This document shows positions 1 to 64,000 of a DNA stretch of 64,000 nucleotides, piece by piece. Below the pieces are notes generated by a model. The model made no database searches, was not told the DNA's origin, and worked only from the letters and a program-made list of their open reading frames with translations. Source of the stretch: Antedon mediterranea (Eukaryota > Animalia > Echinodermata). The DNA is taken from positions 22,989,175-23,053,174 of the forward strand of contig NC_092677.1 in assembly GCF_964355755.1 (NCBI RefSeq), read 5' to 3'. The translations under genes were made by a program, and so were the position numbers. The first letter of the stretch is position 1. The number at the start of each line of letters is the position of its first letter.

Positions 1-859
1 CCCGGTTTATTTTTGCCGGTTGCATTCAGGAGGAGGAACAACTGTTGTTTTGGTTTCTTATTTTCGCAATAATGTTAACATAAAACTATCCTATTAATTT
101 AATGTGAATAGCTTAAAACATTATCAACTTCGACAAAACAATTTTTTCATACATTAATGAACAAAAGTGCAATCAACAAGTTCCTTGCTATAATTGATAG
201 TTTATATAGTATAGGGCCGGGTATCGCGTTCGTTTCAGTACGGGTTGACCAGCACTTTTTTATGTGCCCGATTACGTTTGGCTCGATCGTCTTAACATTG
301 GGCCCGATAGTCTAGTCTTAATCGTTGGGCCCAATAGTCGTAACATTGGGCTCGATAGCCAAGTGTATCGTTTGTAAATCCGTTCCATTATAGTTTAAAA
401 TTGAGTTATCGGCACACACGTACCGAGATGAAGTGAAAACAGAGTATTTTGAGTGTTGAGATTGTTCTTAACGAAAAAGCGTACATTTTTTTACTTTTTT
501 ATATATAACCTAGTACCTACCCAGGTAGCCCATATGGGACCCATATCTCAAGAATCTGGGAATATGGATATGTCGAGTAGAAAAGTGACGCTTAGTAACG
601 CAATTTACTTACAGAAACAAAGTACAGTACAGATATTTTTCCCTCTAAAAAAAATGGTATCGTCGAGAATATATTCCCCTGGCGGCGGACATTCCGCCTG
701 GCTGACATGTCACATATCGCATGGCAGACAGTCTGCAGCAGGTAATCGGATAAGTCGAGTAAACGATTTTATGTGAATCCCCGCGAAAACCAACGAACAT
801 CAGCAGTATGCAAAACGCACATGGATTTTTTTAATTTTTGCTGTACAGTATTTTAAAAG

Positions 860-920
860 ATGGAATCGAAATCACCGATTCGAAATGATGTTAATCTGAA
901 ACCTATTTTTTGCAAATTAG
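860..920 (+). CDS. RTTN: Rotatin coding exon 1 (MESKSPIRNDVNLKPIFCKL-G)
   Basis: ATG at 860, in-frame stop just upstream (TAA 854-856), ends ...AAATTAG|gtaagt (consensus donor, phase 1). Joins exon 2 as [10 protein letters not shown], matching human RTTN N-terminus RKLGHQLAEIRERAL. No transcript evidence for the long join. Confidence 0.75.
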
Positions 921-2005
921 GTAAGTTAAACGTGTGTCAATTTAGAGAGAGGAGGAGAGAGGGGAGTAGGCCTACATCCTAGCTAGGCCCTACTTCTAGC
1001 TAGCGGAAGCCGATCACTCCGGCCGCCGTATCAGTTTAGCGCGATATTAGCGAGCTTTCGTTGTAGTACGGAAGTAGTTCAGTACGGTAATTTGAACCGA
1101 AATGTGATCCACGCATGCGCAAAAATTTGAGACTCACCGTAGCGTTAAATTTGAGAACGGTAGTGAGAAGAAATAGCGTCCTGTCTGAAACGTACATTCA
1201 GCTGTGTATTTTAAAGACCCCTTCCCTGCAATTTTGGACGTTTTTTGGAAAATAATACATATATATATATCACTTTAAAAACATTAAACCATGTCATTCC
1301 TTGTCTTAAATGTACGTTTTATGGTAAATTGATAAAAAGTGAGAAACAATGCACTACCTAAGTAGCTCGCGGCGATCGACCTCTCGTGGACGGTCTTATG
1401 CCCGTATTCTTAAACCGGACTTTAGTCTAGTTCGAGCTAAAACTAAAAAAATGACGTCATTTTAATTCATAAACCGAACTTCAACTAAATCACCGACTAA
1501 ATCAGGCCAACCTCGACTAAATCGAGACGGATTTTGATCGATTTTTTTAGTCCTGGAGGGGGAAGACTAAATGGTCGACTAAATGGTTTTTAAACGATGT
1601 TTATAAAAAACGTAACAGTCATTGAGTTGTTATATTGGCCAGATATTGAAGAATGAAATATCTATATTTATATTAGCTTAATTAAATATACATTGGTATA
1701 AATTATAATAATGAAAATCATCTTTATTTACAACTGTATACAAATTACATTATTTTCTTCGCGCAAGTCCGACTTGAGCTACGTCACGCCATAGCGACAA
1801 TGGGAGATGCGGCAATTCACCACGCGATGGAATGTTTAGGGGGCCTAGCGCTTTCTTGTCACGCTATGAAGTGCGTGGTTCGTGGCGATCATACTTTGTT
1901 GGGGGCCTAGAAAATATAAAAGTTACCGTACCGCCATGGTTCCTAAATATATTTTTAAGATTTTATTTGTTGTTAATCAAATATACTTCACTGTTAAATT
2001 AATAC

Positions 2006-4483
2006 TAGGGATACCGAGAGCTGACTCCATTTTCATTACCACGATTAAACAGCGCGCACGTTACTATGCGCGCAATGTCATTGACGCGGTGTTTTTTTAC
2101 TTTGGTAAACACTTTTTATTAGGTAATTGTTCTGAAAATAAATTAATTATAAATATATTATTTTGAGTATATATTTATTTACCTATTATTCTATAAGATC
2201 AAGTATTTTTTATTTCCATTTCATTCAACCAAAAATGTGAATATAGTGGTTAAAAGATCGTTATCGCCTAGCGCGTATAGCTTTTGTTTACTACGAAACC
2301 CTCGGAAGGCTCAATGACCTACCATTTCAACCTTATTTTTGTAGTTGAGCCTCTTATGACCTCAAAATGTTTTTTATTCCTACACCAAGATAATATAGTT
2401 CCACATACCATGTGCTTGTTACTAAGAAAAATATTAATTTTAACTGCTAAAAAAACAATTTTATCCAGATATGAGGCCTTTATGATTCGAATATTTCATA
2501 GTAACAACCCATATACCATAAAAAATATCCGTTTAGTCCATTTTTTAAATAATTTTTGAAAAATTCCGAGGGGCTCAACTACAAAAACGCCATTTTATGG
2601 TATGATGTCATCGCAAGCCAATCAAACCTCCGCGTTCGACCGCTCCGCAAGTCTCACGGTTGAACGATTTTGGATTCTCGCCCTTTGATTGGTTGACGCG
2701 ATTCAACACACAGCGGAATAATTTTCTCGCGAGTGCCGTGAAGTCACATGGTGTCAGGCCTGTCCAATTACACAGCAGGGCATCATTTATAAGGAGCGCC
2801 TGCGCGACCGCGCTCCTCCGCGCTCCTCAACAGGCTTCGAGGAGAGCAATTTATCGCGCTCCTTAATTTTCAAAATAGAGCCTAGCTTTTGACAGTGTTG
2901 ATTTTTCTGTCAAGAGGCCTAAAAACACGTGGATTTTTAAAAGTTAAAACCAATCTAGGCCTAAATAATATATAAGCTAAGTTATAAAGCTACAAGCCTA
3001 ATGGCAGTCCCTCGTTTTTAAGGATCGCGAGCGCGATCGCAATCAACAACCTTCGAAAAGGAGAGCAATTCATCGCGCTCCATCTCACAGTGCGAGGTAC
3101 CAACAAAGGGGATTCCCCTGCCTGCGCGCATTCAAGGGCGAGTTTACTTCATCGCCTCATAGTGCAACCAGTACGGTGTCATAGAAACACCTCCTTTACA
3201 GGAAGATCATGTCCCAACCAATAATTTTTCCCTTTATGTTTTTATGGAACGAGTTAATAAAATATATTTAATTTTAAAAGGAAACATTAATATAGGAGGC
3301 CTAAATATAATGTTTATTATTTAAAAAAGCTTAGCTGCTGGTTGCTTTAATTATGTCATTTTGAAGATGGATTATTTCTTCGAAAGTTCTAACCAATTTT
3401 GGTCACTCAAATCCTCCTCAAAACACGTGCTGATGTGTGACGTCAGCATCTTCTAGAAGCTCTCTCAGCCCTCCCCTATTGTGCGTGCGCCCATGTGTGA
3501 CACATGTAAACACGATCAAATATCTTTCTTAATTATTTTAAAATGACACTTTGTAACTTATTATCAATATTTTAATGGCTGTTGCATGTTAGAATTGTAT
3601 AATTTATGAATTGCAGGTAAATACTTTTCAGGTTTTCTGTCTGATTTCTAGGCCAACAAGCTAGGCTAGAAAAGCTAGGCTAAAGGCATATAGAGTTGGC
3701 CAGGACAGGATTCTCCAGGCTCCTGAAACCCAATCTACCCAGGCAGGCCATAAAAAAAAAATTGGCTAGAGTTTTTTGTACTGTAGAATAATACGATCCC
3801 CACGGAAAATATTGTGTGTAAAGGTGGGTGTGGGGGATTTTAGGGGAGAGGTACAGTATACATTTGTTGTGCCCGGGAGGGGGGGGGGGGGGGGGGGGGG
3901 GTTATCCCCTGTCGGGCAAAAAAATGTGTACAAAAAATTAATAAGGGTCAGCCATTTTTAATAAGGGCGACCATCCTTCAACTTCAACATAAATATTTGA
4001 GGAGAGCGATTTAAAATTTTTGCAAGGAGAGCGAATTGCTCTCCTCGGTGATTTGAGGAGAGCGATTTGTTGCTCTCCTGGGTTTTGCATACGTGATGCC
4101 CTGACACAGGAAAATAATGCATTGAAATTCTTCGAACGAGGTTAAATAAACACTCTTTTTTATATAATAAATAAGTAATATCATATTTTATTGAATTTTA
4201 CAATGTTGATATATAAAATATGTTACTTAAAATCGTGATTTTATATAATTATTTTTACGAAAAATGACTAGTTCATACAATTGTCGACTGAGGGCGCAAT
4301 TTGTTTACATCGTTCGTGGCTAAAAACGATCATTTTCGGCGATGTTTTAAACCCTATATTTCGAAAACTACAAGTCATATTTTCATAATTCTTTCTTTAT
4401 TATAATATTGATACAAAATACTAACAGGCAATGTATAATTTGTTTGAAAAATATTAACTTTTAATTTTACATCGTTATCCCTA
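2006..4483. mobile_element. Non-autonomous TAGGGATA-ended DNA transposon, copy 1 (hAT-like, 7-bp TSD)
   Basis: TIR TAGGGATACCGA / TCGTTATCCCTA; TSD TTAATAC at 1999-2005 and 4484-4490; near-identical to 6605-8244. Confidence 0.88.
2776..4103. mobile_element. Non-autonomous CAGGGCATCA-ended element with 6-bp TSD
   Basis: TIR CAGGGCATCA / TGATGCCCTG; ACACAG duplicated (2770-2775, 4104-4109); empty site visible in the sister copy near 7865; GGAGAGC/GCTCTCC subterminal motifs. Confidence 0.9.
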
Positions 4484-4679
4484 TTAATACTGATATTGTT
4501 CTAATAATTAACGATTAAAATTATTTTTCATGTATATAGTCCTGATGCGTAAAAAGTGTTGTAAGAAATGGAAAGTAATATCAATGCGCAAAATTTCGTC
4601 TGCTCCTCAAATACTCTCTTGTCATTGGCCAATGTATAGCCTTTGTTACCCAGACGTGTGCAACTCGACTAAAAGCTCG

Positions 4680-5027
4680 ACTTCATTAAGTCGAACTGCA
4701 AACTTTGACTACTTCGGTTTTGAATCGAATTTGAAGTAATAGCTCGAACTACGACTTTTCCAAGTCAAACTTCGAACTACGACTAAAGTCCGGTTTAAGA
4801 ATACGGGCGTTAGGCCTAGCCTAGCTAGGCTTAGTCGTACGCTACCGATGTTTACCAGCTAGGCCTACAAAACTAAGCCTAGCTAGGCTAGGCCTAACGC
4901 CCGTATTCTTAAACCGGACTTTAGTCGTAGTTCGAAGTTCGACTTGGAAAAGTCGTAGTTCGAGCTATTACTTCAAATTCGATTCAAAACCGAAGTAGTC
5001 AAAGTTTGCAGTTCGACTTAATGAAGT
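4680..5027. repeat. 156-bp inverted duplication (arms 4680-4835 and 4872-5027)
   Basis: Arms are reverse complements with one mismatch seen; include the Harbinger right TIR, its TSD and ~23 bp of flank. Confidence 0.9.
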
Positions 5028-6604
5028 AATGAAGGTAGCGTACGAACATCGTACGCTACCTATATACCTAGCCTGACGTTGTATAGTTGCTGCATTAATT
5101 GTCTTTCTATTTTTGCCAGACTCCGTTGATACAAATTGGGGAAAACCCGGTATTTTCGCTGAAAAGTTAAGTCTTCCATTTGTTTTGGCCTCACGATCGA
5201 TCGAAAAGTGGGCGAATTACAGGTGAAAAACAAAAATATCAATCCGCGCGCAATGCATTTTGGGATTTATAGCGGGCCGCTATAATTATTAGAATCGACT
5301 TATTTTTCACATTTTTAACCGTTTAAAGACGAAAAAAGTTATCGCAATAGGATCATATAGTATTATTTTTACATTAAATATAGTTTGTGATCTTAAATTA
5401 GATCTAAAAAACGTAGGGAATGGGGCTTCAATTATGGAGGACACGATGTAAGTAGTATCGTCAAGAGTAAAGCAGTTTAATCAGTCATTATTATAACTTA
5501 TTGTAATCAAACATGGACTAGGCTATAGCATAAATGAATGTTCATTAATGTCAAGTTTCAAGTTTATTGTTTCACACAATACAATACAATATAATACAGA
5601 AACATAAATTAATAAATACAATTGTGTGAGCAGGACGCATTTCTAAGCCAAGGCTTTAAGTTTGGTCCTCCAGAGAAGTAAAAATATATTTAATTATTTA
5701 ATTTAAGCATTACTTACTAACTAACAATGTAGTGCTCTAGATCAGTGATACAAAATATAAAATAAAAAAATTGGCTTAGAGATTCCTAGGCCTAGCCTGA
5801 AATAGCTGTTGCATTCATCATCGTTGAATTTATCTAAGTTGAATTGATATTCATCGCTTTTATACTGAAAATCAGAATTACTTGGAGAATTCATACTATA
5901 CAACATAATGAATTCTTCCTCGTCTAGAACATCTGAAATATAGGCAGCAACAAGAGCGCTGCATCTCGTACCCTATGTAGGTTCGCCATGTTGTGTGAGA
6001 TGCTGAAAGCCGAGACAACTGATGATGATACCTGATCGCACTATGACGTCGCGCACATGTTCCCGTCGCGTGAACAAAACGAAACAGTAACAGACATGAC
6101 GGGAGCCTAGTAAATGAGTACGGTCACGGTTGGTTAAACCGGCCGTACTGCACGTTTACCGTCCCGTTACGAAAGCACGCTAATATGCACTCCGGCCCGG
6201 TATTCAATTCGACTTCCTGTGCAAAGGGGGCCGTTAGTATGGAGCGCCCATATCTACGTTTTCTATACTGTTCAGTGTGTTATAACAAATTCTTGGTGAC
6301 CAAAAGAATTAAAAGAAAATAGAATTTAAATGGAACTAGCCTAGCCTAGTTAGTTGAATATTTATTAGAAGTTGGAACTGCTTTTTCTTTCAAACTAAAC
6401 TTAACTTAACTTTTTCCTTTCAAATAATCAAATACCCGTCTAATTAATGTCTGAATAACAATATTTAATTTCTTTCTTTCTAATTGAAGCGCGGCCGGAG
6501 TGATCTGTATTCCTCCTAGCTAGCTAGCCTAGCAGGAGCCTAGCTAGGCTAGGCCTAGTCCTATAAAAAGGGCCTACTAGTACTACTAATACCAGGCCTC
6601 TTAG

Positions 6605-8244
6605 TAGGGATACCGAGAGCTGACTCCATTTTCATTACCACGATTAAACAGCGCGCACGTTACTACCGTACTGACGCGGGTATAAGCCCATACTCGGGTA
6701 TAAGCCCACCCCCCACTTTTTTACTAATTTTCATGAAAAATGAGGCACTCGGGTATAAGCCCACCCATTAATTCGAAGATCAACAGTGTGTGCCGTAGTA
6801 CATTATTTTGTATTTGGCGACGTCTACACCGAATACACCTACCTTTGATCATAACCAAGCTAGGCTAATATACGCTAGGCCATATGAGGCCTAGCGGTCC
6901 TGTTTTGTTTACACTCCATCGCGGTCGAAGATCGCTTCACACGCGACGCTACAAGTCGCCAAAACGGAAAACCACTATTTAGTATCGGCTGCCATAAACA
7001 AGCTTATTAAATTTCTTTGGTACATTTCTATTTAACGAAAATTGTATACTTGCTTTTCTGCTTGATAAATTCTTGTTCAATTGATGTTTAAAATAAGATA
7101 TTCTACGATAAATTACACGAACTAGGCTATAAGCTTAATTTTCCGACACTCTCCACACCTCGTGTATTTAGAGGCGCAGCATGCAACGTCGTACACGTCG
7201 CAACACCTCGTGAGGGCGCTCGCTCGCATGGTGGAATACACAGTGTACATGTGCTGTTTTTGACGATCTGCATTTTTGGATCCTCGGGTATAAGCCCACC
7301 CCCCAAACTTGACGTGATTTCATGTTCAAGGGGGTGGGCTTATACCCGCGTCAGTACGGTATGCGCGCAATGTCATTGACGCGGTGTTTTTTTACTTTGT
7401 TTTATTACTGTAGGTAATTGTTCTGAAAATAAATTAATTATAAATATATCATTTTGAGTAAATATTTATTTACTTAGTATTATAAGATCAAGTATTTTTT
7501 ACGACATGTGCTTGTTACTAAGAAAAATATTAATTTTAACTGCTAAAAAAACAATTTTATCCCGATATGAGGCCTTTATGATTCGAATATTTCATAGTAA
7601 CAACCCATATACCATAAAAAATATCCGTTTTGTCCATTTTTTAAATCATTTTTGAAAAATTCCGAGGGGCCTCAACTACAAAAACGCCATTTTATGGTAT
7701 GATGTCATCGCAAGCCAATCAAACCTCCACATTCGACCGCTCCGCAAGTCTCCCGGTTGAACGATTTTGGATTCTCGCCCTTTGATTGGTTGACGCGACT
7801 CAACACAGCGGAATAATTTTCTCGCGAGTGCTGTGAAGTCACATGGTGTCAGGCCTGTCCAATTACACGGGAAAATAATGCATTGAAATTCTTTGAATCA
7901 GGTTAAATAAACACTCTTTTTTATATAATAAATAAGTAATATCATATTTTATTGAATTTTACAATGTTGATATATAAAATATGTTACTTAAAATGGTGAT
8001 TTTATATAACTATTTTTACGAAAAATTACTAGTTCATACAATTGTCGACTGAGGGCGCAATTTGTTTACATCGTTCGTGGCTAAAAACGATCATTTTCGG
8101 CGATATTTTAAACCCTATATTTCGAAAACTACAAGTCATATTTTCATAATTCTTTCTTTATTATAATATTGATACAAAATACTAACAGGCAATGTATAAT
8201 TTGTTTGAAAAATATTAACTTTTAATTTTACATCGTTATCCCTA
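6605..8244. mobile_element. TAGGGATA-ended DNA transposon, copy 2
   Basis: Same TIRs as 2006-4483; TSD CTCTTAG/CTCTTAT (6/7); lacks ~200 bp present in copy 1. Confidence 0.88.
6666..7359. mobile_element. Tc1/mariner-pogo-type MITE
   Basis: 25-bp perfect TIR CCGTACTGACGCGGGTATAAGCCCA, TA TSD, repeated CTCGGGTATAAGCCCACC; empty site in copy 1 at ~2065. Confidence 0.92.
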
Positions 8245-10215
8245 CTCTTATAGAGGCTAGGCATATCATAATAAATGATCAGTTAATACACAGCCCCGTG
8301 CACAGCACACCCGCTGCTGTTCAACACGACATACCTAGTAGTAGGAGTAGTAGGAACTTATATTTTTGCACACATTTTTCAATGCATCTCTTTGTGCTTG
8401 AAATGTGTTCACACTGAAAGAGTGCTGTATTTAATAATCATTCTAGGCCTACTAATTTACTACATTTGTAACATGAATGTAAGTACACGTACTTAAGAAT
8501 GAAACGCTACCGACGAATTTACTGGCTCATTTATGCTGTATTACAGCCTTTATTTCTTCATATATCTCTAACCTCTAATCTCTAGCCTCTAGCCTCTAGC
8601 CTCTAGCCCTAAATTACTGAAAACAAACAAGTAATAGCAATCAGCAAATACAACCTCAAACTGAGGTAAATACAACATTAAATCTTAGGAAGAGAACAAT
8701 GACGTATCTCAACCATACTGTATATGACGTAATCTATTCTTCGTCAAGCGGAACGACCGCTCAGATGTGCACAACACACCATGTGACGTAAAGCGAACTG
8801 TGTGATATATGATGCAAATCTGCATGTCTTAAATAGACTAAATAGCTGTAAAGTAATCTTAAAGTTCACGTCATAACTTCTACAATCATTCTACTATCAG
8901 TAAATGTAATGATATAATCAGTAAATAACAATTTAAATAAACAATGTAAACAAACAAACTGAGGGCATAAAGGTGGGCTCCACAGAACAGCGACACCCAT
9001 GACAACCTGCTCCGGCCATGCCACTCCAACCCTCCATGCTCTAGGCGGCGAGTCTAAACGACCTCGCCATCTAAATAATGCCAATCTGCCTAAGCAAGAA
9101 GGAGTCACGAATATTAAATGTATCATAACTAAAGCTAAAAACATCTATAACAAAGCATTACCGGTTCCGGTATCGTAGCTCAAATTCAACATAACAACTT
9201 TGGTTTATTATTATGTCCTCTAAACAAACAATTAATTATCACGTTCTCATATCTGTCCAAAAGGACCCGCACGATGGCGCTATACAAAATTAACCTACTG
9301 ATTAGAAATCAGTACAATGAATATGAATGTATTTTATTTCAGTTATCTGAAACCAATATGAGCGTAGCTTAAAGGTTTCCAGCTTAAAGGTTTCCAGCCT
9401 TTAGTGTATTTTTTTTTTCCAATTCAGTTTACATAGGTCACCGACAGAGGACTGGTCGTACATATTAGCCTAGTATAAAATATTCTGTGTATCTGCAAGT
9501 TATTTATTAAACCGATTTAGGCCTACAGTACATATTTAAAAGGTAGAATCATGAAAAATTCAATTCAAATTTCAATGTATTTTCTCTAATCTCAATTAAA
9601 TTAGGCATTTTAGGTCATAATTATTATCTAAAGACATGCTTTTAAAAGTTTGAAAATCAGAAAAAGCAACTTTTCTAGTTTTCAAAACACTTTAAATCAT
9701 TTAAAATGGCCAAACGGTTGCCGAGATATTCATTATTTTACACCGCTAATTTAGGTACTTTTTGGACTTGGGGTCAAAGGTTATTCTTTTGTATTTCTTT
9801 GTTTTGAAAATGGTACATAAAATAACACTAACAGTTAATATTCATTTGCCATTTATTGCATAATCTGTAGAAGTACAGTTTTCATATTTGGTACAATGCA
9901 TAATGATGACTTAAACTTCAATAATATAGTAATTTAATAATTAATAAATTAATAATTAATTAAAAATATCCATATAATTAGCATATTTTTACAAATTTTG
10001 GCTTAAACCTAGTGTATTTTCAAACACAATCTATCCAAACTACTATAAAATTGTTGAAAATTAATTACATAACTAATTAATGTTAAACCTCTAATATGGG
10101 ACCATTGTTGGACCAAAAATAAAAAAGTATGAAATATGATAATATAATTTATAAAAAAAAATATTGGAAAACAAAAGTTAAGTATCCTTACAATTTAAGA
10201 ATGAATTAATTACAA

Positions 10216-13200
10216 TTAATGAACAACAACTTCTCCTTTAGCCAGATCTTGCAGAAGAGGGTACATTTCAAGATCAGTTTCGAGGTCATAGTCAATGGCA
10301 TAAACTGTCTTTTGTTTGTTTGGATGTTCTTTTTCAATTCTTATAACTGTACCGCTATACCACCTACTTTCCTTGTCAACTTTAAATAAGTGCTCAATTC
10401 TTTTGCCCACAACTAAATGAGGATTTTGGATAAAGTCATTTAAGTTTTTCTTTGAGCTTTCAGCACCCCGCTTTTGTCTTTCATGGTTTATTCTTTCTCC
10501 AAGTTCTCTCTTTTGTTTTTCAAACTCTTCTCTCTTTCGTCGATGTTTGTGTATTTGAGGCCGGTGTTACTTTCTTCTTCTACTGGATTTGTCATGGAAT
10601 TCATAGTAATGATAGTTTTTATGTGTTCCAACAATTGTGAATTGCTAAACTGAATTGAATGTGAACTCAACTGAAAATATTCCTTGCTGGGAGCTTTGCA
10701 TTTTAGCATTTTCTGCATAAACTGTAGCTGGTTATACAAAGCACGCTTTACTACAGCACGTCCTTGTGATTGCAGTTCTTGGTATTTGTTTTCTGCCATT
10801 GAAACTGATGACCATACACCACCAAGATCTGCAATGTCATTAACAAGCGCAATGGTTTGGTTCCTTTGTTTTTTTTTCTTTTTCACATTTTTCCTTTTGT
10901 TTTGCTTGTAATAATGACCATCTCTCTGCCTTTATTTTTTTCATTCTATTTCTGTATCTTTCCAGTATTTCACTAGAATGTGCACGTGCTTGGGCCATGT
11001 ACTTTGCTTTTGTTTCAGCATCCAGACTGTCAAGCCACGATGGTGTCCCATTGTTGACCCACATCATTAATGTTTCAAGAGTCATGGTCCTGGCAGCAGG
11101 CTTAATGCAAATCAAAAGGTCCAATTGAGCAAAATCTCTTTCAGAAATGACGTTTGTTGTTGGTACATTTGCAAATGAAGCTGACGTTTCTTCATCTACA
11201 TTCCAATACTTACCCCCTGGGAGCTGGTCTTGGCACTGCCGTTCGAGAATCAGCAACATTGCGCATGATGCTATTTCCAATGCCTGTATACACATTGCCT
11301 CACTATCAGCATCAGTTTCCTCAAACAGCTTCTTGGATATATCATCTTGTAGATTTAAATGATCACTAATCGCATCACCATGAAGGAGCGATGTTCCATC
11401 CTGCTTCCATTGCATAAGCTTTTGTTGCAGTTTGTGCAGAAGAGCATTGGCTGATAAGATATTGTCAGCTGACTGTATTGCTTTCCAAAGAGGTTCAGTG
11501 ATACACTTATAAATTATTCCAAGTGCCCGTAATTCTGCAGTGTATATTGTTTCCGTTATATCTTCCTTTACTGCTAAAAGGAGCTGATTTGGATCTGGCA
11601 AAAATGAAACAAAATTTGCTATATGAGTGCGATGAAAATAAGTGGCTGCCGCCCCTTCAAACAGAATATTTGTTCGGTTGCCTATATAGTTAACAATGTG
11701 GTTTTTCACACCAAATTCATGTTCCAAGTATGTTGTGAAAGCATCTTCAACACCAGATTTATCCGAGCCTCGATGATTAAAGGCTTTGCTTGTCGTACGA
11801 ACTAACCTTGCGACAGCCGATTCAGATGTTATTATGGTATGGGTATTTTTCCCTGATGTAGAAATTGATTCAAGGGATTTAAGTACCTTATTTATTTCAT
11901 CGGCAAAGTTGATGAAGGGGTGCATTTTACAATGAAAGCAACCAAAGGATTTTGTTGCCTCTTTCACTTCTTCCGAACAATTATTCCAATTTTGTACAAC
12001 TGACGGCAAAAGATTTTCACGAATTAACTGAATTCGTTCGCTAAATTGTGGCATACCAGGTCCTTGATCGCTCATTGTACTTTTAATAGTGCACAGCAAT
12101 TCATCATATATTGTTGTTTCATCTTTCATTTCAGATTTTGACAGCGTAGAAGCTAACTCATGCAGACGATCAGTGAAGGCATCTACAGTGCTTTCAACAT
12201 TGCCCTTTGCCATCTGCATAAGTCCCATTGTACGTGATGAGCCATCAGGAAGAGTAACTTGATAATAGTTCCATTATGGTCTCTCTTATCTCATCTGTGT
12301 ATCGTCCATCCTTAAAAGTGACGATATCTTTGTCTCGAAACAGCGAAACCAAGCCTTCCAAATCATAATTCTTTTTTTGCAAGGTTTCAATCCTTGACTG
12401 CATATACTGAAGTTCTTTATCACATAATGCATGGTCAAAACAGGACTCCTTTTTTTTGTAGTTCACTCTCTTTATAATCTTTGTCTTTTCATTTCTTTCT
12501 TTTACAAATCTATCTTTTAGATTTGATTTTGCTTGTACTGTAGCATTTAAATCTTTCCTGGTATCATCAAGTTCTTTTTGCAAGTCTTCTATTGTTTGCT
12601 GTAACTTCTCATTTTGCAATTTTGAGTGTTTTTCTGCACTTACTAATTCTGTTATTTTAGTATTTCTACGAGCCATCTTCCTGTTTATATTTCTGGTATC
12701 ATATTTTGATAGTTTTTGTTTTATGATACTGTATTTCTCTTGAATTGCAAGTAGCTCTGTTGTTGTTTTCTGATAATTTGCTTTATATTTTTTTTTTTTT
12801 TTTACTAAAGGGGTCAAACTTTTGGGTCATTTCATCAAGTTCCTTTAAAATCTTGTCTTGCTTTTTGCTGAGTTCATAGACTTCAGATTGAAGTTTCTGG
12901 TTATCTTCTTCGGCATATTGACGTGCTGATGTCTGAGCAGCCAATTCATTTTTCACGGTTGAAACAACTTCTGTTGCTAAGTTTAACTTCTTTCTAGTAT
13001 CCCTTAGTTCTTTGTTTTTTTCAATTAGCTCTTTTCTCATTTTCTTCTTGCGTGGTGTATCTGGAAGCATGTCTTCTCTTTTTCTTGCAATTTTGAATGC
13101 AGAACCCAAGAAGTCTGTCATTGATTCTTGTTTTGTTGCTTTGTTTTTATTTTTTTTCCTGTTTGTTTCAAGAATGCGCCAGATAGTAGAAATTGTTGAG

Positions 13201-13583
13201 TTGAAATTAACATCAGTTCGTCCAACTAATTTCAAGATTGTTTTAGCAAGATCTTTGAGGCTGTAATTCAGGTGTCCAACAAGATATGAATGTAGTTCAA
13301 TAACCAAACCATTGTTTACCGAATTAAGGAGTGGAAAGGTTCTTCCATCTGTGGAGAAGCTATCTTTGTTTAAACCTGCAACTGAACAGTACCTTCCAAT
13401 CTCTATAAGAAAATAATAGTTAGAATAATTTATAATTGTTCACAATGTTATTGTTAATTAAATGAATTTAATTGTCATTATCAATGTAATTTAATTGAAT
13501 GGCATTAAGAAAAAATAAAATATTTACTAACCATTGGTGGGTTTGCTACAGGATGGAACAGAATCTTCTGGTGGATCAGCCAT
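10216..13583 (-). pseudogene. Decayed hAT-like DDE transposase with coiled coil and C-terminal Spindlin-like Tudor domain
   Basis: Exon 13583-13532, intron, long exon from 13402. Motifs TMSDQ, CKMH, GNRTNILF, PTTNVISERDFAQLD; frameshifts near A-runs (~12795, ~10870, ~10510) and an apparent internal deletion at ~12260. Element termini not found. Confidence 0.72.
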
Positions 13584-15026
13584 TGATTAAAAAACCTACG
13601 GAAACATATTAATTAATCATCATAATTTATTTGAAATCAAATAAATAGCAATGTATATTGCAATAATAATTAAGAAGTAAAAGCCAAATAGACAGCAACT
13701 ACAACTAATATTAACATTACAATAGTATCTATTGGTAATGTTTTATCCTAGTTAGGTTAGGCCCTGCTTGGCTGGGCCTTCCTAATTCACGGAAATACGA
13801 CGCGAAAAAACGTCATATATTCGCCGAGAGTAATAGATGGACTTCGTGAAAAACAATGCTTTTTTTAAATAATTTACGTGAGTCTAACAAACATAGATCA
13901 GCAATGCCTAGTAGTGCTGGATATATATGTCAAATTAATTATAAAAATAACTATTATTACTTGCAAATATCGCTAAAAATAAGAATTTACGAAAAGTCTA
14001 GGCTCAGCGAAAAAGGTAAATAAAGCCAATACCATTTTCATCGTGGGTAGCCTAACGGAAGAAAACGGAAACATGTTTTTGTTTCCACCGTATTGTTTGT
14101 CTATTATTAATACATTGGAATTCGAAATTAATACAAAAGTATTTTATAATATATTTCATGAAAAAAAATCAAATGAATTATCAATAATTCGTCGAACGAA
14201 ACTGGTTACCCCTATACGGAAATGGACTATCCCAGTATCATTTTCGCAAACACGAGGCTGAAATATGGTCTCGCCGCAAAAAACAGCATCTTATAAAATT
14301 CGCTCTAGCATTTCTATTTATCAATATAAAATTATAAAAACTAAACAGAAAGAATCCAAAATAATCAATGTATATATACTTACGTGTGAAATATGCGTGC
14401 TTTATAAGAAAATCTATCTGAAAATATGACGTAAACTTTTTACTTTAACTTTTCACGGTCGACCATCGCTTGGATTTAATATTTCACTTCGGAAACAATT
14501 CTCCTATTATACAACATAATCTTCGGAAGCTTTCGGAAGTTATTTAACCAATCACAACAGTGCTAGCGGCGACGAAAAATACCGAGTAAAACAAGACAAA
14601 AATAACGAATTCGGAAAATATGCTCCACATGGGGAACGCAGCGGTTTACCATTGCGAAGATAGGTCACGCTGTGTAATGTAATACGATCGCGATTCAGAG
14701 GACATCGCAGCGAAGGAATTTGTCACGTGACTGAAAGCCCTAATTAAATTAGTTTTATTTAAAAGAGCTTAGAAAACTATTTAAAATGAGGGGTTACCCA
14801 TGGTAGCTATAAACACAAAAAAATTAGTGTCTCACAGGTCTTTATAATGCATGAATCATTTTAATACAAAAATTATGTAAATCGGACCAGTATTAGCGGA
14901 GATATTATAATATAATGACATTTGTTGGAAGCAAATTCCTTTTATTTTTATGTAGTCCGATATAACACACAGACATTAACAGATTCAAGTCAACAATATG
15001 GAACTTTATTCACTACTATATACAAC

Positions 15027-15046
15027 CATGGAGGTATACCTCCATG
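15027..15046. other. 20-bp palindrome with 7-bp TSD (putative transposon footprint)
   Basis: ATACAAC-CATGGAGGTATACCTCCATG-ATACAAC. Confidence 0.75.
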
Positions 15047-15384
15047 ATACAACTATATACAAGAGAGAGTTTTAAGGCTGAGAGCTATCTTATATCAGGG
15101 TGTTCGCTAGTACAATGTAATTGAAACTCTGCCACATGAATAGATGAGTCTGACTATATGCAATGTGTTGACCCATGGTTGGCCTTGTGCAAGCCACCCT
15201 GTAAGCTCATTAAGTCATTAAGGTAAACATTGGGATTTTAATGAGTACAGAGGAGCCTTGATAGGACCAATTCCACAAACAAGTTAATAAATTATGGGTC
15301 TATAATACAATTCCTTCTCAACCTTAATTTATTTATTTTCTTAGTATTTAATCTCTCAGTTTTCTTAAATTTTTTTTTTTGTAA

Positions 15385-18300
15385 TTGGTTATCCGCAACG
15401 AAGTTGCAGGATAACCTCTTGTGATTGTACGAGATCAACATCATCTTTTTCTTGATCTTCTTTCTTTCTGTATGATTTTTGTGGAACGCTTTTCTCTAAA
15501 ACTTGTAAACATAACATTTTGTAACTTTCTCAACATATCGTCATGCACATGAAGATGTGCTGCGAAGCTTTTCATGACGTTTACAATTGCGCAACGTGAC
15601 TTACGCGTGATTTAACGATTTCCTCGTATTTAACATAGGTCGAAAACCAAATAACATTTCAAATTGAAACTTTCCAAAAGTTTAATTTATATCATGCGCT
15701 AACTTTATGTTGAAAAAAAATTGCGTGTTTTACACAAAGTTACGCGCGCACGCGCATTTAAAATTTCAAAATGCGCAAAATTAATTTCTAATCAACTTTC
15801 TACGCGTTTCATGTCGTTTTAAGCATGTAAAAAATTCCCACGCGTGCGCAAATTTTTACGTGTGCGGTGCGCACGTAGCATTGAAAACATATTTTTTTCG
15901 CGTGATTTATGTTTTTCCAGCCTTTTCTAGTAATTTTATCAAATTTTAAACAATTTCGACTTAAAGTTACGTCATACGAGCACGTCGAATTGGACAATTT
16001 GCGCGTGTTTTTGATGAAAAAGTTCAAAATTCCGTTAAAAATATGCCTTTTTTTAAACAGTCGTAATTTCTAAACTACACGGTCAACTTTTTGTGGATGA
16101 CATATTCTGGAAGTTGATGAGTTGTAGATATCGGATCAGGTATTAATATGGCTAACCGGACATTGTGATGTCATCGTATGGCCACACGAATATAAAATTT
16201 AGGATTTTTGTATCTTTCGTCATAGGTCATCACATTGAATAGAGCGCCTCTCCACTTATTCGTTTTCCATTTTCACCCCGATTTTGATATTGTCTAGGTC
16301 AATCAACTATCTTTCGCATGAGTTAAAAATATTTTAATTTTTTTGACGTCATCATGCCTAAAAATTTAAATCACGTGTGGCATTAATTTCATCTTTACAG
16401 TAAATTTTAATCTGTTATAGCTCGTAAGAATAAAATGTGATAATCACGATTAAAACTTTTTCTGGAAGCTATTGAATTTTAGATACGAAATTATGTAAAA
16501 ATGTTGCCAATCGGATGTTGTGACGTCATCATATGGCCAGTTATATAAAAAAGGTCGTATTTTCATCTTTTGCGTCATAATTCATTACATTTAAACGAGC
16601 GCGCATCAATATTTCACGTATTCAAATTTCTTCTACATGCTAATACGTTGTTGCTGAGATAATTTCCTTTCGGAATTGCTAACTTCGCGTTTCATTTTAA
16701 AACCGTCAACACGTTAAAAATTGCAATAAATAGCGGGTCCCGTAATTTCACCTATTCTATGTATTTCACTGTATGTGATATGGATACAGATTATACTGTG
16801 TATACTATATATGAATTTAAATAATAAAATTCAGCAACATATCATATTCTTCAGTTCAGGTCATAATGCCAACGTGAACACTTCCTTTTGTCCTCAACCT
16901 ATCCCCTTAATGTTAATGTTGCACCACTTGCGCGGCGGATAACCAAACTCGTCAAAGTGACGAGTTACATGTCTAGTTTTTCATCTTCTTTCTTTCTGTA
17001 TGATTTTTGTGTAACGCTTTTCTCTAAAACTTGCAAACATAACATTTTGTTAACTATGTTAACATTTTGACATTCACGTAACGTCGTCAAGCGAAGCTTT
17101 TCATGATGTTTACAATTGCGCAACGCGACGTACGCGCGATTTAACGATTTTCTCGTATTTAACATATGTCGAAAACCAAACAACATTTTAAAATGAAACT
17201 TTGCAAAAGTTTAATTTATATCATGCGCTAACTGTCTGTTGAAAAAAAATTGCGTGTTTTACACAAAGTTACGCGCGCACGCGCATTTAAAATTTCAAAA
17301 TGCGCAAAATTAATTTCTAATCAACTTTCTACGCGTTTCATGTCGTTTTGAGCATGTCAAAAATTCCCACGCGTGCGCACATTTTTACGTGTACGGTGCG
17401 CACGTAGCATTGAAAACGTATTTTTTTCGCGTGATTTATGTTTTTTCAGCCTTTTCTAGTAATTTTACCAAATTTTAAACAATTTCGACTTAAAGATACG
17501 TCATACGAGCACGTCGAATTGGACAATTTGCGCGCGTTTTTTATGAAAAGGTTAAAAAATTCGTTTAAAATATGCCTTTTTTTAAACAGTCGTAATTTCT
17601 AAACTAGACGGTCAAATTTTTGTGGATGACATATTCTGGAAGTAGATGAGTTGTAGATATCGGATCAGGTATTAATATGGGTAACCGGACATTATGACGT
17701 CATCGTATGGCCACGCAAACATAAAATTTAGGATTTTTGTATCTTTCGTCATAGCTCATCACATTGAATAGAGCGCATCTCCACTTATCCGTTTTCCATT
17801 TTCACCCCGATTTTGATATTGTCTAGGTCAATCAAGTATCTTTCGCATGAGTTAAAAATATTTTAATTTTTTTGACGTCATCGTGCCTAAAAATTTAAAT
17901 CACGTGTGGCATTAATTTCATCTTTACAGTAAATTTTAATCTGTTATAGCTCGTAAGAATAAAATGTGATAATCACGATTAAAACTTTGTCTGGAAGCTA
18001 TTGGATTGTAGATACGAAATTATGTAAAAATTTTGCCAATCGGATGTTGTGACGTCATCATATGGCCAGTTAAATAAAAAAGGTCGTATTTTCATCTTTT
18101 GCGTCATAATTCATTACATTTAAAAGAGCGCGCATCAATATTTCACGTATTCAAATTTCTTCTACACGCTAATACGTTGTTGCTGAGATAATTTCCTTTC
18201 GGAATTGCTACCTTCGCGTTTCATTTTAAAACCGTCAACATGTTAAAAAATTGCAATAAATAGCGGGTCCCGTAATTTCTCCTATTCTACACTGTATGTG

Positions 18301-18505
18301 ATATGGATACAGATTATACTGTGTATACTATATATGAATTTAAATAATAAAATTCAGCAATAACAACATATCATATTCTTCAGTTCAGGTCATAATGCCA
18401 ACGTGAACACTTCCTTTTGTCCTCAACCTATCCCCTTAATGTTAATGTTGCACCACTTGCGCGGCGGATAACCAAACTCGTCAAAGTGACGAGTTACATG
18501 TCTAG
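15385..18505 (+). mobile_element. Tandem dimer of a ~1.53-kb non-autonomous Helitron2/Helentron (HINE)-like element
   Basis: 5' hairpin head GGTTATCCGC...GGATAACC, TC microsatellite, 3' GCGGATAAC sub-TIR, hairpin AACTCGTCAAAGTGACGAGTT, CTAG-TTT end at 16976 and 18505; no TSD, T-rich flanks. Confidence 0.8.
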
Positions 18506-18950
18506 TTTTTTCTTATGTCTAATTTCTTGTTTTGTATATATTTAAGTGTGTATGTATTATTTTTCACTGTAAACTTGTTGCACATCTCACTGAGACTGTG
18601 CCTCTGATTTAGGCCCCGTTTCTGCTGCCAAAAATATACCGTATATATACGGTATATTTTATATACGGTATATTTTTTGGCAGCAGAAATGGGTCTCATA
18701 AAAAATATACCGTAAATATTTGCGGTATATATACCGCATAAATATCCCCATCGTTTGTGGATATTATACGGTATATTCCAAAATATACCGTATATTTCGT
18801 TCCCCATTTCTGCTGCACTAAAAATATACCGTAAATGTGACCCGACTCGTGACACGAGGTCAAAAACTAACAGAGCGCGACGCGTTTGTTTTGGTTTTTC
18901 TGCTGCATTGAAAGTTGAAACACACGTGTAAAAGCAAGCAACAGATCAAA

Positions 18951-21314
18951 ATGTCACTGTGGACCGAACAAATCACTATTTTTGCAATTCAATTGTGGGG
19001 GGAAGCGAAGGTTGGGGGGAGACTGCATGGCAACAGAAGAGATACTGAGATTTATAAAAGCATCTCAAACAAAATCAAAGCAGAATTTGCGCTAGACTTA
19101 ACGCCAAAGCAAGTCAACAGCAAACTAAAAATTGTACGAAAACAGTACAATTTGGCCAAAGACAATAACAGCAAGTCCGGGAGAGAACGAGTTTCTTGTC
19201 CCCACTACGATTTGCTCGACGGCATTTTGGGGGATCGGGCAATTGCTGCACCTCCCCATTTAATGGATAGGGAGGTAAACCTTGGACTACTTGACGGTAA
19301 GTAAACTATATTTTCGATCAAGTACATGCTAGCTCCCTTATTTAGTATAGTAATGTCTGTACGAATAAAAACGGATTGCAGCTAGGCCTAGGAAGGTAGG
19401 GCTAGATAGCCTAAGGAAAATTTAGTTCAATTTTAGTAATAATAAGGTTGAATACAAAGCTTTGATTATATTTTTGTTATAATAAATTAAAGGATGGGCT
19501 GGGTTATTATTTTATTACAAAATATGTTTATTATTTGACTATTAAATAATTTTCTTACGGTTTTTTCAATCCATTTTATTTATTTCAACCGGTAGCTAGC
19601 ACCCTTGCTAGGCCCTTTGTGGGTTAAATAACATTTATGCCATTACAAATACACAGTATAAAACAACACAGGTACAAGCATCATTGTTCTAATGTAAACA
19701 AATTGCTTTTTAAAAATATTTTTATAGGAGCTGAGGAAGCAGAACAAGTAGATGAAGAACAGGATAATGAAAGTATATGTAAGCACTTAATTTTATTTTA
19801 AAGCTTTACACCAAAATTAATTGTATTTAATCAAACCTTTAGGGAGGTCTATGATTATACCATATAATATACTTCTAAACTGCAATTTCTTATGTTTTAT
19901 ACCCATGGTAGGACCAATTTTATTTTTAAATGAAGCAAAAATATTCAGGGAGTACTCCCAAAACAATGACCACTAGTAGTAGTTGCCTGTTTAAACCAGG
20001 GAGTTGTTATTAACAACTCCCTGTTTAAACTCAACAGCTGGAATTAATTAGTTAATTAACATATACAATAGCTCTTTTGATCTATTAAGCTTAATTCTTT
20101 AATCTTCTTAACTTTAATTGATTGTTTATTTCCTACTTCCTTTTGTTATGAATTCCCACCATAATTTGGAATACTGTTAATTATTAAATAATGCTTTCTA
20201 ATCTTGTTCCTGATTTAAAATATCATTTTATTAAATTTGTTTTTCAAATAATAAAGTGACTGCCGACGACAGCGTAGTTGACGCTGAATTAGACGATGAT
20301 CCAAATGTTGTGGAAAATGCAAATGTTGTGGAAAATGCAAATGTGGAAAATGCTGCTGTCCAACAAAGGCAACCAGGTTAGTTAATTTGAACTATAAAAT
20401 AGAAATGGTGTATTTAGTGGTCCCATACAAATTTACCTTATAAATCCACTTATACTGTACTTGCAATGACATCAAATACTTAGATGATGGCAATCCGTTT
20501 AAAAACCGGTAAGAACAAGCGATGTTAATAATATACATAAAAACTGATTGTATGAGTGTTAATGTCAATAAAGATAAAGAATGACTAGCTGATTTTGTAA
20601 TTTGTACATTTATAATGATTATTAATATTTATAAATATTTATACCCCTATAGCAGATGAACAGCCTCAACGAAAGAGGAGAAAAACGAAGCTGGAAGAAT
20701 CATTTAGCGTTCTGTCTAAAGAACTTGTGAAGCATGATAAAGAGGCTGAAGAGAGAATGCAGAGGCAATTTGAAAGGGCTAATCACCAGCATAGGGAGTG
20801 GCTAGAGGCAATGACAAGAGAAGCGGAGCGTAACCGGCAAGAAGAAAGAGAAAGAGATCATCAAAGGATGATGCAAATTATGCAATTGTTTGCACCACAG
20901 CAGCAGTACATGCAGACACATACACAGCCTCATCACCAACCACAACAACCATACCATACGCAAAGAACAAGCACACAAAGCCGTCTGTCATCAGACTTCA
21001 ACACACCAACATATGCACGAGCACAAGCACATCCTCGCAGCAATACACATCCCCACACAATCACACATCCACAAGCAAGAACACCCACACACACACTCAC
21101 ACACCCACCTGCAAGAACACCCAGTCACCCACTTGCAAGAACGCACACACACACACTCACACACCCACCTGCAAGAACACCCAGTCACCCACTTGCAAGA
21201 ACGCACACACCCACCCACCAACATGTAAGAACACAGGCCATAACAACCCCACAAGCATACACACAGGCTCAAGTCCACACAGATGTACAAGAGCCGGAAT
21301 ACATTAATCTTTAA
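18951..21314 (+). CDS. Harbinger Myb/SANT-like (trihelix) DNA-binding protein, 4 exons, ~392 aa, intact
   Basis: Exons 18951-19296, 19728-19778, 20257-20376, 20653-21314 with GT-AG phase-1 introns; WTEQI...W...SGRERVSCPHYDLLDGILG motif, acidic linker, RKRRKTK, coiled coil, H/P/T-rich tail with a 60-bp repeat. Confidence 0.85.
19997..20023. other. 27-bp hairpin with 7-bp TSD (putative transposon footprint)
   Basis: TTTAAAC-CAGGGAGTTGTTA-T-TAACAACTCCCTG-TTTAAAC. Confidence 0.75.
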
Positions 21315-22039
21315 ATCTTTAGCAACACTACCTCCAAGCAGCTAATAATGTAAATGGCAACATTTTTTTCAATATTTTTTATAGTTCTATGGTGCGTATA
21401 CAAGTTTAGCAATATATAACACAAATTAGGTGTTTCTTTGACAGCAAATAACATGTAAATAAAAACATTTCTTATTTTTAACCTTTTATATTATATGTGT
21501 GTAATTATATATTGCATAGCATTTCGCTAATAAATATTTTTATGGTTCTATGGTGCTTATACAACAAAAGAGGTCTTTCTTTGACAGCAAATAACTTGTA
21601 AATATAAACATTTCTTATTTTTAACTTTTTATATTATACGCGTGTAGTTTTAGTTGTACAGTATATTGCATTGACAAGCATTTACATTTCGTAAATCAGC
21701 AAATAACATGTGCATTGTAAATAATAAAACATTTCTTTTTCAATTCTTAATAATATTGTGTTACGTTATATATTTAATTTTATACAGTTTTAGCTATACC
21801 AATACCAAAAAAACTAATATGTAGTTGTGTATTATTAGTGTTAATGTACTCAACAAAATACAATGGAAAATAATTACATCATAATGTGCAATACAGCATT
21901 TCTAGCTTGCCTTGTTTTTTATAACTCATTTTTACTTTACATATTTAATGACCAATATGATATTTGAATAAAATTTATGTTAGTGTTTGTATTTTCAGTT
22001 TCAATGTATTATTATCTATCTAAAGTTCTTGTAAATTGC

Positions 22040-24058
22040 TCATGTTAAGTGGTTAAACAATGCATTTCTGATACCCACTGCATCTAGTTGTAGATTATGA
22101 TCACCTGCTACTTCATTGTCATGCTCCTCTTCTTCTGGCAACTCTGGCAGAATGTCATCAACCAAATCATTTTGTGCTATACAAAAGTTATGCAGAACAC
22201 AACAAGTGTTAACGATCATTGGCACTTTAGAAATATGGGAGTCATTTCTACGCATCAAAATGCGCCACCTGCCTTTCAACAACCCAAATGCTCTCTCAAC
22301 TACCATCCGTGCCTTGCTTAGTTTATAGTTGAAGACACGATACCTCCGTTGATCATGGCCACGTTGTGGGAATCCCTTCATTAACCAAGGTAGCAGCGGG
22401 TACGCAGGATCTCCAATTATGAATATTGGTACATCCGTGTTGTCAATTTCAACAGTTGTCTGTAAGATGAATAATAAATAACAATTATTTCTTTTATTTG
22501 ATGTGCAGAACTACAGGAAGTGGTAAATCTTTTCCCACAAAGTAAAGTATTCCGACTAAGGGGTATGACATGCCAGATAAAGGAACAGTTTAAAACACCA
22601 ACCTGAGGAAACAGTTGACCATTTTGACCTTTTTCGTACAATGACGAGTTTCTAAAAACTCTTGCGTCGTGGACCTTCCCTGGCCAGCCGACGTATGTGT
22701 CTGTAAATCTTAAACAAATATGTAGGTATGGTTTAGTTACAAGAAAGAAAGGCCTTTTTAAACAGCCTGATTAAGACAGAATGCAGTTTACTAAAAAAAA
22801 TATTGCTACAATCTATCAAACTAATATATTGGTTGGCATTTAAATTACCTTAACTTGTGATCTACAACAGCTTGAAGTATTATAGAATAGTGCCCTTTCC
22901 GATTGAAGTAGTCCGCAGTTGAATTGTGAGGTGCAATGATAGGTATGTGGGAGCCATCGATGGCACCTGCACATTGCGGAAAGCCATGTACCTCACCGAA
23001 TCCTGTCACGGTTGCCTTCAAGCGTTCTTCTATTGGCCAAACTATATAGTCATTGTACATTTTCTTAGGTCGCAGCAAGTTGACAACCTCCACACCGTCA
23101 TCCCAACCACATGCTCCACTGTCATGCCGTTCCCAAAGTTTGTGACTTGTCTTTGCAGGTTTGGTCTCAGTATGTCACAAAGAACAGTAAAAGTGTCTGA
23201 AAAATAAATTTAGACAGTACTAAATAAAAAAGGTCTACTGATTTAAGGTAAACAATTAATTAAATGTTGTTTATTATACATGTGTTCAAAATTGATCAAA
23301 ACATTTTTTTTTTTTTGGCGGGCCTAGCCTTAGATTCTAATGCGTCAGCTAGAAAATAAATCATTTATCTATTCTATATCAAATCTAGTTATCTTTAAAA
23401 TAGTTACCTGTGTCATAGGTTATTAATTGTTATAAGCATCTATATTTGGTTTAAAAATAAGCAATATGATTAATAAGCATCTAAACTAGCTAGGTCTATA
23501 TGTTCGGTTTATTAAAACAAGTGGAGCCTACTACTAGTACTACTAGGGTGCCTGGATTTAAAAAAAAAAGCCTAGTCTAAGCCTAGTATATAGAGTATAT
23601 ACATATATTAAAATATATTAAAATATATATATAGAGGCATACATATATATGGTAATATATAGGCCTAGAGTCTCTAGGCCTCTACCTAGGGTCGCAAGTA
23701 CCTTTTTTGACATACGAAAATTCGCTTTCCACAACTGTTCGGTGTAGCGGTTACACACAGTTTCATTCCACCAGTTTAGCGACACAATAGGGTTGCGAGG
23801 TCGTCTTCTAGCCCTAGCGACTCTTCTTCTAGCCCTCCTCCTGTCATCATCATCATCATCGTCGATGAAGTTGGATGTTCCGAGAAGAACAGCAGCCAAA
23901 GTTATCGGCAAACGCCGTCGTCTTCTTTGCATAAATCTATTCAATGCCCATTCTACATTTCTAGATTGTGCTTGTATGTGCGGTGTAAATTCGTTGCCAC
24001 TTCTGCTCATTAGATTTAAAATAGAAAGCAATGCTACGACGTTTTGAGAAACCATCAT
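22040..24058 (-). pseudogene. Harbinger (HARBI1-like) DDE transposase, 4 exons, disrupted
   Basis: NFRMSK, WRLST, GAIDGSH, YFNRKG, GWPGKVHDARVF, IGDPAYPLLPWLM, VVERAFGLLKGRW, CCVLHN; phase mismatch at intron 1 and frameshifting deletion near 23065. Confidence 0.92.
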
Positions 24059-24365
24059 TGTTTTGTTTTTGTCAGCATGTAGGCAAAAACCTCACTACAC
24101 GAGGTCAATCCATACTTCCGTCTCACGAAATGCATTTTGGGTAATGAAAGCCAACTTTTTTACAACCCACCCACGAAGTATGTGCAGCGGAAACGGTGCA
24201 CGAATTTCATATACGGTATATATACGGTATATATATACGGTATATTTATACGGTATATTTTGGGTTGGCAGCAGAAACGGGCCCTTACAGTATAAAATAT
24301 AGCATTTTTAGCCCATTTATTTACTCTATACATATGTGTATTTTCATTATTAAATATAATGTCAC

Positions 24366-25057
24366 CAGGGCTGAAAATTAACGGTCGCCAATGGCGACCA
24401 TTATTTGGTACGGGCGAGTATTAATTTTGTGATGGTCGACCCGTCTGGCGACTTCCAGAAACTGCATCCACCTACTTTTTATAACCAATCTAGGCCTAGG
24501 CTAATAATATATAAGCTAAGTTATAAAGCTACAAGCCTAATGGCAGTCCCTCGTTTTTAAGGATCGCGAGCACGATCGCACTCAACAACCTTCGAAAAGG
24601 AGAGCAATTAATCGCGCTCCATCTCACAGTGCGAGGTACCAACAAAGGGGATTCCCCTGCCTGCATTCAAGGGCGAGTTTACTTCATCGCCTCATAGTGC
24701 AACCAGTACAGTGTCATAGAAACACCTCCTTTACAGGAAGCACATGTCCCAACCAATAATTTTTCCTTTTATGCTTACTACATGTTTTTATGGAACGAGT
24801 TAATAAAATATATTTAATTTTAAAAGGAAACATTAATATAGGAGGCCTAAATATAATGTTTATTATTTAAAAAGCTTAGTTGCTTTAATTATGTCATTTT
24901 GAAGATGGATTATTTCTTCGAAAGTTCTAACTTTATCCCCACCCCCGTTGGGCAAAAAAAATGTGTACGGGCCAGCCATTTTTAATAAGGGCGACCATCC
25001 TTCAACTTCAACTGGCCCTGCTGGCCACTATGGTTTAAAGGTTAATTTTCAGTCCTG
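24366..25057. mobile_element. Non-autonomous CAGGG-ended element with 6-bp TSD (second family)
   Basis: 17-bp TIR CAGG(G/A)CTGAAAATTAAC; TGTCAC duplicated (24360-24365, 25058-25063); interior shared with 2776-4103. Confidence 0.88.
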
Positions 25058-25156
25058 TGTCACATGAGCTTAGTATTATAAATAATTAATTATGTAATAC
25101 GTAAAGTTCAAGTCATCATCGAGGTCAAGGTCACTGTTAAAGGTCATCAGTAAAGG

Positions 25157-25492
25157 TCACAGGAGGTAACAAGAAAGCATAAAAAATCTAGATATTTGCA
25201 TTAATGGAAAATCTAACTTTGACTTTTTATTCTTTATTATTTTTCGTCGCTTGTTCTTGATACCAACAATTTTCGCTCGCAATGTACTGTTCTTTATACT
25301 TTTCACGTCAACATTGTTTTGTCCTAAAATCTTGAGTATCCAAGTGATGTGTGTCGAAATTGGCCACTGTAGTTTCAGCACAACATCTCGAATTTCAAGG
25401 ACAGCACTATTAGTAATGTGTTGACCATTAAGTTTACAAACGGCATCTTCCTCAAGACTGGATAAGTTAATCCCTATCGCATCAGAATACAC
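25157..25492 (-). pseudogene. Fragment resembling the N-terminus of the 10216-13583 transposase
   Basis: ITNSAVLEI...ILKILG...NST...RKIIKNK parallels VNNGLVIEL...ILKLVG...NST...RKKNKNK. Confidence 0.45.
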
Positions 25493-26279
25493 ACCAATAT
25501 CATTTTGAATGTAATGTTCTTAAATAAAATTGCCAATAGTTTTAGACAATTTAAAGCCTGTAAATAAAAATAAAAATAATACAATTGTAACGATAGATTC
25601 TTAAGGTGAATACCATGGTGGTGTTCAATAAGCCTATTCCAAACCATTGGTGAACTAGGAGTCACTCAGACAGGTTGAACGCATTTTTTGGTTGGCTAGC
25701 AACCATGCAGCGCCACCTACTGTCCACGCAGCGCCACCTACCGTCGTGACGTCAGCACCGCAGACTCTATAAAATATTAAATAATTTAGCAGACCTTGAT
25801 TTATAAATATAAGAGGAGAGCTCCTAATGGCTCTCCTCAATATGTTGAGGAGAGCCATTATTTAGATTAAGTATCCGAGGCACAGGCCCACCATGGTTGG
25901 GCCTGTGGGGATCCGAATTTTAATAAATGACACCTCTAGATGGCCGGAAATGGTACTCAAGCATGTAAAATTCATAATAAATGGCGAGACAAAATAAAGC
26001 AAGAACTAGCAATTCATCCAACATTTAAAACAATTCTTTCTTCTTCTTTCAATAATTCCCTGTATGCTTTAATATATTAACTCCAGCAATGAATTACGGT
26101 ATTTATTTGGTTTCTTTATTTTACAATAATATATTAGTAAAAATTATCTAAAAACCACAACCTAATAATTATTATTTTACAGTTGAAGACTTTAGTTAAG
26201 TTAGGACAGTTAATAGTTAACCCAGTTTAAGTCTGGCTCTGAAGCTCCGCTATCTGAATCAGAACTGTCTTCATCACTT

Positions 26280-27300
26280 TGAGTTGTGTCACTTTCTGCA
26301 GATGGTCTTGCTTCTAATCTTTATTTCTTACAGTAGCTCTTTCATGCGCAGTTTGCGCCGTTTGTTACCAGACATGAACCTCGCTACTAAGAATTTGTTA
26401 TTGCTTCTTTTCCCCTTTGTGACCAAGTCCTGTCATTTCCTTTGATCAAAAGGAGGTCTTCCATGGTGCTATGGTTCAGAGAGCATAGCAGTTAAGATGC
26501 TAAAGCCACACTCAACGTAAATTACTCACACCGATTACCATAACTTTCAGGCATTTCCATTCACGTTTTAGTTTACTTCCATCAAAAACCACAGCTGATA
26601 GTGTTGTAGCGAAGTGTTCTGCCACAAATTGTAGTAAGCCAGTTCAGTCTCAACATCACTCTTCCAATTAGCTGGATTCAACCAAGTCATATGTTGATAT
26701 ATAATCAAATCATTCATCTAGGCATGTTAGTAGTGCTGGAATAGAATTTTGTCTTAAAGTATTGGCAATTGCAGGATGAGTAGGTCTAGTGCTGGTGTTT
26801 TTTTAAGAGGTGCTACACCATTCTTGATTTCTTCCTCTGTTTCCAAAGTCCATGTTTCAGAACACTTTCAATTATTTTCTCTTTCATGGTTCTCCCATTT
26901 TCTTCTTTCTTTTCTAACTCCATATACGTGATTTGATTACGATCATGCGGAAAATTTCAATACTTTGCTGAATCCTTTTTATTTCAATAGTACGAAGATT
27001 TACTCCTCTTCCAGAGTCATAGAATTTGAATTGATCATGTCCCCAAAAATCCATTCAACACCGATTCTTACTTTTGGCATGGCTTTGTTGAAAGCTTCTT
27101 GATCTGGTGTAATGTTTTGTCTTGGAAATGGTATTGCCCTCTTGCTCAAATGACCTAGCTTGGAGTTCATCTATAAGGTTGGACTGCCTCAGTAGATATG
27201 CGTCGTGTCTCCAGCCTTCCACAGGTCTGAATAAATGCGCAACCAAACCATTTGCAGCTGTAACAGACTAATATTTGAGGGCATGTAGTCTCTCTTATGT
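26280..27300 (-). pseudogene. Degenerate hAT (ZNF862-like) transposase C-terminal region
   Basis: HMTWLNPANW, VMVIGVSN, GFSILTAM, LNHSTMEDLLLI fragments; paralogous to 32440-33900. Confidence 0.6.
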
Positions 27301-27889
27301 CCATTATACATGACCCGCTGATGTTCCTTTTTTGAAGATCATTATATTCTAAAATGAATGACTTCTAGGGGGCGAATGCAACCATTGCAGTAATGGCTAT
27401 CTAAATGTTACAAAACAATAACCACTGAAAATATTCTGAACTAAATGTTAATTTTATAAAATTCAAAACTTACTCTTGCGAACATTTTCCATATGTTTGT
27501 TACTGTATACATTTCTTCAACGTTTGGTAATAAATAGTACTTCTTTTTGTATCTTGTAAAATGAAGATTTATGGATAGTTGGAATTTTGATGTCTTTAAA
27601 GATTTCTTCCATTGCGGTGAATGTATTTCCTGTATAAAACGTTGTAGCAGCAATCGCAACATTTCCAGCTGGCCGTTTGGTATGTCTGCATAATGGTTGT
27701 GATAGCTATAAGTGGAAAGCATGTCCTCTCCTTTAATTTTTAGCATGCTGCCAACACAAAATGTTGTTGGTTATGGTATGGGTGCCCAGCAATATGACCT
27801 CTTGGCATCTAACAAGCTGTAGCAGGAATTCTTCAAACACAATGTACTTCTTACTTTGGATAAGTCCATCAACTTCATCTTTGTCATTT

Positions 27890-28960
27890 GAAAAAACGTG
27901 CAGGATCCCGCTGGGAATCCCGCTTACCAGATCAAAAATCGGGAATCCAGACTATAAATCCCGATCCCGCTTTTTTGATTCCCGAAATAACGTCAAAATC
28001 TCGATCGGGATTTATAGTCGAGATTTCCAGAAATATTTTCAAATCCCAATTACGATTCCGCTTGGGATCATTGGACGGGATTTTATGTTTTTCTCTGAAT
28101 GAAATACGGTCGCGTACGATAATGGAATCATTTTATAGCAGGATTTTTGATCGGTATAAGACATCCATTATTTTTTATCGCAGATAAAATACTGATCTTA
28201 ATCTTGTTCGATCAGTGCGTTCCGTAGGCCCTATAAATGATTTCGTTAATGGTTTTATTGATGACCTTGAAATCGATAAGTTATCCGAAAATCTAAAAAT
28301 GCTGGTTACATTTAATCAATCCTTCGGTAATTGCGACACATTTATAATTTTCCTTGTACTATTGTTGCGTATGGCCCTGATTTGATCATTTAGTCGTTTC
28401 ACAATGGTATCCCATACTGTTGATCTCTGCTCCTCGTCTTTTTGTGGATAGATACCAAAGATGTGACCTGGAAAAAAGTTAATAAATAAATCTGGTATTA
28501 TTGTTATATTCTTGTTTCTTTATGCATGGTAATTGTTTTGAACTAACTTTTCTCTCTCTTTTGTGATAAACCACTTTCGAAATGTTATTTATTGCAAAAT
28601 AAATATTTTTCATATCATTTATCTTTACATTTATCTTTTAACATTAACACTATTTCAGTTTTTAAATATTGCTGAAAATGTTTCTTTAGGCCCTTTAGGC
28701 CCCTAATCATGTTTTTAATACTAATACGTTTTTGGATAATTGGTTTATGAAAAGTCATTTTATACGTTCGATATTATATTTCATGGGTTTGTGTTATTTT
28801 ACTGCTTGTTGGGATTTGGAAGCTTGTGTCATGTATTTGCTGTTGGATTTCAAAGCTTGAACTTAACGGTGAGCTGCACTCGCTTTACCATCTCGTTTGT
28901 TTTCTTGGTTGGGGTAGAGGAACTTCCTGGTTCAAACTCCATCCCACCAGCTTCTACCTC
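27890..28960 (-). mobile_element. Probable EnSpm/CACTA-like remnant with BEN-like exon
   Basis: ATCCCG/CGGGAT subterminal-type repeats 27900-28080; exon-like GHIFGIYPQKDEEQRSTVWDTIVKRLNDQIR after a ccag acceptor. Confidence 0.4.
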
Positions 28961-29102
28961 CTTAATGGAAAAGAAAAACATACCAATTTTAGAATGATTG
29001 ATGTACACTTGTTACACTTCTACTGTATTTAAAATTATATTGAATTAAACATTTTTAAAAGTAATTTTGATAAATTCTGAATGATTACAATACTGTATGC
29101 TT

Positions 29103-29200
29103 CAGGGCATCACATATAAAAAGTGCAGGAGAGCCCTGATTTGCCTCCTAGGATTATTAAGAAGAGCATTCTGCTCTCCTTGCAAATCCTGGTGTATTCC
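29103..29200. mobile_element. Solitary CAGGGCATCA terminus, same family as 2776-4103
   Basis: CAGGGCATCACATAT...CAGGAGAGC...GCTCTCCTTGCAAA resembles the reverse complement of 4020-4103. Confidence 0.65.
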
Positions 29201-29245
29201 ATTTATTACACTAAAAAAAAACCATCAGGGGCTACAATTAAAAAA

Positions 29246-32200
29246 CTAGACATGAAACTCGTCACTTTGACGAGTTAGTTATCCGCACCACGACAAACGC
29301 CACGTGCACGTCATACGTTGGAATATTGCACACAGATAAAGATTATGGCATTATGACAAGAACTGAAGAATATGATATGCTGTTAGTGCTGAATTCTGTC
29401 AATTTTGTGTCATGTAGTATATACATGCAAACACTACAGTATATATTACATACAGTGTAGAATAGGTGAAATTACGGGACCCGCCATTTATTCCAATTTT
29501 TAACATGGCGACTGTATCAAAATGAAACACTTAGATAGCAATTTCAGAAGGAAATTATCTTAGGAACAACATATTAACGTGTAGAAGAAATTTGAATACG
29601 TAAAATATAGATGCGCACCCTTTTAAATGTGATGAACTATTACGCAAAATATGAAAATACAACTTTTTTTATTCAACTGGCCATATGATGACGTCACAAC
29701 ATCCGATTGGCAAAATGTTTACATGAATTCGTATCTACAATCCAATAGCTTCCAGAAAACGTTTTAATCGTGATTATCACATTTTATTCTTACGAGCTAT
29801 TACAGAATAAAATTTACTGTAAAGATGAAATTAATGACCCACGTAATTGAAATTTTTAGGCATGATGACGTTATAAAAATTTAAATATTTTTATCTCATG
29901 CTAAAGAAAGTTGATTGACCTAGACAATATATAAATATAGGAGAAAAAGGAATACAGATAAGCGTGATGCGCTCCATTGAATGTGATGAGCAATAACGAA
30001 ACAGACAAAAATCCTATATTTTACATTCGTGTGGCCATACGATTACGTCACAATGTTTTTTTAGCCTTATCGATGCATGATCCGATATCTGCAACTCATC
30101 AACTTCTAGATTTTGTAATAAAAATAAACGGTTCACGGTTTACTTTAGAAACTATGACTGTTTAAAATAAGACATTATTTTGATGATTTTTTAAGCTTTT
30201 TCATAAAAAACGCGCACAAATTGTCTAATTCAACGTGTTCGTATGGCGTTATTTAAACTGGAAAAGTTCTAAATTGTTTTCAAAATTACTAGGAAAGGCT
30301 TGAAAAATATAATTCAAGAGAAAAAAATATGTTTTTATCGCTACGTGCGCACCGCGTGCGTAAAAAATTGCGCGCCCGTGGGAATTTTTGACATGCTCAA
30401 AGTGACATGAAACGCGTAAAAAGTTGATTAGAAATTAATTTTGCGCATTTTGAAATTTTAAATGCGCGTGCGCGCGTAACTTCTTGTGAAACATGCCATT
30501 TTTAATCCCTGACTTAAATTTTGTCAAAGTGTCAATACTAAATGACTTTTGGTTTTTAATCTATGATCAATCATTGAAATTCATAAAATCGCGCGTAAGT
30601 CACGTTGCGCAACTATGACGTCATTCAAAAATAGGAGGTGCACAACTTCACGTAAATGCCCATATGTTGTCAAAGTTATGAAATGTTATGTTTACACATT
30701 TTAGAGAAACGCGACTCACAAAAAGGAAGGAAGGAAAGAAGAACTAGACATGAAACTCGTCACTTTGACGAGTTAGTTATCCGCTCGACAAACGCCACGT
30801 GCACGTCATACGTTAGAATATTGCACACAGAAAAATATTAAGGCATTATGACCTGAACTGAAGAATATGATATGTTGTTATTTCTGAATTCTGTTATTTT
30901 GTGTCATATAGTATACACAGTACAATCATCACAAACAGTGTAAAATAGGTGAAATTACGGGACCCGTATTTTATTGTAATTTTTAACATCTTGACGGTTT
31001 CAAAATAAAATGTAAAAGTAGAAATTTCTGAATGAAATTATCTCAGCAACAACGTATTAACGTGTAGAAGAAATTTGAATACGTGAAATATTGATGCGCG
31101 CTCTTTTAAATGTAATGAAATATAATGCAAAAGATGAAAATACGACTTTTTTTATTTAACTGGCCATATGATGACGTCACAACATTCGATTGGCACAATT
31201 TACACATGATTTTGTATCTACAATACAATAGCTTCCTGAAAACGTTTTAATTGTGATTATCACATTTTATTCTTACGAGGCATAACAGATTAAAATTTAC
31301 TGTAAAGATGAAATTAATGACCAACGTAATTTAAATTTTTAGGCATGATGACGTTAAAAAAATTAAAACATTTTTAATTCATGCAAAAGATAGTTGATAG
31401 ATCTAGAATATATTAAAATCGGAATGAAAATGGACAACGAATAAGTGGAGATGCGCTCTATTAAATGTGATGAGCTATGACGAAATAGACAAAAATCCTA
31501 TATTTTATATTCGCGTGGCCATACGATGACGTCAAAATGTCCGGTTAGCCATATTAATGCATGATCCGATATCTACAACTCATCAACTTCCAGAATATGT
31601 AATTAAAAAAAAGTTCTCCATGTAGTTTAGAATCTATGACTGTTTAAAAATAGGCATAATTTTGACGAATTTTTGAACTTTTTCACCAAATACGCGTGCA
31701 AATTATCTAATTCGACGTGCTCGTATGACGTAATTTTAAGTCGAAATTGTTTAAAATTTGGTAACATTACTAGAAAAGGCTGAAAAAACATAAATCACGC
31801 GAAAAAAATATGTTTTTAACGCTAAGTGTGCACCGCGTGCGTAAAAATGTTCGCGCGCGTGGGAATTTTTGACATGCTCAAAATGACATGAAACGCATAG
31901 AAAGTTGATTAGAAGTTGATATTTCGCACGTTAAAATTTTAAACGCGCGTGCGCGCGTAACTTTTTGTGAAACATGCTATTTTTAATCCATAGAAAGTTT
32001 GCGCTTGATATGACTTAAATTTTCACAAAGTTTCAAAACAAAATTATGTTTGGTTTTTAGTCTATGATCAATCATTGAAATTCATAAAATCGCACGTAAG
32101 TCACGTTGCGCAACTCTGACGTCATTCAAAAATAGGAGGTGCACAAGTTCACGTAAATGTCGATAGGTTGACAAAGTTACGATATGTTCTGTTTACACGT

Positions 32201-32391
32201 TTTAGAGAAACGCGACGCACAAAAATGACAGAAAGAAAGAAGTATAATACAGAAAAAAAAAAATTTGATGAAACAGGACGATTACAAGGAGTTATCCGCT
32301 ACTAAGCGGATAACTAATAATACAGAAAAAAAATGTTGATCTCATACAATAACAAGGAGTTATCCGCTTGGTATACCAAGCGGATAACTAA
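29246..32391 (-). mobile_element. Second HINE-like dimer, more diverged, head-head-body-tail-body-tail layout
   Basis: Reverse-complement homologue of 15385-18505; CTAG tails at 29246 and 30744; two AGTTATCCGC...GCGGATAACT heads at ~32290-32317 and ~32358-32391. Confidence 0.8.
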
Positions 32392-32439
32392 AAAAATAAA
32401 TTATAAATATTCAGTCTTCAGTCAGAAAGAATAGCTGTA

Positions 32440-33900
32440 TTAGTGTACTGAAACTTCTTTACATGGTACTGTTGCTTACAGTACACCTATCACCATAATA
32501 ATTTCAACAAGAAGACAGACGTTTGGGAATTCATGCTTCCTGAATTGAAGAATTCTCTTCCAAAGTTCTCTTGCTTGTATACTATGGTAAAAGTTCTTCA
32601 AATTCAAATATTCTTTATTCATCCTCTATCATGAAAATATACAACAACAATATATGAGAACATAAAAAAGATGAAAAGGAAACACATAAAAACTCAAAAG
32701 AGCTTGATTAGTTGTGTCCCCCTATGTCCCTAACTAGCCTAAAAAACTAAAACATAAATAATAAAAAAGCTAAATCCTGCAACAAGTATAATTTTTAAAA
32801 TTATTTGTAAAATGATAATAAATGTTCTTTAAACAATGATTTAAATATATATATTGATTTGGTACTTTGTAGTTCGTAATTCAAGTCATTCCACAATTTG
32901 GGTCCCACACACACAGAAGTACGATTACGTTTTCTGAGTCTCATTTTGTCTTTAGATCTTGTATTATAATTATGGTAAGAACCATTTTTAATAAAGAGCG
33001 ATGAAAAACGCACGTCTTGACAATAATCTTTAAACTTTTCCACTCAGCTTTAAATTTAGCATAATCAAAGCTAGCAGCTTCAAGAGTATTGGTAAAGTGG
33101 TCGGCCACGTAACTTAGAGATTCTAACTCTTCGGCAGAATCATCTCTCCAGTTGGCAGGGTTTAGCCATATCATGTGTTTGAACACATCATGGTCGATTG
33201 TGCTAAATCTTTAATCAAGGCATTCCTGCAGAGCAGGAACTTGCCAATGTTGCCTAAAGTTTCAGCAGCATGACGTCTGTGTGTTTCATGAACCATTCTG
33301 TCCCACGAAACGGTGGTGTACTCTCTGTTGTGCACTGCCCTTTTCATGTGGCCTATTCTAGCAATATCACAGGAATTGCGACACATTTATAATTTGATCT
33401 TATACTTATTGTTGCGAATGGCCCTGATTTTATCATTTAGTCGTTTCACAATTTGTGTCCCACGAAACGGTTGTGTACTCTCTGTTGTGCACTGCCCTTT
33501 TCATGTGGCCTCTAGCAATATTACAGGAAATTGTGGTATCATCGAGAGTATACCCAGCCTTTGTTATTACTCTGTTGGTAGTATCTTCATCAGATCCTGG
33601 AGGTTCATCTTTGCCTGTTCTGTTGCTGGCAGCACTTCAAAAACATCTATATCCCCCAATTTCATTGAAAGTGTTGTTACAATGTGAAGAATTTCAAAGT
33701 ACATGTATGTTGTCATAAAAAAGTCGATTCCTTTCAGGCACTTTAAAATTCCCATGAGCTTCGCATTCAGTGAACTATGATGTCTGTTGGCAATAGAGTT
33801 TTCTATAATTGCAATATATACATGCACCATTTCTGTGGTGTCCAACAAAACGTGTACCATGCACCTTCGGAAATCTGTACACCTGTACACTGTGTGCTTT
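32440..33900 (-). pseudogene. hAT (ZNF862-like) transposase remnant interrupted by a LINE
   Basis: WLNPANW...AEWKSLKIIVK resumes after the insert as NFYHSIQARELWKRILQFRKHEFPNVCLLVEIIMVIGV..SNST..RSFS (hAT dimerisation domain). Confidence 0.75.
32597..33015 (-). mobile_element. 5'-truncated CR1/L2/Crack-group LINE 3' end
   Basis: HNYNTR...GPKLWNDL...FKSLFKEHLL-stop, 3' UTR, AATAAA and (TTGAA)-type tail. Confidence 0.8.
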
Positions 33901-35250
33901 AGCAGTTTCTTCAAAGTGCCTCTTAAATTTTCTTAATCTTTTTATGAGATAATACAGAGTTTAGCAAAAATGTTAAATTGTTTTTGTTAACTACTTATTT
34001 TTAGGGTAAGACATCATTTTTTGGTTTAAAAATTGCTAAACCCAGCAAACCCCATCGAACCAACATAAAAGTTAGTGAATTGTGTAGTGTACTACACACT
34101 AATATGTTAATTTAAAAAAAATTACATTTTTGTTTTTATCTACCTATTTTTGGGGTAAAACATTATTTTTTGGTTAAAAAGTAATTGCTAAACCCCGCAA
34201 ACCTCCAAAAAAACATAGCAAACCCCATGTTGTGTTCCATGTTGGTCGTGATATTTTTTTTGTAAGTTTTGTCTGTGGATAAGCCTGTTGATAGGTTGTC
34301 TGTCATCGTTTTGGGTTTTTACGGGTAGGTTGCTTCTCACACTTCTCTTGTATAATATTTGGTGGTGGCAGATAGCCTGTCTATTGGTATTCTCATACAC
34401 AGGAGTGCTAGATATGCATCTGTGCCACTGTCTTTTGACTTTTGTTGTACATTTTTAACTGTCTGTATTCTTTCAATAAATCTATTACTTTGTCAGTAAT
34501 GTGGATTGTGTAACTTGTTGATTATACTATGAGTCCTAGCATTCATTACCACACAAGTCACATGACTACAAGACATCTTATTACAGATGCCATTTACGTC
34601 TTTTGACACATCCTAATGGTTAATATCTCTCGCATAACACAATTTTAGATTTCAACAGATTTATTTTGGAGCAATTTTTGGTACCACATAATCTGCAGAG
34701 ATACTGGAGGCAACATTTGTGCCGTTCCATTTTCTACAATTTCCTGAAAATAAAAATTATTAATACTAATTTAGAAATTATAAAAATTTTAATGACATTT
34801 AAAAAAAACAATACTGCACTTATTGCTAATATTGTAACTTTATTTTACAATATTAGCAATATGAATTGGTATTACCATTAATTGTACTGCATTTCTATTC
34901 ATATTGTATATTTTGGTTAGTAAATAAAAGTTTACAAGGCATTCATCATATTTAAATTTCTTACGTTTTTAGTTTACCAGATTTAATTTTGGCCTACAGT
35001 AGGTCCAAAAAAACTACTAAAATAATACATTAAAAAATTATCTGACATTATATTACAAATTAGCCTAATAAATATTAATAACAATGTTAATAGGTTCATG
35101 AATTATAATATCAAACAAGGGTACTCTAGGCCTAGCTATGTTCACGCTAACCATTTGCGTTTTCGCAAATTGCGATTGGAGTTGTCAATTTGCGAAAAAA
35201 ATATTATATCATTCACAAAAATAGCGAAAATAATTTTTCCTTTTCGTTTA

Positions 35251-36110
35251 TACTTTTTAGCGCTCTTAGAAATTGTGTGGGTGTTGAGCCAGAAAAAAAG
35301 AATAGCCCCACTTAGTAAAATGTTACCCATTGGGATACCTCTAGCATCTGACTGACTTTTCCACTCGCGGTTAGTGTAGCAACATAAACAACTTATGTTT
35401 GCAATAAGCATGCTTCCCTTGTTACAACAAAATATTTGAACTTTTCTTGAAAAACAGGAAAGACATATAGACAGTAGCATCAGTAGCTGGTTGTGAAAAA
35501 CAATGTATTTTGTCTGTCTATGTGCATCTCCATTAAATCCAGGTTTCATGTCATCATCTTCCCTAAACTTATAGATTCCGTAATATTTGGTTGCGTAGCT
35601 ATCTGTATTGCGTAGGGTTGCACGGCCGATGCGATTCTCTTCGTTCGTGTTGTTTAACACTTTCAAATCGAAGTCGTTTACATGGTGCCCTATTCCAAGT
35701 TAGAACACCACGAGGAGTCATGTTGTGTTTTTGGCACAGCAAACAGAACATGTCTTCTTCCTCTTGCATTACCAACCATTTAAGGGTAAAAATTGTCAGC
35801 ATGTTTGCCTTTACTCTTTGGTTTATTGATTTAGCTACACATGATCCAGAAAAAAGGGTTGCTGCTGATGGTAATATATTTCCTGCTGGAGTATTATTTA
35901 TCATTGGCTGTGAATCCCACAATCTGCTGAAAGTACATGCTGTACAAACCTGTCACACACGACAAAATGTCCCCTGCACGGCTGAAATGGTGCTGTCTGT
36001 CACTTCACTACAAAGAGGACAAATACTAAAGGCCGATAGGAGATGTTCTTCATAAACCATGAACTTTCAATTTTCATCCTTTGTATAGGTCACCTGGCAC
36101 ACAGTCTCTG
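35251..36110 (-). pseudogene. Two Kolobok transposase fragments flanking a hAT TTF-type zinc-finger fragment
   Basis: YIVFHNQLL..C..C...WKSQ...GNILLSGAILF (35251-35580); WL...MFCLLCQKH...HERRESH (35600-35800); WDSQP...GNILPSAATLFSG (35830-36110). Confidence 0.6.
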
Positions 36111-36199
36111 TGAATTAACCAACATTCTTAGTGTTACAATTGACCCCTTGGAAAACATTTTTTTTGGGTTTTTTTTGCACAAAACGATTTATATGCAGT

Positions 36200-36930
36200 T
36201 TCAAATTCTCCAAGCAAGTCTTGATTTGTTCTCCATGGAAAGTACAGAAAATGATGGAGTTTGTATACAAGCTGCTTTTTCTCTGGTAGTTATGATTATG
36301 CAATAATGGGACCGATTTGCGTGTACCGTATTGGTAAATGTTATTCTGTAGTTGGTAGCAAAATTTGCGAAACTCATATTATCAAAAAGTGGATTCTTTG
36401 GTCGGTTACAGTAATGTTGGATAATGCTGTTGATAAATATGTCATCATTTTTTGACAAGTGAAGAAGCTGTGATTTTGGTTTAAGAATGTGTATACGTTT
36501 TTCTGGTAGATTAGTATTGATAAACGTAACATTTCTGGATAAACTATAGAATGGGAGTCCACATAATCGATAGGCTGTTTCTTGAGCAGATACTGTACCT
36601 GAAGTTCTTTTGTTTCTGGTTTTGTTATATACGAAGAGACAGCAGCATATGGCGTTCCAACAATTTGGATGTCCATATTAGCTTGCCAATTAGACAACAA
36701 TGTAAGGTTGTATGGATTAATGTTTATTTCATCATGTGTTCTATGAAGACTGTAGAATATTGCTTTCTTATGTACATCTTAAAAGTTTATCGTTGTTCGC
36801 TGCTGTTCTACTTTTTGAAAATCAAAACAAACGGCACTTGCTGCTTGAACTACCATATTTTGCTTTGCATGTGAATGTGTGCCTGTGGGTTTGAAATGAC
36901 GACACCATCTTATGTTGTATTGCATCTTTT
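36200..36930 (-). pseudogene. Helitron/Helentron Rep-helicase fragment
   Basis: FQTHRHTFTC, INPYNLTLLSNWQANMDIQ...YITKPE, HYCNRP...DNMSFANFATNY. Confidence 0.75.
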
Positions 36931-37439
36931 CAGAAGGTTTCTAGATACATTGCATTTAATTTTAAAAAGTTATTAACACAAGAATACAAAATATAAAACA
37001 AAAAAGTCTACCAAACTTTTATTAACAAAAATATATAACATGGGTATAGGTCACAAAATAAACTAAAAAACAAAAAAAATAAATAAACGATAAAAATGCA
37101 TTACAATAAACATTTTGCTTATTGAGTCTTATGTTGGTAAAATATCTATTGCATTAAACAATAAAGTGAATTAAATGTTTTTGGACAATACAAAAAGATA
37201 TTTTAAATGTTATTAATACCTTTTATAGTTCTCCTACATCTCATCAACACATGATGTACTTGTAGGAACTATATACGCCTTCAAGATATTAATTTACAAA
37301 AGATAACTTAGCCCTACAATACAAGTCTAGTAATACTACAAGGAGTAGATGCTAGCTAGAAAACATCTATGCCTAGCTAGCCTAGGTAGGATAATACAGC
37401 CCGGTCTGGCTAAGCCTAGCTACTGTCTGTATGTAGCCT

Positions 37440-37610
37440 TGTTGTTGCCAGTTAATGATCTTCAATTCTTTTTTTACTGCGTTTTAACGGCGGTTTTGGT
37501 TCACGTACATATGATGTTACGTGCCCCCTTTCCCTTTTTCACCACTTTCCCCTCCGCTTCGCATTGACCACACCCATACTTTCCATTAAATTGTGCCATG
37601 TTTTTAACCA
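37440..37610 (-). pseudogene. EnSpm/CACTA-type transposase fragment
   Basis: MAQFNGKYGCGQCEAEG motif. Confidence 0.6.
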
Positions 37611-38969
37611 TACTCATGGCTGGCAAATCCATTGTTGCTGCCAACAATTTAATACGTATGGTTCTATTTGCCACCAGTACGCCTTCAAGATATAGAATTT
37701 ACAAAGATAAATTACCTATACATTACATTCATACTGTAGTTCAGAGCGATATTTTATAGTCCTTCAAAATTGTAAGACATTTAAAATTCCATTACAATTA
37801 CAATTTCCAGTTTCACACACAAAAAAAGTATATTTATAGGGTTGTAGTGTACGTAAAGTACCTTTTTCATATAGATGGTTAAACGTTGGTATGAACAAAT
37901 GTACCTTATGTAACCGGTTCTTGCTGGTTACACACCAAATTCGGGATTCAAGGTGACGTTCACGCAATGACAACTCTGAGGCGGTTTTGTTGGTTTCCAG
38001 ATAGGTTTATTCTGGAGTTATTCTCACTGCGGATCAGTCAATAAGAGATCAGAAAAACTTCATTAAAACATAATAATAAAACATAGTTGTAAGTCAGTAT
38101 ACAACACACATTTGATTGTATAGTTTCTGCCTTACATTGCGTTGTGTCTAATTTACGTTACTTTAATGTAGCAGCATATATACTTTAACGGTTTCAAAGT
38201 ATATCAAATAAAAATATTACAATACAAATTTATATTATTATTATAGTACACAAGAAGTTTTCCATTATTTATGGTAGTATAAATACACCAACATAAAAGT
38301 ACTGTTTAAAGTTGCCCTAAATACCAGATTTAACAAATTAGTCTAAACATAGAGAAAATAATGATCTAAAATAACATATTAATTACAGTAAATTAAAAAT
38401 GTCCTTACCTGCGGTTCAGTCAATAAGAAATGAGGTTTATCATTGATGTCCACATCTATTATAGGGGTAAATTCTGACCAAGTCCAATTTCCGCGAAAGG
38501 AAACCGACTAACTTCGCTCATAAAGGACACTGCGATAAATATGTACTATAAACAGCGGTATTATTAAATGATAATGATATTATTTACCATTTTTATGATT
38601 TCATAATTAATAGAATATGCAACGAAATATTAAATTAATTACCCAAATAAATTATTATACATGTACAAAAATGGTAGAGTCCAACTAACTTAACTAATTA
38701 CTGTAAAACCAGTCTTTTAAGGAAAGATAAACAATTAACTTTACTCAATTAACCAGACTAAGAAAATATAAACAGCATGAATGTTTTGGAGGTGTGAAAA
38801 TGATGATAGTTCAGGAAGTTCTTAATAAGATTTTAGTTAATTTACATGTGTATCTATATATTGAGATATTAATGCAGAACAAAGGATAAGATAAAATACA
38901 AATGAGTTGCAGGCCAGAATAATTACTAATACTATACAAGTTGAATACTTTTAGCACGTTGTAATGAAA

Positions 38970-39360
38970 GGCCGGTGGTGTCCGAGGTTCCGGAAGGCCA
39001 ATAGGTGGCCATACCCCATTTTGTTTTAACATAGCCCTGACTTCAACCGGACTGTCGGCAACAATGTGGCAAGAGGCAGTGCCAGCATTGTTAGCATTAA
39101 ACTTTATATGGTGAAAACTTTTGATGCCATGCAATGGATAAAAATACCCATCCAGGAAAGATTTCCAGTTATAAACTGGGATGAAAGTTTCCCCTTTCTC
39201 GTCTCCAGCAAGATGCGGAATGTTGACAATAGCTTGTGTGCTGTCTCTTTTTGCCTTGCTTATGTAATTCAAACAGGAACTGTGCTGCCGGTTGTAGCGC
39301 TGCTTGATAAGGCCAAAACACCAGTCGCGGGCGAATTTGGTGTGCCAAGCAATCATAAAT
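38970..39360 (-). pseudogene. Sola-like DDD transposase fragment
   Basis: HTKFARDWCFGLIKQRY...VYNWKSFL...GIKSFHHIKF; superfamily tentative. Confidence 0.6.
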
Positions 39361-39649
39361 CTGTATCCTTATAAATAATGTACTGATGTTGTCAAATTTA
39401 AGTTTTCATTAAGTTTAATACTTGCTGAAAAATATAAATTATGACTATTAGGTTTGCATTGTTGGCTAATAGCTAGTAGACGCACTGATGACCGTAGGCC
39501 TAATAGCAGTAGTAGTACTAGGACTCGGAGTAGTGTGGCTAGCTGACGGTGGTCGACTGGTTGTTGAAGGGAGTCAAGAGCCAGTAACATAAGCTGGTTT
39601 TGTTGCTGGACGGTCGCCGAAAATGGCATTCATTTTGTTGAAATAAGGC

Positions 39650-39870
39650 CACTCTGTAGGTCCATTTCCAGATTTACCTTGTTCGTCTTTGGATTCTAAA
39701 TATTCTTTCATTTATTTGTAATCTGCGTGAATCCAATTTCAGTCTTTTTTTAATGTCCGCCTAAAGTAGCCCATTTCGTCTGGTGCCGTCTAATCCGTTT
39801 TCAATTTTTGAGTTTCCCCAAATACTAATAAGGGCCACTGTAGCTGCTTCACTCCACTGAATATTAACCA
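39650..39870 (-). pseudogene. Myb/SANT-like fragment (Harbinger accessory type)
   Basis: WSEAATVALISIWGNSKIENGLDGTRRN. Confidence 0.65.
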
Positions 39871-39989
39871 TAATTGCAATAATTTCACTGTTCCAACTAG
39901 TTGTAAAAACAAACGCAAAATAAAAATAGCGTGGGTACGGCAAAAAAGCCCTGATAAAAAATGGCCTCTGACCCGATTGTTTACCACAA

Positions 39990-40390
39990 TGAAATGACAT
40001 ACTGTCATAGCGTCCATCTACTCCAATAGAAATATCCTTGTAGTTTGGCAAGTGCTTATCCCTTTTAATTTAGAAAACCAATTATTCCTTACAACTCTGT
40101 GTAAGAAATTTTGACGGAAAAAAGTATGTTTATTCATGGCGCTTACTTTTTAGCGCTCTTAGAAATTGTGTGGGTGTTGAGCCAGAAAAAAGAATAGCCC
40201 CACTTAGTAGAATGTTACCCATTGGGGTACCTCTAGCATCTGACTGACTTTTCCACTCGCGGTTAATGTGGCAACATAAGCATATAATGTTTGCAATAAG
40301 CATGCTTCCCTTGTTACGACAAGATATTTGAACTTTTCTTGAAAAACAGGAAAGGCATATAGACAGTAGCTTCGGTAGCTGGCTGTGAAA
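39990..40390 (-). pseudogene. Kolobok transposase fragments
   Basis: 40144-40390 is a close copy of 35251-35497; ISIGVDGRYDS resembles the catalytic GDGRxDS motif. Confidence 0.55.
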
Positions 40391-42349
40391 TAAGTTGTGG
40401 AAAAAGTTTTTTCGTTGAGATATCGATATCAGGTTGAAACGCGAATAATTTATGATTTTTTCTGCGTGTAGAATAGCTTGAGGCCATTTGAAGAACTTCT
40501 GTTAAGATGTACGCAATCGGCGTGAATATGGGACCAGTCGTTCCACAGGCCTCTGTGACGCCAATATGTTACACATGCATCATCGGCATAATTCGCCTGA
40601 AGTCGACGGTTAATGTCCACAACAGAGTCGTTAGAGTCGTAAGTTAGAGCTTACCCGACTGGGGTGCCGCTTTAACAGCTGGCTATTACCACAATGTGTT
40701 TACACTCCAGTCCAAATTTAAGATAATCAATTAAATTATGGTGGGCGGATAGGTACGTTCGACGCTGGGCGCAGAGCCTTGAAATTGGCTTTAGACCGAG
40801 CGGGATACTTTTAGGCAGGGCGGGCCCGCCCGGCTTCGCCCTGCACAATTACATCCCTGGAAAAAAAATTTAATAAGCTCGTTTATGGCAGCCAATACCA
40901 AATAGGGGTTTTCTGTTTTGGTGACTTGTTTATTCGAGCGTAGTGTCTACAGCGATCTTCGCCTGCGATGGAGTGTAAAGCGACCATTATTTTCAGCCTT
41001 GTATCAATAAACATACTGTATGTATCACCATCAGGTACAGGTAGATGGTGGATTTGTTTAAAGACCATCTTGAGTATATGATTTTGAGTTTCTAATATTA
41101 AAATTACATAATAATCTTAACAAATGGGTGCTTTTATTTTTATTGTATATTTGACAAAAATGTTGAATTTAAAATATTATTCTATGCCCCACTCACTGCT
41201 GATATTTACCGAAGCGTGAAAATTACCATGATGTCATATCAGTAACAAAACGTGCATGCAATCTGTAACATGCGCGTCGTGTATCTTGTCAACAAGGTGC
41301 CCAAACTTTCAGAGGAAAATAAAAAAAAATAAATAAAAATAAATTAACTCGGTAAAATAAATTTAAACTTTTTTTATACTGTACTGACGTCCGTGACGCT
41401 ATCTATATTTCTACCATTTTATGCCTAAAAAATAAACTATCGTCATGAAACGATAATTATTAAAATATATACAGTGTTGGGCGTTAGCCTAGTGTAAATA
41501 ATAGGCTATAAAAGCCTGTATAATTATAAATTAATCCAGCTAGGCTAGCCTAATCAAGATAGCTTCGTTGTTATTTTCGATGTGATACATACCCTGGTTC
41601 CTGGTGCTCGCGGCACAGAGCAGAATAGGATGAGCCTTTGAATCCTACCCTAGTCCTGGATACCGCTTGAATCCACTTTTTCTGCAAGTTATCATCTTTT
41701 GGAAACAGATGAATACTAACATTATTATTTAAGTATGGTTAATGCTGCACCCAGTTAGCTGCCACACAACGAGGCATTGTTTATAATGAAAAAATGATCG
41801 ATGATTTTGCTTTGTTTATGAAAAAAACGTTGTCTTACAAGGTTTAGCGTGTGTAGTCAGAAGGATCGCACATGCAGACGTTGCCGAATAAACGTCATAT
41901 CCAATTTAGGTCAAATTAAGGTCATAATCAGTGGGCGTTCCATGGAAGCGAAAAAAGGCTCAAAATACTTTTTTTCGGGGAAAATTGGGCAGTAAATAAT
42001 AAAATGCAATGCATGGATCTGTTCATTATACAATTGACTGATTCTTAGTCTTACTAATTACAAATAAATCAGTCATGTACACCCAAATAGAATTTAAAGA
42101 CATTTGCAGGAAGTCTACGAGGCCGGCAAAAAAAACACTCCAAATGTTTGTCGACCGCAGCTTCGTTGGAACATTTGAACGCAATGTTTTGATTGTTTTG
42201 TAACGACTTTTTCAATTTTTTTAAATATTTCGCTAAACTCTTTCTCTTGTGACTAGCGGACTGATTCAAGTTCTTTTGTTACTTGTTCCCTAGAATTGAT
42301 ATAGATATATATACTGAATAGATTCAGTGAACTGTCTATGGATTTCATT

Positions 42350-43130
42350 TACCTCTGTCACTGACATTGCGGAAATGCGGGTCTACAATATATTCATAGT
42401 GAATGTGCCAATCTTCAAAGGCAGTATCTTGTTTCACACAACAGCTTTACCTTTTTCTTCATTACATAAAAGCACTTCTCATCTACTTTAATTTTTATTA
42501 TCTGTTCGAGAAATTCTTGGCATTTCACAGAATTAATAAAAAATCTTCCTAAGCTTTGAAGAAAGCAAACTAAACCATGTTATACACTTCTGGGACCTTT
42601 GTATACTTGGATAATGCAAGATTAAGCTTGTTAGAGGCGCAATGGTAGTAGTCAGCCTTTTCATTTTAAGTTTTTACTTTGAATTGCACAGCTGCTCCAT
42701 TTTGCTTGCCAACCATATTTCCAGCTCGGTCATAAGTTTGTTAATGACAGTACATTGGATCAAGGCCAACTTTATTCAAACAAGTAATTATGAGATCTGC
42801 AATAGTATCAATAATGTTTGTGGACTTCACATAATCTATCAATCTTTCCCAGTTAGCACTGTCATTTACCGGTACTTCATCGGCAATAACCCCGAAAAAG
42901 GGCCGTTTACCTGGCTTCTAACTTGATTCACAATATCTGCCTGTATTGAATTGAATCCAATGCAATCTAGAAGGTTGTTTTGGGTAGTTTTTAAAATGTA
43001 AGATGCATTCTTGTTGCATGTTTCTAAGTGATAGCGCAACGTACGATTCGTCGGTCTCACACATTACATTTAAAATTCTCCTTGTTTATGTTATTGTTTG
43101 TTATGTTGTAGACCTTCTCTGTCGTCCTGA
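42350..43130 (-). pseudogene. hAT (PRKRIR/ZMYM1-like) transposase remnant
   Basis: LRYHLETCNKNASYILKTTQNNLLDCIG...IVNQVR; HCASNKLNL fragment. Confidence 0.6.
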
Positions 43131-43722
43131 TGCCTAGCCTTTCAGAATGGGTCAATATAAAACAACGTAAAAACACACTAATATGGCTTAAAAAATTAAT
43201 ATTCTTTTAAAATCCTCTTCATCGATGTCGCTGTCATCGGCAAACAAAACGTTGATTACTCATCAACATAATTATGAAATTATGAATCAATTGCAGTTTT
43301 GAAAAGCAACTAAAAAATGATTTTGAAATAACGATTCTTCGTTTATTCCAAAGAGAGATTTCTCCTCCTCGTACTAACTCCAGCTATCCCATCCATGTCA
43401 GTGAACCGGAAGCTAGTTAAAATCTCATTTGAATAGAGGCATTTGTGGCTGGATGACGTTTTCGACTTTACTCGACATTGGTATAAGTGTTTTAATACAT
43501 AGCACAAATGCTGGTTCTTGCCCCCTAACAAATACAACCTTCTGTACAAAATCACTATCAACTAGCATATTTAGACTTTCGTACACTGCTTAGTTGAATG
43601 ATCGGAAATATTGTCCACCAGTTTTAAATTATTTTTTTCATCATTTTATTCTAGATTATACACTTGTTTTTTATTTCTTAGTTTGTCTCAATTGTACGTA
43701 TGTGATTGGGCTGGTGGCTTAA

Positions 43723-44686
43723 AGGGACATTGAGTCCTGATAGTACTTAATACCTGTGGATCAGTAAATAATATAATATAACAATTTATATAGCGCACAT
43801 ATCCACTAAAAGTGCTCAAGGCGCTATGCACAACAATAATTTTCTTTTCCAACCACACTATAACTACAGTATTTACAATGTTAAAATAATTTATTAATTG
43901 GTTTCTGCTTCTTTGAATCCAACGTATTGTCCATCGCTGCTTGGGTATTCTTGTCGGATTCTCAGCACTACACACGCAGGAACAACACGACGAACTGCCT
44001 TGCCTAAACTGGCGATACGCTTGGAACCTAAAACTTTCATTAGTAATCGGTTCTTTCAGTTCGTGAACTCTAATATCACTACGGGCGACAAGTGCTATGT
44101 TTAGAACTTCAGGATGTAAACAAACAAAGTCAGAATTAAAATGATCTACAATACATAGTTCATCTTCTAAGCCGTCCATTTTTTCACCCACGTTGTTCAT
44201 TTCATAACACAGGCATTTGTCGGCGGTGGGCATCGAGTCGCATCTTCCACATGAGCACCATTCTTTATTGTTTTTTCGCCATTCTCTATCGTCTTCTTGG
44301 CCGTTATTTTCTTCCATATTATCATCTGTATCATTTCTTGGTTTTCCTTTTCTTCTTGGCTCTAGTTGATAAGGTACTAGACCGTATTCCATTATTTTTT
44401 TGCTGATGATGTTTTATAAACTGACGATGAGAACGAGAATTTCACACTGTGTTCCCAGCATGGAGGAGCCGGAAGCGAAATGAGCCCCTTCAGTGACGTC
44501 ACAGCCTCGTTTTCGATGACAAGGTGTCTGACCATCAAAATTATCAATTCTATACTAAAAACGACAGTTCGACAATCGATTTTATTGAAAATTACGTTAT
44601 GAATGTTAATTATTATCGATCAGATCGTGTTTATTACATTTTATCTACATGTGAATGATGTTTTTAATGCTTAATTCAGCATTCCT
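43723..44686 (-). mobile_element. Internally deleted Kolobok element carrying the P2X7-C-terminus-like (KolX) ORF
   Basis: TTAA-AGG ends (43719-43722, 44687-44690, imperfect TIR); ORF from 44392 with PYQLEP, WCSCGRC, FRFQAYRQF, frameshifted RRVVPACVV. Confidence 0.7.
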
Positions 44687-46489
44687 TTAATACCATATGC
44701 CTCAGCAAAAAGGTATGATTTTAATGATTTAAAAAAAATAATCAATGTCAATGCCTAATTCATTCAGGAATGTCATTTCACAGACGCGGAGCATTAATAG
44801 GAGTGGTGAGATTTCAGTTGAAATAAAAGCAACTTATTATTGGATCGTAAAACTGTTTTCTCTTTCTTCTTTAATGATTTAAGCTTCTTGCATGAATTAA
44901 TTTCAACTTCTGGTGCTGATATTGATAATTGAACTAAAAAGAAAATAAATAGAACAAAATATTGGCATGTAACTTTGATAAAATTTAATTATCCTTCTAT
45001 GCCTGAAAGTTTGATCACAATTAAAATATTAATATATAAATAAATCACTATTTTTTTTTCAAAAACTCTTATTTTTGTTAGGAAAGACCTCTATACCATT
45101 ATGATTTACACAAAAAATATAGCAGAATTAATATTTAATTTAACTTGTGTATACTTTATATTTTTTTTTCGTATTTATTATTATACAATGTGAAAAGAAA
45201 GGTATTTGACAATAATATTATTATTTATTGGGTGCAAGGCTTTACCTGAATGCACGGGTGAATGCATTTCCAAGGTATCTTGTTCAGAAGGTAAACAAGG
45301 AGCTGGAAATTATAAAAATAAAATGTGACATACACATAAGAGTATCATCATCTTGATTAAACTAGATTTGCTCTATATAAATTCATAAAATGTTTCTTTT
45401 GGATAATCCAAAGGCAATAAAACCGTAAAAGTTTTTACTCTAGCTTAATCATGAGTGAGTCCATGAGACGAGTGAAATCTCGTAGCGCCATCTATGGAAC
45501 ATTCAGGTTTTGTAGCAAGCCCAAGATCATTGACGAATAAAGCAATTACTTCTGTTTGTTTCAAGGAGGAATATGGTAAATGTTGTGCCACTTTTTTCTT
45601 TGCTTTTCCAAGTGCTTGTGGGGATTTGTAAGCTCTGAAGTTGTGTATTCTTATTTGTACGGCTATTGGGAGCTTTGCCTGACAATGTTTATTTACTCTC
45701 TCCCTATTTTTAATTTCTCATTTTGTTTTTCGATTTCACTAAAAAGTGATTTACTTGCTTTCTTTCTATTATGATTGATTGATTGATATTTTCGTTTTAC
45801 ATCTTCATATTTTTCTGTATTAACTTAGTACGATATCCAGTGTTCTCCCCAGGCCTTTGAAGCGTCACGGTACCGTGACGCTTGGGTTCTCTACCGTGAC
45901 GCTTTACGGTCGGCCGTGACGCTTAAAACCTTATCCGTGACGCTTAAAAATATCAACCACAACAATCTAAAAATAGATTAACAGGCAGGTACGGTACTTT
46001 CTCTAGAGCTGAGGCGCGGCATGCATAAAGAGCCTAATGCATACACAAGACACGTGACATGACCACTAGACGAAAAACAAAAGACTGCGTAACAAAGTGT
46101 TAAACAACTGAGACTCGCTTTCACCGGCCGCCGCCGAGAGATGTAAACACGTGTTTTGTTACTGCCATGTCTCTCTTTCGATCTCTAGTTATTTGGCTGT
46201 TGTCTAAAATGTAGTAACTTGTATATTGTAAATAAAGTAAATGATTGATTGTATTGTTTTTCTTCTAAAAATGTTATGTGTATTAAAAATAAATATCGAT
46301 GATATTATTATTTTCAATATCACACTGAATTAATCGACTCTATCGGTGGGATTTACTCTTTCGTCGGTAACATACGCACGTCATCAAATGATTTCTAGGC
46401 GCAATTCAATGCTAGCTGCTTTGATCGTATAATACATTCAAGAAGGCTACGATCGTTTTCCTATTTGCTAGTGCGCTAAAGTCTTATTT

Positions 46490-46530
46490 CACTTAACTTA
46501 AGGTACATTTAATGTACCTTAAGTTAAGTG
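46490..46530. other. 41-bp perfect hairpin, CAC...GTG ends, flanked by TATTT
   Basis: TATTT-CACTTAACTTAAGGTACATT-T-AATGTACCTTAAGTTAAGTG-TATTT. Confidence 0.7.
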
Positions 46531-46781
46531 TATTTGTACATCGGTGCTAGAATGTTTTAGGCCCTACTTCGTGAGAAAGTCGAGTGACAAGGGATATCAC
46601 ATGGTATTGTGATATCAGTACTGCGATACTGTATGTCACATGGTGCTTTCACCGGCGGCCGCCGCCGAGAGATGTAAGCACGTGTTTTGTTACTGCCATG
46701 TCTCTCTTTCGAATCGTTTTCCTATTTCCTAGTGCGCTATGAAGTCTTATTTCCGGGCAACTAGAGGTGTCTTACTAATGA

Positions 46782-46807
46782 CATGGAGTAAAGTTCTTTA
46801 CTCCATG
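46782..46807. other. 26-bp hairpin with 7-bp TSD (putative transposon footprint)
   Basis: CTAATGA-CATGGAGTAAAG-TT-CTTTACTCCATG-CTAATGA; sister repeat units have a single CTGATGA. Confidence 0.82.
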
Positions 46808-47014
46808 CTAATGAGTAGGCCTAGTTTTATTTCATCGGGACTTGCCCCCGATGTTTGTATTTGAACGCAAAAAAATGTTTTTTATCGCATATGTTTACCC
46901 GCCGGCGGAAAAAAAAAGTAGGCTACGATCGTTTTAATGTTTGCTAACGCGCTATGAGGTGTCGTTTCCGGCAAACTACAGTTGACTACTGATGAGTAGG
47001 CATATTTTTTTTTT

Positions 47015-47828
47015 CGCTGTGGCTAAAGATACGGTACCGTATTCTAACTTCTGTTTACTAAAGATACGGTAAAATTGCATTACGTCATAACCAGCCAATG
47101 GGGTGCTGGTACGTGTGTGACGTCATCGTATAAGGACTTTGTGGATTTTTTTCATATCGCGAAAACCATGGAGGTATGGCGAAAACAGTGATCAACCGCA
47201 TTTTCTTTATGCTTTATTTATCGCTATTATCGCCGTCGTGTGTGACAAAAACTAAATGTAGCCTACGTCTGTTATTATTATTGAAAAGCCATGTTGATTT
47301 TAATTCTAGAATAGAGAAAACCGTTTTAAAAGAGGCCTAGGCCTACTTACTACGTACTATGTATAACCTCATTATATGAGTTTGTTTGTGAAGGGAAAGC
47401 GATTCCAGGCTGTGGCCAGCTGCATATGTGTGCGCTGATTTCTGTGACTCGTCAGCCCTGGGGCTACACTGCTGTCTAAATCATAGTATTTAAGGGCTCC
47501 TTTATTGTCCGCATTTGCTTGTTGTTTATGGTCACCATTGTAAACAAAGTTTAAAAAAAATATAGGCCTAAATAGGCCATTTGGAATAAAAATAAAACCC
47601 TCATCTGCAGCCCAGCACACACATCCACACAGCCTGGCGCCGCCGATAGGAATTCTCTACATATATACAACCAACAACAGACGCGATATGAAAACAAAAT
47701 CCCAAGTCCTTATACGATGACGTCACACACGTACCAGCACCCCATTGGCTGATTATGACGTAATGCAATTTTACCGTACCTTTAGTAAACAGAAGTTAGA
47801 ATACGGTACCGTATCTTTAGCCACGGCG
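47015..47828. mobile_element. MITE with ~125-bp TIRs inserted in a T-run
   Basis: CGC(T/C)GTGGCTAAAGATACGGTACCGTATTCTAAC...CGTATAAGGACTT mirrored at ~47705-47828; poly-T both sides so TSD length is unresolved. Confidence 0.85.
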
Positions 47829-48204
47829 TTTTTTTTTTCATATATCGCGTACAGTATGTTTACCTGCGGAAAAGTAGGCTCAATCGGGCTGTTTGCTAGC
47901 GCGCTATGAAGTGTCCTTTCCGGCCAACTACAGAGTTGTCCTACTGATGAGTAGCATTTTTTTATTTCATCGGGGAATTCCCCTTGACGTTCGTAATGAA
48001 CGCAAAAAATGTTTCTTATCGCGTATGTTTACCGGCGGAAAAAGCAGGCTACGATCGTGCGGTTTGCTAGCGCGCTATGAAGTGTCTTTCCGGCCAACTA
48101 CAGAGTTGTCCTACTCATGAGTAGGCCTAGTTTTATTTCATCGGGGAATTCCCCTTGACGTTCGTATTAAACGCAAAAACATTTTTTTATCGCGTTTTTT
48201 TTTA

Positions 48205-48354
48205 TCTGTTTTCACATTTAAAACTAAACTCAAAACTCATCTTTTCAGAGAAGCATAATCGCACGCTACTACTTGCACTGATCTTGGAAAACACAGCGCT
48301 TTGAAACCTTTGTCTCTTGCGCTTTATAAATGTTATTTATTATTATTATTATTA
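48205..48354 (+). mobile_element. L2-group LINE 3' tail
   Basis: FKTKLKTHLFREA-stop, AGCGCTTTG...GCGCTTTATAAAT, (TAT)n; interrupts one tandem unit. Confidence 0.75.
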
Positions 48355-50129
48355 TGTTTACTGGCGGAAAAAGTGTGCTACGATGGTTTTACTGTTTGCT
48401 AGTGCGCTATAAAGTTTCGTTTCCGGCCAACTAGAGTTGTCCTACTGATGAGTAGGCTAATAGATTAGGCCTATTTTTTTCATTGGGGCTTCCCCCTGAC
48501 GTTCGTAATTAACGCAAAAAAATGTTTCTTCGCGTATGTTTACCGGCTGAAAAAGTTGGCTACGATCGTTTTGTTGTTTGCTAGCGCGCTATAAGTGTTA
48601 TTTCCGGCCAAACAAGAGGCGTCATTCAACATAAATGTTATGTGTGCGAGAGTACCATTTCCGGCCATCTAGGGTGTAAATTACCAAAAATCGCTTCGCC
48701 ACAGCCCCAACCATGGTGGGGCTGTGGCTCAAGTACTTAGTGTCCCAATGCCCCCCCCCCCCCCTCGGGGGCAACCGTGACGCTTGATGTGAATCCTGGG
48801 GAGAACACTGCGATATCGATGTTCATTTAAAAAAATTTAGTACTACTGCACAATTTAAATTTTTTGAAATATCATAAAGAGCTAAAATGTTTACCAAAAT
48901 AACCAAATTGGCAAATTTATTTAATTTCTTAAGGTATAAAAAACATTAAATTCAAGAGCTAAAAAGGTTGGATTACAATCATAAACTGAAAAATACACAC
49001 TAAAAAACAAATGTTTATAATAAATAGTACAGAGAAAACCTAAAAGACTATTTTATTAACATTGTACCCCAGTAGCCAAATTTGTTGCCTTTAAGACGAA
49101 CAAATCTGAAAACTAAAGAAAATCCCCAGTGAACTGACCTTTTTATTATGATTTCATACTCTTCCAATACCCGTCTTTCAAATATCCATGCCCGTAAAGT
49201 ACATTCTTCGACTCTAAGAAAATTCTCAGCATGGTTTACAATACATCCACCAACTTTCCCCAAGCAATTTTGCTACCCCACTAAGCGATATTGAGTACAT
49301 TTCTCACTTTCTTCTTCCCTTCTCTTCTATAAATCTTTGAAATGTTTCTTGCTGAATTGGGGGATATGAATGGTCACTTCAGGATCCGAAATCCTAGAAA
49401 CATTCAGGTTCTCTTTAATTTTGGTCTATAATTTGGTCTACAAAAGTTAGGCGTCAGTTTCATATCCTTTGTTTACTATCTCTGACTTGCACCGCCATTC
49501 ATTATATATGTCACTCCATCCTAAATAATGGACTTTCAAAAATAAGTGATGGTGTCTTTCTTTATAGTTTATTTTGAAGCATTTACATAGTTATGCAAGA
49601 AGTTGAATGTACTGTTGTAATATAACAATATCAATTTGTATTGCAAAAACATAAACCTCTTCTGTGTGAATGTTACATGCTCACACCAACTCCTTAGCAA
49701 CGATATTGTAAAGCTGTAATTTGGCACATTCAACAACAAATAAAGTACATTCATTTTTATCAAGTTATTGACAAATGAACACAACCCACTTTTTCAACCT
49801 TTAAAACTCAATTATGCCAGTAGTAGTATTGCAAAGATTCTATTGTTTTTGGCTGATTAATAGTTATAAACAATCATTAATTTGATTAGAAACACAAATA
49901 CAGTAATTGGCACTTTCAAATTTATATTTTAACTTTACACATAAATAAATTAGAAAATGGTAAAATAAACACATTTAAAAATTGCACTGTTGAGGTCTAC
50001 TGTGCCTACAGAATTCTCGGATACTCAGAAATAAATATTGTTTTCAAGCATCGTGCAGGCCTGCTGGTTTAATTATTGGAGGGGGACTAGATGGTTGTGT
50101 TGACCTGAGTAAATATGTATTTTCTTCAC

Positions 50130-50610
50130 TGTAAAGATAGTTCTTTTTATGAAACAATACCAGGTATATCTGCATCAAACATGAAGTGTTGGTACGACTT
50201 GATGCCAGGAAACTTTCGGTAATGTCTGGACAGATGACTTACCCAGTCATAAACACCGGATTCATTTCCAACAAGCTGTGCTCGGTTGATTTAAGCAGTG
50301 TTTGATTTGTCTACAACGTCAATAATGTCTTGCAAGGAAGAGACAAATGTTTTTCTGTATGTTTGCTTAAGAAGTCCGAAGCACCAATCGGGACCAGATT
50401 TTGTATGTCCAACTGGTAATAATGAATACTTGATCGTCTTGTAGACCATTCTCAACTCTCCATGCCAAGTACTGTATTAACGCATTATTTTTGTTTTGGC
50501 CGGAACAATTCATTGTCAGCATGTTATTCACCAACCCTGTAATGTTAAAAAAAGTGATGCAGATAACTGATTACCATGTTTTCTCCCATACCACAGCTCA
50601 CACAGTATCA
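50130..50610 (-). pseudogene. Sola-like transposase fragment
   Basis: NCSGQNKNNALIQYLAWR, PVGHTKSGPDWCFGLLKQTY, YDWV...GIKSYQHF. Confidence 0.65.
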
Positions 50611-51419
50611 CTTTTACAAATGTAAAAGGAAATAAGAGACAATGGATACAATGTAAAAATGATAGTAATAGTATACATACTTGTCATAAACTCTAGCTTT
50701 GAGTAAATTCCACTTTGTTTCCACTTCCTCTATAGAATAGATTGGTATATTCAATGTAAACAAACTAATCAGAAGATCCTGAAATGTTTGCCTCATTGTT
50801 GAACTGCAGCAATGAAGATGTATACTGTGTACCATTACTTAATATCGTTACGAATATGCCTTAAGCACACCTGTCTCATGATTATCATATACTATACAGG
50901 AACAACAGGGGAAACAATAATCATGAAGTGTGGGAATATTACACTGTTATCTCTGTTGATGACCTGAATCACACAGACAATTACCAAGTATCAATTCTTT
51001 CTCTTTGGATAAAAACTTCTTCTTTTATTCATAACTTCCAAGCCAATTCTATACAGGGTCTCTGGTGTCTCTCATGTCATTTACATGAATTTGTCTCTGA
51101 ATGCAGGACTGAAACCACCAGAGCCAGTTGGAATTAAATGATGGTGGCCATTGGTCAAATTTACTGGCCCTATTTCTTTTTACATCATTTCTGTTATAAT
51201 AGGGTTGTGATCATTAATGGTGATGTATGAAGACTACTCTTCATCATCTTCCACCATGCTGTGCTCTTCATAATCTGAGCCCTTATCAATCATGTCATTG
51301 ACTAATTCTTCATCTGATGATTCTTCTGGTTCAACAAAATTAACTACTCGTTGAGTAGGCTAGGCCTAAAGTAAATCTACTATCCTTACAAACCTAACTT
51401 GCCATTCTTTTCCTTGCCT

Positions 51420-51750
51420 AGACCGGGAAGGCATGGTACACTTTTGCCGAATTACAATACTGCTTCACAACGACAGTTTCTGGATGAGATGCATTAAATT
51501 CAAAGTGCTGAACTGGTTTTATTCCTGATAATACTTTAAAATGTGGCTTGAGAAAAAACTCCCAGTCATAATACTTTATAATATTGTTCACCCGACTCAT
51601 TTCATACTAATTCCACTTTATTACTATTTTCTTGAGTGCTGTTTCTGACAGCCTTTGCAATATCTTCTAAACATGAAATATCTATTCGATGCAGCTCCCT
51701 TGTCCAAAACACCAATCCGGTGAAAATTTTGCGTGTCCTGCTAACACGAA
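51420..51750 (-). pseudogene. Sola-like transposase fragment
   Basis: GHAKFSPDWCFG; DISCLEDIAKAV; YDWEFFL...GIKPVQHFEF. Confidence 0.6.
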
Positions 51751-53099
51751 TGACATTACGATTGATGTGTGGAGGCCTGTAATTTCTTAATCCAGTCAGC
51801 GTTCCCTCTGAGTAGTGCCCAGAGGAAAAAACAGACATTGAAATGTCTGAATCCAGTACCTCAGAGGAGCTTGAGCATTAAAATTTAATGTTTGTCTTAT
51901 CTGTCGAATAATCGCATGATTGTTTTTTGGCACGTCCAGCATAAGTCTGTCTTTGGCTTGTTCACCAACACATAGGGCAGAAGATTCTTCCGCAGCTTCT
52001 TAAACGTAGATGATGATGATGATTCTTCTGGTTCAACACAATTAATGGATCATGATTTATTCTTATTGGTCTTATATTTTATTGTAAATGTTACACTACA
52101 CTATACAACTAGAGTATTTAGAAATCTACATAAATTCATATAAAGTACATACATTCGTATTAAAACCTATAAGGGCCAGAGGCACACCACCTCTGTATTA
52201 AATGGATAAATGTTTTGCTAAAACTTATACAAGAATGATTTACTATGTCTACAATTATAGTATTGATACAAGTACGGAACATATGGCATACATTTATTGT
52301 AATACAATTAATTCATCATAATCCTATATTATATTCCTATAACCCCAGCATGTCGTTTTAATCAATCAATAAATTTAATAATAGTTGGTGCCATAACTGC
52401 TTTCTCTGGTAAGTCTTTATTTTCAGGTCATGACCTAGTTTGAGAATCCTGATATAGCTCCAAAAAAAAAAAAATTGAAGGATTTCCTACTAATAAACGG
52501 ACCACCGAGTCCCACACCCTAGTTTAGTTTACCGACAGATAAGAAGTTCTCCGGTTCTCTCGTCCTGTCTACTGTAGGTCTTAACATGTACACTAAGTTA
52601 ATTGATTATTTCTAGGTAAAGAAGGATTGTGTTTGATTATGACAGGTCAGGTTTGCCAACGGTGATATTCCGTCGGTTTCATGTACAATGTAAATAGATG
52701 AGAAAAGTAAGGAGATTAAATTCTCATGAGCCGTTATGGCTCTTTTATTCATAAACTTACCAACTAAGAAATACAAGATGGATGGTCCAAAAGTAATTTA
52801 TGTCTATCTCGTTCCATCTTCAAGTGAGTGAGAGAGGTCCCTGGATAAGTTGTTTACCACAATTTAGTGGTTAGTTAAATTAAACGCAGAGTAAAATAGC
52901 CAATCAGAATTTTGATTTGGGCTATACCAATTTCTGTTACAATATTTATAAATTGTTGTACAAGTTATACTACATTATTTACCCCTTCCTTAGCCAGTAC
53001 TCTGGTTGTAAATTGCAACATAATTTCTCAAGGATTGCAAGGTTCCTAGTGACTGCAATAACAGTCTTTGTCATTGATGCTGAAGAGATCACTTGCAAC

Positions 53100-53340
53100 T
53101 AAAGATTGAAGAGTTGAGTGGTTGATCCTTTTGTTGTTTAGTCTGATATTGACGACATGAATCACTATGAATAAGCGTCTCGGTCATTCCAGGCCAATGT
53201 AGGATTTCACAGGCTCTTCTCAAAAAACTTTTAAAGCCCATATGATGAATGAAACCTGTTTCAAACTTACAGAGATTACAACTCTTTCTCTGCAACAGAC
53301 TATGCCATTCTTAATGGATAGTTCATCTCTGAAGCTATAG
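53100..53340 (-). pseudogene. Gypsy/Ty3 integrase zinc-binding fragment
   Basis: YSFRDELSIKNGIV, HMG....RRACEILHWPGM...CRQYQ. Confidence 0.65.
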
Positions 53341-54169
53341 TCATCAGGCCTAGGCTAGGTTTACTACCTATATTAAGAGAGGGAGGGTTGTCAATGACAA
53401 TGTCAACAACGAAACACTCTTATCTTCTGCACTTGATGCAGGCAAAGTGAGCAGCAACTCTACAACTGAATGTACATTCTGATGGCATTCATTATTCTTT
53501 CAACTTTGGGATATCTACTACTGTATAAAAATATTATGCCCGTGATATCATGTTCATGATAGCAAAAAACCCAATGGAAGTGATTTTCATATACTTGGTT
53601 ATGACATGCCATATACTTGCAGTTGTCATTTTGTCTCTGAACATAGCCTTCCTCTATATTCTTTATAATCATTCCTTTGCTCAATTTTAGTTTGTAGCTA
53701 CTTTTTTTGTATATTTCCAGTTTTTTATAGCACTATAAATCAGGTTTATGTTTTAATGTCATGAATATGTACAGTAGGTATGACACTTTGAGCCCGACAA
53801 ATGTTGTCAGATGAAACTAGATGCTACCAGCATTGTGCCCTTGCTTTTCTTCTCGACGATCATCATGCTGTTGCATTGGTGCAACAGATCCACTGTGTCT
53901 CTGCAGCGTGCATAGGATCAGTGGGCCACAAACATTCTTTTTTCTTTTGATGCTTATAAAAAGTGATTAGAGGCGCTTGATCCTCCTTTCATCAGCAATT
54001 TTGCTGTTTTGTTTAGTTATTGATTTCCTTCTGAATTCTAGTATAGCTTTGTGTTCTTCTTTTCTCTTTCTGCATTCTTTAATGCCTTGATGTTATTAGT
54101 GTTCGGTTTACTTGTCAATATTGTTCCTTGAGTTTATATTGACATACGACCCATTTTTGTATATTTCAG

Positions 54170-54357
54170 GGCATAATTTGGAAGAGATTCGTGTTAGAGC
54201 TTTGCAAAATGTGATTGGCAAGCTGGAACATAATGTTATATCTCTTAATGATTTGGTTCAAGAGCGTCATCTGATAACTCGTTTACTGGAGTGGTTTAAT
54301 TTCCCTTCCTGTCCCATGAAAGTTGAGGCATTGAAGTTAATTCTAAAGCTAGTTAAG
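54170..54357 (+). CDS. RTTN: Rotatin exon 2
   Basis: [63 protein letters not shown] matches the RTTN N-terminal domain (LLEWFNFP); ttcag|...AAG|gta. Confidence 0.95.
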
Positions 54358-55234
54358 GTAATCAAAATTGCTTTAATTGTGTTTTTAATGCCAATCAGTG
54401 TGTTTTTTTAATAAGTTTGTACTTTACTCAACTTTGTCCAAAGTTATTAACTTTCTATATCAACACATCACAAAAGAAAAATGCAATTTATTTACATAAT
54501 CAGTTTTCCCAATCCTTTGTATCTGACAATACCTAAATAGTCCACACATTCTGTATGCAATCTTTCTTTGAACAATGCTATGACTTATTCTGTTTTATTA
54601 TCCCAAGATGTCTTCACCTATGACAGATTCATCAATAGTAAATTAACTGTTTTGCCATTTAAATTGCTTATTGATTGATTTATATTTTAGAGAAGATCAA
54701 TATATAGTTACTATATATAAATAATATATTGTGAAAATTGTCTACATCTCCTGAATTTGTTTATTGGTATTAAACAACTATTCACTAATTGATCACATTA
54801 TCACAACAAAACCAGAAATCAGAAACCAAGCAGAAAATTCTGTAGAGCATGGAACTTGATTTGGCTACAATCTTGAATTCTTCTAGATGAACACATAGAA
54901 TAGATCATGTTATCGGCAATACAAAACATAAGGTACATTAAAAAAAAGAAGCAAAAACAAACAAAAACAAGATTGAATTATGGAAAAGTGGAAGTGTCTG
55001 TATCTTTAATCATCAAATTTAATAAACGGACAGAAAATTAAGGAAAATGAACCAACATTCAGGCCTGGATGTCATGACAATTGCCAAGAGTTCATCAGGA
55101 TTATCTTATTACCTCAAGATACGATGGAAAATGATAAAAAAACTTTACTACACTTGCAGTTTTGCACATACTATGCAGTTGGTTATGATATACCAAAAGC
55201 TGATTTGTCAAAAGAAATAAAGTTCTGCCATACC

Positions 55235-55695
55235 TGAAGAACCAAACATCAGTTAAAGAGAACCAAGCATCAGTTAAAGAGAACCAAACATCAGTTAATA
55301 GGAACCAAACATTGGATATTAGGAGAATCAAACATTGGTTAAAGAGAACCAAACATTGGTTAAAGAGAATCAAACATTGGTTAAAGAGAACCAAACATCA
55401 GTTAAAGAGAATCAAACATTGGTTAAAGAGAACCAAACATCAGTTAAAGAGAACCAAACATCAGTTAAAGAGAACCAAACATCAGTTAAAGAGAACCAAA
55501 CATCAGTTAAAGAGAACCAAACATCAGTTAAAGAGAACCAAACATCAGTTAAAGAGAACCAAACATCAGTTAAAGAGAACCAAACATCAGTTAAAGAGAA
55601 CCAAACATCAGTTAAAGAGAACCAAACATCAGTTAAAGAGAACCAAACATCAGTTAAAGAGAACCAAACATCAGTTAAAGAGAACCAAACATCAG
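55235..55695. repeat. 21-bp minisatellite (AAAGAGAACCAAACATCAGTT), ~22 copies, RTTN intron 2
   Basis: Direct inspection; variant units at the 5' side, perfect units at the 3' side. Confidence 0.97.
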
Positions 55696-55957
55696 AGCAA
55701 CGAAGGAGAGAAAGAACTCTCACAATGGTACCAAAATTGACCATTGCTGCAGCATCTTTGATAGCTATAACTCTATTGCAACTTCCACAATTTAATTTTT
55801 GTTTTTATGGGTAGGTCGCTTGGACATTTCGATATTTATTTAATCTTACTTACTTTAAATCCCTAATATATTCTTTTAATTGAGGGCGTCATGATAACTA
55901 TCAACAATTACTTTCTTGATCACTGTCGACAGTTTCACAGATCAGATAAAAGCATTT

Positions 55958-56235
55958 GAATGTAATGTAATGTTCGATTTATAAAGCACTTATACAATCA
56001 AAAGATTGTCCCAAAGCGCTGAGAGAAAAAACAGAAAGAAAGTACAAAGAAAAAAGATGGGTTTTTAAGAGTTTCTTGAAAACTATGATAGAGGATGCAT
56101 TTTTAATAGGATCAGGAAGATTGTTCCACAGTTTAGGAGCTGCAACTGCAAAGGCTCGATCACCATAGGTCTTAAGGTGGCTGGATGGAACAAAAAGTGC
56201 AGATGGATTAGTGGTTGACCTAAAGAGATCTAACA
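55958..56235 (-). mobile_element. L2-group LINE 3' end
   Basis: TYGDRAFAVAAPKLWNNLP...FKKLLKTHLF; AGCGCTTTG...TTTATAAAT and (CATTA)n tail. Confidence 0.82.
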
Positions 56236-57309
56236 GATCATTTTAATAAAAATGTGTATGTGTCGGAACTGGAAAGCAAGCAAAATCACCACAGGAGATG
56301 TAGAACAATTTTTACATGGTTGAAAATTACAGCCAACCACCACAGATTCAAACCAATTTTTAAGTTTTAAGTTACATTTATCATAAAGTACATTCATCTT
56401 TTCCTAAGTAGTAAATAGAACTATTCAGGATTAAATGGTAAATCAGTATTTTAGATTTATTGAACATGATGAGTCTTGTCATATTGTGAGATAACTTTCA
56501 AAATAGATTGTATTATTTAGTTACTGGTACTGGTATATTCTTATTTACCTATACCATTATTCTATTCATTTCCATTCTCTTAACCCACTTGACATTTTTT
56601 GAATTAATACATTTATACTAATTTCTATCTTTATTATCCATAAAAACAATCAACATCTTCCTCATAATTAAAATCGCCTTTCATCCTGCGACATGATGCT
56701 TTCCACTTTTTTTATGCCATTTTACCCTGTTATTGGCAGGATGGTCTTTGTCTTTAGTTTTCAATTTCTTTTTTGACTTTAGAATTAAATAAATGTTTAT
56801 TTTAGTCTTGGTCGTCTTCATATATTTATACTATATTTCCATTGTAAATTTGGTCATTTTAACCTTTGTTAAGATTGTTATTTGTAGCAAAAAGTGGATG
56901 AAACATGACCATGTTGGTTTTAAGTCTTTGCAATTTGCCATCTTGTCTTTTTTTAGTTATTAAAAAAACTCCTGCCACAGTATACCAGAATATTTGTATG
57001 GCCATCAGGCCATAAGTTTTCGTATTATACCACACCTGGTTGATGATACTATGTTTGCTCGAACATTGTCACACTTTCATTTTTCAGTTTGCTCAATTAT
57101 TGTTATATGGTATGGTATTTGAACCTTCAAGTACTTTTTCACGCAAGTGATATGAAGTTCCAAGAGTGTTATGTAATTGGAACTTGACTTGCGATCAACT
57201 GAATTTGTTGGTCAACTAAATCCACACCCCTCATGAATTTGGTATACAATTCAATGCTGCATGGTTTCCATCCTTTTTGTTTTGTTTCGTCTTCTTGATA
57301 ACATCTGGT

Positions 57310-57585
57310 GTGCCCCAACGATCACAGCGCAGAGTGCCACAATTTCCCGTTTTGTTGAGCAGTGCCAAATTAAAAAACGCCTTAACTGTTGCCCAAGAGT
57401 ATTTGGTGTGCTCCCAAGGTCTTCGAAAAGCCTCCTCATATGATCGCCAATTCTGTGTGTTGTTTCGCATCATGTTTTGTGTTTGTTTGGTGTAAGTGAA
57501 GATATCTTGCATATCTCCAGGATTGTAGCTAATATGAATAGTGGCAAAGTCGTAAAACGTCGTAGACCATTCATGTTCGGACAAA
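57310..57585 (-). pseudogene. Possible DIRS-type gag fragment
   Basis: DIFTY...NWRSYEEAFRR...W pattern only. Confidence 0.35.
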
Positions 57586-57639
57586 ACTTTTTCTTACTTG
57601 GTACTTACTTACTTGGTCCTTCTTTAAAATGGTTCCAAT

Positions 57640-58800
57640 TCGCTTCCACAGATCTGGATAAGGGTGAGGAATGCATGAACTCGTGATTCATCCATATCTT
57701 TCCATCTAAGAATAGTTCTAGGTACTTTAATAGAGTGCGATGTTCTGTTTTTAATCTCAGCAAGGACCGTGGAATGGTCACTAATTCCAGAGCATGCTTG
57801 GACGTTTTGAATCAAATTTGGTCGAGTTGTAAAAAGAAGGTCCAAAATGTTCTCCGTTCCACTAGTTGGGTCTTTCCTAGTCGGAATAGTGACATCATCT
57901 GGGCACCAGTGCATACCTGGTATATTGAAGTTGCCCCTAAGACGATAAACAGTGAATTAATACTGTTTTGTAATTTAAGGAAGCTACTGTATCTTCCAGT
58001 CCATCTAAAGACTCGGGTTTATATGTATCAGGAGCTCGATAGTATACCCCAACAATTATTTTATATCTCCTTTGGGCTGGAATGACAGTTGACACCAGGG
58101 TAATTCACATCCATCTACACTCAGGTCGTTTCTTTCAATTGATGGTATACCATTGTTAATTGCGATAAGAACACCACCACCTTGTGTTTCCCTATCTCGA
58201 TAAACTGTAAAATTTGAGGGAAACACTAAAAAAATAAATAATAATAATAATGCTACAGCAGTTCATAATGGCTACTTTAATGCAATTGTTTTTAGCTTTA
58301 CGTTGTGGTGGTTCATGCCTTGTGTGTTTCTGCTTATGACCAGGTAATTTTTTAGATGTGGGTGTTTGGTCAGGAAACTTAGGTACAAAAGTTCTATGTC
58401 TGTTGGCTTTTACTCACAAATTTTGGTTAATGTTATTTTTTGTTTGAGGGCTTGATGACATTCTCGGGTTAAAATCGACTTCACTGTCACTATCAGAATT
58501 TCCAAATATTGATAGGTCATCGAGTTTTGCGTAATGGTCTTGTCAAGGGAGAAAACGAACTAGCAAAATTTATTAAATTGAAATTTTGTAACTGTCTGTT
58601 GTGGATCCACGCTGTACATCCGTCACATTCCATTGCACGGTCCTTGTTTTTAACAGCATATCGACAGATTCCGCATGGCAATATTGGTTTCCTACCCCTT
58701 CTCACACGACCCGGGTTTTTTTCAATAAGTGGCGTGTTGATATCTGGTGTAATGTTTGGTGGTATGTTGGAGAACTGAGTGTTCAGTTCTTCGTCATTCG
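57640..58800 (-). mobile_element. Decayed non-LTR retrotransposon 5' region (PHD finger + AP endonuclease)
   Basis: PCGICRYAV...ECDGCTAWIH; FTVYRDRETQGGGVLIAI; NILDLLFTT...GISDHSTV. Confidence 0.78.
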
Positions 58801-59522
58801 ATATAGTAGTGGTATTATCGGATACACCTACAGTACAGTATATTTGACTCCCCGCACTTACTCAAATTAGTGACCGCCTCGGGCAATCCAGATATAATGT
58901 GCTCCATTTTGTCCAGCCTGGCCGATGTGTCGACAGAGGCATTAGCTGTGTGATTGTTAGCTTTACTTTGGAAACGTTACCATGAAACCTCGTAGTTGCT
59001 ATAGCGCCATCAATGAAAACTATACAGAGATCCAGATGAACCTTTTTATTAGGATAATTTTTACTTTAATGACTGAACTATTTACATCTGTACATCATAA
59101 CAAGCAATTATTTAGACCAAACTTTCCTATACTTTTCCACTTTCAATCTAAAACAGTACACAATTCACGTTTAATTGGTAACCACCAATGTTTCACGTTA
59201 AATTAGCTGTGTGCTAATATAAAACAACAAACATACAAAAGCCACAAATAGATTTCAGGGCAGCGGTGGAAAATGCAAACTTTTCAAAAAATCACACTGG
59301 TATGGTAAGTGTCTTTTCTGATGTAATATTTCATAATCTTAACTGAACCTCACTTGATCATAGAATATTTTGTACCATATACAGTGTTTTTGTAACACTT
59401 TCAGTATCAAAGTAATATTATAATAGAGATCTTAGGCCTATTGATATACTGTACTTTATGTAGTATAATAAGAATATTTATTTATAAGTACAAAATGGAT
59501 TAACTATTTATTTGCATAACAG

Positions 59523-59706
59523 CATCCAACAGCAGCCGAGTTGTTTCTTGAGATTGGTGCTCTTAAATTTCTTTCTCATCTACGAGCTGATCTAGATGCT
59601 AATCTTCAATGTATTGTGGATGATATTCATGATGTGTTGTTATATCTGCCTGAGCCGTCAAGCAGTGAACAGGAGTGTGTCTATGTTCATCCACATATTA
59701 CTAAAG
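59523..59706 (+). CDS. RTTN: Rotatin exon 3
   Basis: HPTAAELFLEIGALKFLSHLRADLDANLQCIVDDIHDVLLYLPE resembles human [47 protein letters not shown]/GT, phase 0 to 1. Confidence 0.92.
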
Positions 59707-59864
59707 GTTAAATTTTGTATTTTATCATCCCTACATTTATGTATTAAAAAAAAATTATATATAATGTTTATTAAATTTTCATATCTTTACATTCAGATGC
59801 AAAGTTTTTAATTTTATTTATTATTTATACTGGGTTAGCTCTTCAGTCAATGAACTAGTTCACC

Positions 59865-60045
59865 AGAGTAAAGATGTACTAGGTTCTGTAAAGTGTACAC
59901 TGGACCTACAATTTATAGTCCTTATCCTATCCGAGAAGACTTTTATTCTACCACCAGAACCATGGAGCGTGTGAGCCTCGAACCATTACCGATGTTATAG
60001 CTACGTAATTACGGTTCCACTGTCTTTAACCGCTCATCCACGCAT
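59865..60045 (-). mobile_element. Partial tRNA-derived Deu-domain-like SINE
   Basis: Reverse-complement match to the 5' half of 62636-63020. Confidence 0.75.
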
Positions 60046-60242
60046 ACTTTAGTTTTGAAAGGGCATTGTCCTATCATAAATGGTTAAGGTTTCATTTAGA
60101 TATCTGCATCATCATAATTTCATTTTAAATTAAGAGGAACTTTCTTTCTTTATTATGAATTTAACACCTTCTTCATCTAAAATGATCATTTAAAAATACA
60201 TATTTAAATTCATCAAAAGAAGTAATCTATTTTTCTTTATAG

Positions 60243-60380
60243 ATAAAGCTAAAGTAGATGGTAAGGTGGAGAGTCATCTAGATGATGTTTTAAGACAAGT
60301 TCCATTACAGAAAGGCTTCTTTACAACAACATTCCAAGAATCTAAGAGAGACATTTCTACAGCACAAGATAGTTTCAGAG
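60243..60380 (+). CDS. RTTN: Rotatin exon 4
   Basis: Open 138-nt frame between tag| and |gtaaaa, phase 1 to 1; low-conservation linker. Confidence 0.8.
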
Positions 60381-60548
60381 GTAAAATAATTGTTATATTG
60401 TTTACCGTTGTAACTGTAATGTTGCCATTTTGATAGAAAAAGCATTGTCAAACCCAAACTCAAACCACACATCAATCCATGGATATGATCTTGTATAAAA
60501 CATTTAATAACCGATCTAATTGTGAAATACATGCTATTATCTTTGTAG

Positions 60549-60639
60549 ATGCTAGTAGAGTATGTGGATTTAAGTTTGCAACATTTCCATGGCTTTTGCT
60601 AACTGAAACGGACAAGCATGTTTTAAGTAAGACCAATAG
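60549..60639 (+). CDS. RTTN: Rotatin exon 5
   Basis: FKFATFPWLLLTETDKHVLS matches RTTN FSTFPWLPLTTTDRHVL; phase 1 to 2. Confidence 0.93.
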
Positions 60640-60973
60640 GTATGTATCCTTATGTATTATTTATATTGCTTACAATTATACATTACATGCAAATATAATG
60701 GAGGACAACGTGTTTGTAAAGTGTATAAATATGATTATTATATAATATTATTATATTTGTTAAGGCTTTTTAACACAAACAATGACCTTGCATTTTTAGG
60801 AGGTCCCGGCTTAAAAATTACTACATTATATACAATTAATTTATAAAAGAAATAAAAAAAAAGCTGTACCTGACTTTAAAGATATGACTTAAATCTACAA
60901 CAGAAGCTTTAAATTTATGCAATAATTATTCAAATAATTGATTAGAACCTTTTTTATTATGTTATGTTTACAG

Positions 60974-61088
60974 TTCTTTGTGTAGTACCAGTCCAGTTTT
61001 GATTAACACATCTTGTGAGTTCATTTGTGATGTGGTATTGCAGGACTTTCCAGCAGAGATATTTCTTCAGAGGACAGCTTTGGTTAAG
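60974..61088 (+). CDS. RTTN: Rotatin exon 6
   Basis: CEFICDVVLQDFPAEIFLQR contains the conserved QDFPAEIFLQR motif; phase 2 to 0. Confidence 0.95.
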
Positions 61089-61375
61089 GTTTGTTTTTAA
61101 AGTGCCATTTGTTACAGAAACCACAATAGTGGATCTATGTAGCTATAGGAAGTAAACTCAAAATGATTCCGATAAGATATCAGATGTACAGTAAGGCCGT
61201 CTGAACATACCTATTAACCATGCCACTTTTATGTGTTGCTAATATCTTGGAAACTACATAATACTGTATCAGGGCAATTGTTTTGTCAGTTTGTTTTTCA
61301 CATAGTGGTTTTGTAGAGTTTGTCAAAATCTGAGATGGTCGCACGGGGAGCTCTTGTTAATTTGATACCGACTTA

Positions 61376-61645
61376 CCCTATTTCACATCTACACAAATTG
61401 TTACAATTTGTAACCAGGTTTGATTTCCCGATTTTTATACATGCATGACAAGCGCAAGAAATCTCGAGAGAAAGCATAGTTCGCTCTATTTGATTACTAT
61501 GATTGGTCAGTTTTATACAGGGCAATACACGAACACACAGTTACTACTCTGGTCATCTCATAACAAAAAACAAGCCTCTCGTCTGAGTTTAAAAAAAATT
61601 GCAAGTCTGGTTACAAGTCGTTACTTTTTGCATTTGTGAAAAGGG
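61376..61645. mobile_element. Old MITE with imperfect ~40-bp TIRs, TA-flanked
   Basis: CCCTATTTCACA...TTGTAACCAG versus CTGGTTACAA...TGTGAAAAGGG. Confidence 0.55.
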
Positions 61646-61673
61646 TAAAATTCAAATTTTTCTTTATTTTTAG

Positions 61674-61824
61674 AGTATTTTTTCATTGGTAAGCATCAAA
61701 CCACCAGAGACTGACAGCCTTAATATTGCTATTGGTGCCATGAACTGCCTCACTGATCTTTGTTGTCTCCTTCAAGAAAGATACAAATTTTACCATGATC
61801 CTACTTTGTACTGCCCACAACAAA
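61674..61824 (+). CDS. RTTN: Rotatin exon 7
   Basis: SIFSLV...AMNCLTDLCCLLQERYKFYHDP; tag| and |gtaagt; phase 0 to 1. Confidence 0.88.
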
Positions 61825-62276
61825 GTAAGTTCTACTTCAGTAATTTTCACTCCTTTCATGAAGGAGTGAAATAGTTATCTTAATTTATAATCATTGCACA
61901 ATTATACTACAGTTACAGTACATAATCATTCAAATTGTTAACAATTAATTATGTTATTTAATATTATTTTTTCAAATTTTTCTCATGATTTTGTGTTTAT
62001 AGTGCATTTTTTTTGATTTGAAAAAAAAATGGATATTTGTCTTATGCGGTTAATGAAATTTCAGGCCTAATTTTGAAATCTGTGTATATTATGTAATTAG
62101 ATCAATTAAAAAGACAATACTAAAATTATTATGTTATATATTTATAATAATTTATTTGTCTATTTGCCTCCCTTTTTTTGGAGTATGTTTATATCAAATT
62201 TATATTCAATGTCAAGTAGTGTCTTCACAATACATAATTTCAATTAGTGTGCCCTCTATCTTTTACCTATGTATAG

Positions 62277-62421
62277 ATTCTGGATCACCATTTTCATCTG
62301 GTGTGGTTGAACAGTCTTCTACCAGTCACTCAATACTGTCATCAGATTCAAGACCTTCTGTAGTTGGGCAAGAGAGAAGACATCAAGGAGATGGTCAAGA
62401 TGGCGAATCCTCCACATCAGC
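62277..62421 (+). CDS. RTTN: Rotatin exon 8
   Basis: RPSVVGQERRHQGDGQDGES matches RTTN RPSVVG...GDGQD; phase 1 to 2. Confidence 0.9.
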
Positions 62422-62635
62422 GTAAGTTTATATGTAGGGTGCATCAAGGTACCTGATATTTTGGGTGACCTTCCATAAAGGGTCAATTTCTTGCTATTGT
62501 CTTGGAGGATATACAAAAAAAAACCCTTCAGATAGTGCATACATTTAAGATATAGGCTGTAGAGGAAAATTGTTTGTTGGCGTAATTTACACCTTTAGTG
62601 CACACGATGCACATTCACATATTTCATACTTATAA

Positions 62636-63020
62636 TAGCGAGCGAGTGGCCGAGCCGTTAAGACAGTGGAACCGTAATCCATAGCCATAACATCGACAAG
62701 GGTTCGAGGCTCACTCGCTCCATGGGTTCTGGTGGTAGAATAAGTCTTCTCGGATAAGGACTATAAACCGTAGGTCCAGTGTATGCATATTGCTCGTGTG
62801 CACTTTAAAGACCCTAGTACATTTTTCGAGACGAGTAGGGGGTTATCCCGGTGTACTAGTTCACACACAATGTCGTGGACAGACGTAATGGCGCCATAGT
62901 TGGCTGCTGATGACACGATGTGACCCTTAGGGGAGAAGAATGTTGTTGAAAAGGCCACAGCGCTCTGATCTTTATGAAATAGCGCTATATAAATGACGCA
63001 TTATATATTATATTATAATA
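62636..63020 (+). mobile_element. tRNA-derived SINE with Deu-domain-like core and L2-like tail
   Basis: A box TGGCCGAGCCG, B box GGTTCGAGGC, core GGATAAGGACTATAAACCGTAGGTCC...TTAAAGACCC...GAGTAGGGG...CCCGGTG, tail AGCGCTATATAAAT plus AT repeats. Confidence 0.82.
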
Positions 63021-63062
63021 TGCCAATGAAAGAGTAAACAAAACTGACGTTTCTTTTAACAG

Positions 63063-63333
63063 ACCTTCATCAGTTTTTGCTGCAAATGTGTCCATGATTT
63101 CTGGCTCAGAAGTTGAGGCAGATCTAGCGGATGCACTCTTACTACAAATGAATCAGCTCACTCTTCCTCAGTTTGTCATTGATACCATAGCACATGTCGT
63201 ACCTCATCTTGAATGTAGGGATTCAAAACTTCTCATTGTTGTTATGGACCTATTGCATGAATGCTTACAGCTTGTGGAAATATCCATGACATCCAGGATT
63301 TGGGATGATGAAAGTGTCATTGGAAAATCCATG
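63063..63333 (+). CDS. RTTN: Rotatin exon 9
   Basis: Open frame with LQMNQLTLPQFV; cag| and ATG|gtaagg; phase 2 to 0. Confidence 0.88.
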
Positions 63334-63914
63334 GTAAGGAAATAGTACATGACTGGTTAATTAATTTTTAAATGATAGTACTGTAGAAACACATATATCA
63401 GTATAATGTACAAATCTGTAGACAATTTTATTTTATCGAATTTGCAATACATAACAATACTGTAAGCCTATAAATATAGAATTTCGCTCTCCTATAGAGG
63501 GCATTCAGATAGAGACCTTGTGTGTTGAGGAGTTCTTTCAAGTTGTTGAACCAATAAAGCTGTTACTGTTGCAGTACTATTAAATGTTTAGATTTAGATA
63601 ATGTCTTATACCTCTATAAAATATTTTTTTTTGAACTGTACCCTGTTTGCTATGTAAGAACATTATACAGTATGATGCAGACCTCCAACTATATATACAA
63701 ATGTATGGCCAGTGCAGCCTAAATTCAGTAAGTAGTTAAGTGAAAGTATAACCAAATGTTCACATTCATTAATTCATTTTTAATTAATAACTTGAGTGGT
63801 TTAAAATTTTAAAGAATGTAAGCTGATACAAGTTGGTTTGAGATACAGTACATGTTGAAAAAGTCCTCTTTAAAAAAAATACCTGTAATCATTTCTTTTT
63901 TTATTTCGTAACAG

Positions 63915-64000
63915 GTGGAACGGATTACTGAGGTGTTGGATAGTTTAGGTGAGAGCCTCGTGGGGCATCATAGTGCTTTATCAGTAACCAATGATCAGGA
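63915..64000 (+). CDS. RTTN: Rotatin exon 10 (truncated by window end)
   Basis: acag|GTGGAACGG..., VERITEVLDSLGESLVGHHSAL open to the end, phase 0. Confidence 0.8.
   Translation, partial: MERITEVLDSLGESLVGHHSALSVTNDQ

Follow-up and report, generated by a model that had tools for sequence, protein, structure and literature searches.

In the available part of PMC10643416, Drosophila flamenco and flam-like clusters carry most of their fragments opposite to the inferred transcript, with an antisense bias driven by Gypsy LTR elements; they span 227-1085 kb, form their own transcription unit and are expressed in follicle cells. Among gastropods, the accessible text of PMC11615739 reports uni-strand piRNA clusters over dense antisense TE fragments in Arion vulgaris, and that of PMC6128900 reports Kolobok and hAT enrichment in the clusters of Lymnaea stagnalis. 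The piC-DoG clusters of mouse, human and hamster hold retroelements and extend past the last exon of a host gene whose mRNA is preserved (PMC11615739, in part). Cytoplasmic antisense transcripts are a requirement (PMC13226689), hamster C12orf45 has piRNAs on exons and not on introns (PMC11615739, in part), and planarian clusters have fewer piRNAs on introns (bioRxiv 2026.01.28.702291). No intronic piRNA cluster was found in the open literature searched, where cluster tables in supplements could hold cases, and no echinoderm cluster was described there by title and abstract start.

A different kind of polarity is the general tendency of LTR and LINE elements in introns to lie antisense (for human L1, a skew of -0.3 or about 65% antisense; available parts of PMC3088655, PMC1391917 and PMC4353498). 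In the same partial sources, the orientation of DNA transposons in introns is not significantly biased in cichlids (PMC4353498), and in human introns this class is the least biased (PMC1391917). An earlier note on this DNA had said that ordinary intronic bias is mostly described for retroelements.

We analysed a 64,000-nt stretch of Antedon mediterranea DNA (the window), which holds ten plus-strand exons of a rotatin-like gene (RTTN) and a giant intron 1, as placed by protein-to-window mapping (Table 1). The public protein P0002 (2209 aa; source name 'rotatin-like isoform X2 [Antedon mediterranea]') was identical to the window's exons. Its N-terminus joins the peptide of 860-920 directly to that of 54170-54358, and the public gene model splices the whole 921-54169 stretch out. 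The exon-1 N-terminal stretch, ahead of the conserved KLGH, is shared by homologues. Compared with the other eight introns in view, of which intron 2 measures 5.2 kb and the next seven 0.17-0.64 kb, intron 1 exceeds the median length about 100-fold.

Table 1. Features of the RTTN locus in window coordinates; family labels given as presumed are our own assignments from motifs.
Feature	Position	Strand	Evidence or remark
RTTN coding exon 1	860..920	+	20 codons + 1 base; donor GTAAGT at 921; P0002 N-terminus
RTTN intron 1 (TE pile)	921..54169	+	53,249 nt, GT..AG
Presumed Harbinger/ISL2EU-type transposase N-terminal piece	5745..5990	-	Presumed from motif; ORF; codon z 3.1
Frameshifted hAT-like DDE transposase + C-terminal Tudor/Spin domain	10219..13439	-	Homologues, predicted structure
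Non-coding 1.5-kb tandem dimer	15371..18511	.	81% identical inverted copy at 29240-32333
Complete PIF/Harbinger element	18611..24285	.	Terminal inverted repeats, TTA both sides
Harbinger Myb gene, four exons	18951-21314	+	PF13837 E 8e-12; four AATAAA after gene
Harbinger transposase, broken	22043-24091	-	PF13359 E 2e-18
Patchwork 1	25160..28519	-	Pfam, pairwise/tblastn matches; labels hAT and BEN presumed
Patchwork 1: Tudor-transposase-like N-terminus	25160	-	
Patchwork 1: hAT	26221-26956	-	Presumed label
Patchwork 1: second Harbinger	27003-27364	-	
Patchwork 1: Kolobok-like	27444-27951	-	
Coding-like stretch, no family, possible sense exception	28188..28382	+	Codon z 5.1-6.1, all three models
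Patchwork 1: BEN-like	28319-28519	-	Presumed label
Patchwork 2	32479..37698	-	Pfam, tblastn
Patchwork 2: hAT pieces	32.5-34.5 kb	-	Four-part
Patchwork 2: L2-type coding tail	32804-33020	-	
Patchwork 2: Kolobok-like	35145-35600	-	
Patchwork 2: hAT zinc finger (zf-C17orf113)	35602-35780	-	
Patchwork 2: second Kolobok-like	35781-36093	-	
Patchwork 2: Helitron-like	36204-36778	-	
Patchwork 2: EnSpm-like	37504-37698	-	
Patchwork 3	38814..45717	-	Pfam, tblastn
Patchwork 3: DUF7869	38814-39368	-	Sola-like label presumed
Patchwork 3: Myb piece	39586-39856	-	tblastn to Harbinger Myb
Patchwork 3: Kolobok-like	39900-40501	-	With THAP 41574-41780
Patchwork 3: hAT-like	42072-43085	-	
Patchwork 3: P2RX7_C	43691-44413	-	
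Patchwork 3: non-coding L2-type tail	near 43796		
Patchwork 3: unnamed TE protein	45448-45717	-	
Non-autonomous TIR element	45838..48810	.	Ends CAG..CTG, 7-nt flanking repeat, nested repeats
Two further DUF7869 pieces	50141-50570, 51421-51999	-	Pfam
Gypsy integrase zinc-finger piece	53092-53310	-	Integrase_H2C2; 219 nt, only Gypsy piece
RTTN exon 2	54170..54358	+	PF14726 E 6.6e-19; P0002 mapping
Intron 2: L2-type tail	55982-56242	-	
Intron 2: DIRS-like	57234-57593	-	Presumed label
Intron 2: LINE endonuclease + PHD ORF1	57627-58976	-	PHD E 0.0017; endonuclease label presumed
RTTN exons 3-10	59524..64000	+	Introns of 168-640 nt between; P0002 mapping

The orientation of TE coding pieces was tallied with a strand-blind Pfam scan of 366 stop-to-stop ORFs of at least 50 aa (182 plus, 184 minus). 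TE-type families at E<=0.05 marked 11 separate pieces, 7 of them by weak matches (E 0.001-0.015), and all were on the minus strand: Tudor/Spin at 10219, DDE_Tnp_4 at 27003, Mutator at 27520, zf-C17orf113 at 35602, DUF7869 at 38814, 50294 and 51421, THAP at 41574, P2RX7_C, Integrase_H2C2 at 53092 and PHD at 58520. The Myb piece of patchwork 3, oriented by its match to the Harbinger Myb in the window (E 1.6e-8), was the twelfth. The complete Harbinger element was left out as neutral, with its two genes on opposite strands, and a minus-strand DUF3504 match at 16968 (E 0.022) was dropped as noise inside a non-coding tandem repeat. Pfam found no TE family in 263 additional ORFs of 40-49 aa, nor on either strand of four regions read through stops (24 frames). 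All 12 oriented pieces were antisense to RTTN (one-sided p = 2.4e-4 at an antisense rate of 50%, 0.006 at 65%, and 0.07-0.10, not significant, at 80%), in a window chosen out of very many, which inflates extreme tallies. Chance matches, to families of neither TE nor RTTN type, fell 12 plus and 14 minus.

The earlier note had claimed that nearly all TE coding fragments run antisense to RTTN, and the strand-blind count bears this out; the balanced strand ratio that it had named as contrary evidence did not appear in the Pfam tally. By eye, intron 1 holds about 23 antisense elements and intron 2 a further 3 (about 23/25 antisense by eye); several of the note's family labels were not confirmed. 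Its boundaries needed correction: the pile begins at about 5745 instead of 10216, and the last three pieces sit in intron 2, into which the antisense polarity carries on (3/3 pieces). The four-part hAT at 32.5-34.5 kb is probably a single element, as probably are the THAP piece and the piece at 39.9-40.5 kb together. The two sense pieces it admitted, the Harbinger Myb gene and one L2 tail, both stand, but are not the only candidates. The sense exceptions comprise this Myb gene, a LINE-type tail or two, and a single coding-like stretch without family (28188-28382), for which there was no credible Pfam match; a further weak sense tail candidate lies at 45370.

A tally of this kind could in principle come from chance and non-independence, that is, from few large insertions, local duplications and the selection of the window, which we consider very unlikely. 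Some pieces do belong to one element or are near-copies (35251-35498 and 40144-40390 are 94% identical), and the scan spans very many windows, but about 23 elements are left after collapsing, and the three DUF7869 pieces have just 28-43% mutual protein identity. The joins between pieces also occur in contigs of a second study, one of which alone covers 35595-36403, and are therefore not an assembly artefact.

Codon usage was examined in windows outside the training regions (n = 534, z>3) against 3-mer-preserving shuffles. The test showed 17 minus versus 4 plus windows, 15 versus 6 when the Tudor element was removed from training, and a weak 7 versus 5 when trained on RTTN exons alone. A first codon test (45 versus 13 of 805 windows) was set aside, as it used mononucleotide shuffles and A-runs can mislead.

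TE coding sequence makes up about 25% of intron 1 (27 pieces drawn by hand, 13,414 nt in total). Of the 28 gaps that separate neighbouring pieces, 12 are at most 250 nt, some of 0-1 nt. Several joins in patchwork 2 lie inside open frames, without terminal sequence between. A uni-strand piRNA cluster is laid out as closely packed TE fragments, most of them opposite to a single transcribed strand, and the pile shares this layout. Most pieces carry stops and frameshifts. The Tudor transposase had 47 homologues, bivalve proteins among them, which matched the whole window nowhere beyond 10219-13439. Its predicted model (pLDDT 91.6) gave Hermes transposase as the top five Foldseek rows, weakly (E 0.02-0.16), and in Atlas it gave leads under 0.9 only, with hAT clusters at 0.75-0.76. 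The second Tudor-like piece was detected by pairwise match only (26%, E 6e-4). Terminal repeats sought around the Tudor, first DUF7869 and P2RX7_C pieces were not found. The piece at 5745-5990 we take to be a Harbinger/ISL2EU-type transposase N-terminus and the DUF7869 pieces to be Sola-like; the hAT-B/C, Helitron, EnSpm/BEN, DIRS-like, LINE endonuclease and L2 tail labels are likewise our assumption from motifs, and Pfam, PDB sequence search and Atlas did not confirm them. For the Helitron-like and endonuclease-like pieces the PDB sequence search gave nothing under E 0.8, and Atlas gave no match for the former.

The non-coding repeats served as internal controls. Polarity is confined to the coding pieces, and non-coding repeats face both ways: repeat pairs were in opposite orientation in 4 cases and in the same orientation in 2, and L2-type tails were 2-3 plus and 2 minus, with one plus-strand tail at 48319 inside the TIR element. 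A sense SINE with tail is present in RTTN intron 8. Rfam and ARAGORN scans gave 0 matches.

These controls bear on selection against gene traps in a long first intron, with no small-RNA role, an explanation that we regard as possible though somewhat doubtful. Whole autonomous insertions in the sense direction would have brought splice acceptors and polyA sites, truncated the essential RTTN transcript and been purged, while antisense insertions would have stayed, decayed and been compacted by deletion; MITEs and SINEs, without such genes, would be unpolarised. LTR and LINE elements in introns are generally biased towards antisense (PMC3088655, PMC1391917 and PMC4353498, as far as the available parts go). 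Where 'no bias' has been published for DNA transposons, the figures probably concern mostly non-coding copies and so would give no coding-only baseline. DNA transposons can also be abundant in the genomes of crinoids (34.7% in Glyptometra, PMC13079724). The polarity of intron 2 fits this explanation too, as do the TE sense strands, on which donor-like motifs (8 versus 2) and AATAAA (19 versus 10) are commoner. However, polyA signals are not depleted on the RTTN strand (AATAAA 97 plus versus 100 minus in intron 1, where flipping all 27 pieces would add 9; ATTAAA 62 versus 77), acceptor-like motifs in the pieces are commoner in the kept orientation (17 versus 2), and the only complete element still carries a sense Myb gene that is spliced and can be polyadenylated, so a sense TE gene is tolerated. 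Together with the repeats that face both ways and the SINE of intron 8, this argues against plain selection on sense signals. Purging would also account for absences, not for the coding density or the size of the intron.

The pile resembles generic intronic bias in being intronic and antisense to its host gene, but here at least 90% of coding pieces are polarised and most are DNA transposons, in place of the LTR and LINE elements in the available parts of PMC3088655, PMC1391917 and PMC4353498. The earlier label 'flamenco-like' does not fit: measured against the available part of PMC10643416, the pile shares the orientation of most fragments, but it is about 50 kb long, lies in a 53-kb intron of a protein-coding gene and holds a single short Gypsy piece among about 23 elements. 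With gastropod clusters it shares TE fragments opposite to the transcribed strand, as in the slug, and Kolobok and hAT DNA transposons, as in the snail, but sequenced piRNAs define those clusters, whose elements are young (PMC11615739, PMC6128900, both in part), whereas the RTTN pile is first-intronic, mostly decayed and a candidate by its DNA layout. As in piC-DoG, a host promoter would drive a long RNA across antisense TE fragments; the pile lies between exons 1 and 2, not in read-through downstream of the last exon, and would need donor skipping or intronic termination (compared with the available part of PMC11615739).

With about even confidence, we propose that RTTN intron 1 is a candidate uni-strand piRNA-type trap, driven by the RTTN promoter through a non-canonical transcript. 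The earlier note had taken the RTTN pre-mRNA intron itself as the source, which we do not retain: the papers cited place piRNA production on exonic, exported RNA (PMC13226689; bioRxiv 2026.01.28.702291; available part of PMC11615739). An intron that has been excised is therefore unlikely to be the precursor, and some alternative transcript must be assumed. Plus-strand transcription would start at the RTTN promoter, or at a promoter within the intron, and yield, in addition to the spliced mRNA, a long RNA that either passes over the exon-1 donor or terminates at a polyA site within the intron. Once in the cytoplasm, this RNA would be processed into small RNAs running antisense to the transposase, KolX-type, Myb, helicase and LINE messages. 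Insertions in antisense would be retained and their non-coding ends trimmed by deletion, and the intron would grow while rotatin splicing stays intact. More tentatively, the promoter of RTTN, a conserved and essential gene, may be common to the rotatin mRNA and the candidate cluster, the outcome depending on splicing at the exon-1 donor or reading on, in a 'downstream-of-exon-1' cluster that archives about ten transposon superfamilies antisense, mainly DNA transposons. Alternatively, the intron could house an independent plus-strand lncRNA unit with a promoter of its own; small RNAs would then be made from that unit, or selection would act on it, and RTTN would do no more than share its strand. 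The first 9 kb, mostly MITEs with sparse polarised coding pieces, would suit such a unit, and in human, piC-9 is an independent unit that overlaps CHD1L (PMC11615739, in part). We consider it quite unlikely, as no start site or exon was identified and the RTTN promoter already explains the shared strand for free.

The piRNA-type trap reading is weakened by several results given above: the public gene model places the stretch in an intron, while the papers cited find piRNAs on exonic exported RNA; most pieces are decayed, and mollusc clusters hold young elements (PMC6128900, in part); the donor-like and AATAAA excess on TE sense strands is as selection predicts; polarity extends into intron 2; the host-only codon test is weak; and the tally loses significance at the 80% generic rate in a window picked from very many. 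Should small RNAs confirm the trap, a first intron would join dedicated loci and read-through past genes as a third way of building a uni-strand cluster. A crinoid in which development and regeneration are studied would gain a named candidate cluster, and the rule that only exonic, exported RNA can be a piRNA precursor would be put to a sharp test. If small RNAs do not confirm it, selection alone can polarise transposase-coding DNA in long introns to at least 90%, a warning against calling piRNA clusters from layout.

A sequencing-run search with 54050-64000 matched 8 runs, none listed as RNA; one run guessed to be RNA covered intron and exon evenly and behaves as DNA. Coverage from organism B was slight or absent over 35.3-37.3 and 41.3-43.3 kb, a gap that alone proves nothing. 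Summed contig depths, which are not copy numbers, ranged from about single-copy to several-fold over the coding pieces and reached hundreds-fold over the MITE nest. Insertion into the intron is continuing; an organism B contig has both flanks of the TIR element at 45838-48810 just 176 letters apart.

The giant first intron of RTTN, the rotatin gene on the plus strand of this animal DNA (35% GC), holds a strongly polarised transposon (TE) pile. A Pfam match to PF14726 (E 6.6e-19) marks exon 2 at 54170-54358, and P0002 (2209 aa), found among 1.84 billion representatives searched, is identical over the 62 queried residues and is named by its source rotatin-like isoform X2 of Antedon mediterranea (feather star). 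The N-terminus of P0002 is the peptide of 860-920 joined to exon 2, which therefore sets the limits of intron 1 (see the table); a similar short N-terminal stretch precedes the conserved motif in P0002 homologues (16 shown). Ten exons lie on the plus strand, with an intron 2 of 5,165 nt and seven following introns of 168-640 nt. The possible upstream exon, with an AG at 850-860 just 5' of the ATG at 860, may supply the N-terminal end of an alternative RTTN isoform.

Pfam was run on each of the 366 stop-to-stop ORFs with at least 50 aa (182 plus, 184 minus) and on all 263 with 40-49 aa, the shorter set giving no TE family. TE-type families matched 11 separate pieces, 11/11 on the minus strand (7 of the 11 weak, E 0.001-0.015), and tblastn placed a further Myb piece on minus. 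The sole plus TE-type match was the Myb gene of the complete Harbinger, whose transposase is minus, and this element was counted as neutral. A minus DUF3504 match was discarded from the tally as noise. The earlier note's claim that nearly all TE coding pieces run antisense to RTTN was borne out, with 12/12 minus against 12 plus and 14 minus for non-TE Pfam matches. The p value for 12/12 was 2.4e-4 at a 50% antisense baseline, 0.006 at 65% (the value that a skew of -0.3 gives for human L1, PMC1391917) and 0.07 at 80%; that chance and the non-independence of the pieces produced this tally is very improbable.

The codon-frame test used 3-mer-preserving shuffles as the null and windows outside the training regions, and showed 17 minus versus 4 plus windows at z>3 among 534. 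The counts were 15 versus 6 with the Tudor element (a hAT-like piece) left out of training and 7 versus 5 with training on RTTN exons only, and each of the three trainings showed a mean shift of 0.20-0.29 (s.e. 0.09-0.10) towards minus. One plus stretch, 28188-28382, was coding-like by this test and overlaps a BEN-like piece; no family was found for it. By eye, 27 minus pieces were drawn in intron 1 (~23 elements after collapsing) and three more in intron 2. We take these to include hAT-B/C, Helitron, EnSpm/BEN, DIRS-like, LINE endonuclease and L2 tail sequences, and presumably the Kolobok and Sola superfamilies, names that PDB sequence, Atlas and Pfam searches did not confirm.

Features of the RTTN introns and upstream region
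Feature	Position	Strand	Description
Possible exon upstream of exon 1	720-741		ATG, seven codons, CAG/GTAATC
RTTN intron 1	921-54169	+	53,249 nt, GT..AG, per public gene model P0002
Recurring stretch	2003-4483		recurs at 6602-8244 and 24479-25012, same orientation, 89-98% identity
MITE	4680-5027		near-perfect 156-nt inverted repeat (99%), 36-nt loop
Tudor element	10219-13439	-	longest piece
Tandem copies	15371-18511, 29240-32333		inverted copies (81%) of dimer of 1.5-kb non-coding unit
Harbinger	18611-24285		terminal inverted repeats; TTA both sides; broken transposase
Myb piece	39586-39856	-	tblastn, E 1.6e-8
Minisatellite	55238-55695		intron 2; 21-nt unit, ~22 copies, three frames open
Inverted piece	59896-60041		intron 3
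SINE-like element	62640-63012	+	intron 8; tRNA-like head by eye, L2-type tail

The Tudor element has 47 homologues, several from bivalves and others in unnamed records; two labelled Sedimenticola are probably host contamination. Its predicted fold (built from 39/47 homologues, pLDDT 91.6) had Hermes hAT transposase as its best five structural matches, all weak (E 0.02-0.16, TM 0.28-0.37), and no Pfam transposase matched. We describe it as a putative hAT-like transposase that ends in a Tudor/Spin domain, and its family may be an under-described hAT branch. The remaining pieces are short internal coding stretches, and the 27 hand-drawn minus pieces total 13,414 nt (25% of intron 1). Successive pieces were separated by <=250 nt in 12/28 gaps, and unrelated genes adjoin at 33020, 35600 and 35780 with 0-1 nt between hand-drawn boundaries, some joins falling within one open frame. 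The joins are not assembly artefacts, because contigs from a second study cross 35595-36403, 38959-39922 and 41597-42117. In a related organism (~97.5% identical over the exon-2 region), one contig carries 45571-45837 and 49010-49704 just 176 letters apart; the 3-kb TIR element between 45837 and 49010 is therefore likely a recent addition, and intron 1 thus still takes in insertions. The recurring 5' stretches are a MITE family or a local duplication.

Of the non-coding repeats with two copies in the window, four pairs are opposite (the 3-kb tandem copies at 15371 and 29240 among them) and two are parallel. L2-type non-coding tails sit on the plus strand at 48319, 62982 and, weakly, 45370, and on the minus strand at 43796 and 55989. 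Since these face both ways, strand polarity goes with coding content. A transcript across both tandem copies could fold into ~3 kb of imperfect double-stranded RNA.

Gene-trap selection in a long intron could give polarity with no small-RNA role, a possibility we take seriously while leaning against it. Intron 1 has 97 AATAAA on its RTTN strand versus 100 on the other, and 62 versus 77 ATTAAA. Within the 27 pieces, TE sense strands carry 19 AATAAA versus 10 on the opposite strands, 8 versus 2 donor-like and 2 versus 17 acceptor-like motifs. These counts weaken polyA-signal selection for surviving pieces and are compatible with selection on whole elements upon insertion. However, the sense Myb gene of Harbinger (four exons, then four AATAAA) is tolerated. 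On the plus strand, purine transitions outnumbered pyrimidine ones in 4/4 runs, which are non-independent with paralogues mixed in (79/50, p 0.004; 85/65, 79/61 and 58/48, p 0.04-0.18). Such an excess is expected from germ-line plus-strand transcription, and both gene-trap selection and a small-RNA trap predict it. Orientation bias of cichlid intronic DNA transposons was not significant (PMC4353498), DNA transposons were the least biased human intronic TEs (PMC1391917), PMC3088655 left them out of its bias analysis, and a deep-sea feather star genome has 34.7% DNA transposons and a mean intron of 2.7 kb (PMC13079724).

The most likely reading, that intron 1 is a uni-strand piRNA-type trap with RNA from the RTTN promoter, is in our judgement an evenly balanced proposition. 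Plus-strand RNA across the pile would cover many transposon families in antisense to their messages and would be cut into piRNAs, and selection for piRNA output would retain antisense coding DNA and let the intron grow. The precursor is the weak link. Antisense fragments set off piRNAs when within exported transcripts (PMC13226689), the piRNAs of hamster C12orf45 come from its exons rather than its introns (PMC11615739), and fewer piRNAs lie on introns in planarian genic clusters (bioRxiv 10.64898/2026.01.28.702291). The excised intron, which the earlier note had proposed as the source, is not supported by these systems, and the precursor is therefore assumed to arise by skipping of the exon-1 donor, intronic termination or a nested unit; a nested plus-strand unit inside intron 1 seems to us quite improbable.

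By layout, the pile resembles a uni-strand cluster and is a candidate member; if confirmed, it would be a variant set in a first intron. Slug clusters are likewise uni-strand and run across dense TE fragments in antisense, host-gene promoters drive mammalian piC-DoGs (both PMC11615739), and snail clusters are enriched in Kolobok and hAT but with young copies (PMC6128900). The label flamenco-like had to be dropped, as flam-like clusters are Gypsy-driven and 227-1085 kb (PMC10643416) and the pile is neither. Among the titles listed by searches of the open literature, none described an intronic or an echinoderm piRNA cluster. ARAGORN found no tRNA in the SINE-like element of intron 8, to which the inverted piece in intron 3 is 85% identical.
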